The notes under the pieces are model-generated. The model ran no database searches. It was not told the DNA's origin and saw only the letters and a list, made by a program, of their open reading frames with translations. From positions 372,092-436,000 of the forward strand of contig NW_020847472.1 of assembly GCF_003704095.1 (NCBI RefSeq): a stretch of DNA of 63,909 nt. Reading direction: 5' to 3'. Numbering within the stretch: the first letter of the stretch is position 1; the number at the start of each line of letters is the position of its first letter. A program made the translations under genes and the position numbers. This stretch comes from Pocillopora damicornis (taxonomy: Eukaryota). Of the stretch, positions 1 through 63,909 are shown one piece after another.

Positions 1-1
1 G

Positions 2-1840
2 ACTAAACTTCAAACTCTTGATTTGTTCCACAATGAACTCACAAAGATTCCTAAAGAACTGTTGAATCTTAAGATGCTCTTGAGACTGGACTTGGATAAA
101 AATAAATTTAAACTGAAAGCATGGAAAGTCCCAAAGTTGACAAAGCAAGTTAAATATCCAGACAGAGATCCGAGCTTGAAAGAAGACTGGCGTGGAAAGG
201 TGAGGGAGGATTATATCGACACTGGTGAGGTAAAAACTATTGAGATACTTAATGATGTCAATGATACAAGTGAAGATGACTCTGATGAGGATGATGTTGA
301 TGGCCTAAGTTATAGTGAAGCAGCTTTAGAATATGCCATGAAAAGAAGTTTGTCAATTTGGAAGTCACATGAAGGTGGGTAATTTCAGAATTGGCTTTGG
401 ATCATGTTCAATTCTCAGATCTAGAGCTTATTTGTGCAAAGTCCTGATCACTTAACCTTTTCACTCCCAAGATCTCATCAGTAATTCTCCTTGCTGTCTG
501 CCATACAATCTTTACAAGGTTACTTTGGAGAATTTGGTATTTGATCTAGTAAATTTTGTGATAATCCCCTCAGTGATATTTTCTTATTATCATCCCTTGT
601 CTGCTTGATATTGTAAGGAGAAATTATGTCTTTGTCACTCATGAGAGTTAAAGGGTTAACAGAACTGAAGCAATGTTTTTAATTCTAAATCGTGGGGCAG
701 GTCTTAGCTCAAAAACCTTTCCATTTATTTTTGTTTCCTGATATCTGTATTGTTACCCTTAAATAACTTTTATTTTGCTCTTTTTGATTTGGAACATGGT
801 AAACAAAACAATTTTGTAGGACCAGTAACTTCAGGACTTTATAACCCTTTGACTGCAAAGATTGACTAGCATCTAATTTCTCCTTCCAATATAACCCCTG
901 AGTCAAACATTAAGGTCATGAGAATAAAGGAAATGATCAGCAACTAAAGAAGCTCTTGAATGTTCAACAAATTCTCCTTGTCAGCACCCTAGGAAATGTA
1001 TAGAGAGCAGTATGGAGAATATGCATGCTGATGTTAGGGTGTAAAGGATTATGGGAAATGAGCTTCTGATGTCACCTGTAGAGCCTCTATATTCCACACA
1101 TTCCTCTCCTGTATCCCTTCATCCTTCTTCTTTTGTCCAATCTGTCCCCCAGCCCCACCTCCCTCTTTACCTTTAAGGCATTTTATCCACTTATTCAATT
1201 ATTTAAATTAACCTTTTTTTTTCTCTTTGCAACAGGCCCAGATGAGAGAGAAGTTCATGATAGAGAACAAACTACAAGAGGTTTAATTCCCAAGTTTCCC
1301 TCAAAATACCAACCTCAGGAGACAGAGACCATTGTTGAACTTTCTAAAACCATTTATACTGAAATTTTCGAAGATGCCGATGATTTATCTGAGAATGAGT
1401 CCAATATGAGAAGTCTAGCTCAGTTGGAAGACCATACAGACACAAAAAATGCGAGCATCAACGATCTATCAAATGGAGCTCTCTTAGAAGGACCTCAGCA
1501 AGATGGACCTCAGTCAAGAGGGTCTCTGTCAGATGGGCCATTGCCAAGTGCACTGGACACAGTTGAGGACTGGGATAAGGAGATTGAAGATTCCTTGGCT
1601 TACAATCTTGTACTGGAAACGTTTAAGCAAAGGAGTTATAACAAAGTTAATTTTCAAAACCAACTGCAAAACTTGCTTTACTCCTATCCTCCTGCATCCC
1701 AAGCCTTCACCAAGACAGCAAACTATGAATCAGCTGTTTACTCATTCCCTGCACCACATCTGTGCAGTGATCAGGTGTCTTGCTCCTTAGATGCTGGGCA
1801 GTTTGATGATGCTGATGAGGAGGTGCTTGCTAAATTGTGA
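2..1840 (+). CDS. 3' part of a spliced leucine-rich-repeat protein with an acidic, COPRS-like C-terminal tail (exons <2..374 and 1236..1840)
   Basis: The frame is open from the window start and shows LRR consensus (LQTLDLFHNELTKIPKELLNLKMLLRLDLDKNKF). Donor GAAG|GTGGGT at 375 and polypyrimidine-CAG acceptor at 1235 are both phase 1 and join in frame (SHE-G-PDERE). The last exon carries EDWDKE and GQFDDAD. AATAAA lies at 2015-2020. Confidence 0.75.
452..659. mobile_element. Non-autonomous TTAA-flanked MITE (piggyBac-like ends), intronic
   Basis: Left end TTAACCTTTTCACTCCCAAGA and right end TCATGAGAGTTAAAGGGTTAA are imperfect terminal inverted repeats bounded by TTAA. Confidence 0.7.
841..1052 (+). 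mobile_element. ~210-bp MITE, dispersed family (further copies at 16984-17165 and 24960-25146)
   Basis: AACCCTTT...AAAGGATT ends. The internal sequence (gtcatgagaataaaggaaatgatca...aaattctccttgtcagcac...gtatggagaatatgcatgctgatg) recurs at 24960-25146 and in reverse at ~16984-17165. Confidence 0.7.
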
Positions 1841-2339
1841 GTCTTGTTTAAGATACATCTTGTTTGAAGTTTTAGCCAATATCATCAGTTATGCTCTGAA
1901 CCTCAGAGGTTTAGTATCACATTTGTTGTGTTACATTTGTAAATTTTAGATGGAATGAATTAGCTATTCCTTTTTTCTTGTCCTGTGTATTTTTTGTTGT
2001 ACAACTGTAAGGTAAATAAATCCCAGTTGATAGAGCAGAGTATTTCTACTAACTCATAGTTTTGTTTTTTACCGAACATTGTGGTTAAACTAGAGCAATC
2101 ATGTTAATGTATTTTTCATAACGGCAGTTTAGAGAGTTTAGTTGCGAGTCTGTCGTTGAAATAATGATTAAAAAGGTGCTCTCCCAATTATCCATGTTTT
2201 TTTTTTTTCATCTCCCTTACGAGACCCCACGCAAGGACCTAAAGAACCTCTTTTTGTCTCAGTAGAGTCAATCTCGTGCCTGTTGTACACAATTTTCGGA
2301 AGCGTGTATACACGCGCGCAAGTGAGGGAAACTAACCTA

Positions 2340-2504
2340 AATTGTTTTTAGCAGGTAATTTAGTGTTAACAACTGAGTTGAAAACGCAAATTGACTACCG
2401 TAAAGAGTTTAAACGCTGTCGTTTCGAGCGTTGGCTTTGTTACCTCCCCTCTGATTTACATTTTCAACAAAGTTGTTAACGCTAGATTACCAGCTATACT
2501 CTCT

Positions 2505-2547
<43 letters not shown>

Positions 2548-2552
2548 ATAAA
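2340..2552. repeat. Palindromic interspersed repeat (ctctcaccgacgcagcaccacagtttctttagaaac family)
   Basis: The same core recurs at ~6130-6195, 6590-6657, 8605-8660, 29018-29058 and 37790-37920. Internal inverted arms: agcaggtaatttagtgttaacaac / gttgttaacgctagattaccagct. Confidence 0.65.
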
Positions 2553-3303
2553 TTGTTTTTAAACAGGCATCGGAACACAATTTGTAGCAAAAGGAAGTAT
2601 CTTTTGTTTCTTTCTTTCTTGTCCATACACCAAGACTTTTAACAAGCAATTTAGGCTGCCTGTGATACACTGTGCATCCTGAATGCGCATTTTTTCACGC
2701 GAAATTTCAGTTTCGTACCCCCGTGGTCACGGGAAGGGGTGGTGTGACCTCTGAGAACGAGATGGACGTAATATGCGCTAGCGGCTTCAGCATCATAAAA
2801 TACCTATATTCTTGGAATACAGAAACACACTGACGAATTGTAGTTAGTCTCCATTATACGCGGACAGAGAGCTATTCACCCATTTTTGGGAACGGGGGGA
2901 ACTCATTTACTGTGGGGGGGTGGGAAATGCCCTTTAGTTTTTATTTGCGAATATAAAGCACCTTTCTAAAATGTGAAAATTTGAAATCCTGGTTGTCTGA
3001 GGTTTCTTAACTCAAAATTTACATACAAATAATTTTGCTCTCGCGTGCTATGATTTTCATTCCTTCATTTTTTTAACCACCTGGTCTTTTTGTTTGTTTT
3101 CTTTTTTCCTTTTGTTTTTGTGCCTTTTACTTTTTTGTATGGAAAGTTGATCGTGACTGACTCTTAAAATAGAAGTGACATGTGACGTCTCCTTTGAATT
3201 TTGGAAACTGTTTCCTTTTATAAATCAGGTGATAAATTTGGAAACAACGTTACTGTTGTAAAACAGTTGTCGGTTAACATTGCTTTCTTGCGTTTGTTTT
3301 TCC

Positions 3304-3843
3304 ATGGAACGACTCGACCGTGTTGTCTTGTGGCATATTGCAAGTTTCCTCGGTCCTGCAGATATTGCGCATTTCCGAGGAACTTGTCGGAGGTTATACT
3401 CATTGCTGCCCCAGGTTACTGTGACTAAAGATCTGTGGGAAGGAAATGACTTTCATATCCTCGGTTCACGTACACAACACTGGTGTCCTGAAAAGTACTT
3501 CGACGGACCAATACTCGTGGGTAATTTGCTTAAGCTAGAATTGTCGGTTGTGTGGAAGGACCAAGGCTGGGGGAACAAAAAAGGAGAGCTGTTCGCCTAT
3601 TTGATGAGACCAAGTCGTACAGGAGAACCAGTTAAGATTGCCGAACACAGAAGATTGCTTGGCATCGCAGACCATTGCCAAACGGAACCAAATACAGAGA
3701 TCGGTAGAGAGTCCGCTATTGTGGCCAAGTCGAAGAAAGGGGATTTTTGCAGATTTATGAGAAACGCTGGCGGTGGAGGAGGACATGAACTGTTCGTAAA
3801 TAAATTTCAGGTCAAGGCTACAATATGTGAAGTGGAGTTTTAA
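3304..3843 (+). CDS. Single-exon F-box-like protein (179 aa) with an uncharacterised C-terminal WKDQGWGN/GGGGGH domain, copy 1
   Basis: ATG at 3304. The N-terminus LDRVVLWHIASFLGPADIAHFRGTCRRLYSLL fits the F-box pattern. The frame is conserved in three other copies. Confidence 0.8.
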   Translation: MERLDRVVLWHIASFLGPADIAHFRGTCRRLYSLLPQVTVTKDLWEGNDFHILGSRTQHWCPEKYFDGPILVGNLLKLELSVVWKDQGWGNKKGELFAYLMRPSRTGEPVKIAEHRRLLGIADHCQTEPNTEIGRESAIVAKSKKGDFCRFMRNAGGGGGHELFVNKFQVKATICEVEF

Positions 3844-4827
3844 ACTTAGTTTATTTGAAAAGTTTGATCAATTCAAAACGAGTGAACATATAACTGGTAT
3901 TCATCGCTTTGAAGACAACTCGCATCAGAGGAGCGGTATTTGAACCATATTTTTTAGTGGTCAATGTGATTGTCAAAAGGTATCCAATTCAAACTGAGAC
4001 TCAGAGAGGTAAAAAATCTCAGGGATTAAGAATGTTCTCTAGTCATGACCACTGTTTTCTTTCAAGATCAACTGAGTTCCTGAATTGAATAATACGACCA
4101 AGTTAGCCTTAAGCTAGCCAAACATGAATTTATAACCAAAATTAAAAAAAAACAATGAGATAAAAAGTTAAATGCGTATGTAAAAACTGAAACAAAATGG
4201 ACGTTTTAACCTAGGAGCAATGATTATTATTATGAATTATCTAAAACGGGCTGCCAAACCGAAATTGATTTTCAAAAGCCCCCTCTGNNNNNNNNNNNNN
4301 NNNNNNNNNNNNNNNNNNNNNNNNNNNNNNNNNNNNNNNNNNNNNNNNNNNNNNNNNNNNNNNNNNNNNNNNNNNNNNNNNNNNNNNTTTGAAAATCAAT
4401 TTCGGTTTGGCAGCCCGTTTTAGATAATTCGTAACAATAATCATTGCTCCTCGGTTAAAACGTGCGTTTTGTTTCAGTTTTTACATACTCATTTTATTTT
4501 TTATCTCATTGTTTTTTTTTTAAATTTTGGTTATAAATTCAGGTTTGGCTAGCTTAAGGCTAGTTTAAGGCTAGCTTGGTCGTATTATTCAATTCAGGAA
4601 CTCAGTTGGTCTTGAAAGAAGGCAGTGGTCATGAATAGAGAATATCCTTAATCCCTGGGATTTTTTCCCTCTCTGAGTCTCTGAGTTTGAATCGGATACC
4701 CTTTGAAAATCACATTGACAACTAAAAAATATTTTTCAAATACCGCTCCTCTGATGTGAGTTGTCTTCAAAGCGATGAATACCAGTTATATGAATTCGTT
4801 TTGAATTGATCAAAATTTTCAAATAAA

Positions 4828-5373
4828 CTAAGTTTCACACTCCACTTCACATATTGTAGCCTTGACCTGAAATTTATTTACGAACAGTTCATGTCCTCCT
4901 CCACCGCCAGCGTTTCTCATAAATCTGCAAAAATCTCCTTTCTTCGACTTGGCCACAATAGCGTACTCTCTACCGATCTCTGCATTCGGTTTCGTTTGGC
5001 AATGGTCTGCGATGCCAAACAATCTTCTGTGTTCGGCAATCTTAACTGGTTCTCCTGTACGACTTGGTCTCATCAAATAGGCGAACAGCTCTCCTTTTTT
5101 GTTCCCCCAGCCTTGGTCCTTCCACACAACCGAAAGTTCTAGCTTCAGCAAATTACCTGCGAGTATTGGTCCGTCGAAGTACTTTTCAGGACACCAGTGG
5201 CCTTCACGTGAACCGTGGATATGAAAGTCATTTCCTTCCCACAGATCTTTAGTCACAGTAACCTTGGGCAGCAATGAGTACAACCTCCGACAAGTTCCTC
5301 GGAAATGCGCAATATCTGCAGGATCGAGGAAACCTGCAATATGCCACAAGAAAACACGGTCGAGTCGTTCCAT
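4828..5373 (-). CDS. Single-exon F-box-like protein (181 aa), copy 2 (paralog or allele of copy 1)
   Basis: ATG at 5373 and an intact frame, with about a dozen amino-acid differences from copy 1. Confidence 0.8.
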   Translation of the reverse strand: MERLDRVFLWHIAGFLDPADIAHFRGTCRRLYSLLPKVTVTKDLWEGNDFHIHGSREGHWCPEKYFDGPILAGNLLKLELSVVWKDQGWGNKKGELFAYLMRPSRTGEPVKIAEHRRLFGIADHCQTKPNAEIGREYAIVAKSKKGDFCRFMRNAGGGGGHELFVNKFQVKATICEVECET

Positions 5374-6130
5374 GGAATAACAAACGCAAGCAAGCAATGT
5401 TAACCGACAACTGCTTTGCAACAGTAACGTTGTTTCCAAATTTATCTCCTGATTTATACAACAAACAGTTTCCAATTCAAAGGAGACGTCAAATGTCACT
5501 TCTATTTGAAGAGTCAGTCACGATCAATTTTCCATACAAAAAAGTAAAAGGCACAAAAACAAAAGGAAAAAAGAAAACAAACAAAAAGACCAAGTGGATA
5601 AAAAAAATGAAGGAATGAAAATCATAGCATGCGAAGGCAAAATTATTTGTATGTAAATTTTGAGTTAAGAAACCTCAGACGACCAGGATTTCAAATTTTC
5701 ATATTTTAGAAAGGTGCTTTATATTCGCAAATAAGAACTAAAGGGCATTTCCCACCCCTCAAAGTAAATGGGTTCCCCCCGCTCCCAAAAATGGATGAAT
5801 AGCTCTCTGTCCGCGTAAAATGGAGACTAACTATAATTCGTCAGTGTGTTTCTGTATTCCAAGAATATAGGTATTTTATGATGCTGAAGCCGCTAGCGCA
5901 TATTACTTCCATCTCGTTCTCAGAGGTCACACCACCCCCTCCCCAGGAGAACGTGACCACGGGGTACGAAACTGAAATTTCGCGTGAAAAAATGCGCATT
6001 CAGGATGCACAGTGTATCACAGGCAGCCTAAATTGCTTGTTAAAAGTCTTGGTGTATGAACAAGAAAGAAACAAAAGATACTTCCTTTTGCTACAAATTG
6101 TGTTCCGATGCCTGTTTAAAAACAATTTAT

Positions 6131-6179
<49 letters not shown>

Positions 6180-7275
6180 TATAGCTGGTAATCTACGATC
6201 CATCTGTCAGAATCAAGTCAAAGTATTCACAGCTTTCCGAGTTTCATGATCAGTTAATTTAACAGAGCTTATTTTCATATGTTAAGGCAGTACAAATATA
6301 TTTCTGCTAACAAAGAAGAGTGTTTATTTACAATTTAACTACGTTACAGCTACACTCAATTGCATACTCTGGCAATCTTCGTAAGAATTACCAGCTAGCT
6401 TGATGTCTAACACCTCAGACCCCAGATTGATTGATGTGGGTTTGAGTAGGCTCTGTCACTTGTTTGTGTTGTGTATTTTATAGAAAACTTCTTAATGTCA
6501 CAGTACCATTCTTCTTGGAGGGGTGCCATGATATTGATAGGTTAATTAGGAGAAAATACCTGAAAAGTCACCTTTAGAAACTCTAAAAACCAAATTATCT
6601 AGTTATACACCCCACTGATGCAGCACCACAGTTTCTTTGGAAACTTACACCCCTTATTTAGTTAGACTGACCAAACTCTTGGGGAGAAGGAAGTGCTTCT
6701 ACTTTCCCTAGTACTACTGAAGTGACTGCTATGAGCAATGAGTTAAGGGCCCACAGAGCCACTCAGCCTCAACATGAGGCCACCTTAAATGTGTTTGGGG
6801 CAGTGGTGAGAGTACTCACCATCCCCACTGTCTTCAATGTTTCATTTGACTCCTAAACTTGGCCTGGTACATTGTTCATGGTTTATGGTTCAGTTCATTG
6901 CGATTCTCATTTATGCCAGACCAAAATCAAAACATGATTCAGCCAACCCACAGTGCTAAAGTATAACTTTTTATTTCGCTGTTGCTTTCCATTGTCACAG
7001 CTCCATGTACCATAATTTGCTGTCTTTCAATTTTTCCTGTCTTTGAGATAGAACATAGCATAAATAAAGATGAGATGAAACTCTAGAGACAAATACCCAA
7101 TACATGCTTCACTCATGAAAATCCAAACCATGCACGTTTAGAGGTTATAATAAAAAAAATTACTGTAATCAGGACTAATCAGGAAAGGTTGTCTCATGAA
7201 GTACAAATTCTTCGATATGTGAGTCAGAGTTTTAAGCAAAAGGCCCACCAGTTTATTTAGTGAAACTAGATCATT

Positions 7276-7770
7276 TCAACTCTTGACTTCGCAAAGTGTA
7301 GCCTTGATTCTGAAGTTTTTAACTTTCAGTTGATGGCCTCCCCCGCCACCAGCATTCCTCATAAATCTTTAGAAATCCCCTTTTCTTGACTTAGCTATGA
7401 TGGGATCTTCTCTACCAAGAACTTTATGTGCCGTCTTTTCGTAGTGCTCTGCGATACCAAACAACTGTCGGCGTTCTGCTATCTGGAGGGGTTTTCCTGT
7501 ACGACTTGGTCGCATTAAATGGACGAACAATTCTCCTTTCCTGTTCCCAAAACCTTGATATTCCCATAGCACAGACGATTCTAGTTTTATCGCGTTACCC
7601 GGGAGTACTGGTCCGTCAAAATAATGTTCAAGAGCCCAGTGACCACCTCTCGGACCAAAAGATGTGAAAATCCTCTCCTTTCCACTGATACTCGGTCACA
7701 ACAACTTCAGGCAGCATTGAATGCATCCTACTACATGTCCTGCGTAAACAAACGATGTCTTTAACCGACT
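7276..7770 (-). pseudogene. F-box-like/DQGWG family pseudogene, copy 3
   Basis: Translates as KDIVCLRRTCSRMHSMLPEVVVTEYQWKGEDFHIF, then a +1 frameshift at the A-run 7657-7660, then GPRGGHWALEHYFDGP.... There is an in-frame TAA at 7369-7371 where copy 4 has TAT, the DQG motif is changed to YQG, and the N-terminal start is missing. Confidence 0.85.
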
Positions 7771-8176
7771 GTAGTTTTAAACAGCTACGTTACTCGGCCT
7801 TCTCCACTGTTTCACTGTCAATCCTTCCGCCTTGTCTTAAGTTCTAGAAGCTGCTGACTTCCAGAAACGAAAGCGAAACTTAAAACGGATGTGAATGATA
7901 ATTATCGCTAAAAACTTAAGCTTGTATTTCGATAAAAAAATCATAATGAAATATAACAACGAACATGAAATAGAACAGTTTTTTATACCACCAAAGGAAA
8001 CAAGCTTCGTTTTGGTTATTTTGGCCAAGAAATGTTAATGTTACTAAAATATAGTTCTTTTAATCAAATCCGTCACNNNNNNNNNNNNNNNNNNNNNNNN
8101 NNNNNNNNNNNNNNNNNNNNNNNNNNNNNNNNNNNNNNNNNNNNNNNNNNNNNNNNNNNNNNNNNNNNNNNNNNNN

Positions 8177-8508
8177 TACTCCCGGGTAACGCGATCAAAC
8201 TAGAATCGTCTGTGCTATGGGAAGATCAAGGTTTTGGGAACAGGAAAGGGGAATTGTTCGTTCATTTGATGCGACCAAGTCGTACAGGAAAACCNNNNNN
8301 NNNNGCAGAACACCGACAGTTGTTTGGTATCGCAGAGCACTACGAAAGGACGGCACATAAAGTGCTTGGTAAAGAAGATCCCATCATAGCTGAGTCAAGA
8401 AAAGGTGATTTCTATAGATTTATGAGNNNNNNNNNNGGCGGGGGAGGCCATCAACTGAAAGTTAAAAACTTCAGAGTCAAGGCTACACTTTGCGAAGTCA
8501 AAAACTGA
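8177..8508 (+). CDS. F-box-like/DQGWG family copy 4, 5' end lost in a gap
   Basis: LPGNAIKLESSVLWEDQGFGNRKGE...GGGGHQLKVKNFRVKATLCEVKN*. No stop in the visible part. It is the inverted counterpart of copy 3 across the 100-N gap at 8077-8176. Confidence 0.7.
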
Positions 8509-10076
8509 GATAATCGAGTTTCAATAAATAAACTGGTGTCCTTTTGCTTAAAACTCTGACTTACATATCAAAGAATTTGAGCTTCATGATACAACCTTTC
8601 CTAATAAGGGGTGTAAGTTTCCAAAGAAACTGTAGTGCTGCATCACTGGGATGTATAACANNNNNNNNNNNNNNNNNAGTTTCTAAAGGTGACTTTTCAG
8701 GTATTGTCTCCTAATTAATCTATCAGTATCATGGCACCCCTCCAAGAAGAATGGCACTGGGACATTAAGAAGTTTTCTATAAAATACACAACATAAAAAA
8801 GTGTCAGAGCCTACTCAAACCTACANNNNNNNNNNNNNNNNNNNNNNNNNNNNNNNNNNNNNNNNNNNNNNNNNNNNNNNNNNNNNNNNNNNNNNNNNNN
8901 NNNNNNNNNNNNNNNNNNNNNNNNNNNNNNNNNNNNNNNNNNNNNNNNNNNNNNNNNNNNNNNNNNNNNNNNNNNNNNNNNNNNNNNNNNNNNNNNNNNN
9001 NNNNNNNNNNNNNNNNNNNNNNNNNNNNNNNNNNNNNNNNNNNNNNNNNNNNNNNNNNNNNNNNNNNNNNNNNNNNNNNNNNNNNNNNNNNNNNNNNNNN
9101 NNNNNNNNNNNNNNNNNNNNNNNNNNNNNNNNNNNNNNNNNNNNNNNNNNNNNNNNNNNNNNNNNNNNNNNNNNNNNNNNNNNNNNNNNNNNNNNNNNGA
9201 CACCTTGATAACATTCCATAAATATTTCTGGTGTTCACAATTTTCTGACTTTCACAGGAATATCTTTTATTTATTTAGATCAAATATTATTCNNNNNNNN
9301 NNATATGTAGCTGTCAGTGATTGGGATTATATGCAACATGTAAGATGAATACTTCTATGGCCAATACTTGGCTAATTAACAATTAACTGTCTGTATTACT
9401 ATGAAGCTCTAGACTCTCAGGTATTTCAGGAAAATGTGAAAACTATGATTGAAGAACAAAAAAATTGAAAATAGTAACAAATTTCTTGATTTATACAGCA
9501 ATTAATATAGAACACAGTATCAATAAGTATAAAACTTAATCAAACTAAAATATATCAATAATAAAAGTTATTAAATATTGNNNNNNNNNNAGCAATAAGA
9601 AGCAAAAAATTGTTATCAATAATTTCATCATGTATAAATCAAAACATGGTAAAAGCTGCCATAAAAGAGNNNNNNNNNNACAACTAATGCTAATTTTCTT
9701 TGGTTGCCTCATTAGTAGTTCCAGGCTCCTCCTCTTCCCTTAAGAATGGAAAGGTATATAAACATATTCCAAAGTCAACAACTTTAACTAACCCCTCCCT
9801 AACTAATTGTTACCTGAGAATCATCCTTTCTATACCCTTACACCCTTACTTAATCCCTGCTTCATCAAAAAGTCCTTCTCACGAGTCAGAAGGAGTGAAC
9901 AAAAAAAAACATTGATGTTAGCATGCTGTGTCTCACCCCCAGCAAGGCTGTTCATTTATCAATCAAACCTATTTTATTAGTACCAAACAAGATGTCATAT
10001 GAGGAGANNNNNNNNNNNNNNNNNNNNNNNNNNNNNNNNNACAGTAGATTTGTAAGAAACTATAGTTTGCTCTTAA

Positions 10077-11493
10077 TCATTCATCAGGAAAGCCATTATC
10101 TTGCACAATTGTCCTATACACCTCAGCTGAAAGTTTTGGGGTCCGTGGTCGGTTGGGGTCATTAAAGTTTACATGATGAATGCCAAATCTAAATCGATAG
10201 CCATCATCCCATTCAAAGTTATCCAAAAGTGACCAAACAAAATATCCCTTCAATTTGACACCATCCAGTTTCACAGCTTTCAAAGCTTCATTGATATATC
10301 CTCTCAGATATGTGACACGGTCTCTGTCTTGGAGAGCAGCAGGCAACTCTAGATCATGTTCACCATGAGCACTGAAACCATTCTCAGTAACAATGATTTC
10401 CGGATCATTGTATTGTTCTTTCAACCACACCAGCATTTTGCGCATACCCCAAGGAACACAATATAACCAAGAGGGGTCCCCTGAAGAATACAATTGATAA
10501 AAAATAAATAAATAAATATCAGTTCTTTAAAATTTTATTTAGTACTACATTTATGACTACAAACAATAGAGGGCTTCATTTCATCTTTCAGATTGTTCTA
10601 AAGTATGATTCACATCATGATTATAAATGAACTACATTTTCTTACAGCTGGGTTTAATCAAACTGGAAATCCATAGATGGAGAATTATTATGACAGATAA
10701 AATAAAACAATGTAGTAAGTAGACAACAATAAACACCACAAATACTGCTGAAATGTGAGATTATTAAAAAGAATAACTGCTGAAATATGATTATCATGGT
10801 ATAAAGAAAAAAAGCCAATTAGGTGTGAAAATTTGAAACTGTAAGGCGTCATCTCAATGCCACAATATATAATTCTAACCTTTCAGCCATGTTGGATCCC
10901 GTGATGTCTTCATTTCCTGATCAGTAAAGTAACCCCATGTGACATTTTCCTCTTTGGACAAGTCATGATATTCTGCAAATGACACTGAATAGAAATTAAG
11001 AGCTAAAAAGTCAGCGGTGCCCTTGAGTAACCTCTTTTGTTCTGAAGTGAAGGATGGAAGCCTGCAATAAAAGTAAAAAACTGTAAACTGATGGTTGTTT
11101 ATCAGGGGGCAATAAGGGCAGTGAGTATAGACCTGTAGGGTGTCAGTCAAAATAACATTGTCATTGACATGAAATAGTAATTTCAGTCATGGTATCACAC
11201 TTAAATATGGTCTCAAACAAACCTGGAAGTCAGTCCTTGTGCTTTACTTTTCTCCAAAATGCGCTCCTTCATGATCTCGGGATAGTCACCATTCACAAAC
11301 ACCGGGTGGGCCATCCAACCCAGGAACCACTGCATGCCACGATCAGCTGCTTTGATATCTTCTTCCTTGTCAGTCTTGGGTTCAAACCACTGTGCATTAA
11401 CCACAATGCTCACCTTCCCTTTCTGCTTTTGTCTAAATTCCTTGTCGTAGGTGTGCCATGCTTTTGCATGGGCAAGCAACATGTTGTGACCAG
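10077..11493 (-). CDS. Glycoside hydrolase family 1 (lactase-phlorizin hydrolase/beta-glucosidase-like), last three exons: 11493-11223, 11061-10880, 10480-10077
   Basis: Motifs HNMLLAHAKAWH, GDYPEIM, KGTADFLALNFY, nucleophile motif VTENG, and WSLLDNFEW..GY..RFG. Canonical GT-AG junctions join in frame. Confidence 0.92.
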
Positions 11494-11916
11494 CTGCATC
11501 AAAATGAGCAAGAAAAACAGGTTCATTTAGAGANNNNNNNNNNNNNNNNNNNNNNNNNNNNNNNNNNNNNNNNNNNNNNNNNNNNNNNNNNNNNNNNNNN
11601 NNNNNNNNNNNNNNTTCAGGAAAATATTTTACCTTGGACTCAGATGCTGTCCATCAAAATGTTTTGCACCCCTAAGAATTATTTTTTCGTTCTTTTCACA
11701 TTTGTTGGATAGGTATGTACAAAGATTCCAAGCAACATATCAGCTCTTCAGAAAAGTAAAAAAAAAACCAGCCCTCCATCTTCATTCCTCCCAAAGAAGC
11801 CTTGCACAATTTGCATNNNNNNNNNNNNNNNNNNNNNNNNNNNNNNNNNNNNNNNNNNNNNNNNNNNNNNNNNNNNNNNNNNNNNNNNNNNNNNNNNNNN
11901 NNNNNNNNNNNNNNNN

Positions 11917-12213
11917 GCAACGAGGACGTGGAAAAACAAAAGATCTAATTAACAGAACAATAGCTCAACACGTGCGTTTTAAAACTTTGACATTTTGTGT
12001 CGTCTGCGAACCGAAACCGCGACGGCAAATTATTTTAATTTCCATTTGGAACTCAGCGCTTCTTTTATACGTTATGCTGAAGTTGAGGTGTGGCACCGCG
12101 CCGTATGAGACGGTAAACATGCAGCCATTTTTGAAATTCTAATTGAAGGCATAAATTCTTTTTTAATCGAAGTCTTCCTTGGAGTTGCCGTCCTGACTGC
12201 TCAAGGTCACTAT
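11917..12213. mobile_element. Probable non-autonomous DNA transposon/MITE fragment
   Basis: gcaacgaggacgtggaaaaacaaaag...gttgccgtcctgactgctcaaggtcacta resembles a common cnidarian palindromic repeat (recollection, not verified). The left end is cut by the gap. Confidence 0.4.
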
Positions 12214-12327
12214 TAAGGGAGACATTTTCACCCACACAAGCTTTTTTATTCGTTCTCAAATGTCCACATTACTGGGTTTCACGTACGGTTTCTCATACTG
12301 ATCAAACTCCCCGTCTATCTCCATTAG

Positions 12328-14254
12328 TTGCCTATGTAATGCTCCTTGCTCACGCCAAGGCATGGCACACATACGATCAAGTCTTCCGCGCTTCACAGCA
12401 AGGCAAAGTATCCATAATTCTCAATGCGCAATGGGGAGAGCCCAAGAGTGACGCACAAGCTGACAAGGATGCCGCAGACCGAAGTCTGGAGTGGTGGCTC
12501 GGTTGGTTTGCTCATCCAATTTTCGTCAACGGGGACTGGCCCGACATTATGAAAAAGACAGTGAAAGAGAAAAGTGACGCTAAAGGAATACCGAATAGGT
12601 AGGAAAGTCAATTTTTATTCGCATGAGAGTATTCTGCGATCATGGCAATCGTGGATTCTTTTTTCAATTTAAGGTGGAGCTAAAAAAAAAAAAAAAGAAG
12701 ACCTCTCCGACTCTTGCGCTGTTTTACTTGCGCGTTTCCCCACTCCCCACACGAAAAAAGTACACCTAAGCACAGGTTCGTAAGCAAGATGGTAAGAGCG
12801 TAGTTAGTTGAGGCAAAGGGGAACCTGTGACTCTTCTCTTTATCCGGCAAAACTGATGGGTAATAAAAATAAAACAACCCAACATGCTTCAAAATGCCAG
12901 AGAGGACGCTGCTACTGGAATTCGCAGCTACATCCCCTGTCAGACCCGGTCCTGTAACTATCATGCATTTGAAGCAAATAAAACCCATCTTACAGCAAAT
13001 ACATGGGTAAACTGCAATGCTTGATCAGATTAAAACTTAGCAGCTCTGGAGCTTAGCAACTTAGAACATAATTGTTAGGAAATTGTTCAAATTGATTCTA
13101 TAGTCCTATTGTGAAACTGACAAAGTGACGCAGTATGTCAATCTCCAATCTTCTTTTATTTTTTTACTGAGACACAAACAAACGACTACTTTTAATTCGA
13201 TCGAGTGCCCAGATCAGTTTTTACTTCTCATACTTGATCATGTTCCTCTTCTTTTCCCTCAGACTTCCTGAGTTAACTGATCCAGAAAAACAACTCATTA
13301 AAGGAACAGCGGATTTCTTCGCTCTGAACATGTACAGTGCATTCCTTATTGAACATCAAGCATTCCCATCGGGCGTTGACTGGAACTACATGACTGATCA
13401 AGAAATGAAGACGTCTCCTCATCCGTCGTGGCAGCGAGGTAAGTCATTTGCTTTCAGAGTCCCTAACATATTTAATTAATTAGGGACCGGCAGGTAAGAG
13501 GCTCCTGGGAGCGGTCATTATTTATTCCCCGGGAGGGAGGGAAGGGGTAGGATGATTTTGGTTGTATCACAATAAAATGTTAACAGATCTCCCATAAAGC
13601 TCTCTAAAATTTTATGATTTCCCCCTTCCCCCCCTCCCTCCCCCCAATCATTAACAGTTAATTTGCTGGCAAATTTCTGTAGTCGCCCTTTATCGTCTGT
13701 TGGCGACGGCTGATTCCCCTACCCTTACAATCCCCTTGAAAGCCATGCAATCATTGGCACCCTTACAGCCAGGCGATGAATAAGGACTCCTCCCCTAATT
13801 AACATCAAGGCAATCCTTCTTACAAATCTCCCAGTTATTTCTTCCTTTACCAGGTGCCACTGTGTGGTTGTTCAATACTCCCTGGGCCTTGCGTAAGCTG
13901 CTCAACTGGGTGAAAGAACATTACAATGACCCTGAAATCATAATAACAGAGAATGGGTTTGCCGTCGATGGTGAAAATGAGCTTACAGTTGAAGAAGCCT
14001 TAAACGACGAGAAACGAGTCAATTACTTGACCTCTCATGTGAACGAAGCCTTAAAGGCAATCCGTCTGGACGCGGTTCGATTAAAAGGTTACTTTTACTG
14101 GTCACTTCTGGATAACTTTGAATGGATGGATGGATATCGAGTCCGTTTTGGTATACACCGGGTCGATTTTAATGATCCTAATCGAACCCGCACCCCCAAA
14201 AAGTCCGCAGAGGCGTATAAAGAAATCATTCGCAACAATGGTTTCCCAAGATAA
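12328..14254 (+). CDS. Second glycoside hydrolase family 1 gene, last three exons: 12328-12598, 13263-13438, 13854-14254
   Basis: Motifs MLLAHAKAWHTYD, NGDWPDIM, KGTADFFALNMY, ITENG and WSLLDNFEW. GT-AG introns sit at the same positions and phases as in the minus-strand paralog. Confidence 0.92.
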
Positions 14255-15113
14255 AAGGACGAAAAGTCGGAGTTGTGATATCTTAACGAATGTAAACTAA
14301 GCCTAAATCCAGGGAGAAATGTTAACATGACCGAGATCGTTATACTAAGGAAACGCGTAAAAGATTCTCAAAAGTACGTATGTTTTTCGATACCTGAAGG
14401 GCGGGAGTAACTAACCTGGAATGTTCCTTATTACAGAGAGATTGTATTCGGAGTTTGCTTTGATTTCGACGTTTTTAACACAAGGATAGCATGTAACCTA
14501 CCTCCATTGTCGATCAAACTGGTCTGCCTATGCATATATACATATATATCTATTAAAGCAGGCGAAGACTAAGTTGTTGCTGTTGTGTTTTTCTTTAATT
14601 ATTAACTCGTCTGAGGACAGAAGAAGCCCCCNNNNNNNNNNNNNNNNNNNNCATTAACCAGACTATTCAGTTTTGTGAATAGAATTTCATTGTAAATGCT
14701 TCAATCACAAACTTTCGGCTAGATTAGAAAAGAAGACTTACCCGTGTTTCATACCGCATCAAAAAAGTTTCCCCGCTTTGGTATCAGGTGCATCTTTCTC
14801 CACTACTAACGCCATTCAAATTTCCCGCCCTCAGCACCGGCTGCGACCGACTGTATGTTTTTCCTCCATTTATGATAGTGCCAAGCTTTGTAGCTTTTTT
14901 TAGCGTTACTTATGCATTTATTCTGTTCTTATCTTGAAATACTCCCTCAAAGAAACAATTAATAGTTTGATAAATAATAATAGTTTGACAAATAATAGTT
15001 TGAAAGCGAGAGCAACACATAATAAAAGAAAATGCTTGAACTCGAGGAAGTCCTAATCGTTCATCACAACGTGCGTGAAGACTGGGCTCTGGATGCACAA
15101 CAAATTATGCAAA

Positions 15114-18100
15114 ATGGCGGAGTTGAAAGCACCGGAATCTTGTGGATCTCTTCGTAGTTTGTGCATAAAAATTGTTCTCCATTATCCGAAATTGGCCGAG
15201 AAAGGATTCAGTTTGCTTCCTTTTGAGGTCATTCAAGCTATTCTTGATGCTTCTGTTCACAATCGAAGTATAGGTCTGATACAGCAGGTCTTGAAATTTT
15301 GGCCTTCGCCTGTGGCTGTCTTAAGCGGAGTTTCAAGCACCTCACGTGACGAGGAATTTGTTGCAAGGGCTGTAGTTGAGTACATTTCTAAAAGGGACGA
15401 AGCTGATAAAGTCCAAGTTATTGACCTAAGGCAAAGAAATATTGGTGAGTTTAGTAGGCTGTGAATTTTTATGCGCAAGTCAACGTAAATCCCCGCTCAT
15501 TTAACTGCATGGCACTTTGCTAGTAACTTGTATGATGCCCCGCACTTCGAGCTAAGGCCAACTTATTCGTCTTATTGAAGCTAGTGACCCCGCTCAAATC
15601 CCCCACTCTAATAAAAAAAATTAAAGGTGGTATACATAGCCTATTGTTAATCCTTTAACTTTATTACATAAATATTAGCTAATAATGTCAATCATATATT
15701 CAAAGCTTTCTTACCTTCTTGTCCAAAGTCAGAATATTTTCAATTCAAGTCCCAGTTCACCTTGGTTGAAAGTGCCCTGGTCCTTTCCCCTGCTGATCCT
15801 GGATGACATGCAAAAGCTATTAAAGTCCCCAGTAACCATAGCCTGTACACCTATCAAATGATGGAAAACTCCCTGCAAATGCCTCACTAACTCCCAGTGA
15901 TGAGGGGTTTTTACATTAACCAGTGCAGTGATGTTACATATTATTAGTTACCATTTTACTCATTGAATGTTTAGATGAACTGCCAATCTTTCTGTGCTAT
16001 TGATTAAATTATTTATTCTTTGCCTAATTAATTTTGAATTACTTACCTGTTGACCCAAAAAATCTGAAATAGTACTTTTCAAAACCCTTGTTACTTCCCC
16101 CAGTAATACAATATAGCAGTGCTCTGAGTCCATAAACCCAATGAAATTTGAGAAACTGAAAACTGAGAGAAAAACCTTCACAAAAAGTCATTGATCATCT
16201 GAAAAACATGGCATTATGCCAAAAAATTTGCTAACATTTATCTCCTCCTTCCTCTGCCCTCCCCCCTTCCCAACCCCCATTACATCCACCAACAGGCAAA
16301 ACTTGCTAAGAATAAAAGGCATACTAAAATTCAAAACTTAACATTTTACTGATTCAGTTTCCTGAAGTGTAAGCAAGAAAAGCAGGCTAACTATCATTAG
16401 TGCTCAGGCTACAGAATTTATCCTTGTTGAACTGGGATTTTTAAGAAGGTTAGGCAATATTCTGGTATTATGCTCTGATTGTAGGAATATGTCCACAATT
16501 ATGCCATCGAATGCCTGCTTGATAACTGAGTATAGACTTGCATGGCTGGGGGAACTCCCACAATCTACTTGACCACCTGTAAGAGGTCTTTTTAGTGGAA
16601 TAGTTTGGAACTTGGGGCAAGAACTAAGAGCTATAACATATGTATCATATACTGTTATGGTTCTAAGTTAGATTGAGATGTGCATTTTGGTAAAGAGTAT
16701 TGGTGATCCATAAATATGAATCAACTTACTGTAAAATCTCCTGTATAAATACAAATGTGGGGGAATCAAGTTAATTTATCTCCATTAAAAATTAAATGGA
16801 GTTCTACTTCAGGGACAGTTTTGTTTTTTAATCTATTTTTTTTAATATAAAAAAAGAATTATCTGGAGAATGATACACAGCAAACTACAGGAGCATGTTG
16901 TTAAAAATTGATGACAACAATAAGTAAAGATATAGTTATAATTGCAGGGAAATAATGTGAAAATCACTGTTGAAGATAGCAATTAATCACCCTTTACACC
17001 CTAATATCAGTATACATATACTGTTCTCCACAAATATCCATGGTGGCCAACATAGAAGAACTTCTTGTTGGTGATCATTTCCTCTATTCATGATCTTAAT
17101 GTTTATTCAGGGGTGATTTTATGAGGAGAAATTAAATGTTAGTCACTCTTAGGGTGAAAGTGGTGAAGCAGAAACCGATGAGGATGACTTCTTTAAAGGA
17201 CTTTTGACAAAAGAGTCTCTTCCAGGCACACAATTTGTTTGAATTAGCAAAAAAGTAAGGCCATTGTGGGATTAATGAAGTGTTGGGTTGTATTATTGAA
17301 ATATTCTTACTGAATGAAAAATAATACAAAATTCATATTCATAAGTTAAAATACAAACTGGTGAAGTGACCAATGAGAAAGATCATATTGTGCTGGTAAC
17401 AAGCAAAATTCTGACAAAGAGAAATGCAAAATATATGCTGCTTATGCATTTGTCTAAAAGATCTACATAAAAATCTAAACTATTGTAAATTCTCGGTGGT
17501 GCGTTCATCATGTGCATATGTCAAAACTCAAAGTAATGAATTCATAATTGTCAGGGATGCTGAATACTGCACCAATTAATGCGATGCAACTCAATATGCA
17601 AGCACCCAAAGAAAATAATCTGTAGATCAAGAAAAGTTTTCAGTTTCGTCTTGGTAATTGAGATAGTTTAATTTTCAGGATTCCTTGGTAGTACCGTTCT
17701 ATGCAGGGCTGTCATTGCTGCAAATAAAGACAGTACATTAGCAGAAGTTGCCAATGGAACCCCCTTTAATGTAGCTATCCATCTCAAGCCAGTTCTTGCT
17801 GTGTATGCAGACATTTGTGTGAATTACAGTAATCCTGAGACGGTATTGAAAGCATTGGAAACAAAGAATGGTTTTGTTCAACTCTGTATCTCTGCTTTTA
17901 GTGCAGTAGAACTTGGAGATCATAGACTTTCTGGTCTCTTGAGAGTTCTTAATTCAGACCATTTGGTAGTATTGGATTTGTCATATAATGGATTGGCTTA
18001 TTATGACAACGTCAGCGTCGATTTGTCATCGATTTTCCAAGAGATGCAAAAATTCACAAAGTTGCGCGCTCTAGCACTCTCTTATAATTCCTTGGGGGAA

Positions 18101-18460
18101 AGCCATTTGATGAATCTGTGTAAGGTTTTGGAGAAATTTCCATGCCTCGTATCTCTCGATCTTAATGGTAACTATGTTGGTGGTTGCATTAGACTTCTTT
18201 TGAACAGCGTTAATCAACCACTGAAGTGCTTACGATTAGAAAACGGCAGAATATGCGATAGCGGAATTAGGAGCATTGCATGTTCCAAACATTCAACTCA
18301 ACTCACCGAGTTGGATATTTCTTTTAACTGTCTTTCGTCAGAATGCCTTCCTGATCTTCTCTTTATTTTGGAGGCGTCCAAGAACACCTTACAAAGCCTG
18401 AACGTTTCAGGAAACGAGGTTGAAACAGTGTTAGACCTAAACTGGCAAACAATTTGTTGA
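15114..18460 (+). CDS. LRRC14/PRAME-family leucine-rich-repeat protein (~370 aa; exons 15114-15444 and 17679-18460)
   Basis: aaaATGGCG start. The N-terminus SLRSLCIKIVL...LLPFEVIQAIL...VLKFWPSP matches the LRRC14/PRAME BC-box/Cul2-box region. Phase-1 donor G|GTGAGT (15445) and TTTTCAG acceptor (17678) join in frame. RI-like LRRs (LDLSYN, LALSYN, LDLNGN, LDISFN, LNVSGN). Confidence 0.8.
16984..17165 (-). mobile_element. Degenerate reverse copy of the 841-1052 MITE, in the LRRC14-like intron
   Basis: ccctttacaccctaatatcag...gatcatttcctctattcatga...ttcaggggtga is the reverse complement of the family core. Confidence 0.6.
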
Positions 18461-18690
18461 TCTACTCTCAGTATAGACTCTCTCAATAAATGGATTTTGG
18501 ATTGTTCTCTAAATAACAAAGTTTTTACGTTTCTTCTTATCTTAAAAGGTTCCGGAAGTTATTGCAAACAGAAAATAATAAAAATCTTTTCTTTCGCTGT
18601 TGATTAACGTAGTGCGTCCCTATTGTCACGGTAACTTTTAGTGATTCTCTGTCAACCGACAGCTGTTTGGTTTGAAAGTCGCTCCGACTA

Positions 18691-18944
18691 AAGCCTGCGG
18701 GAAGACCTTCGTTATAATGACTTCGGCACGAGCAGTTCTTCACCCGCCTGCGGGAAAGTACAAGGCCTTGAGCGACACGAGCCAGCTAGAGGCATGAAGA
18801 GGGGTCTAGCATTGATAATGATTATTAGTGCCAGATCTTTGGCAAATCAACCTCTCCCAACTCGTCTCAAATCTTACTGCGGGCGGAAAAAGAGATGAAA
18901 CGCGCATCCTGCAGCGCTTATAACGAGGCCGTGCTCGCAGGCCA
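18691..18944. mobile_element. Fold-back MITE with AGCCTGCG termini and a 9-bp target-site duplication (Academ/AcademH-like non-autonomous element)
   Basis: Termini aAGCCTGCGGG...CTCGCAGGCca. Flanks ctccgacta (18682-18690) and atccgacta (18945-18953). Nested inverted arms throughout. Confidence 0.65.
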
Positions 18945-21445
18945 ATCCGACTAGAAGTGAAGTGGTAATTGGTGATTCAGGGTTCGGAAATGATAAGAAA
19001 AAGGAATGAGGTGCACTTGTTTTCGAATTCTGCAATTTTTTATAAGCATTGTTTTCCCAAATAAAGCTAAATTGCTAATGCGTTTTCTTCCATTTAATAA
19101 TTGATGATGTTGTTTTATGAACGTTCTAAATCTCCTTATTGAATACTTCCCATATTTTTGTTTCCTGTTTGTTTGAAAATGTCTCAACCGAGAAAGGTGA
19201 AGTTATGTATCGATCACCACTAGGTATTGACCACTTTAGAGTCAAAAACGTCTTTTGACTCTTCATGAGTTAGAGAAAGGCTATTTTCCATTTCGCCTCC
19301 TGTTTGATTGACGTGAATATTTGTAAACTTATGTTACTAGTGAAAAACTGTTCTTATGTTTTTGTCCTGCCATCTTACTTCTTGTTTTTCTGTGCCGGCT
19401 ATCGCACCAGAACCTTTAAAAAATATATAATTGTAAAGGATTGAAAATTAACCCCACCACAGAGTCAATGAACAAGCTGAGCTAAAAGATAAAGCGTTCT
19501 TTATTGGACCACTGGAAATAACCGCGGGGTGGCTGGGTGGGTGGTCTAAATTTTCAACTGACAAAACACAAAATTCTAAAGACGTAGTTAGAGGGAGTAA
19601 ATAATTAAAGGTAATGAATTTGATGTCCTCGCAGCAACCTTCCTGTGAAACTTCTGATAATATAAACCAACCACGAGACTCTCATTACCCATAGTTTTAG
19701 AAGTAATCCTGAAGAAAAAAACTGTAAATAATTGGCGATGTGCGTTTCGAAAAAAAAAACATTGAAGTGCATATATCAATTTCTCTAGTCTTCGTTTTTT
19801 TTCCTTTGACATTGTACTCCCCGAGGGAAAAGTGGGTAAAAAAAGAGTACAATACATAGCAACTTTTGGAGTTGTTTACGCACTTAATTAACTAGGTGGG
19901 TCGTCGGTAAGTGCTCGACTGCGAAGATGTCAAGCCGCCAGCGAATTCATCTCTCTCGTTCCTTGTAATCAGAGCTGGCTTTTGAAAATTGCCGCTAATT
20001 TACGAACCCATTATGCTTTGTCGTTGTAGTTGTGCCGAATTCCATTAAGAATTGGTAAAATTTACATAAAACTACGTTATTATGATATGTTTTGGTTACT
20101 TTGTTTTTCTTTAGTATCCCTTGTTAGTCAGTAACAATCCATCTAACTACCTCAGTAATCAGCTTGAGAAAAGGCCCTGAGCTCCTTGGTTCGTCGTTGA
20201 TTTCATTCGCCCACTGAATTTACGCAAGCGTGGGAAGTGTTGCCTCAGGGTAACCTGGCATCTGCAGCAGATGCCAGAGTCTTAGTCCAAATAAATATAT
20301 AGCTGATGAACTTGTAAAACAAAGAGAAAATTAGCCAAACCTCAACTGCTGAGGTTTTGACTAAAAGCCTGAATTGCAGCGACGAGTTTGACGCATCAGT
20401 GCGGAAGAACCGGCGTAGCAGCCTCGATTCGTTGATTTTCCAGATTGTTCAGAGTTGCATGGTCTCTGCTCTTGATTTCAATTACTATAGTGTGTGATTT
20501 CAAAGTGCACAAACAGATATACCGCCAGTGTAATATTAAAAAAACAAAAAAAAAGCAAGAGATCTGGTCATGTTTACCCACTCCTACATGCATCAAAATT
20601 GCTAATCTATGGAAATTTCTTGGAGGAAGAATCCCAGATTGACGGAAAGGCAAACCGTGCGGATAGATGTAAAACTAGAAAGACTCCTTTCCAAACAGGC
20701 ATTTAAAAGTTAGGCAAACAATTCATGTCACCTTTGGTAACCCTTTGCTCAACACGAGAAGAAAATAATTAGTTCCAAACAGGAACAAGGAAAAAGGAAT
20801 TAGCTGCCATGCGTTAAGTTACGAGGAGATGTAAAAATTAATCATTGGCAACATTAATTTCAGATGAGACAGGCCATAGGAAGAAAGCAATATATCTGCA
20901 TAGAAATTTTTTTTGCCGCCTTGGGTTCCTTACATTCGACATGTAGAATTTCAAACTCGCCCGCACTAATAATTCTTGTGTAAACGTTTAGGCTTAGAGG
21001 AGGGCTATGTTATTATTAGTATTGTTTTTATTATTCAAATTTGTTTTCCCAAGAGAATATTAGTTGTTCTCTTAGTTTTCCTAGGTAAGTTTTTTAAGAA
21101 CTTATTTTTTGGTCTCGTTTTCTTGGCACTTTCATGCTGATCTATTCTTTCTCGCAATGTATTTTCTGTTACTATCTCAATCTCTTTGACTGGTTAAATT
21201 ATGCTAATTTATTGAATCGCCTGAGCGAGCTTTGAAAGGTCTGAAAGGACCCGCGAGAGGTGTATTCATTCGAGAATGTTGCGTATGCAAAATCGCTGTC
21301 ACGCGATAATCAAGTGGTCAACTATGACAACAATATCTTAACTCAAGCAGGATGTCTTCGAAAGTTGTTATTTGCTTTTCGTTCTTTCATAAATCGATCG
21401 ATTTTTTTTGTTGTGAGAGAAAGCGTAACGGTAGCTGACATTGAT

Positions 21446-22411
21446 ATGATCGTATCGCCATTAATTCTCTGCTTTGGAGCGTTGTTCAACCTCTATGTCG
21501 CGTTGTACTGCTTTCAGTGCTCAAGATGGCGGTCATCAAACAACTTGAAATATTTCATCGTGTTCCAGACGATTGTCAACACCGGCAATTTGTTCGCTCA
21601 TCTTGTTTTGCTGCTCCGTGACGAGCTTAACGATTTTGACGAGATCGCAAGAGTGGGAGATCACACAATTTGTGACATCTTGCCCAACATCACAGCATGT
21701 TTTATGTCGCTGTCCGTGTTCAACCTTACCGCGTTTGTTGTTGTGCGCTATTTAACGAACGAGCGTCGATGGACACTGTCTGCTCTAAAAATCGTATTCA
21801 CACTGCTCGGAATCGTTGTGTCATCTGGGCTGCTTTTGTCTCCAGCTTTGAGTTATTTATATCATCAAATGCCAGTTCTCAAGTGTAATGGTTGTTACTG
21901 TCCGTCACCGGGTATGATTTGGGAGGCTAATTTCGATGTATGGCTCTACGGTTATATGGTAATCTTGCTTCAGTTTGTTATTCCAGCGATCATTCTTTCT
22001 ACAGCGGTGCTTAGAGGCCTTGCAAGACAATTGGAAGAGACGCGTACTTTAAGAGAGAGTTGGTACAGATGGCGGTGCGGACTTAAAAGTACAAACATCG
22101 TTACTTTAGCTGTGTGTCTCTTTATAACATTTATTCTGCCAGTGAGAGGAATTCGCTTTGTTGCCGGAGAGCACTTCTTCCCGGACAGCACGAAGCGATT
22201 CGCTGAGATTGAACTTCTAAATTCTGTTTTTTACATCTTGGAAATCTCTTGGGCTGCAATCACCGCTATATTGCCAGTTTGCCTGAAAAATCTGACTGAC
22301 GATGAAATTTCTGGTGAACAGAAGAAAGAAAACAACAATGCGGGTCGAACAATGAGCCCTCAAAGCAAAACCTACTACGAGGCTTTGGTGGAATTGGAAC
22401 TATGGGAATGA
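21446..22411 (+). CDS. Atypical rhodopsin-like (class A) 7TM receptor, single coding exon
   Basis: Open frame 21260-22411 with the first ATG at 21446. Seven hydrophobic segments, TM1 G..FN, Cys at the top of TM3, VRY at the DRY position, TM5 FVIP and TM6 F....LP. The start is uncertain. Confidence 0.75.
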   Translation: MIVSPLILCFGALFNLYVALYCFQCSRWRSSNNLKYFIVFQTIVNTGNLFAHLVLLLRDELNDFDEIARVGDHTICDILPNITACFMSLSVFNLTAFVVVRYLTNERRWTLSALKIVFTLLGIVVSSGLLLSPALSYLYHQMPVLKCNGCYCPSPGMIWEANFDVWLYGYMVILLQFVIPAIILSTAVLRGLARQLEETRTLRESWYRWRCGLKSTNIVTLAVCLFITFILPVRGIRFVAGEHFFPDSTKRFAEIELLNSVFYILEISWAAITAILPVCLKNLTDDEISGEQKKENNNAGRTMSPQSKTYYEALVELELWE

Positions 22412-23310
22412 GGAGCATATCGAAAGACCAAAGAAATTCAAGGTAATTCGACATGAATTTTCGCCTCAACTGGGTCGCAGTAAACCACATTTTCCGAAAG
22501 TTATTAAGAAGTAAACCACAGCGTCATGTTATGAAGTAACCACTCGTAACGAGGGTAATTTACCGTTACGATTTAGTGGCAAAAGTAATTCGGGTAACTC
22601 AACATGGATATGGTACAACTAGGACGCGCTAGAAACTATTTTTTGCGAAATTAATTTTAAACACAAATCAGCGGCTTATGTTTGAAAGTCAAATTAAACC
22701 CACGCGTGTGACTTTAAAATGAATTTTCAAGCATAACAAATTATAAGTTATTTTCTATTTTGAAAAAAATTCCATATTTATGCGTCATCTTCATGTAATT
22801 TTACAGCTTTAAACTGCAAAAGGCGGAGTTGGTGCTGTATCGACTTGCAAATCTTATAGCCATGTAAAGCTTGTATGAAATTGATTGATAGTTCCTTCGG
22901 TGCACTTATTTAATATGCTGGTCATGTTTGCATTTTTTTTTCTACCTCCTTGTGGTCTTTCATTTGTGAAGCTGAGGTACAAAGAAGCTCTCAATGGACT
23001 TATAGTTTTTACCGCTAACGGTTAAAATTTTGGCCAGTTTACGGCTAACAGTTAATATTTTTCCTTTGTTGTATCAGGAAAGCTTTTGCTTTTAATTTCC
23101 TGTTCGACTAATTTTTAAAATAGTCAATTTTTACACCTTGCGGCTATTTTTTTTGTCCGTTTACGGCTATCGGTTAACCCCATCGAGACCCTTTACAAAA
23201 TCTAGCAAAACGTACCTGGTGGCTTTCGAGTATTCAGACCGAAATGCAAGGGTAACTATGACATCAAAAAATGTATTAGAACTTGCATCGTAATGTTGGC
23301 AAAACGTCTG

Positions 23311-23840
23311 GGCAACATTTATTCTTTTATACACACAATATTGAAAGGTGGCAAATTTTGAGTTTATTCCTTGTTTTGACAAAGAAAGTTATGCTCCGTA
23401 GATACTAGAACAAAAAAAAAAAATTTCCCGACCACACGCATTCGAACCTCAAACGTTCGTACTTTGCAGTTACAAGGGTTTGACTTAGGTTTGAACCTCC
23501 GTGTGAAGTAGAACGCCAGCAAATACGTTACAAATAACTCATAACCAGTAAGTAACATTATTACTTATTTCTAGCTTTCAGCACAGGCGACATTTATTCT
23601 TTTGTACATACAATATTGATAGGTGACAAATTTTGAGTTTATTCTTTGTTTTGATAAGGAAAATCGTGTTCCGTATATACTGGGACAGAGAAAAAGATTT
23701 CCCAACAACAAACGTTCGTCCTATGCAGTTACGAAGGTTCTACTTTAGGTCTGAACCTCCGTGTGGAGTAGAACGCAAGCAAATAAGTTACAAATAACTC
23801 ATAAGTAAGTAACAGTAAGTAACATTATTACTTCTTTCTA
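23311..23840. repeat. Tandem duplication of a ~270-bp unit (23311-23572 / 23587-23840)
   Basis: Both units run acatttattctttt...aaattttgagtttatt...tgaacctccgtgtg.agtagaacgc...agtaagtaacattattactt. Confidence 0.8.
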
Positions 23841-24959
23841 ACTTGAAGCGAGTGCACGGAGCGAGATACTCGCCCCTTGCGCGCCTGAAAACGTTTAAAG
23901 AAAACCAAAACAAAAACTTGGCGCCTGTTTTGCCTTCCTATTTTATTCTTGACTCAGTTAGGTTCCATTCGGGGGCAATCAAGAGCCTAGTATTTTTAAC
24001 CTCAGAGCACAACACTGTCTTTTCTACGATTTCTTCAACTGCAGCTCGCCATTCTATACCTGTATTTTGCCCGAATAAGCTGTTGCAATTACATAGCATA
24101 TGATTGTGTTGATAATTTGTTTACATCATCCCAGGTGCTCTGCAATCCGTTGTATAATGGGGAATATTATTGATTTTACTGAGACTGATATTGATCGGAA
24201 ATCATGTTTCTTTGTAGTTTCGATCATTCTAGTTTACCTCTAAACGTTTTTCGATGGCTAATTCATGATGAGAGCAAAGTTTCTTTATTTTAAATTCCTC
24301 TTTGATTAACATATAGCTTCCAGGTGATTGTACGTGTGAATAATTATTTCTTTTGGTCGTTCGGTTAGAATTTACGATTATTTCATTCATACCCATATCA
24401 CAGGCCTGGCCTGCTTAACGAGCAAGCCCTTCAATTTCCTCTTGCCTCTAAGGAAATTTTCTTTATTTGTTTAGTATTATTTTTTCCATATTCGTACATA
24501 GTTAAATTTGTCATGTTGACATGAAGGAGATTATTGTAGGATTAAGACTCAACAATACATATTGGCATGTCGCTGATTTGACGCTGAACCTGTCCATGCC
24601 ATTTCTTGTACCACTAAATGTAAGTAGAATAAACATCAAGGTTTAATAGGATCAGCAAGGAAATGAAATCTGTTATAAACGATTATGAACGGCGAAGAAA
24701 CATGAGCGAACGTTTGTAAGGTCTGAAAGTATCGTCAGATATTATATTTTAACTAACAAGCCTTATGTATCAATTATTATTTAATCAATTATATTTAAAT
24801 TGTTGTAACGCGATTATTTTACGATCTGGTGAAAAGTTGTGTAACTGAACCTTGTGTAAGCAAGAAAGATTTGAAACCAAACATTCGGTGAAAGATTGAA
24901 TGTCTCGCTTTAAATTTTACTGACTTAAGTACGAATTAAGTATCCTACTCTCTTAATAC

Positions 24960-25146
24960 ATAAACCCTTTAATTGTGATTAGCATTTAATTTCTCCATAC
25001 GATATCACCCCTGAATTAAACACTGAAGTCATGAGAATAAAGGAAATGATCACCCACTAAAGAGACTTTTGATTGCTCAACAAATTCTCCTTGTCAGCAC
25101 CTTTGGAAATGTGCAGAGAACAGTATGGAGAATATGCATGCTGATG
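24960..25146 (+). mobile_element. MITE copy (841-1052 family), right end truncated
   Basis: Direct similarity to 841-1032. It stops just before the Penelope-derived inverted segment. Confidence 0.7.
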
Positions 25147-25160
25147 GCGTAAAGTCCGAG

Positions 25161-25617
25161 AAGGTTTTTGAGTAACTTTGTGGCTATTCAAAATTCTCTT
25201 GATGGATTCCGTAACACCCTACCGGAATATGAGGAATAACAGCAAAACCAGTCGCTGGTTCCTTCTCATCATTGCTACCAGTAACAACTACTAGTTACAA
25301 CTAGTAACACTCCTGATGAGAAGGAACCAGCAACTGCTTTTGCTGTTATTCCTTACATTCAGAGGGTGTTACGGAACCTATCGAGAGAATTTTGAATAGC
25401 CGCAACGTTAAAGTTGCTCAAAAACCTTTTCAGATTTAAAGGTATAGTTTTGCCAAACCTAATGATCCTGTTACGCAAGAACAACGAACCGACGCTATTT
25501 AGTCTATTCCGTGCAATTACCGTGATCACGAGTATATCGGACAGACCAAACGTCAGTTTAGTACACGTTTGAAAGAGCGTCAAAAAGCGGTCCTCTTTTG
25601 CGGAAAGGAAAATTCAA
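25161..25617 (+). mobile_element. Penelope-like retroelement remnant (GIY-YIG endonuclease region) with an inverted 5' duplication
   Basis: Degenerate translation AFAVIPYIQ/GVTEPIERILNSRNVKVAQKPF...KPNDPVTQEQRTDAI*SIPC...EYIGQTKRQFSTRLKE is typical of the PLE GIY-YIG region. 25161-25271 is the reverse complement of 25314-25427. Confidence 0.8.
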
Positions 25618-25710
25618 GAATACATGGTCGGTTGTGAGACCTGTTGTACATATCTTTTTTACATATCTTTTTTGAAGTTTGTTGTGATGCGTAAGTTATT
25701 CATCTTTGGC

Positions 25711-26694
25711 CTACTCTGCAGACGGTTTGCACACTACACTTGCAATCCCTGGCACCGTTAAACCAGACGGCGCCCTGATTTTTCGTCTTTTCCTGCACAG
25801 TATCACGTTACGCAGATGTTCTCGAAAACTCTTAATGCGCAAACTGTACACTCCAGGATTAACGCACGAGTTGAGCACAATCAGGACCTCTCCTGCGTCA
25901 TTGAACCACGGTACACCCACGCCCCAGACCATTGTGACGTGACTTATTAGGGCCGGAATCCAACAGAATGCGTAGATCGCGCTGACCACCAGCAGCGACA
26001 CAGTCACTTGTTTGCGATGGCGAAGAAGAGCCGTCTGAGAAGCTTTCAAATGTGCACTCTCAACTGGCTTGACCCACAGGCGATACGCTACTCTGGAGTA
26101 CAGGCATACCATAATGCACACGGGAACCACGCCTGCGAAAAGCATCCAAATGAGGCTGTGCGCTTTGAAGAATCTTTCGTCTATGGTGCGAAAGTTATCA
26201 TACCTCTTGCACGAGCCGGAATCGAAATAATAGTACTTGACCTCCAATAGGTCAACCATGTTGATCACAATGGAGACAAACCATGCAATGCCAATTAGTA
26301 ATTTCAGACGCCCTTTGGTAAACTTTCCTCGATGACGAAGGGGATGGATTATGGCTAAGTAACGTTCAATGGCGATGTAAACCAAAAACAAAATGGAGGC
26401 AGCAGCACCAAACCAGGCGATGTCTCCGTGTGTAAACCAAACGCACAACCAGCGTCCTGCCTCTCCCTCTGGGTGGGTTAGGTATTGAAAAAGTCCTTTC
26501 TTGAGACCAGTGGGCAAAGCGAACACCATGTCGGCCACGGCGAGGTTCACCAGTAAGTAGTTGAGTGTGGTTTGCATGGGTTTGTTCAGAAGGACAGTTA
26601 GAATGACGAGCGTGTTGCCGATCAGGGATGTGAGTACAAGGATTAAACACACCGTGTCCATAATGATGAGAGAGGCTGTCTGAGAAACGGCCAT
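25711..26694 (-). CDS. Class A GPCR, neuropeptide-receptor-like (327 aa, intronless)
   Basis: GN (TM1), NLAVAD (TM2), IAIERYLAIIHP (TM3), W (TM4), P..IM..LY (TM5), FCWIP (TM6), NSCVNPGVY (TM7) and helix 8 FREHL. Confidence 0.93.
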   Translation of the reverse strand: MAVSQTASLIIMDTVCLILVLTSLIGNTLVILTVLLNKPMQTTLNYLLVNLAVADMVFALPTGLKKGLFQYLTHPEGEAGRWLCVWFTHGDIAWFGAAASILFLVYIAIERYLAIIHPLRHRGKFTKGRLKLLIGIAWFVSIVINMVDLLEVKYYYFDSGSCKRYDNFRTIDERFFKAHSLIWMLFAGVVPVCIMVCLYSRVAYRLWVKPVESAHLKASQTALLRHRKQVTVSLLVVSAIYAFCWIPALISHVTMVWGVGVPWFNDAGEVLIVLNSCVNPGVYSLRIKSFREHLRNVILCRKRRKIRAPSGLTVPGIASVVCKPSAE

Positions 26695-26874
26695 CTTAAA
26701 ATGACGACACTCAAATTAGGTTTGCATTGATTAATTATATGCGTATTTGGTACCACGAGGAACAGTTGGAGACGAACAATCAATGTTCTTAACTTAGTCG
26801 ATCATAAATAAGATGTGATCTTAATTATAAGAAACCCTTGCACAGCGCAAACCATTCATTAGTTGTCTGTAACA

Positions 26875-27285
26875 CTTATAATAAGATACCTGAAAAAATC
26901 ACTCAGTTCTGATTGGTTAAGATAAATGCAGTTTTCAGGTAATTCAATGAAGAAGAGGGTTAATTCAGCCAGATTGAACAATTCCTTGAACTGTTTAGTT
27001 AGACTCTGAACTTTTATGCGCCTTAAAGATGTGAAAATATTATAGCATATGAATGTTTTGATCGTACGCGATTGTTTTTACCGAACGCACAATGTCATTT
27101 GCAGGGCTTGATTAAATTATTTTTGCACCTGATGCGCGCACTTTGCTTCTGCATAATTATGATAAGCTATCTCGTATTTTTTTATGCATATTAATAATAC
27201 GTAATCGCATGATTTTTCTCGTGCAATTTGATATGAATAAGCACTTGTAAATTTTTTCAAAGACAAAAATTGCACGAGCCTGTGA

Positions 27286-27316
<31 letters not shown>

Positions 27317-27372
27317 ATTCACTCGTGCTTATTTATTCCAAATTGCACTCGAAATCATGTGATTACCTATAC
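26875..27372. mobile_element. Probable non-autonomous DNA transposon with an internal palindrome
   Basis: Internal hairpin aaaattgcacgagcc-tgtga-ggctcgtgcaatttt with flanking inverted arms. The end cactcgaaatcatgtgattacctat resembles a common cnidarian repeat (recollection). Confidence 0.5.
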
Positions 27373-29059
27373 TAAATGCATAAGAGAGATCACAAACTTA
27401 TGCATGATAATAAAATCCAAAAAAACACACATTGGAAATCCCACAAACACAAATGATATATTTTTAAAAAATTTAACCTAACAAATAAGATTGTCACAAA
27501 CAAATGTTTTGAAAATATAACTTTTAAACTTCTTTTTAGTACAAAGTATGAACACCGTTCTATTTCAGAATTTCTGATGTAATGTATTACCACAATCTTG
27601 GGACACACTTGGGAAATGCTAAGTCCCCATGAGATTTAGTTTGAGAAAGTTTTTGGAAAATGAGTCTTTGAGAATCTGAACGAAGTGCGGCATCTATGAA
27701 TATTTACTTACGGTTTGAGGCGTTGCACTCAGTGGCAGGTGTGGTTTTTTCGTCTCATGCGAGAAACCAACAAGAGAAACGCAAAATTCTCTTCATCAGG
27801 ATAGTATCGCTTGGAAATCACTGTGCGGAAGATAAAAGCTCTAGATAAAAGTGCAGTTTTACAAGGCTGTAGAAAAAAGAAATGCTGTCATAGATAAGAA
27901 GACGTTAGGTTGGAAAGCTTGAATTTTCGTGATTATTGATTTTTTAAAGTTTTTTTTGTTGGACAGCCAAACATATGACAGTCGACTTAATTAAACTCAA
28001 AGCAATCATACGTATACAAGAAGGAAAAAAAATAAACAAACACGTAATGAGTTTTGTCATCGCGTTTCCCTTCCCATACTGCCCTTTAATAACAATTATA
28101 ACACCTTGAATTGACCATTTGTGGTTGGAAAGAGATTGAAATATGGTATGATTTTAAAATTGTCTAACTCATGCTTGAACGTTCCTTTTCATTTAAAATT
28201 TTCAGGGATATCGAGGTATTTTCTGTTTGACTTACATATCCTATTGATTGTGTTTAAGCAGCTGCATGTTCTGTACTCAAGCAATATAGNNNNNNNNNNN
28301 NNNNNNNNNNNNNNNNNNNNNNNNNNNNNNNNNNNNNNNNNNNNNNNNNNNNNNNNNNNNNNNNNNNNNNNNNNNNNNNNNNNNNNNNNGAGGAGACGAT
28401 AGTTATTGGTTCGATTTGCCTTTTCATAATAACCTGATAATTTCTTTTTCCAAATATTTCTGCCAAAAAACTTAGCCCTATCATTGTTATCCAGTCGTTT
28501 CGAAGCCCTAGTCATTTCATGCTAAATTTCAGTCNNNNNNNNNNNNNNNNNNNNNNNNNNNNNNNNNNNNNNNNNNNNNNNNNNNNNNNNNNNNNNNNNN
28601 NNNNNNNNNNNNNNNNNNNNNNNNNNNNNNNNNNNNNNNNNNNNNNNNNNNNNNNNNNNNNNNNNNNNNNNNNNNNNNNNNNNNNNNNNNNNNNNNNNNN
28701 NNNNNNNNNNNNNNNNNNNNNNNNNNNNNNNNNNNNNNNNNNNNNNNNNNNNNNNNNNNNNNNNNNNNNNNNNNNNNNNNNNNNNNNNNNNNNNNNNNNN
28801 NNNNNNNNNNNNNNNNNNNNNNNNNNNNNNNNNNNNNNNNNNNNNNNNNNNNNNNNNNNNNNNNNNNNNNNNNNNNNNNNNNNNNNNNNNNNNNNNNNNN
28901 NNNNNNNNNNNNNNNNNNNNNNNNNNNNNNNNNNNNNNNNNNNNNNNNNNNNNNNNNNNNNNNNNNNNNNNNNNNNNNNNNNNNNNNNNNNNNNNNNNNN
29001 NNNNNNNNNNNNNNNATTATCATGCTATACTCTCACCGACGCAACACCACAGTTTCTGT

Positions 29060-29160
29060 CGGTAACCGGTCGTTTTGCCTACGGGCCGTTTCGCCTACCT
29101 CCTGTTCGCCTACGTCTAGAGTCGGTTCGCCTACGTCCAATATGTCAGTTCGCCTACGAT
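29060..29160. repeat. Five short GTTCGCCTAC-like direct repeats, probably transposon subterminal repeats
   Basis: ttttgcctac, tttcgcctac and gttcgcctac x3, with 5-14-nt spacers, interrupting the palindromic repeat. Confidence 0.6.
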
Positions 29161-29696
29161 TCATATGTCAAAACTGAATTATTTAAATGTCCTTGTTAAT
29201 CCTCGGAGAAAAACTTAGTATTAAGATGAAAAAAACCACCGTTTACGNNNNNNNNNNNNNNNNNNNNNNNNNNNNNNNNNNNNNNNNNNNNNNNNNNNNN
29301 NNNNNNNNNNNNNNNNNNNNNNNNNNNNNNNNNNNNNNNNNNNNNNNNNNNNNNNNNNNNNNNNNNNNNNNNNNNNNNNNNNNNNNNNNNNNNNNNNNNN
29401 NNNNNNNNNNNNNNNNNNNNNNNNNNNNNNNNNNNNNNNNNNNNNNNNNNNNNNNNNNNNNNNNNNNNNNNNNNNNNNNNNNNNNTGTGACTTGAGCGGC
29501 CTATACTAAAGAATGTGAGACTTTTCATAACCATATCATTCAAAACGACCTGGTACTTATGAAATTAGCTCGTTCCCATTTTACTTCCTGGTTCAANNNN
29601 NNNNNNNNNNNNNNNNNNNNNNNNNNNNNNNNNNNNNNNNNNNNNNNNNNNNNNNNNNNNNNNNNNNNNNNNNNNNNNNNNNNNNNNNNNNNNNNN

Positions 29697-31860
29697 TGAA
29701 CAAAATCTTACTACGTTAACTCGGACGGAATGACGCGAAAGAGGCCATACAAAAGTAAGAGGGAACGAGGATGGCCGAGAATTGAAAACATTTAAAACCA
29801 TTTTGAAATGACAAAAATTGAATATTTCAGGCTCAATTTTCAGCATGGATAAAATGAACGTGGATGCCACAGTTGCGTGGGGTACTGTGGCGTGAATATT
29901 TAACTAATACACAGCTTTTTTTCCGATTGTAAAGTACAACTATACAAGGAAATCATTTCCCTGTATCTTGAGGTCTAAGAAGAGTAATTTAATCGATTTA
30001 AGTCGCAGAAATTTAGATCGAAACCGCATCCGATAGCAAGGTCATTTAATCGACACTGAGTGTAAAAAGTTTAAAAGCTGTCCGTGGTTACAAATAGTAC
30101 AGTCGTTGTTTACCTGCTGCATATTCAAACAGTACACCTAGAGCGCTGCCGGCTTCTCGAACGTACTTCGGATACATGCAACGAAGAATGGTCTGCTTCC
30201 GTGTTCAAATTTGGTGTGGTTGAGGTATGACAGGATATTTTGAGTGATTTTTTGATGTGTTAAACCACTGACTTCCTTTTAATGAACGCTTTGAACAAAA
30301 TCTTACTTCGTTAACTCGGACGGAATGATGCGAAAGAGGCCATACAAAAGCAAGAGGGAACGAGGATGGCTGAGAATTGAAAACATTTAAAACCATTTTG
30401 AAATGACAAAAATTGAATATTTCAGGCTCAATTTTCAGCATGGATGAAATGAACGTGGATGCCACAGTTGCGTGGGATATTATAGGTTCCGGTTCTCTAG
30501 ATTGGAAAGAAATTTATTCGAGTAAAGCAAACTCGCAGAAATTTCAAGCGAAGCACGGTCGATGAAAGCGAGGTCGTTTGATCAACACTTGTTGAGTGGA
30601 TGTCAATATTTCTTTCATGTTGCATAACGATATATTGACGACTGAACTGAACTAACTCCGTGCCCGCCATTAATATGGAAAGAGATTTACTGGAGTAGAG
30701 CTACGAAAATTCCGCCCGTAGCAGAATTCATTGAAAAAAGTTTTGGAAAGCTGTGCGTGAATATTTAACTAATACACAGCTTTTTTTCCGATTGTAAAGT
30801 ACAATTATACAAGGAAATCATTTCGCTGTATCTTGAGGTCTAAGAAGAGTAATTTAATCGATTTAAGTCGCAGAAATTTAGGTCGAAACCGCATCCGATA
30901 GCAAGGTCATTTAATCGACACTGAGTGTAAAAAGTTTAAAAAGCTGTCCGTGGTTACAAATAGTACAGTTGTTGTTTACCTGCTGCATATTCAAACAGTA
31001 CACATAGCGCGCTGCCGGCTTCTCGAACGTACTTCGGATACATGCAACGAGGAATGGTCTGCTTCCGTGTTCAAATTTGGCGTGCTTGAGCTATGACAGG
31101 AAAATTTGAGTGATTTTTTGATGTGTTAAACCACTGACTTCCTTTTAATGAACGCTTTGAACAAAATCTTACTACGTTAACTCGAACGGAATGACGCGAA
31201 AGAGGCCATACAAAAGCAAGAGGGAACGAGGATGGCCGAGAATTGAGAACATTTAAAACCATTTTGAAATGACAAAAATTGGATATTTCAGGCTCAATTT
31301 TCAGCATGGATAAAATGTAAGTGGATGCCACAGTTGCGTGGGGTACTGTACGTTCCGGTTCTCTAGATTGGAAAGAAATTTACTCGAGTAAAGCAAACTC
31401 GCAGAAATTTCAAGCGAAGCACGGTCGATGAAAGCGAGGTCGTTTGATCAACACTTGTTGTGTAGATGTCAATATTTCTTTCATGTTGCATAACAATATA
31501 TGGACGACTGAACTGAACTAACTCCGTGCCCGCCATTAAAATGGAAAGAGATTTACTGGAGTAGAGCTACGAAAATTCCGCCCGTAGCAGAATTCATTGA
31601 AAAAAGGGTTGGAAAGCTGTGCGTGAATATTTAACTAATACACAGCTTTTTTTCCGATTGTAAAGTACAATTATACAAGGAAATCATTTCGCTGTATCTT
31701 GAGATCTAAGAAGAGTAATTTAATCGATTTAAGCCGCAGAAATTTAGGTCGAAACCGCATCTGATAGCAAGGTCATTTAATTGACATTGAGTGTAAAAGT
31801 TTAAAAAGCTGTCCGTGGTTAAAAATAGTACAGTCGTTATTTACCTGCTGCATATTCAAA
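29697..31860. repeat. Tandem array of a ~866-bp unit (about 2.3 copies plus a partial copy)
   Basis: The anchor gcgtgaatatttaactaatacacagc occurs at ~29890, 30755 and 31621. Reverse-strand copies lie at ~45310-45440, 51300-51900 and 54157-54935. Confidence 0.88.
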
Positions 31861-33643
31861 CATCCACTTCTCTTTCCTACTGTAACTGACAGCCCATTAA
31901 AATGGAAAGAAATTCACTAGAGTCGCACAAATTTGAGTCCTAACCACTTGCGAAGTGAGGGAAAGCAAAATCCGTAAATACAAAGAGCACAATCAGCGTT
32001 TCTTTGCTATTGCACAACTAAATAGTCTGAATATTTGGCATCAATATTATACTCAAAGATAAGATTTTGATCTCGAGATTTCTATCGAGTGATGGTTGAA
32101 AAGGTAGAAGCGGCCCGAATCAGCCATTGCGCCTATTAAAAATAGCGAATAATTAATTGTTTTAGTACAAGCCTTCTTAAAAACTAAACAAAATGACAGG
32201 TTAATTTTTTTGTCACGTTTTGTTTACAACCAAATACTGTCGAGCTACACACACATTATTACGGAGTAAATATCGAGTAGCGTAGCCAATCAGATCGCAG
32301 TACTTGAGAACGCAAGTAGATTTCTACTAACTGAATATAGAAGCCAATCAAATAATGGCTCTTTCGCTAACACTGAGAAATTATACCCATGTATTGCATG
32401 ATATATCAAAACCTTACCTGCACGTGATCAGACAGTGACGTAATATCAGAGAGGGATAAGAAAAACAAAAACCAAAACCACATTAGGCGTCATCTTTTTA
32501 TTAAACGTTTACTTCATTTCATATTTCATATTTCTTTTTTTTTATTATAAGGCAGAGTATCTTTTTAATACAAATGAAATTTTTCATGAAAGGGGAAATA
32601 ACTTTGCAATATCAGAACAAGGTACGTATATTGGTCATTGTTAGATAGTGGTGTGAGGAGCGAAAAGGAACTTTCGAAAGCAATCGGCACTTTATNNNNN
32701 NNNNNNNNNNNNNNNNNNNNNNNNNNNNNNNNNNNNNNNNNNNNNNNNNNNNNNNNNNNNNNNNNNNNNNNNNNNNNNNNNNNNNNNNNNNNNNNATTCA
32801 CATCTCTTTCTTACTGCAACCGACAGTCCATTAAAACGGAAAGAAATTCACTCAAGTCGCACAAATTTAAGTCTAAACCACTTGCGAAGGGAGGGAAAGC
32901 AAAATCCGTAAATACATAGAGCACAATCAGCGTTTCTTTGCTATTACATAACTAAATAGTCTGAATATTTGGCATCAATATTATACTCAAAGATAAGATT
33001 TTGATCTCGAGATTTCTATCGAGTGATGGTTGAAAAGGTAGAAGCGGCCCGAATCAGCCATTGCGCATATTAAAAATAGCGAATAATTAATTGTTTTAGT
33101 ACAAGCCTTCTTAAAAACTAAACAAAATGACAGCTTAATTTTTTTGTCATGTTTTGTTTACAACCAAACACTGTCGGGCTACACACACGTTATTACGGAT
33201 TAAATATCGAGTAGCGTAGCCAATCAGATCGCAGTATTTGAGAACGCGAGTAGATTTCTACTTACTGAATATAGAAGCCAATCAAATAATGGCTCTTTCG
33301 TTAACACTGAGAAATTATACCCACGTATTGCGTGATATATCAAAACCTTACCTGAACGTGATCAGACTAACGTAATATCAGAGAGGGATAAAAAAAACAA
33401 AAACTAAAACCACATTAAGCGTCATCTTTTTATTAAACGTTTACTTCATTTCATATTTTGTTACGAGTCCTTAAGAAATAGCTGAGAAGTTCTTATGAGG
33501 CAGAGTTTTTTTTTAATGTAAATGAAATCTTTCATGAAGGGGGAAATAACTTTGCAGTATCAGAACAAGGTACGTATATTGGTCATTGGTAGATAGTGGT
33601 GTGAGGAGAGAAAAGGAACTTTCGAAAGCAATCGGCACTTTAT
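31860..33643. repeat. ~840-bp direct duplication either side of the 100-N gap at 32696-32795
   Basis: 31860-32695 aligns with 32796-33643. A reverse copy lies at ~50635-51295. Confidence 0.85.
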
Positions 33644-34679
33644 TGGCTCTACTTTCTATCGATGTCTATTAGCTAACATAAGTGTACCTAACTGAAAGGT
33701 TTTACAACAGAAATGAAAACGACTGCGCGCTGATGGGGTTGCATTCATTCTAGGTAAATAATCCTGAATTGTTTATCACGTGTGAAGTACTAACTCGTCT
33801 TCCTTTCTATGGTGAATTAGTAATTTCCTTCCCTTTCCCATTTCCTTCTCTTTGTTCTGAATGTGTGTTATAATAACTTTACCTTTTTTATTGACACTCA
33901 ATCGGAAAGATCTCTGTACGACAAAACTGCACACCTTGGCTTCAATTTAATTACGAGGTTTCTGTGTACAGGAAACAGAAGAAGATTAAAATCCTTTTCA
34001 ACAGATATTGCTTTTCAGTACCCCGTAAGAATACTTAAAACGAACACTTTTATGTTTCATGGTCCCCTAACAGTTTTAATCAAAATAAATTGCATTCTCC
34101 TTTTTGCGTGGGAGGATTGAAATTTAGTTTTGAAATCAAAACTATATTGCTTGAGTACAGAACATGCAGCTGCTTAAACACAATCAATAGGATATACCAA
34201 TCAAGCAGAAAATACCTTGATATCCCTGAAAATATTTAATGAAATTTATTTCCTAAAAAAATGTTATCTTTTTTTTTACAACCGGAGAGGATTCGTTTGG
34301 TTGGCATTACTCACAGACATATCTTGGAAAAGATTACGTAGAGGGCTAAGCAGCTGAACTAAAACCGAGTTAAGTTTCCTTAAATTAGCCCAAACAATTC
34401 AAACGATCCAAGAGAACAACCACTTTAGTGGAGTCAATTGATCCTTACTCAAAACTAGACCAGATCTTTTAAAGATTGAAAGCGCGAATGTTCATTTCCA
34501 TGCAAATCCTTATATTTCACCCAATGCGCAAAGTAAACATATTTGCATATTCACAGAGTTTCCAATGGTTCCGCAGTCTGCTGATCCGCAGTTCAATTTT
34601 TCAATTTCCTATTTAGAAACCCAACCATTTTACATATAATATATATATGTATATCTCCCTTTTTTTTTTTCGTACCAAC

Positions 34680-36440
34680 GAGCTCAGTATAGCCACATAG
34701 AAAAGGATGATTGGCCCTACAGGAAATACTACGTAAACAGGCTACTTATACCGAATCTTTCATTCTCCGCGACCTTCGATTTCTGGAAGGTTGTCGTGCA
34801 TTACTTGTTGAAGTGTTACCTTCATATGCACAGTTCATGTTTACTGCCCGGGTTATATACTTCTTATTTTATGCTTGAGCAGTCAGCTATTACCGTGACT
34901 CTTGCAGACTGCGCTAAATTACAAAAAGAATTAAAAATAGAACTCAATTGAAGGTGGATTATTTATTTTACTTATTATGCTTTTCACGAAATATATTCTT
35001 TAGTAAGCAGTTTCGATATGTTCATATTAACCTGCCGAAAACCACTGACACACGAGCAGAAGAAGCTAACATTACGTAAGAAGCGTCGTCGTTTTTTGCC
35101 TGTAAAGCTATGCACCGGTAAGGTAAATATTTTTCTTTATTGTGAGTTTATTTGTAAATTTTCGCTCTCTAATATGTATTTTCCTACTCGTGTTTAGGTC
35201 AATAGAGGCGTTTTTGTAAAGAAATTAAAACAGTGAGCGGTCTAAAACAGGGAATTTCCCGTTGAAATGAGCTAGAAACAGAGTTTTCTTAAAAGAAAAA
35301 AAAATAGGAAAAATTGTTTGGGCTACATCTTCTATGTTGGAACGAAAACAGTGAGCGGAATCGAAATTGAGAGTTCTTTTCAATCTGGGTGTTAAGTTTC
35401 TCTCAAAACATATTGAGCTTTTCCAATTTTCTATGTACGAACTCGGCCATAATACAGGCTTAAGCAAGATGGAACATCTATTTTCAGAATAATTATCAAC
35501 AAATTTCGCCGTGTGTTCGTCCATTAGCCCGGAGCCGTTGTGTTAGTTACTTAAAACACTGACAAATGAGAACTGAATGTTTTCGAACCGAGAAAAAGCT
35601 GAGAATGTAGTTTGGAAGCAGCTTCCCTTTTTCAGTTAACGACGATTGTCAACCATTCGGCGGCTGTAGCATTTCTCAAGACTGCAGGTATTTCGCTAAG
35701 GATACTCGAGCCGCGAAAATGAGCTTAATCGACTTCTAACAATGAAAGGGTAAAAACCAGTTGCAACGACCATTGGCGAGGCCTCCCCAAAAAACTTTGT
35801 TTTCATATGTAAGTATCCACAAGAAGTTATCATAATACTGGTTCACGTATATCTTCTTTTTTCTTCAATGCAGCATTTAAAGCAAAGCAAATTAGGTTTC
35901 CTGTACTGAAGAGGTCTACCGTAAAGAAGGAATGAAGCACATATCAACGGGTTCAGTAGCCACAAGGAAAAGGATGATTGACCCTACAGGAAATACGGCT
36001 TAACTTAGGCTACTAATACCGACCAATTAGGTACAATTGCACTAAAACACTTCATATACTTACAGCATGATAAGAAGAAAAGGGCTGCAAACCCAAAAAC
36101 CGGTGCCAACTCCTTCATTTTCCGCGACTTGCGATTTCTAAAAGGTGATCGAACCTTACTTGTTGATGTGTTAGCTTCCTATGAACAGTTCATGTTTACT
36201 AACCAGGTTACATAGTTCTTATTTCATGCATGCACAGTTAGCTATTACCCGTGACTCTTGTAGATTGCGCTTTATCTTAAAATTAATTAAAAATAGAACT
36301 TAGTTGAAGGTGGAATATCTATTTTATTTTATTTTGTTTTTCACGAAATATATTCTTTATTAGGCAGTTTCAATACGTTCACCCTGACCTGTACGAATAT
36401 CACTGACACACGTGCAGTAAAAAGCCAGCATTACGTATCA
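34680..36440. repeat. Diverged direct duplication (~34680-35080 vs ~35950-36440)
   Basis: Shared blocks gaaaaggatgattg.ccctacaggaaatac, cagttcatgtttact, and tttcacgaaatatattcttta. Confidence 0.7.
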
Positions 36441-37149
36441 AGCGTGATATGACTATTTTACGAACCTCAAACAGTTCAACTCATTTTCAAACGAGCATGA
36501 CAGTTGATATAACAGTGAACCCTTTTTTTTCTGTGGACTGAGCAACAAAGTATATTGACTGACAGACAAACCTCCCAATATCATCAAGCCCTTTATGTTA
36601 CACTGAGGTGGCTTTACACACAGAAACATTTTCGTGACAATTGCAACGTTTAGATTATAGTGTGTCATACGATACGGATTTGTGGTGCAACTGTATCCTC
36701 GAGGAATAAAGTTTACACTATTTACGAATACTTGTCGGAGACAAGTGAGGAGAGGACAGTTATTAGTTCGTTTTCTTCTTTTCATAATAACTTGATGACT
36801 TTTTTTTTTTTAATTTTCGGCAAAAAAATTTAACCCTATCGTTGTTATCCAGTCGTTTCTTACCCTTAGTCATTTCATACTAAATTTCAGTCCATTCGTT
36901 CCCATTTTGAGTCGGTTCCTACCAGAACCAGAGAACCACTGATTCTTATACCCGTCCCAATATACATTCATTCTAAATATCTCAAGCGCGAGTGCGTGAA
37001 AAGGTGCTGATTGTTGCGTGCGACAAGCCAAGTCAGTGGAGTCAAGCGAGTGAGTGTGTGATGAAAAACACTAAGAGCTCAGTGGTCACAGCGATAAGAC
37101 GACAAATGAATGAAGGGGTTAACAGTCTGGGGATTAGAACTTTAGATTC

Positions 37150-37600
37150 TGGAATCAGGACTTTAGAAGAACTTACGATCTTATTTCATAGCTTAATTAT
37201 GCCTGTATTTACAAACGCAATTGAAGTATGGGCATATGCTTATAGTGGTATATTCTGCAAGCGAGCATGGAAATATGGCTACGCTAGGGAGTGCAGTATG
37301 TAATTCAAATTAGCGATAAACAACTATGGAAAAAAATCACAGCTACAGATACACATTGTTTAACAGATCTTCTACCGAAAAAACCTACATATCAGTCTTT
37401 ACATCAACGTGGTCTTGACTATATGCTACCACGCTTTAAGAGCTGCTTTTTAAATAGATCTCTTTTTAACTTTATCAAGTTTAATGTTTGTAAAGAAAGT
37501 TATACTTTTTAGATAACTCCCCTTTTGTTGTATTATAAACTTGCACGTATGTCTGCAAGTATTTGATTTATTAATAAAGATTTAATCAATCAATTAATCA
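37150..37600 (+). mobile_element. Degenerate 3' end of a LINE (CR1/L2/Rex-group ORF2 C-terminus)
   Basis: Broken frames LTILFHSLIMPVFT.AIEVW...KRAWKYGY / HCLTDLLP...RG.DYMLP..FKSCFLNRSLF, followed by AATAAA and an (AATC)n-like tail. Confidence 0.65.
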
Positions 37601-38325
37601 GATATCAGATTTAATAACCACGTGACGTCACAACATGGCGACCATTTCGGAAATCGAAGTTTTTTGTAGCCAATTCGAAATGTTCGCTGTTTATCCGTTG
37701 TTACTCGCCGTATGTACCAACAATTCTATTGGAAATAGGTGAATAGATACTGATCTCGGCGTGTATTCAAATTGGTGGTCATCAAGGAGTGATAGGGGTT
37801 AAATATCTAAAGAAAATGTGGTGCTCTGTCGGTGAGGGTTTTTACAAGATATCATCAACTCAGTTGAAAAACCAAATTATCTTGTTATATCCTCACCGAC
37901 GCAACACCACAGTTGCCTCTCAAACTATGTTGAGCTCTATCAAATTTTTAGGGTAGAAACCAAGCCATCATATACAGGCCTAAACAATTACGCAACTTTG
38001 ATTGAAAATTAATCAATAATTATTTAATAGTTATTTAATCAAGTGTTATTTAAAGGGTTATTTAAGAAAACTAAAGGGATAATCTAAAATTGCTTTTCGT
38101 AAACGACAATAATGAAAAAAACCGAACGAAAATTTCACAGCTAATTTTCAAAAAAAGGCAAGCTCTTTCAGGTTTTTTTAGTCAGAAAGTTGCATTTTGT
38201 AAAAATATCATTCATGACTCAATGTTCTTTCATGGTTTCTTTCTAGTTTAAATTTACCTCGAGCTCTTCGAACAGAATTACAGCAAAATGGAAACGACGG
38301 CCTGAGACACGCGTTTGATGATGGC

Positions 38326-38637
38326 TAGCCTGCCGAGCAGGTGTAATTTTGGCGAGCGAGTGTTCAGCAGTTCAGTATTTTCTTAGTGAAAATTATAGCT
38401 GCCATCTTTAATTCTTACAGCAGCAAAAAATAGGGGAGAGAAAGCAATTTGAATCAAAGGGATAGCGACGGTCAAAAGTAAGGAGAAGGAAGGTGATGAG
38501 AAATTGAAATTTTCCGCCTTTTCCCGTCCCCTAGCCCCACCGTATACTCTAGCTAGAAATTAAATATAGCTGGTCAAATAAACGATCGCCAGCTTATTAC
38601 GTTACTCGCTCTAATAAGACGACAGCTCCGCAGGCTA
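38326..38637. mobile_element. MITE with TAGCCTGC...GCAGGCTA termini
   Basis: Perfect 8-bp terminal inverted repeat of the same type as 18691-18944. No clear TSD. Confidence 0.55.
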
Positions 38638-39937
38638 ACGAATAGCCTAAATTTAGTCTGAAGTCTTTTCTCAAGACAAAATGTTGTCCAGAATTCGCCG
38701 AAAGTATAAAATAACGTAATGCAGTCATGAGTCGTTGAGTAGATATCGTTCATCTTTTTTCAATGCTTGTATCACCAGCCATTTCAAGTTGAAAATATGT
38801 TGCCAGTAACTGGCTTGATGAAGAAATTCGTTGAAAATGTTCTGAAAGATCATAAAGAAAAAAGAAAAATTATTGATCCTTCTGACTTTCGATGTCTATC
38901 AACTAACATGGACTAAGAGGGATCAGAATTTTCCAGACCGTTTCTCATATCATAAGAATATCATCAAGACAACAAGAAGTTTTCCGCTAACGCAAGAAAA
39001 ATGTAACTGAAATGGAATGGTCTCCTACGGGATCTTCTTTGTTTACTTAGAAATTACATGTTTATTGGCCTAAAGACCATTGTGCTCTATACAAATGCGG
39101 GCTACAAATGAACGGTTGAGCTCGTGCACATAGCGTAGCTAAATTGTTGTCATCTGTTCTCATCAAGTGATTCTTATGCAGGACTCAATTTAAGGGCCAA
39201 CCATGGGGAATATTTTGATCAAAATCGTTTAAACGTTAAAAAATTCATTAATAATTTCGAAGCTGGAAAGAACCAATTCGAAAGAATAAATTTAAAATGG
39301 TTTTATTAGCACCTCGCAAAAAACAATATCTTAGCACAATGGTAAAATTTGTCAACTAAGAGTGGAAAATGGTTATCTAACAGACGTCACAGTCCCACAA
39401 ATGACAAAGATATTCTACCTTTTAGTGCTCGATGCCTTACTGTTTTCATTTCATTAAGATTTCTAAGGACCCTAAATTTCCAGAATGATGCAAGCTTAAC
39501 TCTTAAACCTACGTAGTTTTCCATAACTTGCAAATAAAAATATTTCGTTATAAAGTGACAATATATCAACACGAAGGACTGACAACAAATGCTATTATTT
39601 ACTTAAATAAAAGGTGTATTTGTCTACTCTTTACGTTGGTCGCAAAAAGTTTAAAAATTGCTAGTTATCTTATTTAAGTTACCATGGAAGATCTACACAA
39701 ACTTAAAACCTCGGAAACTAGTCAGAAGACTTTAACTTACGAGCTGTAGAACACATTCACTCATAGAACAGTGTTAGAGTGTTAGAGTAATCAAATAAAC
39801 TATGTTAAAGTTGCTGAAAGTTGGTATACTGATGATAAAGACATAACAATACAAAACAATTTACTAGGTAATGACATGGTAAACATTACACATGACAGCC
39901 TTGTTATATCCATCTGCACAATGATTTGACAGGACTT

Positions 39938-42900
39938 TTAGAAATGATAACGCAGACACACGGTTCTTCGTAATAGTCTGAGGCAGTAGTACGGCACTCG
40001 TATGACTTGAGATAAGGCCGCAAGCACTACCAGGATGCAGGCTATAGCTGGTAGAAAGCCAAGCAAAGCGACTTCCATCCACTCCAACGCGTAAAAAAGG
40101 TTCTCTCTTGGTCCAGTAGGCTCGAGTCCCTGGGCGATAAGGGTGACTTCTGCCAAGTTGAAAGTGCAAATAGCAACAAGACTCATAAGAGAAAGGGCTT
40201 CACATATGTTGGCCTTACGGTCACGAAATGGTCTCGACACAAGATGATGCACCAGAGTTACAACACATGCGAAATCCAAACAGATGAATCGCGTTAAAGG
40301 ATCAGTGATGAAGTTACGAATGGTCAGTAGTAGGAACCTCCGACCGGTCAGCACACTCTCCCAGTACAATGTACCATGGTCATCACCACAGGGTGGACGG
40401 AATGGATCATGGAGAACTTTCTTAATTTCTTCGGCATCGTGGGTATTCCCCCAAAACAGTTCAAACCCGTGAAAACTTGGTTTCTTGAAAACGTAGCGAT
40501 AGAGCCAGATGAAAAGAAAGGGCAAAGGAAATGCACAGGAAGTCAAGAACTCCTTGGCTGACAATTTGTCTTTGGAAAGCATCAGCGATCCCCAGAAGAG
40601 GACGAGCACAAGGGGAATAATAAATACCAAGATGAAGACAATTTGCATATACTGCCACCACTGCCAACAGGGGATGTTTCCATCTATGAACAGACGCCAC
40701 TCCCGCCCTACGGGAACGCAGTGCATGAGCTTCAGAGATGTATCTGCTAGGGTCTCGTAGCCTAGTAACAGGGTCTCCAGAACCACAGCCAGGTATAGTG
40801 TAAGGGAAGGTTTAGGAATGTGCCGGAACCGACTTATGACTCGATGGATGGCATAAATTATGGCAATGGAGAGCAACGTCGCTAAGAACTTCAAACACAA
40901 AAACAACTCTTTGGTGACAACATTGAAGCCAGGAAATGGGCATCCAATGCTGCCATTAATGGTCCGTATCTGGAAATTAAAGAGTGCAATGACTGGCGTA
41001 ACAAAAGGAACTATGTGAAGGGCTGCCTCAGGGGACTTGATCATCAGTATCTCAGCAACTTGATAAAAGTAGAAGATGGTCTTGAAATACCCGGCATCGT
41101 GTTCTTCATCGTTTCCTTCATGTGGTGCTGCCTGTCTTTGGCTGCTGTTGGATTTCTTTCTAAACCACAAGCATTGCCGGTACAGCCACGGGAAGATAGG
41201 CGGCTTGAAAACGAGGTAGAGAGACAACATTATTACGTAGATTAAACTCGCTATCCAAAACCAGTGATCATGGCATTTTTCTCTCTCTCGACAAGATGTG
41301 GAATATAAGTCTTCGCTGAATCCCTCAGTACATTGGCCGCATAAAACGCCTGTCCTGCTGCCATGGCAACCATTAAAAGCATAAGTATTAGGACGGGTAG
41401 GAGGTCGGCAGTATTCCAGTGGACAGGGATGAAACTCCAGCTTAGTTGATAGTGGTGAAGAGTAGCAGCCCCAAAAGTTTTCTTGGGCTTCGATGTCTCC
41501 ATTTTCACACGTCGCCCCGTAAGGACATTTAAGACATTTTGTTTCCTTGTGAATATCCAGACCACTGGAGGATCCTCTTTTTAAATTATAGAATCCATCC
41601 TGACACTCTCCACAAAAAAATGTGACATAAGCTACGCTTATCCAGCAAGTCTTACCCTCTCTAACAAGTTCGAAACCGGCTTGTCTGGCGATGTTTTCGA
41701 GCTTGATCTGTTTTCCATCTGGACATTTGAAGGAGGTCGAACTGTCGATCTTAATCGTATTGCTTTTCGTCACAGCAAAGATTGGATCGAATTCTTGATT
41801 AACGTCTGCTACAAAAGACGAATTTTGAATCTTTAACGGACCAGCGCTCTCGGATCTAAGAAAACAACCAACGGCTGACACGTTGGAATGACCTATCAAA
41901 CTTGTTTCGTTTTGCAGGAAGCTACAATTATTGATGTTCAGAATGCCGAAGCCTGTCTTCATATATACATGACCTCCCAAAGCCACTCCCTCATTGTTTT
42001 TAAATGCACAGTTCTTGATAGTGACGTTGCCATTCAAAAAGCTCAATGCTCCAGCGATGCCCACGTTGNNNNNNNNNNNNNNNNNNNNNNNNNNNNNNNN
42101 NNNNNNNNNNNNNNNNNNNNNNNNNNNNNNNNNNNNNNNNNNNNNNNNNNNNNNNNNNNNNNNNNNNNNNNNNNNNNNNNNNNNNNNNNNNNNNNNNNNN
42201 NNNNNNNNNNNNNNNNNNNNNNNNNNNNNNNNNNNNNNNNNNNNNNNNNNNNNNNNNNNNNNNNNNNNNNNNNNNNNNNNNNNNNNNNNNNNNNNNNNNN
42301 NNNNNNNNNNNNNNNNNNNNNNNNNNNNNNNNNNNNNNNNNNNNNNNNNNNNNNNNNNNNNNNNNNNNNNNNNNNNNNNNNNNNNNNNNNNNNNNNNNNN
42401 NNNNNNNNNNNNNNNNNNNNNNNNNNNNNNNNNNNNNNNNNNNNNNNNNNNNNNNNNNNNNNNNNNNNNNNNNNNNNNNNNNNNNNNNNNNNNNNNNNNN
42501 NNNNNNNNNNNNNNNNNNNNNNNNNNNNNNNNNNNNNNNNNNNNNNNNNNNNNNNNNNNNNNNNATAAGACTGTTTTTTACAACAAGCGTTTGGTCGCCC
42601 GTTGAACAATACCGAGCCGTATTATCTAAGCAAGTGGTCGTTGACATCCTTATGCCAATCCGGTTGTCCACCAAGACGCACCTTTCAAGGAAGACCTTTA
42701 CACCTGGCGCTTTAATGGATGTTTTAGGGGGAGCACTGGCCATGATAGCATACCCGTATGTGGAATGAACCGTTACGTAAGTCAAATTTACTCCAAACCC
42801 GCCGTGCACAAAGACAGAATTTTCGTTGTTAAGAAACGACGTGTTTAATAATGATACATTCCCATCGCCAAAGAGGTTGTCAACTCTTACGGATACAGCG

Positions 42901-43894
42901 AAGCTGTTGTCTTTATGGCCCAGGTCTTGGAAAATAGAGTTAGTAATTGAGACTAAGACACGAATAGGATACGTTATAACTGGACTAGCTTGAGAACGGA
43001 CAAACACGGCACCTTTTATACTTCTATCATCATTTGTAACATGAAATCGTCCCCTCGCGTCCTGGAAAAGACATCTTGATATGGTCATCTCAAAGAAGTC
43101 GTTAGGGAACTTGACAAGAATAGATTTTGCATTATACCGGAATTTACTATCAGTGGCTACAAAACTACTCTTTTCACGGACGTAGTCAATCTCATTCCAG
43201 AACACACCAACGGCTGCCTTAGAGAAGTTGAAAAACTTGCATTTGGCGATGACGATATCAAAGGAGGACACATTGACGAGGGCTACACCATACGTGCCAT
43301 TGTCGAAAAGAAGGTTTGAGAGAGAAACTTTGACGGAGCCGATTTTGAACTTTGGACCAAATTCTATGCTGAATGTGTTGTTGCGGAATTCACTATCAGA
43401 AACCTCAAGTGAAGACTTTTGATCGATGAAAGAAGAAACCTGACTTCCTTCCCACAACATGAAAATGGCCCTCGTGCAATTGATAAATTTGCAATTGGAG
43501 ATGACGACATCATAAGAAGGCACATTGAACAAAACTAATCCATACCTGCTATTATTGAATACAAGGTTTGAGAGAGAAACCTCGACAGAACCATATTTCG
43601 ACCTTGATGCAAATACTAATCCACATGAAATGTGTGCCGGGGAGGATACACCCTGTATCGATACACTTTTCCCCACAGCTCTCAATTTCGTTCCATTGGG
43701 ACCAACCGTTTTCAAACATTCGTATGGATTTGACTCACTGTTTGTCCCATTGAGGCAAATTTTGCCACCACTGTTCACTAGAAGTAGCGCTTGTGGTAAT
43801 GTCCGGCAGGGCACAGCAAAAGAGCCACATTGAGGGGAGTCTTCACCGCTGAGATGGGATACGTAAAGACAATCACTCTCCTGGTCTTCTGCAC
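39938..43894 (-). CDS. Beta-helix / Cys-rich / multi-pass transmembrane protein, copy A (large coding exon, interrupted only by an N gap; signal exon not in the assembly)
   Basis: Acceptor TCTTTAG at 43895. N-terminal YVS..GEDSPQCGS..VPCRTL..AL cap, then ISNCKF/FxxN/GG repeats of pectin-lyase-like beta-helices. CxxCPxGAxC, CPxxYC and CxGxRTGVLCGxC follow, then about 9-11 hydrophobic helices with YWE...RR and PF....N..E motifs. The frame is consistent if the gap equals the 417 nt seen in copy B. Confidence 0.85.
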
Positions 43895-46267
43895 CTAAAG
43901 ATAACGGAAGTTTCTTACAACAACGTGGAATTCAGTTGTAAAACGATGTAAAGTTAAGTAGGTGCTTTGGATGTAATAGGCGCAAAAATTTCGAAAGACT
44001 ACTATTTCGTTGCAAACTGCCAGAGTGGCACATGCATGCATGCTTTCTGGACAGATGCCACCACCATAGAAATAATTATCAAGCTCTTACGGACCAAACG
44101 TNNNNNNNNNNNNNNNNNNNNNNNNNNNNNNNNNNNNNNNNNNNNNNNNNNNNNNNNNNNNNNNNNNNNNNNNNNNNNNNNNNNNNNNNNNNNNNNNNNN
44201 NNNNNNNNNNNNNNNNNNNNNNNNNNNNNNNNNNNNNNNNNNNNNNNNNNNNNNNNNNNNNNNNNNNNNNNNNNNNNNNNNNNNNNNNNNNNNNNNNNNN
44301 NNNNNNNNNNNNNNNNNNNNNNNNNNNNNNNNNNNNNNNNNNNNNNNNNNNNNNNNNNNNNNNNNNNNNNNNNNNNNNNNNNNNNNNNNNNNNNNNNNNN
44401 NNNNNNNNNNNNNNNNNNNNNNNNNNNNNNNNNNNNNNNNNNNNNNNNNNNNNNNNNNNNNNNNNNNNNNNNNNNNNNNNNNNNNNNNNNNNNNNNNNNN
44501 NNNNCTAAAGGCAACAAAACAGGGTCGAAATAGTTCTGTTTGTTTTCAGTCTCGTGAAAGTTGAGAAACTTGGCACTTATAGCAGCGTTTTGCAGTTAGA
44601 CAGATCAATATCAAGGTAGCATACTTGACATAAATGATGGAAGACGGTTGAAAATGGACAAATGGAAGATTAACACCGTTACTACTCCCTTCGATCTGAG
44701 AGGATTGATGTAACTTAGGAGAGAACTAGTTTTTCCACCTCAGTATCCTTCATGAAAATACGCGCAACTGCTAAAGCAGTGGATAGCGTGGAAGGTGCGC
44801 TTTGATTAGCAACTCAGACTCCGAGTATCCTTTGCTTTTCACCTCCGTGCAACGCCGCAGGATTTACGCCCGAAAATACTGTTATCGCTGCAGGAATAAA
44901 TGAGTTAAAGTTATCTCCTTTGTGCTATATGATCTCACTATCTTAGTAAGCGGCTCGGCAATTATCCACCGCTACATATCTCAACCTCGGTGAACAGTAG
45001 TTAATTATTTCAATACACACAGAACATACTTGAAAAAGTCAATGTCATGTGAAAGATGTAAACGCAGTTAAGTTAAACGCCGAATAAATCGGGACAGTGT
45101 AAAGTTTTTTACTTGTTTGTTGGTCATGTGATGGGAAAGCTCTCTATCGGAACATTACCTACTTTCCAAAGTAGATTCCAATTACATCGTCATCTCACCA
45201 GATGGTTTTNNNNNNNNNNNNNNNNNNNNNNNNNNNNNNNNNNNNNNNNNNNNNNNNNNNNNNNNNNNNNNNNNNNNNNNNNNNNNNNNNNNNNNNNNNN
45301 NNNNNNNNNAAAAATCACTCAAAATTTCCTGTCATAGCTCAAGCACGCCAAATTTGAACATGGAAGCAGAACATTCTTCGTTGCATGTATCCGAAGTACA
45401 TTCGAGAAGCCGGCAGCACGCTATATGTACTGTTTGAAGCTTTATTTATTCTGAAAGATACCGTGCTTTTTTATCTCAAGTAAAAATACCATACTTTTAA
45501 AGAGCTAATTCACGGTCTTTTCCTCCGCAATTTGCCTTAAAAATTTACAGGCTTGGGTTGACCTCCTCCGTCGTTAGTTAACAATATTTGTTACCTTTTT
45601 TACGTTTTTTCCTTCTTACGTAACTTATATTTTGTTATCATCTTTAAGTTGACGATTGCCGCCCTTCGCAAATAATTACACCGACTGATGTGACGTGATG
45701 CCTCTAATATTGTCATGACTCTGCAAAATTTTGACACTGAAATAGATTTTGAATGTAAAGTTTTCACATTAAATGTTTCCCGTGCCAAACTTAATGTTTT
45801 GATTGATATCCATTTCAAAAATCCTTGTTTCCTTACTGACAAGGCCCTCAAATAAACAACACTCCAACTCAAGCTTTGGCATTGCTCTCCGAACTGCAGT
45901 GTCAATACATTCCAAAACGGCTCTTTCGTTTGGTTCACCGCCTGATTAACCTCAGTCCTAAATTTTTCTTTATTTCCTTTATGAAAAAACAATTCTTCTC
46001 TCTGGAATGCACGTTCTAATATCTCACCCATAAGTTAAGGTTTTCATTTTGCCGAAAACTTTCGTGTTTCTTTGTTTTTTCCTTTTTTTGCTCACCCAAG
46101 CAGAAGTATTGTCCAAAAATAACTTACAAAGTTGTTATCAATATTATTATCGTTTAGTTTTTTTTACATCAGTACCCATGGTGATCAATGAATATATAGC
46201 AGCGGTTAAGGAACAAAGTGTATCAGATTTATACGACAGAGCAGTTCCGAGCAGTTTCGCGCTCACT

Positions 46268-46340
46268 ATGATGTATTCGCTGCTGTGCCTCTCATTTTCT
46301 GAGTTATTTTCTTTAATTCTTCTTGTTATACGCTCTACTG
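46268..46340 (+). CDS. Signal-peptide exon of the beta-helix/TM family (copy B)
   Basis: MMYSLLCLSFSELFSLILLVIRST followed by a G|GTAAGT phase-1 donor, matching the phase-1 acceptor of the large exon. Confidence 0.7.
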
Positions 46341-47677
46341 GTAAGTAAATTTTTGCAAAGTTTCCTTTAACCTCTTTCATTGGAAAAAGTTGCTGTAATC
46401 TCGTTTCAAGGTTATAGTTTAATATCAGCTTTCCAGGCCTGTGGAACGGAGTAGTCGACTGAAATTTACTTAAGCCAACTTTGGACTTATTTTTAAGAAT
46501 GACAACACACATTTGATCATCCCATTCGTTTCCACGCATGTTTTTTCCATTCGAAACAATAGAGTTTTGGATATAAAGGTTAAGTTTTGTAAGTGTGTAT
46601 TACCTTAAGATATGATTGTTTCTGAACACTTCTCTCAGTCCTCGGAATCCTAAATCATTGCGGTTAAAAACACACGCTGGTCATGATTTCTCAGTAACCA
46701 AACACAAACACGATTCGTCTTTTGAAATCTGAGATTTATGAATTCTTCATGTTTTGGTAAGCACAAACCAGTTCCAGAAGCTTGCTAAACCGGACACAGA
46801 AACTTTCGGCCAGATGTTATATTTATCCTTACTAAAATATATCAAAGTTTCAATAGAGTTTTGATATCCTTATCAAATTAAGGAATAAATTTGTTCACTT
46901 TCGTCATCTCACGACCAACAAGCTAGTAAAAAACCTAACACTGTCCCAATTTATTCGGCGTTCGAACTATTTCGACCTCGTTTTGTTGCCTTCAGTAATG
47001 ACGATTAGCATTTCATCAGGATAATTAAATATAAAAACCATCTGGTGAGATGACGATGTAATTGGAATCTACTTTGGAAAATAAGTAATGTTCCGATAAA
47101 GAGCTTTCCCAGGTTATTCAACGTATTATTTTACTCCTGCCGAAGTAAATTAAATTTTTGTTGGCTAAGTTATTCCTCATTGCTAACCGTGGGATTTTCC
47201 CCCTCCAATTACGTAATGTTGGGTAAACAGACTAAAAATCCCTAGATCATCTAAAAGATAAGATACAAGATATCAATGCAATACGTGTCTCTTTGAGGCT
47301 AATAAAATATAATATATAATATCGTGTTTGGCTTGAATCCGATGAAAATTTTTTTCTCGGTTTCCGTGCTGCCATTTACCTTGTCTTTACTTAAAGAACG
47401 AAGCCGACAGTTATCGGGTGAATATTGTACATTTCGTTTTTTTGGTTATAGCTTTTTTACAGTTAGATTCCCACTGACTGTGCACTTCCGAATAACCTTC
47501 ACAAACAAGACATTCAAGTCGATTCTAGTCTTCAGAGAAGATTCTATATGAGTGACACGATTTGAAAGTGTACCAAATTTCAGATACTGCGCAGGAATAT
47601 ACTCGAATATTTCAGCATTCTTGAATCGTTTTACAATTGAATTCTAAGTTGTTATGAGAAACTTTCGTTATCTTCAA

Positions 47678-49870
47678 GTGGTGAAGAACAAACCAATGAA
47701 TGTATCTACGTATCCCATCTTGGCGGTGAAGACTCGCCTCAGTGTGGTTCCTTTGCTGTGCCCTGTCGAACATTACCACAAGCGCTACTCCTGATCAATG
47801 ATGGTGGCAAAATTTGCCTCAACGGAAAAGATAGTGAGTCAAATCCACGAATGTTTGAAAACGGATAGTCCTAATGGAACTGAATTCAAAACTATAGAAA
47901 AAAGTGTATCAATACAAGGTGTGTCCTCCCCGGCACATATTTCATGTGGCTTAATATTTGCGCCGAGGTTCAAGTATGGTTCCTTCTCAAACCTAGTATT
48001 CAACAATACTAGGTATGGATTAGTTTTCTCCGATGTGCCCTTTTATGATGTTGTCATTTCCAAATGCAAGTTTATCAATTGCCAGAAGGCCGTTTTTATG
48101 CAATGGGAAAGGAATTTTTCACGCATTCGTGAGAGATCTTTACTCGAAGTTGCTGATAGCGAATTTCGCAATACTTCATATGGCATAGAATTTGGTCCAA
48201 GGTTCAGGAATAGTTTTGCTGAGGTTTTCCTGTCAAACCTTATGTTCGGCAATGGCACGTATGGTTTAGTCCTCGCCAATGTGTCCTCCTATGATATCGT
48301 CATCACCAAATGCAGGTTTTTCAACTTCCATAAGGCAGCCGTTGGTATCTTATGGAATCAAATAGATTTCGTCATTCCTGAAAAGTGTAGTCTTGTAGCC
48401 ACTGATGGCGAATTCCGATACAATGCAAAATCTATAGCTGTCAAGTTACCTAACAGTATCGTTGAGACGACCATATTAAGATGCTTCTTCGAGGGCGCGA
48501 AGGGACGTTTTAATGTGACATCTTTTGATAGAAATTTAACAGGTGCCGTGATAATCCGTTCACAAGCTAATTCAATTATAACGTATCCAATTCATGTATT
48601 TGTCTCAATCACTGACTCTATTTTCCAAGAGCTCGGCCATAAAGACAACAGCTTCGCTGTATTAGTAAGAGTTGACAACCTCTTTGGCGATGGGAATATA
48701 TCATTGTTTAACACGTCGTTTCTTAACAACGAAAATTCTGTCTTTGTCCATGGCGGGTTTGGCCTTAATTTGACTCACGTGACGGTTACTTCCACCTATG
48801 GGCATGCTATCATGGCCAGTGCTCCCCCTAAAACATTAATTAAAGCACCTGGTGTTAGGGTTTTCCTTGAAAAGTGCGTCCTAGTGAACAACCGGATTGG
48901 CATAAGAATGTCAAAGACTACTTGCTTAGATAATACGGATAGGTATTGTTCAACGGGCGACCAAACGCTGGTTGTAAAAAACAGTCTTATACTGGGAGGT
49001 AATGAAACATTAGGCACTGGTGATGCAATCAGATTTGGAATGAGTTTCCCTAAACAGAACTATACCCGTGCGGTCTTGAAACCAGGCAAAGAAACAGTAT
49101 ATTTGTCGCCAAATTTAAAAGCAAAACTACTTCTTGAAAACGTCACTTTCCATGGGTTACATGACTGTGCGCTGTCTGTTAGTACAGAAAAAAACGTACT
49201 AGGGCTCATCTCGGTGAAAAATTGCAGATTTTTCGACAACACCCAGTTTGTGAATCGACTATATGAACGAGGAACTATCCAAATTGAATTTCCGAACGAC
49301 GATCCGCCGAAATGTCCACGTGCAACAAAAGGAAACGAAAGTAAGGAACTGGTCTGGGACAAAAAGTCGGAGCTACCGGTTATGATTGAAGATACTTTAT
49401 TTGAAAACAACGTGGGCATCGCTGGAGCATTGAGCTTTTTGAATGGCAACGTCACTATCAATAACTGCGCATTTAAAAACAACAAGGGAGTGGCTTTGGG
49501 AGGTCATGTATATATGAAGACCGGTTTCGGCATTCTGAACATCAATAATTGTAGCTTCCTGCGTAAAGAAACAAGTTTGATAGATCATTCCCGCGTGTCA
49601 GCTGCTGGTTGTTTTCTTAGATCCGAGAGCGCTGGTCCGTTAACGATTCAAAATTCGTCGTTTATAGCAGACGTTAATCAAGAATTCCATCCAATCTTTG
49701 CTGCGACGAAAAGCAGTACGATTAAGATCGACAGTTCGACCTCCTTCAAATGTCCAGACGGAACACAGATCAAGCTCGAAAACATCAACCTTAGAGGAAG
49801 TGAGACTTGTTGGATAAGCGTAGCTTATGTCAAATTTTTTTGTGAAGAGTGTCAGGATGGATTCTATAAT
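47678..49870 (+). pseudogene. Beta-helix/TM family copy B: disabled and 3'-truncated
   Basis: The acceptor aligns as CAA|GT rather than TAG|GT. There is a 2-nt deletion near 47846 (CCA-CGAA vs CCA-TACGAA). After DGFYN (49870) the sequence jumps to the 3' flank of copy A (~39625), a ~2-kb deletion removing all TM helices. A 700-codon frame remains open. Confidence 0.75.
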
Positions 49871-52196
49871 GTCCGACAAATACACTATTTGTTAAAGTAA
49901 ATAATAGCATTTGTTTTCAGTTCTCCTTGTTGATATATTATCACTTTGCAACGAAAAACTTTTGATTTGCAAGTTATGGAAAACTACGTAGGTTTAAGAG
50001 CTAAGCTTGCATCATTCTGGACATTAAGAGTCCTCAGAAAACTTAGTAAAATGAAAACGATGAGGCATCGGGTACTAAAAGGTAGAATTTCTTGGTCATT
50101 TGTGGGACTGTGTCCTCCGTTAGATAACCATTTTTCACTCTTAGTTAACACATTTTTCCATTCTGCTAAGATATTGTTTTTTTCGAGGTGCCAATAAAAC
50201 CACATTTTGAATTTATTCTTTAGAATCGCTTCTTTCCAGCTTCAAAATTATCAACGAATTTTTTAACGATTGAACGATTTTGATCAAAATATTCTCCATG
50301 ATTGAACCTTTAATTGAGCCCTACATAAGAATCACTTTAATGAGAGGCAGATCACTACAATTTGCCTATGCTGGGCGCTTGAGCTCAACCTCATTTGTAG
50401 CTCACATTTGTAGATAGCACAAAAGTCTCTGGGCCAATAAATACGATATTTTTAGGGTAACAAAGGAGATCCCGTGGGAGACCGTTCCACTTCAGTGACA
50501 TTTTTCTTACGTTAGCGAAAAATTCTTTGTTGTACTGATGATTTTATTATGTTGTTAGAAACGGTCTGGAGAGTTCTGATCCCTCTTAGTCCATGTTAGT
50601 TGATAGACATCGATAGACAGAAGGGTCAATAATGCGGCGATTGCTTTCGAAAGTTCCTTTTCGCTCCTCACACCACTTTCCATTTTGCTTCTGTTTTTAA
50701 TTCAATGACCAATATACGTACCTTGTTCGGATATTGCAAAGTTATTTCTCCAGTCATGAAAAATCTCATTTGCATAAAAAATACTCTGTCTCACAAGAAC
50801 TTCTCAGCTATTGCTTAAACTGACTCGTAACAAAATATTAAATGAAGTAAACGTTTTAAAAATAGGATGGCGCCTTGTGTGGTTTTGGTTTTTGTTTTTT
50901 CCCCTCTCTGATATAACGTTACCGTCTAATCACGTGCAGGTAAGGTTTTTGATATAGGATACAATACGTGGGTGTAATTTCTTAGTGTTAGCGAAAGAGC
51001 CATTATTCGATAGGCTTCTATATTCAGTTAGTAGAAATCTACTTGCGTTCTCAAATACTGCGATCTGATTGGCTGCGCTACTCGATATTTAATCCGTAAT
51101 AGCGTGTGTGTAGCCCGACAGTGTTTGGTTGTAAACAAAATATAACAAAAAAATTGACTTGTCATTTTGTTTAGTTTTGTACAATGAGAAGGCTTGTACT
51201 AAAACAATTAATTATTCGCTATTTTTAATATGCGCAATGGTTGATTGGGGCCGGTTCTACTTTTTCAACCATCGCTCGATAGAAATCTCGAGACAAAAAT
51301 TGCTCTCCTTAGACCTTAAGATACAGCGAAATGATGTCTTTGTATAGTTGTACTTTACAATCGGAAAAAAAGCTGTGTATTAGTTAAATATTCATGCACA
51401 GCTTTCCAAACCTTTTACAATGAATTCTGCTACGGGCGGAATTTTCTTAGCTCTACTCCAGTAAATCTCTTTCCATATTAATGGCGGGCAGAGATTTAGT
51501 TTTAGGGTTTCGTCAACATATGGTTATGCAACATGAAAGAAATATTGACATCCACCCGACAAGTGGCGATCAAAGGACCTCGCTTTCATCGACCCTGCTG
51601 CGCTTGAAATTTCTGCGAGTGAATTTCTTTCCATTCTAGAGAACCGGAACCTACAGTACCCCATGCAACCGTGGCATCCACGTTCGTTTTATTCACGCTG
51701 AAAATTAAGCCTGAAATTCCCGACTTTGTCAACTCAGATTGGTTTCAAATGCCCTCAGTTCTCAGCCATCTTTGTTCCCTCTTGCTTTCGTATGGCCTCT
51801 TTTGTGTCATACCGTCCGTCCGTAGTAAGATTTTTTTCAAAGTGTTCATTAAAAAGGAAGTCAGTGGTTTTACACATCAAAAAGTCACTCACAATTTCCT
51901 ATTTCCTCTATGAAAGAAACGATTCTTCTCTCTGGAATGCACGTTCTAATGTCTCACCCATAAGTTAAGGTTTTCATTTCGGTTAAAACTTTCGTGTTTG
52001 TTTGTTTTTTCTTCTTTTGCTCACCCAAGCAGAAGTATTGTCCAAAAATAACTTACAAAGTTGTTATCAATATTATTATCGTATAGTTTTTTTTCCTCGA
52101 GTACCCATGGTGATCAATGATTACATAACAGCGATTAAGGAACAAAGTGTATCAGATTTATACGACAGAGCAGTTCCGAGCAGTTTCGCGCTCACT

Positions 52197-52269
52197 ATGA
52201 TGTATTCGCTGCTGTGCCTCTCATTTTTTGAGTTGTTTTCTTTAATTCTTCTTGTTATACGCTCTACTG
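52197..52269 (+). pseudogene. Orphan signal-peptide exon (copy D); large exon absent
   Basis: Same exon and intron sequence as the other copies, but at ~54157 the intron runs directly into the 866-bp repeat before reaching the acceptor. Confidence 0.65.
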
Positions 52270-55200
52270 GTAAGTAAATTTTTGCAAAGTTTCCTTTAAC
52301 CTCTTTCAGTGGAAAAAGTTTCTGTAATCTCGTTTCAAGGTTATAGTTTAATATCAGCTTTCAAGGCCTGTGGAACGGAGTAGTCAACTGAAATTTACTT
52401 AAGCCAGTGTTGGACTTATTTTTAAGGTTGACAACACACATTTGAGCATCCCATTCGTATCCACGCATGTTTTTTACATTCAAAACAATAGAGTTTTGGA
52501 TATTAAGGGTAAGTTTTGTAATTGTGTATTACCTTAGGATATGATTGTTTCTGAACATTTCGCTCAGTCCTCGGAGTCCTAAATAATTGCGGGCAAAAAC
52601 GCACACTGGTCATGATTTCTCAGGAACCAAAAGCAAACACGATTTGTGTTTTAAAATCTGAGATTTATGAATTCTTCATGTTTTGGACTAACCAGTTCCA
52701 GAAGCTTGCTAAACCGGACACAGAAATTAGCGGCCAGTTGTTATATGGATCCTAACTAAAATAAATCAAAGTTTCAATAGAGTTTTGGTATCCTTGTCAA
52801 ATTAAGGAATACATTTGTTCACTTTCGTCATCACATGACCAACAAACAAGTAAAAAACCTTACACTGTCCCAATTTATTCGGCGTTTAACTTAACTGCCT
52901 TTATACCTTTCACGTCATATCGATTTTTTCAAATGTGTTTTGTGTCTGTTGAAATAATTAACTACTGTTTCCGAAGTTGAAATATGTAGAGGTGGATAAT
53001 TTCCGAGCCGCTTACTGAGACAGTGAGATCATATAGCACAAAAGAGATAACTTTAACTCATTTATTCCTGCAGCGATAACAGTATTTTCGGGTGTAAATC
53101 CTGCGGCCGTTGCTCGGAGGTGTAAAGCAAAGGATACTCGGAGTCTGAGTTGCTAATCAAAGTGCACCTTCAACGCTATCTACTGCTTTAGCAATTGCGC
53201 GTATTTTCATGAAGGCGAGGGGGAAAAACTAGTTCTCTCCTAAGTTACATCCATCCTCTCTCAGATCGAAGGGAATATTAAAGGTGTTAATCTCCCATTT
53301 GTCCATTTTCAACCGTCTTCCATCATTTATGTCGAGTATGCTCGCCTACAAATATTGATCTGTCTAACTACAAAACGCTGCTATAAGTGCCAGGTTTCTC
53401 AACTTTTACGAGACTGAAAACAAACAAAACTATTTTGACCCTGTTTTGTTGCCTTTAGTAATGACGATTAGCATTTCATCAGGATAATGAAAAATAAAAA
53501 CCATCTAGTGAGATAACGACGTAATTGGAATCTACTTGGAATATAAGTAATGTTCCGTTTAAGAGCTTTTCTAGGTAATCCAACGTATATTAATTTATTT
53601 ACTCCTGCCCAGGTAAGTTAGATTTTTGTTGGCTAAGTTATTCCTCATTGCTAACCGTGAGGTTTTCCCCCTCCAATTGCGTAATGTTTTGTAAACAGAC
53701 TAAAAATTTCTTGATTATCTAAAAGGTAAGATACAAGATATCAATGCAATACGTGTCACTTTGGGGCTAATAAAATATAATATATAATATATTGTGTTTG
53801 GCTCGATTCCAATGAAACTGTTTTTTTTTCTCGATTTCTGTGCTGCCGTTTACCTTGTGTTTACTCAAAGAAAGAGGCCGACAGCTCTCGGGTGAATGGT
53901 ATACAATTTGCTCTTTTGTCATAGCCTTTATTACAGTTAAATTCCCACTGACTGTGCACTACCGAAGAACTATGACAAACAAGAAATTTATGTCGATTCT
54001 AGTCTTCAAGGGAGATTCGATATGAGTAACTGACGATATGGATTTGTGCCAAATTTCAGATACTGCACAGGAATATACTCGATTATTTCAGCTTTCTTGC
54101 TTCTAAAATAAATATCGTATGATGACTAATGACGTTTGGTTTGTAAGAGCTTCATAATTAAATGACCTTGCTTTCGGATGCGGTTTCGACCTAAATTTCT
54201 GCGACTTAAATCGATTAAATTGCTCTCCTTAGACCTTAAGATACAGCGAAATGATTTATTTGTATAGTTGTACTTTACAATGGAAAAAAAAGCTGTGTAT
54301 TAGTTTAATATTCATGTACAGCTTTCCAAACCATCTGTAATTAATTCTGCTACGGGCGGAATTTTCGTAGCTCTACTCCAGTAAATTTATTTCCATATTG
54401 ATGGCGGGCATGGAGTTAGTTAAGTTCAGTCGTCAACATTTGGTTATGCAACATGAAAGAAATATTGACATCCACTCAACAAGTGTTGAGCAAACGACCT
54501 CGCTTTCATCGACCGTGCTTGGCTTGAAATTTCTGCGACTTTGCTTCACTCGAGTAAATTTCTTTCCAATCTAAAGAACCGGAACTTACAGTATCCCATG
54601 CAACCGTGGCATACACGTCCATTTTATTCATGCTGAAAATTAAGCCTGAAAATACCAATTTTGTCAGCTCAAATTGGTTTTAAATGTTCTCAGTTCTCAG
54701 CCATCCTTGTTCCCTCTTGCTTTCGTATGGCCTCTTTTGTGTCATTCCGTCCGAGTTAACGTAGTAAGATTTTGTTTAAAGTGTTCATTAAAAGGTAGTC
54801 AGTGGTTTTACACATCAATAAAATCACTCACAATTTCCTGTCATAGCTCAAGCACGCCGAATTTCAACACGGAATCAGACCATTCATGTATCCGAAGTAT
54901 GTTCGAGAAGCCGGCAGCACGCTATATGTACTGTTTTTTCTCTATTCTGAACATACCCTGCTTTTTTATCTCAAGTAAATATACCTTACTTTAAAGAGCT
55001 AATTCACGGTTTTTTCTTCCGCAATTTGCTTTAAAGTTTTATAGGCTTGGGTTGACCTTCTCTGTCGTTAGTTAACTATATTTATTACCTTTTTCATGTT
55101 TTTTCCTTCTTACGTAAGTTATATTTTGCTATCATCTTTAAGTTGACGATTGCCGCCCTTCGCAAATAATTACACCGACTGATGTGACCTGACGTCTCTT

Positions 55201-56592
55201 ATATCGTCATAACTCTGCAAAATTTTGACACTGAAATAGATTTTGAATGTAATGTTTTCACATTAAATGTTTCACTTGCCAAAACGTAATGTTTTAATTG
55301 ATATCCGTTTCAAAAATCCTTGTTTTCTTACTAACAAGGCCCTTAAATAAACAGCACTTCAACTCAAGCTTTGGTATTGTTCTCCGAACGCCAGTGCCAA
55401 TACATTCCAAAACGGCTCTTTCGTTTGGTTCACCGCCTGATTAACCTCAGTCCTGAATTTTCCGTTATTTTCTTTACAAGAAAAACGATTCTTCTCTCTG
55501 GAATGCACGTTCTAATTTCTCACCCATAACTTAAGGTTTTCATTTTGTCGAAAACTTTCGTGTTTGTTCGTTTTTTTCTTTGTTAGCTTACCCAAGCAGA
55601 CGTATTGTCCAAAAGTAACTTACAAAGTTGTTATCAATATTATTATCGTATAGTNNNNNNNNNNNNNNNNNNNNNNNNNNNNNNNNNNNNNNNNNNNNNN
55701 NNNNNNNNNNNNNNNNNNNNNNNNNNNNNNNNNNNNNNNNNNNNNNNNNNNNNNATTCTGAAAGATACCGTGCTTTTTTATCTCACGTAAAAATACCATA
55801 CTTTTAAAGAGCTAATTCACGGTCTTTTCTTCCGCAATTTGCCTTAAAACTTTACAGGCTTGGGTTGACCTCCTCCGTCGTTAGTTAACTATATTTATTA
55901 GCTTTTTCATGTTTTTTCCTTCTTACGTAACTTATATTTTGTTGTCATCTTTAAGTTGACGAATGCCGCCCTTCGCAAATAATTACACCGACTGATGTGA
56001 CGTGACGTCTCTAATATCGTCATGACTCCANNNNNNNNNNNNNNNNNNNNNNNNNNNNNNNNNNNNNNNNNNNNNNNNNNNNNNNNNNNNNNNNNNNNNN
56101 NNNNNNNNNNNNNNNNNNNNNNNNNNNNNNNNNNNNNNNNNNNNNNNNNNNNNNNNNNNNNNNNNNNNNNNNNNNNNNNNNNNNNNNNNNNNNNNNNNNN
56201 NNNNNNNNNNNNNNNNNNNNNNNNNNNNNNNNNNNNNNNNNNNNNNNNNNNNNNNNNNNNTGATTAACCTCATTCCTGAATTTTTCGTTATTTCCTTGAT
56301 GAAAAAAACGATTCTTCTCTCTGGAATACACGTTCTAATATCTCACCCATAAGTTAAGGTTTTCATTTTGTCGAAAACTTTCGTGTTTCTTTGTTTTTTT
56401 CTCTGTTAGCTCACCTAAGCAGAAGTGTTGTCCAAAAATAACTTACAAAGTTGTTATCAATATTATTATCGTACAGTTTTTTTTTTACATCCAGTACCCA
56501 TGGTAATCAATGAATATATAACAGTGGTTAAGGAACAAAGTGTATCAGATTTATACGACAGAGCAGTTCCGAGCAGTGTCGCGTTCATTGTG

Positions 56593-56662
56593 ATGTATTC
56601 GCTGCTGTGCCTCTCATTTTCTGAGTTATTTTCTTTAATTCTTCTTGTTATACGCTCTACTG
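56593..56662 (+). CDS. Signal-peptide exon upstream of copy C
   Basis: MYSLLCLSFSELFSLILLVIRST followed by G|GTAAGT. The first ATG of the other copies is GTG here. Confidence 0.6.
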
Positions 56663-58300
56663 GTAAGTAAATTTTTGCAAAGTTTCCTTTAACCTCTTTC
56701 ATTAGAAAAAGTTGCTGTGATGTCGTTTCAAAGTTAAAGTTTAATATCAGCTTTCCAGGCCTGTGAAACGGAGTAGTCAACTGAAATTTACTTCAGCCAG
56801 CGTTGGACTTATTTTTAAGATTGACAACACACATTTGAGCATCCCATTCGTTTCCACGCATGTTTTTTCCATTCAAAACAATAGAGTTTTGAATATTAGG
56901 GTTAAGTTTTGTCGGTGTGTATTACCTCATGATATGATTGTTTCTGAACACTTCTCTCAGTCCTCGGAATCCTAAATCATTGCGGGTAAAAACACACGCT
57001 GGTCATGATTTCTCAGGAACCAAAAACAAACACGATCTGAGATTTATGAATTCTTCATGTTTTGGTAAGCACAAATCAGTTCCAGAAGCTTGCTAAACCG
57101 GACAAAGAAATTAGCGGCCAGTTGTTATATTGATCCTAACTAAAATAAATCAAAGTTTCAATAGAGTTTTGATATCCTTGTCAANNNNNNNNNNNNNNNN
57201 NNNNNNNNNNNNNNNNNNNNNNNNNNNNNNNNNNNNNNNNNNNNNNNNNNNNNNNNNNNNNNNNNNNNNNNNNNNNNNNNNNNNNNNNNNNNNNNNNNNN
57301 NNNNNNNNNNNNNNNNNNNNNNNNNNNNNNNNNNNNNNNNNNNNNNNNNNNNNNNNNNNNNNNNNNNNNNNNNNNNNNNNNNNNNNNNNNNNNNNNNNNN
57401 NNNNNNNNNNNNNNNNNNNNNNNNNNNNNNNNNNNNNNNNNNNNNNNNNNNNNNNNNNNNNNNNNNNNNNNNNNNNNNNNNNNNNNNNNNNNNNNNNNNN
57501 NNNNNNNNNNNNNNNNNNNNNNNNNNNNNNNNNNNNNNNNNNNNNNNNNNNNNNNNNNNNNNNNNNNNNNNNNNNNNNNNNNNNNNNNNNNNNNNNNNNN
57601 NNNNNNNNNNNNNNNNNNNNNNNNNNNNNNNNNNNNNNNNNNNNNNNNNNNNNNNNAATCTCCCATTTGTCCATTTTCAACCGTCTTCCATCATTTATGT
57701 CGAGTATGCTACTTTGATATTGATCTGTCTAACTGCAAAACGCTGCTACAAGTGCCAAGTTTCTCAACTTTTACGAGACTGAAAACAGGCAGATCTATTT
57801 CGACCCTGTTTTGTTGCCTTTAGCAATGACGATTAGCATTTCATCAGGATAATGAAAAATAAAAACCGTCTGGTGAGATGACGACGTAATTGGAATCTAC
57901 TTGGAAAATAAGTAATGTTCCGTTAAAGAGCTTTCCTGGGTTAACCAACGTATATTATTTAATTTACTCCTGCCGAGGTAAGTTTAATTTTTGTTGGCTA
58001 AGTTATTCCTCATTGTTAACCGTAGGGATTTTCCCTTCCAATTACGTAATGTTTTGTAAACAGACTGAAAATTCCTTGATCATCTTAAAGATAAGATACA
58101 AGATATCAATGCAATACGTGTTCTCTTTGAGGCTAATAAAATATAATATATAATATCGTGTTTGGCTCGATTCCGATGAAACTTTTTCTCGGTTTCTGTG
58201 CTGCCGTTTACCTTGTGTTTACTCAAAGAAAGAAGCCGACAGCTCTCGGGAAAATGGTGTACAATTCGTTTTTTTGTTATAGCTTTCATTACAGTTAGAT

Positions 58301-58808
58301 AAATAAAAAATTGATAGACCTTTATTGCACAATTATCAATATAAGAATTTTCAATTGTGCATTACAATTAAATGTTAAAAATTCAACCCCTACATAGATA
58401 CTAAAACTAAAAATAAAAAATAATAATGATAATAAAATAAATATAAATATATATATATATATATATATATTAATATTTAAATATAGATAAATAAATCAAT
58501 AAAAATGATCACTAAGAAAATGTAAAAATATGAAATTAGATACAAAGAGTTAAAAAGCTTTGGCAAATAAAAGTCTTAGTGGCCTTCTTAAACTTGTTTA
58601 AAGATTGGGTGTTTCTGATAGAGCCCGGAAGATCGTTCCACAATTTAGGGGCGGCGGCATGGAAAGATCGATCGCCGAGCGTGGAGAGTGTTTTTCCCCT
58701 GCAAGGAGCAAGGAGTAAGCCGTCCTTGGAATGGAAATCATATCTTCCGATGTCTCTAACAGAAATCAGCTTACTTATGAAGGCCGGGGCAAGAGCACTT
58801 CCAAGAGC
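58301..58808 (-). mobile_element. 5'-truncated LINE (L2/CR1-group) insertion in the intron of copy C
   Basis: APAFISKLI...LGDRSFHAAAPKLWNDLPGSIRNTQSLNKFKKATKT is the typical ORF2 C-terminus, followed by an AT-rich 3' UTR with AATAAA. The empty site acagttagattcccactgactgtgcac is present in the paralogous introns (~47460, ~53932). Confidence 0.85.
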
Positions 58809-59184
58809 ACTGTGCACTTCCGAAGAACTATGACAAACAAGACATTTATGTCGATTCTAGTTTTCAAGGGAGATTCCATATGAGTAACACGATATGGATT
58901 TGTGCCAAATTTCAGATACTGCACAGGAATATACTCGATTATTTCAGCACTCTTGCTTCTCAACTAAATATCGTACAATGACTAATGACGTTTGGTTCGT
59001 AAGAGCTTGATAATTATTTCTACGGTGGTGACATCTGTCCAGAAAGCATGCATGCATGTGCCACTCTGACTCGAAATAGTAGTCTTTCGAAATTTTTGCG
59101 CCCAGTACATCCAAAGCACCCATTAACTTTATATCGTTTTACAACTGAATTCAACGTTGTTGTGAGAAACTCCGTTGTCTTTAG

Positions 59185-59381
59185 GTGCGGAAGACCAGGG
59201 TAGTGATTGTCTCTACGTATCCCACCTCAGCGGTAAAGCCTCAATGTGGCTCTTTTGCTGTGCCCTGCCGGACATTACCACAAGCGCTACTTCTAGTAAA
59301 TCTACGTAATAATGTTGGCTCTCTACTTCGTTTTCAAGCCGCCTATCTTCTCGTGGCTGTTTCGGCAATGCTTGTGGTTTA
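59185..59381 (+). pseudogene. Internally deleted beta-helix/TM family copy (N-terminal cap joined directly to the TM1 region)
   Basis: Intact acceptor at 59184 and a 5-nt deletion relative to copy A near 59235. At ~59298 the sequence jumps from LLLVN to aatctacgtaataatgttg (TM1), about 2.5 kb further on in copy A. Confidence 0.75.
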
Positions 59382-59481
59382 NNNNNNNNNNNNNNNNNNN
59401 NNNNNNNNNNNNNNNNNNNNNNNNNNNNNNNNNNNNNNNNNNNNNNNNNNNNNNNNNNNNNNNNNNNNNNNNNNNNNNNNN

Positions 59482-61689
59482 CTCCCTAACGACTTCTTTG
59501 AGATGACCGTATCAAGATGTCTTTTCCAGGGTACGAAGGGACGATTTCATGTTACAAATGATAATAGAAGTATAAAAGGTGCCGTGTTTGTCCGTTCCCA
59601 AGCTAGTTCCGTTACGACGTATCCTATTAATATCTTAGTCTCAATTACTAACTCTATTTTCCAAGACCTGGGCCATCAAGACAACAGCTTCGCTGTATCC
59701 GTAAGAGTTGACAACCTCTTTGGCAATGGGAATATATTATTATTCAACACGTCGTTTCTTAACAACGAAAATTCTGTCTTTGTCCATGGCGGATTTGGCC
59801 TTAATTTGACTCACGTGACGGTTACTTCCACTTATGGGTGTGCTATCATGGCCAGTGCTCCCCCTAAAACATTAATTAAAGCACCTGGTGTTAGGGTTTT
59901 CCTTGAAAAGTGCGTCCTAGTGAACAACCGGAATGGCATAAGGATGTCAACGACTACTTGCTTAGATAGTACGGAGGCCTTTTGTTCAACGGCCGACCAA
60001 ACGCTTGTTGTAAAAAGCAGTCTTATACTGGGAGGTAATGAAACATTAGGCACTGGTGATGCAATCAAATTTGAAATGAGTTTCCCTAAATATAACGATA
60101 GTCGTGCGGTCTTGAGGCCAGGTAAAGAAGAAGTATATTTGTCGCCAGATTTTGAAGGAAAACTACTTCTTGAAAATGTCACTTTCCACGGGTTACATGG
60201 CTATGCACTATCTTTTAGTACAGAAAAAAACGTACGAGGGCTCATCTCGGTGAAAAACTGCAGATTTCTCAACAACACCCAGTTTGTGAATCGACTATAT
60301 GAACGAGGAACTATCCAAATTGAATTTCCGAACGACGATCCGCCAAAATGTCCACGTGCATCAAAAGGAAACGAAAGTAAGGAACTGGTCTGGGACAAGA
60401 AGTCGGAGCTACCGGTTATAATTGAAGATACTTTATTTGAAAACAACGTGGGCATCTCTGGAGCATTGAGCTTTTTGAATGGCAATGTCACTATCAAGAA
60501 CTGTGCATTTAAAAACAATGAAGGAGTGGCTTTGGGAGGTCATGTTTATATGAAAACAGGTTTCGGCATTCTGAATATCAATAACTGTAGCTTCCTGCAA
60601 AAAGAAACAAGTTTGATAGATCATTCCCGCGTGTCAGCCGTTGGTTGTTTTCTTCGATCCGAGAGCGCCGGTCCGTTAAAGATTCAAAATTCGTCCTTTG
60701 TAGCAGACGTTAATCAGGAATTCGATCCAATCTTTGCTGCGACGAAAAGCAATACGATAAAGATCGACAGTTCGACCTCCTTCAAATGTCCAGATGGAAA
60801 ACAGATTAAGCTCGAAAACATCGAACTTGTCAGAGGAAGAGAGACTTGCTGGATAAGCGTAGCTCATTTAAAATTTCTTTGTGAAGAGTGTCCGGATGGA
60901 TTCTATAATTTAAACAGAGGATCTTCCAGTGGTCTGGATATTCACAAGGAAACAAAATGTCTTAAATGTCCTTACGGGGCAACGTGTGAAAATGGAGACA
61001 TTAAAGCCCAAGAAAACTTTTGGGGCTGCTACTCTTCACCACTGTCAACTAAGCTGGAGTTTCATCCCTGCCCACTGGAATACTGCAAACCTCCTACCCG
61101 TCCTAATACTCACGCTTTTAATGGTTGCCATGGCAGCAGGACAGGCGTTTTATGCGGCCAATGCGCTGAGGGATTTAGCGAAGACTTATATTCTACATCT
61201 TGTCGAGAGAGAGAAAAATGCCATGATCACTGGTTTTGGATAGCGAGTTTAATCTACGTAATAATGTTGTCTCTCTACCTCGTTTTCAAGCCGCCTATCT
61301 TCCCGTGGCTGTATCGGCAATGCTTGTGGTTTAGAAAGAAATCCAACAGCAGCCAAAGACAGGCAGCGCCACATGAAGCAAACGATGAAGAACACGATGC
61401 TGGATATTTCAAGACCATCTTCTACTTTTATCAAGTTGCTGAGATACTGATGATCAAGTCCCCTGAGGCAGCCCTTCACATAGTTCCTTTTGTTACACCA
61501 GTCATTGCACTTTTTAATTTCCAGGTACGGACCATTAATGGCAGCATTGGATGCCCATTTCCTGGCTTCAATGTTGTCACCAAAGAGCTGTTTTTGTGCT
61601 TGAAGTTCCTGGCGACATTGCTCTCCATTGCTATGATTTATGCCATCCATCGAGTCATAAGTCGGTTCCGGCACATTCCTAAACCTTCC
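59482..61689 (+). CDS. Beta-helix/Cys-rich/TM family copy C, internal fragment bounded by 100-N gaps
   Basis: Uninterrupted frame from LPNDFFEM to RHIPKPS, highly similar to copies A and B. Confidence 0.8.
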
Positions 61690-61789
61690 NNNNNNNNNNN
61701 NNNNNNNNNNNNNNNNNNNNNNNNNNNNNNNNNNNNNNNNNNNNNNNNNNNNNNNNNNNNNNNNNNNNNNNNNNNNNNNNNNNNNNNNN

Positions 61790-62270
61790 TTGCTCTCCAT
61801 TGCCATGATTTATGCCATCCATCGAGTCATAAGTCGGTTCCGGCACACTCCTAAACCTTCCCTTACACTATACCTGGCTGTGGTTCTGGAGACCCTGTTA
61901 CTAGGCTACGAAACCCTAGCAGATACATCTCTGAAGCTCATGCACTGCGTTCCTGTAGGGCTGGAGTGGCGTCTGTTCATAGATGGAAACATCCCCTGTT
62001 GGCAGTGGTGGCAGTACATGCAAATTGTCTTCATCTCGGTATTTATCATTCCTCTTGTGCTCGTCCTCTTCTGGGGATCACTGATGCTTTCCAAAGACAA
62101 ATTGTCCGCCAAGGAGTTCTTGACTTCCTGTGCATTCCCTTTGCCTTTTCTTTTCATCTGGCTCTATCGCTACGTTTTCAAGAAACCAAGTTTGCCCGAG
62201 TTTAAACTGTTTTGGGGGAATACCCACGATGCCGAAGTAATTAAGAAAGTTCTCCATGATCCATTCCGTC
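61790..62270 (+). pseudogene. TM-domain fragment of the same family, truncated after LHDPFR
   Basis: The first ~70 nt re-copy 61618-61689 (contig overlap). Homology to copy A stops at ~62268, so the last TM helices (YWE... onward) are missing. The downstream sequence matches the reverse complement of ~34300-35900. Confidence 0.7.
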
Positions 62271-63909
62271 TCTTTAGTTCAGAAAGACTGATTTGCTTTG
62301 CTTTAAATGCTGCATTGAAAAAAAAGGAAGATATACGTGAACCAATATTCTGATAACTTTTTATGAATGTTTACATTTGAAAACAAAATATTTTGGGGAG
62401 GCCTTTCTAATTGTTGTTGCAACTTGTTTTTACCCTTTAAATTTCATTGATAGAAGTCGATTAACCACATTTTCGCGGCTCGAGTATCCTTAACGAAAAA
62501 CCTGCAGTTTTGAAAAATGCTACAGCCGCCGAATGGTTGACAATCGTCGTTAACTGAAAAAGGGAAGCTGCTTCCAAACTGTTCTTAGCTCTTTCTCGGT
62601 TCAAAAACATTCAATTTGCAATTGGCAGTGTTTTCAGTACTAACACATTCTAGCGGCTTCCGGCTAGACGAACACGCGGTGAAACTTTGTTGATGATTAT
62701 TCTTAAAATGGAGGTTCTATTTTAATTCTTACTTAAGCCTGTATAATGGCTGAGTTTCTACATAGGGTTTGGAAAAGCTCAATATGTTTTGAGAAATACT
62801 TAACACCCAGATCAGAGATGTTTGCCTCGCAATCCAAATTAAAAATAACTCTCACTTTCGATTCCGTTCCCTGTTTTCTTTCCAAAAACGCCTCTACTGA
62901 CCATCGTTCAGTCAATTAGCATGGAAGATGTCGCTCAAACAGTTTTTCTTGTTTGCTTTGTTGTTTTTTTTTTTTTGTGAGAAAGAAATCTGTTTTTAGC
63001 TCATTTCAACGGGAAATTTCCTGTTCTAGACCGCTCACTGTTTTTTTACCTTATTTTATTAAAAAACGCTTCTATTGACCAAAGGTCAGTGAATTAGCAT
63101 GGGAGATGTAGCTTAAATAATTTTTGTTTCTTTTTTTAAAAAGAAAAAACCCTATTTACAGCTTAATTCAAAGGGAAATTCCCTATTGCAGACTTGAACA
63201 AAGCTTAACACGTCGTGCCTTGATTGCACATTCCACTTTATTTTCGTCAGTTTCCTCTGGCTGTAATTCGTTTGAGAGAAATAGACTTCATCAGGTGTTA
63301 CTAAACTGCGGATCAGCAGACCGCGGAACCTCCGGAAACTCTGTGAAAATGCAAATATGTTCTCGTTGCGCATTGGGTGAAATGTATTTGCATGGAAATG
63401 AACATTCGCGCTCTCACTCTTTAAAATGTCTCGGGTCTAGTTTTGAATAAGGATAAATTGACCTCACCCTCACTCGAGTAGTTGTTCTTTCGCATCGTGT
63501 GACTTGATTATTTGGGCTGATTTAGGGAAACGTAGCTCGGTTTCAGTTCAGCTACTTAGCCCTCTACATGATCTTTTCCAAGATATGTCTGTGAGTAAAG
63601 CCAAACTAATCCATTGGAAGCAAAACGCTGAGAATTCGTGAGTCCGGACGACCCGATCACACCACGGGCGAAATTTTACAGGCAACCAGGCAACCGAAGT
63701 CACGCGTAATTGTGTTCATCATATCTAAACACCCAAACGCCTACGGTACTAAACATGAGTAAGAAAATACCTGTTAGAGAACGAATACTTATAAAATAAA
63801 CTCACAATAAAGAAAAATATTTACCTTCACGGTGCATAGCTTTACAGGCAAAAAACGACGACGCTGCCTCTTAAAAAGTGAACATATAAAATTGATCCAC
63901 AGGACTAAA

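What the first reader, a model, noticed from the sequence alone, without database searches (positions are those of the whole stretch)
1236..1840. LRR protein ending in a COPRS-like PRMT5-binding motif
Seen: the last exon encodes an acidic low-complexity tail with VEDWDKEI (~1562-1585) and a near-terminal GQFDDADEE (1796-1822), and splices in frame to an LRR-coding exon. Established: GQF[D/E]DA[D/E] is the PRMT5-binding motif of the substrate adaptors pICln, RIOK1 and COPR5/COPRS, and COPRS also has an upstream EDWD segment with similar spacing. Vertebrate COPRS has no LRRs. Inference: an LRR-fused COPRS-like PRMT5 adaptor in an early-branching animal, possibly an ancestral architecture.
Basis: partly seen in the sequence, partly recalled or inferred. 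Interest (0 to 1): 0.75.

Follow-up and report, generated by a model that had tools for sequence, protein, structure and literature searches.

The report
LRR protein with PRMT5-binding tail
This coral gene joins a SHOC2-like leucine-rich-repeat domain to a floppy acidic tail ending in the short peptide that three known adaptor proteins use to dock onto the arginine methyltransferase PRMT5, and the same design is kept in molluscs, annelids and echinoderms, so it is probably an undescribed fourth adaptor family.

Summary
RNA contigs from 4 of 4 runs (4 studies) join 374|1236 in frame over a GT..AG intron.

The gene has two exons. One encodes about 19 LRRs and starts upstream of the window. The other encodes a 200-residue acidic, mostly disordered tail.

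The motif is not chance:
- The strict DNA pattern for GQF[D/E]DA[D/E] occurs twice in the 234-Mb genome. One site is this gene and the other is the N-terminus of RIOK1, a known PRMT5 adaptor.
- Of 39 family proteins from corals, anemone, octocoral, molluscs, annelid and echinoderms, 17 carry the strict motif within their last 40 residues and 14 a variant.
- Conservation per position (Q, F, D5 > G > A > positions 4, 7) follows the published alanine scan.

The best reading is a PRMT5 substrate adaptor with an LRR client-binding module. Binding was not tested.

Likeness to COPRS beyond the motif is weak. The window tail has no Pfam COPR5 match. Four echinoderm-type orthologs give colinear matches below threshold. 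No chordate ortholog and no synteny were found.

No such protein turned up in five full-text searches.

The parts
1..374 (+). 3' end of exon 1. It encodes the last LRR units (TKLQTLDLFHNELTKIPKELLNLKMLLRLDLDKNKF), the conserved K.PKLT..VKYP.RDP.LK.[DN]WRGK.R.D block, an acidic stretch and the conserved ALEYAMKRSLSIWKSHE block. The exon starts upstream of the window at the ATG G000:C4107:370677. A 100-N assembly gap inside it ends just before window base 1.
   Evidence: RNA contigs cover 1-372 in 4 of 4 runs.
375..1235 (+). Intron of 861 nt, GT..AG, phase 1. It carries repeat fragments that many unrelated RNA contigs match.
   Evidence: tables 2, 5 and 8.
1236..1840 (+). Exon 2 coding part: a 200-residue acidic tail followed by the TGA stop at 1838-1840.
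   Evidence: It is 98% identical to database fragment P0121.
1364..1381 (+). Internal IFEDAD, tail residues 43-48. It resembles the second half of the PRMT5-binding motif but lacks the G and Q. It recurs in cnidarian tails.
   Evidence: alignment columns 101-112.
1562..1585 (+). VEDWDKEI. E, W, D and E are the conserved core E[DN]WD.E of the whole family.
   Evidence: E659 and W661 (P0003 numbering) are invariant in 28 of 28, D662 is kept in 0.93 and E664 in 0.89.
1571..1684 (+). Predicted long helix, tail residues 112-149, starting at the conserved W. It is the only confidently modelled element of the tail.
   Evidence: pLDDT 80-86 over residues 111-150. The corresponding part of the ortholog model is also helical but at low confidence.
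1685..1732 (+). YPPASQAFTKTANYES block, residues 150-165. It is specific to cnidarian-type tails. Bilaterian tails instead have Y.HP ... F.P.D.H at this place.
   Evidence: Y150, P152, A156, A161, Y163 and S165 are invariant in 21 of 21. One search shows the bilaterian tails.
1796..1816 (+). GQFDDAD, an exact match to the PRMT5-binding motif GQF[D/E]DA[D/E]. It is followed by EEVLAKL and the stop.
1841..2342 (+). 3' UTR. Contigs contiguous with the coding part end at 2034 (X1), 2160 (X5) and 2326 (X6). In X10 a separate contig covers 1923-2342. AATAAA lies at 2015 and ATTAAA at 2167.
   Evidence: table 8.

Best explanation
The gene encodes a cytosolic-type protein with no signal peptide or membrane segment visible in the sequence. 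It has three parts.

(1) A SHOC2-like solenoid of about 19 leucine-rich repeats, which would hold one or more client proteins.

(2) A disordered, acidic linker of about 280 residues. It carries one conserved helix that begins at E[DN]WD.E.

(3) The PRMT5-binding motif GQFDDAD, seven residues from the C-terminus.

[quoted passage not shown] Whatever the LRR domain holds is thereby tethered flexibly near the methyltransferase and becomes symmetrically dimethylated on arginine.

Shown here: the gene structure and splicing; the motif, its rarity in this genome and its conservation across phyla; the disorder of the tail; and conservation of three groove residues in this coral's PRMT5.

Inferred: binding to PRMT5, the adaptor role rather than a substrate or regulator role, and the identity of the clients.

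The module from the EDWD helix to the motif may be homologous to the C-terminal half of vertebrate COPRS. I put that at about 0.4.
For: Gene structure. One transcript joins both exons in 4 of 4 RNA runs.

Motif definition. GQF[D/E]DA[D/E] is necessary and sufficient for PRMT5 binding and is unique to pICln, RIOK1 and COPR5 in the human proteome (passages of bioRxiv 10.1101/2020.08.22.256347). It lies near a terminus and outside domains (same passages).

Rarity. The strict motif occurs twice in the genome: in this gene and in the N-terminus of the RIOK1 homolog.

Conservation across 39 family proteins:
- 17 have the strict motif within the last 40 residues.
- 14 have a variant, and all 14 keep the Q and an F or Y after it.
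- 8 have none. Four of these are gene models cut at the intron, one has a different tail in its model, one is partial, one is a sponge, and one snail has GQFDS.

Conservation per position in 28 full-length orthologs: G 0.89, Q 0.96, F 0.96, position 4 0.68, D5 0.93, A 0.75, position 7 0.64. The rest of the tail averages 0.22.

This order matches the alanine scan of the RIOK1 peptide (PMC8252068 passages): Q and F >300 uM, D5 97, G 39, D4 6.4 and D7 6.2, against 6.0 for wild type.

The 21 cnidarian-type tails keep G, Q, F and D5 invariant.

Structure. The tail model is mostly low confidence, with mean pLDDT 60 and one helix at 112-149. In the full-length ortholog model the LRR part has pLDDT above 90 and everything after about residue 470 is below 50. 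This fits the 'flexible tethering module' picture of adaptors (PMC11847536 passages). The LRR fold is closest to SHOC2, a scaffold that assembles partners (TM by target up to 0.84).

PRMT5 groove. This coral's PRMT5 keeps N239, K240 and K241 of the groove. The next exon gives Y for F243 and R for K248 by offset, which is inferred.
Against: - No binding or methylation data exist, and nothing here tests PRMT5 binding directly.
- AlphaFold-Multimer was not available.
- Clients of the LRR domain are unknown.
- Several mollusc orthologs change important positions: F to Y in Haliotis, D5 to N with A to C in Ruditapes and Mya, and G to N in Gigantopelta.
- The sponge ortholog has EDWD but no motif.
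- No chordate ortholog of the LRR part appeared in two searches. Each scored only the 8000 candidates sharing most words.
- Short linear motifs can arise convergently and can be read by more than one partner.
Confidence: 0.6

Rival explanations
1. The motif is real and binds PRMT5, but the family acquired it independently of COPRS. 'COPRS-like' then means no more than sharing a short linear motif, as RIOK1 and pICln also do. This rival concerns ancestry only and is compatible with the adaptor reading.
For: - The window tail has no Pfam COPR5 match at E<=10, and the genome has none.
- 17 of 21 family tails scanned give nothing.
- The tail search of 1.84 billion representatives found 26 proteins, all of them tails of this family or fragments of them. 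No COPRS-like protein of another kind was among them.
- The bilaterian tail profile found nothing among proteins of 80-254 residues at E<=10.
- Homologs of the human neighbours of COPRS (RAB11FIP4, UTP6, SUZ12; table seen in PMC5370280) lie on three other contigs.
- COPR5 homologs are reported only in tetrapods, and no chordate LRR ortholog was seen.
Against: - Four echinoderm-type tails match the COPR5 model, and it is the only Pfam family that recurs. The matches are Lytechinus E 0.0013-0.0016, Amphiura 0.0025, Diadema 0.013 and P0026 0.48.
- The alignments are colinear and run from the EDWD segment or earlier to the model's end: model positions 79-149, 33-148, 52-149 and 79-149 of 150.
- Motif-bearing controls do not match: the coral RIOK1 N-terminus and the pICln C-terminus, 0 of 2.
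- The W-to-G spacing is tight in bilaterian members, 56-66 residues.
Confidence: 0.5
2. The protein binds PRMT5 through the motif but is not a substrate adaptor. It could be a substrate itself, a competitor that displaces RIOK1 or pICln, or an anchor that places PRMT5 at a cellular site.
For: - Adaptors compete for one groove (PMC11847536 abstract and passages).
- COPR5 is said to localise PRMT5 to the nucleus (same paper).
- Most family members keep a [DN]WRG[KR].R.D block just after the LRRs. It contains an RG dipeptide that could be a methylation site. This is my inference.
Against: A large, well conserved LRR solenoid (mean column identity 0.58) suggests a partner-binding surface, which a decoy would not need. 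The WRG block is missing in the echinoid members.
Confidence: 0.2
3. The C-terminal GQFDDAD does not bind PRMT5 in these animals. It is then a conserved acidic-aromatic motif read by another partner.
For: Binding was not tested. The variants in molluscs and the loss in the sponge show that the motif is not indispensable to the family.
Against: - The match to a 7-residue motif is exact, and the motif is otherwise found in this genome only in RIOK1.
- The conservation pattern mirrors the PRMT5-binding hot spots.
- Groove residues are conserved in the coral PRMT5.
Confidence: 0.12
4. Two separate genes: an LRR gene ending near 374 and a small tail gene starting in the intron. Some database models do this. 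P0121 starts in the intron, and P0001, P0005 and P0009 stop just after the LRR exon.
For: Such split models exist in the databases.
Against: Spliced contigs were found in 4 of 4 RNA runs. Joined full-length proteins are annotated in many species. In the split models the residues before GPDERE, or after SHEG, read like intron translation.
Confidence: 0.02

Closest known systems
COPR5/COPRS (cooperator of PRMT5; Pfam PF15340)
   Same: - The PRMT5-binding motif sits at the extreme C-terminus. Human COPR5 has GQFDDAE at residues 177-183 of 184.
- The region upstream is acidic.
- Echinoderm-type orthologs of the window's protein align below threshold to the last 70-115 positions of the COPR5 model, starting at their E[DN]WD segment.
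   Different: - COPRS is a small protein without LRRs that binds histone H4, and it is reported only in tetrapods.
- The window's tail does not match the COPR5 model.
- Between EDWD and the motif the tail carries a cnidarian-specific YPPA.QAF..TA.Y.S block.
- There is no shared synteny.
RIOK1 and pICln (CLNS1A), the other two motif-bearing PRMT5 substrate adaptors
   Same: The logic is the same: a folded client-binding domain plus a terminal GQF[D/E]DA[D/E] peptide in a flexible region. The coral's own RIOK1 carries DGQFEDAEED at its N-terminus.
   Different: The client-binding domains are unrelated: a RIO kinase domain and a PH-like fold, against an LRR solenoid here. The candidate last exon of the coral's pICln ends in EQFEDAEK, which is not a strict match (not verified).
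SHOC2 (LRR scaffold of the SHOC2-MRAS-PP1C complex)
   Same: It is the closest solved fold for the LRR part, with Foldseek E 1e-22, 27-30% identity and TM by target up to 0.84. Databases name many orthologs 'SHOC-2-like'.
   Different: - The family is not an ortholog of SHOC2.
- It has its own signature insertion, LGS.I.ELERR.FQNGNW, between repeats.
- It also has the SIW.SH block, the EDWD helix and the PRMT5-binding motif, none of which appear in the LRR-only SHOC2 chains matched.

Membership tests
PRMT5 substrate adaptors that use the PRMT5-binding motif (pICln, RIOK1, COPR5) | Presence of GQF[D/E]DA[D/E] | tested here: met
   GQFDDAD lies at 1796-1816.
PRMT5 substrate adaptors that use the PRMT5-binding motif (pICln, RIOK1, COPR5) | The motif lies near a terminus, outside folded domains, in a flexible region | tested here: met
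   Seven residues follow the motif before the stop. The motif region has low pLDDT.
PRMT5 substrate adaptors that use the PRMT5-binding motif (pICln, RIOK1, COPR5) | The motif is conserved among orthologs | tested here: met
   Of 39 family proteins, 17 have the strict motif and 14 a variant. Q and F are kept in 0.96 and D5 in 0.93 of 28 full-length orthologs.
PRMT5 substrate adaptors that use the PRMT5-binding motif (pICln, RIOK1, COPR5) | Physical binding to the groove of the PRMT5 TIM barrel | not testable with these tools
   Support is indirect only. N239, K240 and K241 are conserved in the coral PRMT5 exon. Positions 243 and 248 are Y and R by offset.
PRMT5 substrate adaptors that use the PRMT5-binding motif (pICln, RIOK1, COPR5) | Recruits a client whose methylation depends on the motif | not testable with these tools
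   The LRR solenoid is a plausible client-binding module. No client is known.
COPR5/COPRS family (Pfam PF15340) | Match to the Pfam COPR5 model above its gathering score of 27 bits | tested here: not met
   The window tail gives no match at E<=10 and the genome gives none. The best ortholog scores 19.9 bits.
COPR5/COPRS family (Pfam PF15340) | Small protein with a C-terminal PRMT5-binding region and no other domain | tested here: not met
   The C-terminal motif is present, but it is fused to about 19 LRRs. The total is about 745 residues if the duplicated gap flank is counted once.
COPR5/COPRS family (Pfam PF15340) | Binding to histone H4 | not testable with these tools
   The property is known for COPRS from Lacroix 2008, as cited in PMC5370280. 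The original paper is not held.
SHOC2 orthologs | Closest relatives are SHOC2 proteins of other animals, with the same end-to-end architecture | tested here: not met
   The top hits form their own family with a conserved tail. The likeness to SHOC2 is at the fold level with 27-30% identity.

The most novel reading that the evidence does not exclude
This LRR protein represents the ancestral animal form of COPRS. The ancestor of cnidarians and bilaterians, or an earlier one, had an LRR scaffold tethered to PRMT5 by an EDWD helix and a C-terminal binding motif. Vertebrates lost the LRR exon and kept the separately encoded tail exon as the small histone-binding protein COPRS. Most non-vertebrate animals would then have a fourth, unstudied route of PRMT5 substrate selection through LRR-bound clients.
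Probability: 0.3. Interest if true: 0.75.

Novelty: new member of a known kind. Interest (0 to 1): 0.62.

Why it matters
PRMT5 makes most symmetric dimethylarginine and is a drug target. Its substrate choice is thought to rest on three adaptors that share one docking peptide.

A fourth family would show that the adaptor repertoire is wider and older than the human proteome suggests. This family is conserved from cnidarians to echinoderms and carries a large protein-binding LRR domain.

It would give cnidarian, mollusc and sea-urchin biologists a concrete handle on PRMT5 targeting. It would also offer a testable origin for COPRS, which so far looks like a tetrapod orphan.

The gene also matters for annotation, because several public gene models split or truncate it at the single intron.

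Tried and rejected
1. Pfam COPR5 on the window tail gave no match, and on the whole genome none.

2. The tail against 1.84 billion representative proteins returned only tails of this family.

3. The profile of 12 bilaterian tails (A1) found nothing at E<=10 among the 5.8 billion proteins, with a length window of 80-254 residues. It also found nothing in the PDB chain sequences. The first blank may reflect the stringent E-value at that database size.

4. I could not obtain any COPRS sequence with the tools. No profile-profile test against COPRS was therefore possible, and the EDWD segment of COPRS rests on recall.

5. The ESM Atlas look-alike searches of two echinoderm tails gave no usable hit.

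6. Synteny with the human neighbours of COPRS was not found.

7. The PDB search with the second PRMT5 groove exon (32 residues) was blank. Positions 243 and 248 therefore rest on offset counting.

8. The earlier-findings look-up near the locus returned nothing on this gene.

9. I considered and rejected a two-gene model, because.

10. I considered that the Pfam COPR5 matches might be driven by the 7-residue motif alone. I rejected this as the sole cause. The RIOK1 and pICln controls give no match, and neither do 17 family tails, most of which carry a strict motif and the rest a variant.

11. Supplementary files of the papers were closed and were not requested. The supplements of the Mulvaney preprint may list motif matches in other species.

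12. Literature searches for an LRR protein with this motif found none. That is the basis for 'not in print'. It covers only the held library.
Full report
WHAT IS IN THE SEQUENCE

The window is G000:C4107:372092-436000. Frame 2-373 reads the end of a leucine-rich-repeat (LRR) region followed by an acidic stretch and ...KRSLSIWKSHE. A GT donor follows base 374.

After an AG at 1234-1235, the frame 1238-1840 reads 200 residues and a TGA. The base at 374 plus 1236-1237 makes a Gly codon, so the two parts join in frame.

The tail has 38 acidic and 15 basic residues in 200.

THE GENE

Upstream of the window the same open frame continues for 438 codons to an ATG at G000:C4107:370677. Exon 1 is therefore one large LRR exon.

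A run of 100 N lies inside exon 1 and ends immediately before window base 1. The 53 bases on its two sides are identical. Orthologs have this repeat unit once at that place. The gap therefore looks like an assembly artefact rather than missing sequence. I did not fill it or read it from RNA contigs.

I never joined the two exons for a search or a fold. Each was handled apart. The full-length views below come from database proteins of other species.

IS IT ONE TRANSCRIPT?

- The run search listed 22 runs. Sixteen are on record as RNA and hold 0.43-0.51 of the sampled words of window 1-1900. Four runs of unstated kind hold 0.88-0.90. This is what exons without the intron would give.
- I laid four RNA runs from four studies on window 1-2600. 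Each has one contig that skips 861 bases with GT..AG ends at 374|1236, with 116-255 letters on the shorter side (tables 5 and 8).
- These are assembled contigs, so they show that the joined form exists. They do not show its level or strand.
- Contigs joined to the coding part run on to 2034-2326, and in X10 a separate contig reaches 2342. This gives a 3' UTR of 200-500 bases.

RELATIVES

A search with exon 1 (596 residues, with X at the gap) gave a clear family ahead of the generic LRR background. The named members are:
- corals: Orbicella, Oculina, Porites
- a sea anemone: Actinia
- an octocoral: Dendronephthya
- molluscs: Haliotis, Liolophura, Ruditapes, Mya, Pinctada, Tegillarca, Batillaria, Littorina
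- echinoderms: Asterias, Acanthaster, Apostichopus, Lytechinus
- an annelid: Ridgeia
- a partial Limulus protein
- a sponge: Sycon

A second search with the Lytechinus protein added Diadema, Amphiura, Gigantopelta, Saccostrea, Potamilus and Bradybaena.

In both searches only the 8000 candidates sharing most words were scored. The best vertebrate hits were LRRC40 proteins without the tail. So no chordate ortholog was seen, which is not proof of absence.

I examined 39 proteins: ranks 1-31 and rank 40, plus seven new ones. I did not examine the remaining listed rows, which are mostly prokaryotic LRR proteins, apart from P0073 and P0116. Both are LRRC40-type proteins without the tail.

CONSERVATION OF THE MOTIF

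Of the 39 proteins, 17 have strict GQF[D/E]DA[D/E] within the last 40 residues. Fourteen have a variant:
- GQYDDAD, GQFDDCE, GQFENCD, SQFDNCD
- GQFEDAS, GQFADAD, GQFDDIS, GQFDDCD
- GQFSDAE, GQFCDDA, NQFDDAS, GQFDDDS
- two models that end inside the motif

Eight have none:
- Four (P0001, P0005, P0009, P0150) stop a few residues after the SIW.SH block, that is, at the intron.
- One (P0002) has a different tail in its model.
- One (P0031) is partial.
- One is the sponge.
- One snail has GQFDS.

In 28 aligned full-length proteins the tail outside the two motifs has a mean column identity of 0.22, against 0.58 for the LRRs. Within the motif the values are G 0.89, Q 0.96, F 0.96, position 4 0.68, D5 0.93, A 0.75 and position 7 0.64. 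The E and W of E[DN]WD.E are invariant.

In 21 cnidarian-type tails G, Q, F and D5 are invariant.

This ranking is the one found by alanine scanning of the RIOK1 peptide (passages of PMC8252068). There Q and F are essential, D5 is important, G is moderate, and positions 4 and 7 are dispensable.

RARITY IN THIS GENOME

The DNA pattern for the strict motif matches twice in 234 Mb on both strands, and the reversed control matches 0 times. One match is this gene. The other opens a reading frame MEFEFRSCTVQDGQFEDAEED... that continues into a RIO kinase-like sequence. That is the N-terminal motif of RIOK1, as in humans.

The pICln locus was found with Pfam Voldacs. A candidate last exon ends ...NDEQFEDAEK, a non-strict variant. 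I did not verify that exon.

THE TARGET

PRMT5 is present on contig C2282. One exon aligns to human PRMT5 residues 204-242 in the TIM-barrel structure 7boc and keeps ...LFLTNKKG. That is N239, K240 and K241, which the papers name as contacts of the peptide.

The next exon reads YPVLPR... By simple offset this gives F243Y and K248R, both conservative changes. This step is inferred, because the PDB search with that short exon was blank.

STRUCTURE

AlphaFold2 on the window's tail with 20 cnidarian tails gave a mean pLDDT of 60. The one confident element is a helix at residues 112-149, which begins at the conserved W. There is a weaker helix at 30-43, and the binding motif is unstructured.

The full-length Orbicella ortholog, modelled with 27 relatives, gave an LRR solenoid of 19 strands at residues 18-455 with pLDDT mostly above 90. 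Nearly everything after residue 470 was below 50. No docking of the tail on the solenoid was predicted.

Foldseek places the solenoid nearest to a Leptospira LRR protein and to SHOC2, with 27-34% identity.

HOW IT MOST LIKELY WORKS

The known adaptors are a client-binding domain plus the terminal peptide. They act as flexible tethers that raise methylation of clients carrying GRG tails, and they compete for one groove (abstract and passages of PMC11847536).

This protein has the same layout with an LRR domain as the client-binding part. I therefore read it as a PRMT5 substrate adaptor, with confidence 0.6.

The gene structure, motif, conservation, disorder and groove residues are shown. Binding, the adaptor role and the clients are inferred.

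The EDWD helix is the second conserved element of the tail. Its role is open. It could bind basic clients, contact PRMT5:MEP50, or fold back on the LRR.

IS IT COPRS-LIKE?

There is no Pfam COPR5 match on the tail or in the genome.

Among 21 family tails scanned, four match COPR5 below its 27-bit cut-off:
- Lytechinus: 19.6-19.9 bits, E 0.0013-0.0016, model positions 79-149 of 150
- Amphiura: 19.0 bits, E 0.0025, positions 33-148
- Diadema: 16.6 bits, E 0.013, positions 52-149
- P0026: 11.6 bits, E 0.48, positions 79-149, and only when the module alone was scanned

The other 17 gave nothing. They are Asterias, Acanthaster, Apostichopus, P0025, P0022, Ridgeia, four molluscs, the window and six cnidarian fragments.

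The matches are colinear and start at the E[DN]WD segment, and COPR5 is the only family that recurs. Two motif-bearing controls, the coral RIOK1 N-terminus and the pICln C-terminus, do not match. So the similarity is more than the 7-residue motif, but it is weak.

The tail search of 1.84 billion representatives found 26 proteins. All are tails of this family, and most are tail-only fragments 99-262 residues long. No protein of another kind was among them.

I could not obtain a COPRS sequence. No profile-profile test was possible, and the claim that COPRS has an EDWD segment at similar spacing remains recalled.

The W-to-G spacing is 56-66 residues in bilaterian members and 72-89 in cnidarian ones.

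Human COPRS lies between RAB11FIP4 and UTP6/SUZ12 (table seen in PMC5370280). The coral homologs of these three lie on other contigs.

I put homology of the module with COPRS at about 0.4.

NOVELTY

The papers I read state that the motif is unique to pICln, RIOK1 and COPR5 in the human proteome and that COPR5 is tetrapod-only.

Five full-text searches found no LRR protein with this motif. Public annotations call the family 'SHOC-2-like', 'LRRC1-like', 'LRRC40-like' or hypothetical.

I class it as a new member of a known kind: motif-bearing PRMT5 adaptors. Its interest lies in its breadth across phyla and in the possible link to COPRS.

Noticed in passing
G000:C4107:371939-372144 (window 1-53 and the stretch before the gap): A 100-N gap inside the LRR exon ends just before window base 1. 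It is flanked by two identical 53-base copies. Orthologs have that repeat unit once, so the gap looks like a spurious join of overlapping ends. It was not filled.
   Followed up: partly
window 436-1131 and 2350-2600: These stretches, in the intron and downstream of the 3' UTR, are matched by very many short RNA contigs with summed depths in the thousands to tens of thousands, and with many loose ends. They are most likely fragments of abundant transcribed repeats.
   Followed up: no
L007 (G000:C3168:118871-118890, - strand): This is the only other strict GQF[D/E]DA[D/E] site in the genome. It is the N-terminus of the RIOK1 homolog (MEFEFRSCTVQDGQFEDAEED...), which is followed by an acidic DGWDWEDE segment. 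The same frame has an N gap further on.
   Followed up: partly
L010:1965-2060 (G000:C1035, + strand): A candidate last exon of pICln ends ...NDEQFEDAEK*, so the G of the motif is replaced by E. The exon was not verified by RNA or homology.
   Followed up: partly
window 1364-1381: An internal IFEDAD resembles the second half of the PRMT5-binding motif without G and Q. Similar [IV]F[ED]DA[DSAT] recurs in most cnidarian tails that reach that far. It may be a degenerate duplicate or a second acidic-aromatic contact.
   Followed up: partly
P0040 (Sycon), P0014/P0015 (Ruditapes, Mya): The sponge ortholog keeps the LRRs, W.SH and EDWDLEI but has no C-terminal motif. The two heterodont bivalves have [GS]QF[ED]NCD followed by a shared 13-residue extension ending in N.[DN]PVF.
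   Followed up: no
P0001, P0005, P0009, P0150, P0121, P0123-P0125 (database models): Public gene models often break this gene at its single intron. LRR-only models read a few residues into the intron. Tail-only models start inside the intron before GPDERE.
   Followed up: partly
window 145-215 and orthologs: A conserved block K.PKLT..VKYP.RDP.LK[DN]WRG[KR].R.D lies just after the last LRR in cnidarians, molluscs, annelid and asteroids, but not in echinoids. It contains an RG dipeptide and its role is unknown.
   Followed up: no

What the first reader, a model, noticed from the sequence alone, without database searches (positions are those of the whole stretch)
39938..62270. Tandem birth-and-death array of an uncharacterised beta-helix / Cys-rich / multi-pass membrane receptor
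Seen: a cassette made of the 866-bp repeat, upstream region, 73-nt signal-peptide exon, intron and one ~3.9-kb exon is repeated at least four times. The predicted ~1,300-aa protein has an extracellular parallel beta-helix with FxxN/GG motifs, a Cys-rich stalk and ~9-11 TM helices. One copy looks intact; the others are frameshifted or deleted. Established: beta-helices commonly bind polysaccharides or act as adhesins, and FxxN/GGA repeats typify chlamydial Pmp adhesins. Inference: a rapidly turning-over surface receptor family, a candidate for glycan sensing, symbiont or pathogen recognition, or allorecognition. I know of no functional name for it.
Basis: partly seen in the sequence, partly recalled or inferred. 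Interest (0 to 1): 0.8.

Follow-up and report, generated by a model that had tools for sequence, protein, structure and literature searches.

The report
Coral beta-helix multi-pass receptor gene array
A Pocillopora coral locus holds one working, expressed copy and several decayed copies of an unstudied surface protein that joins a polysaccharide-binding-type beta-helix to a strongly conserved, possibly channel-like membrane domain. The family is large and widespread, but its function is unknown.

Summary
The observation mostly holds. The genome is Pocillopora damicornis-like (234 Mb), and the window holds three copies of a ~3.9-kb exon.

- **Copy A (minus strand)** is open on both sides of an assembly gap. 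It is transcribed in polyA RNA of three studies, and RNA contigs join it to the 73-nt signal-peptide exon.
- **Copy B** has a shifted acceptor and a frameshift, and it lacks the stalk and membrane domain.
- **A third cassette** keeps only the signal exon and part of the intron.
- **Copy C** is broken mainly at scaffold gaps, so its decay is partly an assembly artefact.

The ~1,316-aa protein has four parts: a signal peptide, a right-handed beta-helix, a Cys-rich stalk and a ~430-aa multi-pass domain.

- The beta-helix is supported by Pfam PF13229 and by an AF2 model (pTM 0.83) that matches tailspikes and polysaccharide lyases.
- The stalk gives sub-threshold DUF7630 and DUF7631 hits.
- The multi-pass domain has no Pfam or PDB match.

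That membrane domain defines at least 2,534 clusters at 50% identity. Distant members carry true Chlam_PMP repeats. Weak, convergent leads tie the domain to PF06011 "TRP" (fungal Pkd2/Flc).

A long-read P. meandrina assembly has four paralogues within 115 kb, so the array is real. dN/dS is 0.06 in the membrane domain and 0.35-0.46 in the N-terminal helix. The ligand and function remain inferred.

Another first-reader note (s1-770034) records a paralogue on other DNA of this genome.

The parts
39938..43894 (-). Copy A, large exon 2. The CDS runs from 43894 down to 39941, with the stop codon at 39938-39940. It is interrupted by assembly gap 42069-42564. The existing partial annotation is pdam_00005651.
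   Evidence: Both sides of the gap are open and align to P0008 residues 4-454 and 595-1297. It is 99% identical to P0042. PolyA RNA contigs cover 39858-43895 at 97% identity or more.
43895..45209 (-). 3' part of copy A's intron, including gap 44102-44504. The acceptor AG ends at 43895. The signal exon and promoter of A are not assembled.
   Evidence: RNA depth falls from about 258 to about 2 at 43895. The loose end at that point is the reverse complement of the signal exon's 3' end. 44505-45139 matches intron 52822-53458 in inverted orientation.
45311..46267 (+). Upstream repeat unit and putative promoter/5' UTR of cassette B.
   Evidence: Matches 54820-55654, 55755-56028 and 56261-onward at 90-95%. 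It occurs only in this contig.
46268..46340 (+). 73-nt signal-peptide exon of cassette B: 24 codons plus 1 nt, with donor GTAAGT.
   Evidence: The phase fits exon 2 and the signal peptides of the Oculina and Montipora RefSeq models.
47679..49897 (+). Copy B, a pseudogene remnant of exon 2. The acceptor is shifted by 1 nt, there is a frameshift near 47840, and the copy is truncated after residue 752, so it has no stalk or membrane domain.
   Evidence: 49875-50633 continues as A's 3' flank. The same truncated ORF occurs in other samples as P0052, P0053 and P0045.
51297..51900 (+). Unit of the 866-bp locus-specific repeat, lying between B's 3' flank and the next cassette. A second unit is at 54217-54839. 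Inverted tandem copies lie at 30232-30855 and 31098-31721.
52197..52269 (+). Signal-peptide exon of the third cassette. It is followed by intron remnant 52270-54160 and has no large exon.
   Evidence: The sequence from 50634 to 55654 is contiguous, with no N.
54820..56589 (+). Upstream repeat units of cassette C, with gaps 55655-55754 and 56031-56260. The unit appears about twice.
56590..56662 (+). Signal-peptide exon of cassette C. The first ATG has changed to GTG, but the second ATG at 56593 is kept and the donor is intact.
59185..59298 (+). Start of copy C's exon 2 (residues about 5-49), with a frameshift near 59233.
59299..59381 (+). Misplaced 83-nt duplicate of 61251-61333, abutting gap 59382-59481.
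59482..61689 (+). Copy C, an open stretch of 736 codons (residues 274-1009): beta-helix, stalk and the first membrane helices.
   Evidence: It is 99.3% identical to the intact ORF P0001 from another sample. It is a mosaic of A-like and B-like tracts.
61790..62269 (+). Copy C, residues 986-1145. It overlaps the previous piece by 24 codons across gap 61690-61789. Similarity to the gene ends at 62270.
   Evidence: A C-type 3' end (99.6% to P0001) lies outside the window at G000:C4107:436854-437579.

Best explanation
This is a real, locally duplicated cluster of paralogous two-exon genes in a Pocillopora coral. The genes encode a ~1,316-aa multi-pass surface glycoprotein.

**Domain order**
- A signal peptide, encoded on its own 73-nt exon.
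- A right-handed parallel beta-helix of about 730 aa, of the Pmp/pectate-lyase kind.
- A stalk of about 150 aa with 13 cysteines, resembling DUF7631/DUF7630 and ephrin-receptor repeats.
- A multi-pass domain of about 430 aa with about 10 helices and a short basic tail.

**What is shown**
- The array evolves by birth-and-death with gene conversion.
- Copy A is intact as far as it is assembled, and it is spliced and transcribed.
- Copy B is a pseudogene.
- One cassette has lost its large exon.
- Copy C looks broken largely because of scaffolding.

**What is inferred about mechanism**
- The variable N-terminal beta-helix binds an extracellular glycan or surface ligand.
- The highly constrained membrane domain carries out the conserved activity. 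This domain belongs to a eukaryote-wide module of a Cys-rich stalk plus a PF06011-like 'TRP' domain, the domain of fungal Pkd2/Flc putative Ca2+-permeable channels.
- The most likely activity is ligand- or force-dependent ion flux, rather than G-protein or kinase signalling.
For: **Gene structure and expression**
- Signal exons.
- Acceptors.
- RNA contigs from 4 polyA or oligo-dT runs in 3 studies cover A's exon only. Two of them (X1, X2, one study) carry the signal-exon sequence joined at 43895.

**State of the copies**
-.

**The array is real**
- Four annotated paralogues lie on one strand within about 115 kb of a 7.5-Mb P. meandrina contig.
- The own genome gives 34 matches, clustered on C4107, C2827, C900 and C4371.

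**Beta-helix**
- PF13229 scores 36.7-48 bits against a cut-off of 25.9.
- The AF2 model has pLDDT 83.7 and pTM 0.83.
- Foldseek matches tailspike depolymerases, the K1 capsule lyase, AlgG, chondroitinase B and pertactin, 12 of them at E<=1e-3.
- N-glycosylation sequons number 18 against 9.2 expected.

**Membrane domain**
- The AF2 model has pTM 0.72.
- dN/dS is 0.064, against 0.21 for the stalk and 0.35-0.46 for the N-terminal helix.
- A profile of the domain finds 2,534 clusters at E<=1e-3.

**Link to PF06011**
- 12 of the 30 nearest Atlas clusters carry PF06011, with scores of 0.93-0.94. The list also includes algal clusters with Ephrin_rec_like plus TRP, and a cnidarian DUF7630 cluster.
- hhalign against the coral's short DUF7630 family gives probability 76% and E 2e-5 over 288 columns, with matching motifs.
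- That short family reaches 26.4 bits on PF06011, against a cut-off of 28.5.
- S. pombe Pkd2 has the analogous plan of signal peptide, ectodomain, Pfam TRP domain and tail (PMC6727746). Its Ca2+ permeability is activated by membrane stretch (PMC9727806).
Against: - No member of the beta-helix subfamily itself hits PF06011, even at E<=10.
- The link rests on a two-step chain of sub-threshold matches and on language-model features. The tool's own notes say such features can mislead.
- No ligand, localisation or ion flux has been tested.
- The topology (9 full helices plus a re-entrant one, or 10-11 helices) is inferred from AF2 helices and the positive-inside rule only.
- Copy A's integrity depends on about 417 unassembled nucleotides.
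- Contigs cannot give expression level or cell type.
Confidence: 0.6

Rival explanations
1. The protein is a membrane-anchored polysaccharide-degrading or -modifying enzyme. The beta-helix would be a lyase, hydrolase or epimerase, and the multi-pass domain would anchor it or move its products.
For: The closest solved folds are enzymes: phage depolymerases, K1 capsule lyase, the AlgG epimerase, chondroitinase B and fucoidan lyase. There are also Pfam hits to the pectate-lyase-like PF12708 at 27-29 bits.
Against: TM-scores are only 0.2-0.33 and sequence identity is 8-12%, so no active site can be transferred. Adhesins such as pertactin and Pmp share the fold. The fast-evolving N-terminal helix (dN/dS 0.35-0.46) fits binding diversity better than a fixed active site.
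Confidence: 0.15
2. The protein is a polymorphic self/non-self or symbiont-recognition receptor. Copy number and ectodomain alleles would differ between individuals.
For: Many 89-96% variants of the same gene occur in Pocillopora holobiont assemblies (P0002-P0019). There are gene-conversion mosaics. The ectodomain is less constrained than the membrane domain. The family is expanded in tandem.
Against: dN/dS is below 1 in every segment. The variants come from unnamed samples that may be different species. There is no link to any fusion or rejection locus or to symbiosis. The family also occurs far outside colonial animals.
Confidence: 0.15
3. Much of the apparent array and decay is an assembly artefact, produced by unmerged haplotypes and mis-oriented or misplaced contigs in a short-read scaffold. 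The true locus would hold fewer, mostly intact genes.
For: There is a 24-codon overlap across gap 61690-61789. An 83-nt piece is misplaced at 59299-59381. There is a jump back after gap 55655-55754. C's 3' end lies 2.5 kb further on, outside the window. The block from 29.7 to 45.2 kb is bounded by gaps and would fit the tandem pattern if flipped. All four P. meandrina genes lie on one strand.
Against: The copies differ by 6-20% and show dS of 0.12-0.42, too much for alleles. B and the cassette without a large exon lie in gap-free sequence. B's truncation recurs in other samples. A long-read relative keeps four genes.
Confidence: 0.1

Closest known systems
Fungal Pkd2/Flc 'TRP-like' proteins (Pfam PF06011), for example S. 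pombe Pkd2
   Same: The overall plan is the same: signal peptide, extracellular domain, large multi-pass domain and cytoplasmic tail (PMC6727746). Weak sequence and feature similarity to PF06011 appears directly and through the coral's short DUF7630 family.
   Different: The window's protein gives no PF06011 hit. Its ectodomain is a beta-helix plus a Cys-rich stalk, where Pkd2 has an ML-like domain. Its tail is short and basic, where Pkd2's tail is a coiled coil. Channel activity is untested.
Chlamydial polymorphic membrane proteins (Pmp; Pfam PF02415 repeats)
   Same: Both have a beta-helical passenger-like ectodomain with recurrent FxxN. Distant family members with the same membrane domain score up to 1e-32 on Chlam_PMP. 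Both are multigene families.
   Different: The protein is eukaryotic. It is anchored by an alpha-helical multi-pass domain, whereas Pmps use an autotransporter beta-barrel. GGA(I/L/V) is not enriched, and the coral copies give no Chlam_PMP hit.
Short DUF7630 proteins of the same coral (at least 20 loci, ORFs of 500-630 aa) and algal Ephrin_rec_like+TRP proteins
   Same: They share the Cys-rich stalk and a homologous multi-pass domain, with motifs of the FYQ, C..GL, W.WE...R(R/K) and P..D..(A/E)N types aligned.
   Different: They lack the ~730-aa beta-helix. They reach DUF7630's cut-off, which the window's protein does not (17-25 bits against a cut-off of 27).
Phage tailspike depolymerases and bacterial polysaccharide lyases or epimerases (right-handed beta-helix fold)
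   Same: These are the best structural matches of the ectodomain model. Pfam Beta_helix and pectate-lyase-like hits agree.
   Different: The similarity is at fold level only (TM-score 0.2-0.33, identity 8-12%). They are not membrane proteins, and no catalytic residues could be assigned.

Membership tests
Right-handed parallel beta-helix (Pfam Beta_helix PF13229 / pectate-lyase-like) | Pfam hit above the curated cut-off | tested here: met
   PF13229 scores 36.7 bits on copy B and 48 bits on the orthologue P0008, against a cut-off of 25.9. PF12708 scores 27.3-29.4 bits against a cut-off of 27.
Right-handed parallel beta-helix (Pfam Beta_helix PF13229 / pectate-lyase-like) | Predicted fold is a beta-solenoid that matches solved beta-helices | tested here: met
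   The AF2 model of 59482-61299 has pLDDT 83.7 and pTM 0.83, with regular three-strand coils. Twelve PDB matches at E<=1e-3 are all beta-helix proteins.
Chlamydial Pmp (PF02415) | Repeated FxxN and GGA(I/L/V) motifs, with a Chlam_PMP Pfam hit | tested here: inconclusive
   FxxN occurs 10 times against 4.2 expected (8 of 2,000 shuffles reach this). GG[AVILF] occurs once against 1.2 expected. The window's copies and close orthologues give no PF02415 hit. Distant members give hits from 3e-5 to 5e-32.
Chlamydial Pmp (PF02415) | C-terminal autotransporter beta-barrel | tested here: not met
   The C-terminal 430 aa are predicted to be all-helical and membrane-spanning.
PF06011 'TRP' (fungal Pkd2/Flc) | Pfam hit above the cut-off on the membrane domain | tested here: not met
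   No hit at E<=10 for copy A or for the 10 paralogues aligned with it in A1. The sister short family reaches 26.4 bits against a cut-off of 28.5, with E 4e-6.
PF06011 'TRP' (fungal Pkd2/Flc) | Remote homology by profile or feature comparison | tested here: inconclusive
   Atlas features score 0.93-0.94, and 12 of 30 nearest clusters carry PF06011. hhalign of A1 against A5 gives probability 76% and E 2e-5. A direct profile-profile test against PF06011 was not possible.
PF06011 'TRP' (fungal Pkd2/Flc) | Ca2+-permeable, stretch-activated channel activity | not testable with these tools
   This activity is known for S. pombe Pkd2 only (PMC9727806).
DUF7630 / DUF7631 (Cys-rich modules) | Pfam hit above the cut-off (27 bits) | tested here: not met
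   DUF7630 scores 17.3-24.6 bits and DUF7631 scores 10.6-13.9 bits, at the expected stalk positions.
GPCRs (7TM families) | A 7TM Pfam hit or a structural match to a solved GPCR | tested here: not met
   There is no 7TM Pfam hit on copy A's membrane domain; one of its ten aligned paralogues gives a weak stray hit to GPR_Gpa2_C at E 0.0086. GPCR chains appear in Foldseek only at E 0.24 or worse, with TM-scores of 0.11-0.22.
Polycystin-1 / PKD-REJ type receptors | GPS, PLAT, REJ or PKD_channel domains | tested here: not met
   None appear in the Pfam scans of full-length orthologues.

The most novel reading that the evidence does not exclude
The stalk-plus-multi-pass module may be an unrecognised, eukaryote-wide class of surface channel-receptors, distantly related to fungal Pkd2/Flc. 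Corals would have fused it to a Pmp-type beta-helix and expanded it in tandem arrays. Binding of a microbial or algal glycan, or mechanical pull on the long beta-helix, would then gate ion flux directly. That would be a new kind of innate sensing receptor in cnidarians.
Probability: 0.2. Interest if true: 0.8.

Novelty: new variant of a known kind. Interest (0 to 1): 0.55.

Why it matters
Corals rely on surface recognition of microbes and symbionts. Their genomes are known to be shaped by tandem duplication of receptor genes (PMC10236652), but that paper's text does not mention a beta-helix family.

- **Size and neglect of the family.** The membrane domain defines at least 2,534 clusters at 50% identity. 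It has no Pfam model for this subfamily, no solved structure and no literature that I could find.
- **Strong constraint.** dN/dS of 0.06 shows that the domain does something important.
- **Possible mechanism.** If the domain is a Pkd2/Flc-like channel coupled to a glycan-binding beta-helix, it would be a directly testable new sensing mechanism. It would also give the fungal 'TRP-like' family its first animal relatives.
- **Use of this locus.** The window gives a compact natural series: one intact copy, one truncated copy and one copy reduced to its first exon and part of the intron. This could be used to study gene birth, death and conversion in corals.

Tried and rejected
**Searches that found nothing**
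- Pfam at E<=10 on the membrane domain of copy A and the 10 paralogues aligned with it gave nothing for A and only stray hits for the others. NCBIfam on the orthologue P0008 gave nothing.
- PDB sequence searches with copy A and with profiles A1 and A5 gave nothing meaningful.
- Foldseek against the PDB with the membrane model gave a best E of 0.12. Hits were ABC exporters, class B GPCRs and others, with TM-scores of 0.2 or less.
- Literature searches found nothing for DUF7630/7631, for 'right handed beta helix' with coral, for the gene identifiers, or for eukaryotic multi-pass proteins under PF02415.

**Taxonomic range could not be established**
- Two cluster look-ups and two further word searches returned almost only unnamed ENA proteins.
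- The one non-cnidarian label is a transcript from the euglenid Entosiphon sulcatum, 33-36% identical to coral proteins.
- One ENA locus had no retrievable DNA.

**Readings rejected**
- Transposon origin of the repeats: they occur only in this contig.
- GPCR and polycystin-1 readings: see the membership table.

- I did not bridge or fill any N stretch.
- I did not send a read-through of any broken copy to a search tool. Exons and pieces were searched apart, by reference.
- From the contig ends at gap 42069-42564 I used only their length and reading frame.

- Expression of B and C could not be tested, because only one read-laying run is allowed.

Full report
**Source and layout**

The window is G000:C4107:372092-436000 of a 234-Mb assembly in 4,393 contigs. 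Its proteins are 92-99% identical to Pocillopora meandrina and P. damicornis proteins. Copy A is the annotated partial gene pdam_00005651.

A stop-to-stop ORF scan and self-BLAST show three copies of one large coding exon:

- A at 39941-43894 on the minus strand.
- B at 47679-49897 on the plus strand.
- C at 59185-62269 on the plus strand.

A scan for ATG + 73 nt + GT found the signal exon at 46268-46340 and 52197-52269. It encodes 24 hydrophobic codons plus one base and is followed by GTAAGT. A third copy lies at 56590-56662. Its first ATG is now GTG, but a second ATG follows.

The phase (one base carried over) fits the acceptor ...TTTAG|GT of A and C. It also fits the signal peptides of the RefSeq models from Oculina and Montipora.

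The repeats around the genes occur only in this contig. The 866-bp period is exact at 30232/31098, in inverted orientation. Single units lie at 51297-51900 and 54217-54839.

**Gaps (tested first, as asked)**

*Gap 42069-42564, inside A's exon*

- tblastn with the intact P. meandrina orthologue P0008 (1,297 aa) places residues 4-454 on one side and 595-1297 on the other.
- So 140 codons, or 417 nt beyond the partial codons, should be hidden. The 496 N are only an estimate, and the coordinate frames differ.
- PolyA RNA contigs run on into the gap from both sides, by 297 and 150 letters in run X1. Their first codons stay in frame and follow the orthologue.

*Other gaps*

- 44102-44504 and 57185-57656 lie in introns. 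At 57185-57656 the flanks are colinear (472 N against about 489 nt expected); colinearity at 44102-44504 was not checked.
- 56031-56260 lies in the upstream repeat of cassette C. Its flanks are colinear (230 N against about 222 nt expected).
- 45210-45309 joins an inverted intron to a direct upstream repeat. A's signal exon and promoter are therefore not assembled.
- After 55655-55754 the repeat unit jumps back by about 710 nt.
- Before 59382-59481 lies an 83-nt duplicate of 61251-61333.
- Across 61690-61789 the same 24 codons stand on both sides. Collapsing the overlap restores the frame.
- The last two gaps were not in the program's list.

**State of the copies**

*Copy A* is open throughout its assembled parts and ends at the orthologue's stop codon.

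*Copy B* has three defects.

- Its acceptor AG is displaced by one base.
- It has a frameshift near residue 63-65.
- It ends at residue 752. From there it continues directly into the sequence that follows A's gene (49875-50633 matches 39624-38869), so the stalk and membrane domain are deleted.
- After splicing, its reading frame would stop at 47792-47794 (read directly from the sequence).
- The same frameshifted start and the same truncated end occur in P0052 and P0053 from other samples, at 87% identity overall. P0045 is an in-frame truncated version with 93 member sequences. B is therefore an inherited state, not an assembly error.

*The cassette at 52197* has the exon and intron sequence up to about 54160, followed directly by the 866-type repeat. 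This is gap-free sequence, so its large exon is deleted.

*Copy C* has a frameshift near 59233.

- Its main stretch (59482-61689) is 99.3% identical to P0001, an intact 1,214-aa ORF from another sample.
- A 3' end that is 99.6% identical to P0001 lies 2.5 kb beyond the break, outside the window, at C4107:436854-437579.
- C's decay is therefore partly a scaffolding artefact.
- C switches from A-like (93% against 72%) to B-like (96-100% against 86-88%) within 300 nt. This shows gene conversion and agrees with note s1-773093.

**Is the array real?**

- In the P. meandrina assembly GCA_942486045.1, four annotated paralogues lie on one strand between 2.099 and 2.211 Mb of a 7.5-Mb contig. Two of them are about 12 kb apart.
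- That assembly appears to be the long-read one of PMC10236652. I matched it by species and contiguity, not by accession.
- In the own genome the membrane domain gives 34 matches. Clusters lie on C4107 (including further copies at 437 kb and 465-467 kb), C2827, C900 and C4371. About a dozen matches lie in open frames of 1,000-1,470 aa.
- The block from 29.7 to 45.2 kb comprises A, its 3' flank and the 866-bp repeats. It is bounded by gaps and mirrors the order found downstream of B.
- If the block were flipped, it would fit the tandem pattern. A's head-to-head orientation may therefore be a scaffolding error. I cannot decide this.

**Expression**

- Seven RNA runs on record, among 20 holders in 10 studies, contain A's C-terminal 2.1 kb.
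- I laid four polyA, oligo-dT or cDNA runs from three studies on 39600-45209 at 97% identity or more.
- Contigs tile 39858-43895. Depth falls from about 258 to about 2 at the acceptor, and the intron is empty.
- In two runs of one study, the contig end at 43895 continues with 28-45 letters. These are the reverse complement of the last bases of the signal exon.
- This is a splice junction, so the signal cannot come from contaminating DNA.
- Contigs cannot give expression level or strand. B and C were not tested.

**The protein: ectodomain and stalk**

- Pfam gives Beta_helix and pectate-lyase-like hits above their cut-offs.
- The stalk gives sub-threshold DUF7630 and DUF7631 hits.
- An AF2 model of residues 274-879 (pLDDT 83.7, pTM 0.83) is a right-handed beta-solenoid followed by small disulfide-rich modules and the first membrane helix.
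- Its PDB neighbours are tailspike depolymerases, polysaccharide lyases and epimerases, and pertactin. The match is at fold level only.
- FxxN and N-glycosylation sequons are enriched. GGA-type motifs are not.

**The protein: membrane domain**

- The last 430 residues have no Pfam, NCBIfam or PDB sequence match.
- Their AF2 model (pLDDT 72.5, pTM 0.72) has about ten long helices and a beta-hairpin with conserved cysteines.
- The model matches no solved fold convincingly.
- From the helices and the positive-inside rule I infer an N-out, C-in topology, with nine spanning helices and one re-entrant pair. This is inference only.

**The family**

- A profile of eleven paralogous membrane domains (A1) found 2,534 clusters at 50% identity with E<=1e-3, and 759 with E<=1e-30.
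- Distant members keep the same order of parts. They carry genuine Chlam_PMP repeats, up to 5e-32, plus DUF7630.
- Taxon labels are nearly all missing. One member is from a transcriptome of the euglenid Entosiphon.
- Atlas neighbours are clusters from ciliates, haptophytes, green algae and cnidarians.

**Link to PF06011**

- The coral also has at least 20 loci of a shorter family, 500-630 aa, that passes DUF7630's cut-off.
- That family consists of the stalk plus a multi-pass domain.
- Its multi-pass domain aligns to A1 by hhalign at probability 76% and E 2e-5, with the conserved motifs in register.
- Three of its 14 sampled members give sub-threshold hits to PF06011 'TRP'. The best is 26.4 bits against a cut-off of 28.5.
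- Language-model features point independently to PF06011, and to algal Ephrin_rec_like+TRP clusters.
- PF06011 is the membrane domain of S. pombe Pkd2. That protein has a signal peptide, an ectodomain, the TRP domain and a cytoplasmic tail (PMC6727746). Its Ca2+ permeability is activated by membrane stretch (PMC9727806).
- This is my basis for the channel-like reading. It is a lead, not a membership.

**Selection**

- Nei-Gojobori estimates between copies give dS of 0.12-0.42.
- dN/dS is 0.064 for the membrane domain, 0.21 for the C-terminal helix and stalk, and 0.35-0.46 for the N-terminal helix.
- Comparisons that involve B give 0.35-0.64; the highest values come from B against A's C-terminal helix (0.64) and B against C (0.47).
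- The membrane domain is therefore the conserved working part, and the tip of the helix is the variable part.
- Nothing exceeds 1, so diversifying selection is not shown.

**Verdict**

- 'Birth-and-death array' is supported, with two caveats: the scaffold exaggerates the decay, and the orientation of A is uncertain.
- The function (ligand binding by the helix, and a channel-like action by the membrane domain) is inferred.
- I found no publication on this family.
- Another first-reader note (s1-770034) records a 1,409-aa paralogue on other DNA of this genome. I did not test it.

Noticed in passing
window 29697-35913: This region holds inverted copies of the sequences that follow B and C. 33679-32065 matches 50593-51298, and 35913-34301 matches 62270-63604. 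It also holds tandem 866-bp repeats at 30232-31721. The whole block from 29.7 to 45.2 kb is bounded by gaps and may be flipped in the scaffold.
   Followed up: partly
G000:C4107:436854-437579 and 465582-466991 (outside the window): A C-type 3' end, 99.6% identical to P0001, lies 2.5 kb past the window's copy C. A further diverged copy (74% identity, 932-aa open frame, internally rearranged) lies about 30 kb on. The array therefore extends beyond the window.
   Followed up: partly
G000: C481:207240, C2282:970567, C790:133961, C812 (3 loci) and others; loci L032-L045: A second coral family with at least 20 loci and single-exon ORFs of 500-630 aa. It consists of a DUF7630 Cys-rich stalk plus a multi-pass domain homologous to the one studied here, without the beta-helix. 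Some members nearly reach the cut-off of PF06011 'TRP'.
   Followed up: partly
window 47795-49897, with P0045, P0052 and P0053: A truncated B-type ORF containing only the beta-helix recurs in other Pocillopora samples. One version is in frame and has 93 member sequences. It may be a secreted soluble form in some lineages and not just a dead gene.
   Followed up: partly
window 25714-26715 (minus strand): An intronless ORF of 334 aa for a rhodopsin-family GPCR (PF00001, E 1e-40).
   Followed up: partly
window 17672-18457 (plus strand): An ORF of 262 aa with leucine-rich repeats (LRR_6, E 5e-11).
   Followed up: no
P0121 (3,995 aa): A predicted protein with five separate matches to the membrane domain. 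It is probably several array members fused by gene prediction in another assembly.
   Followed up: no
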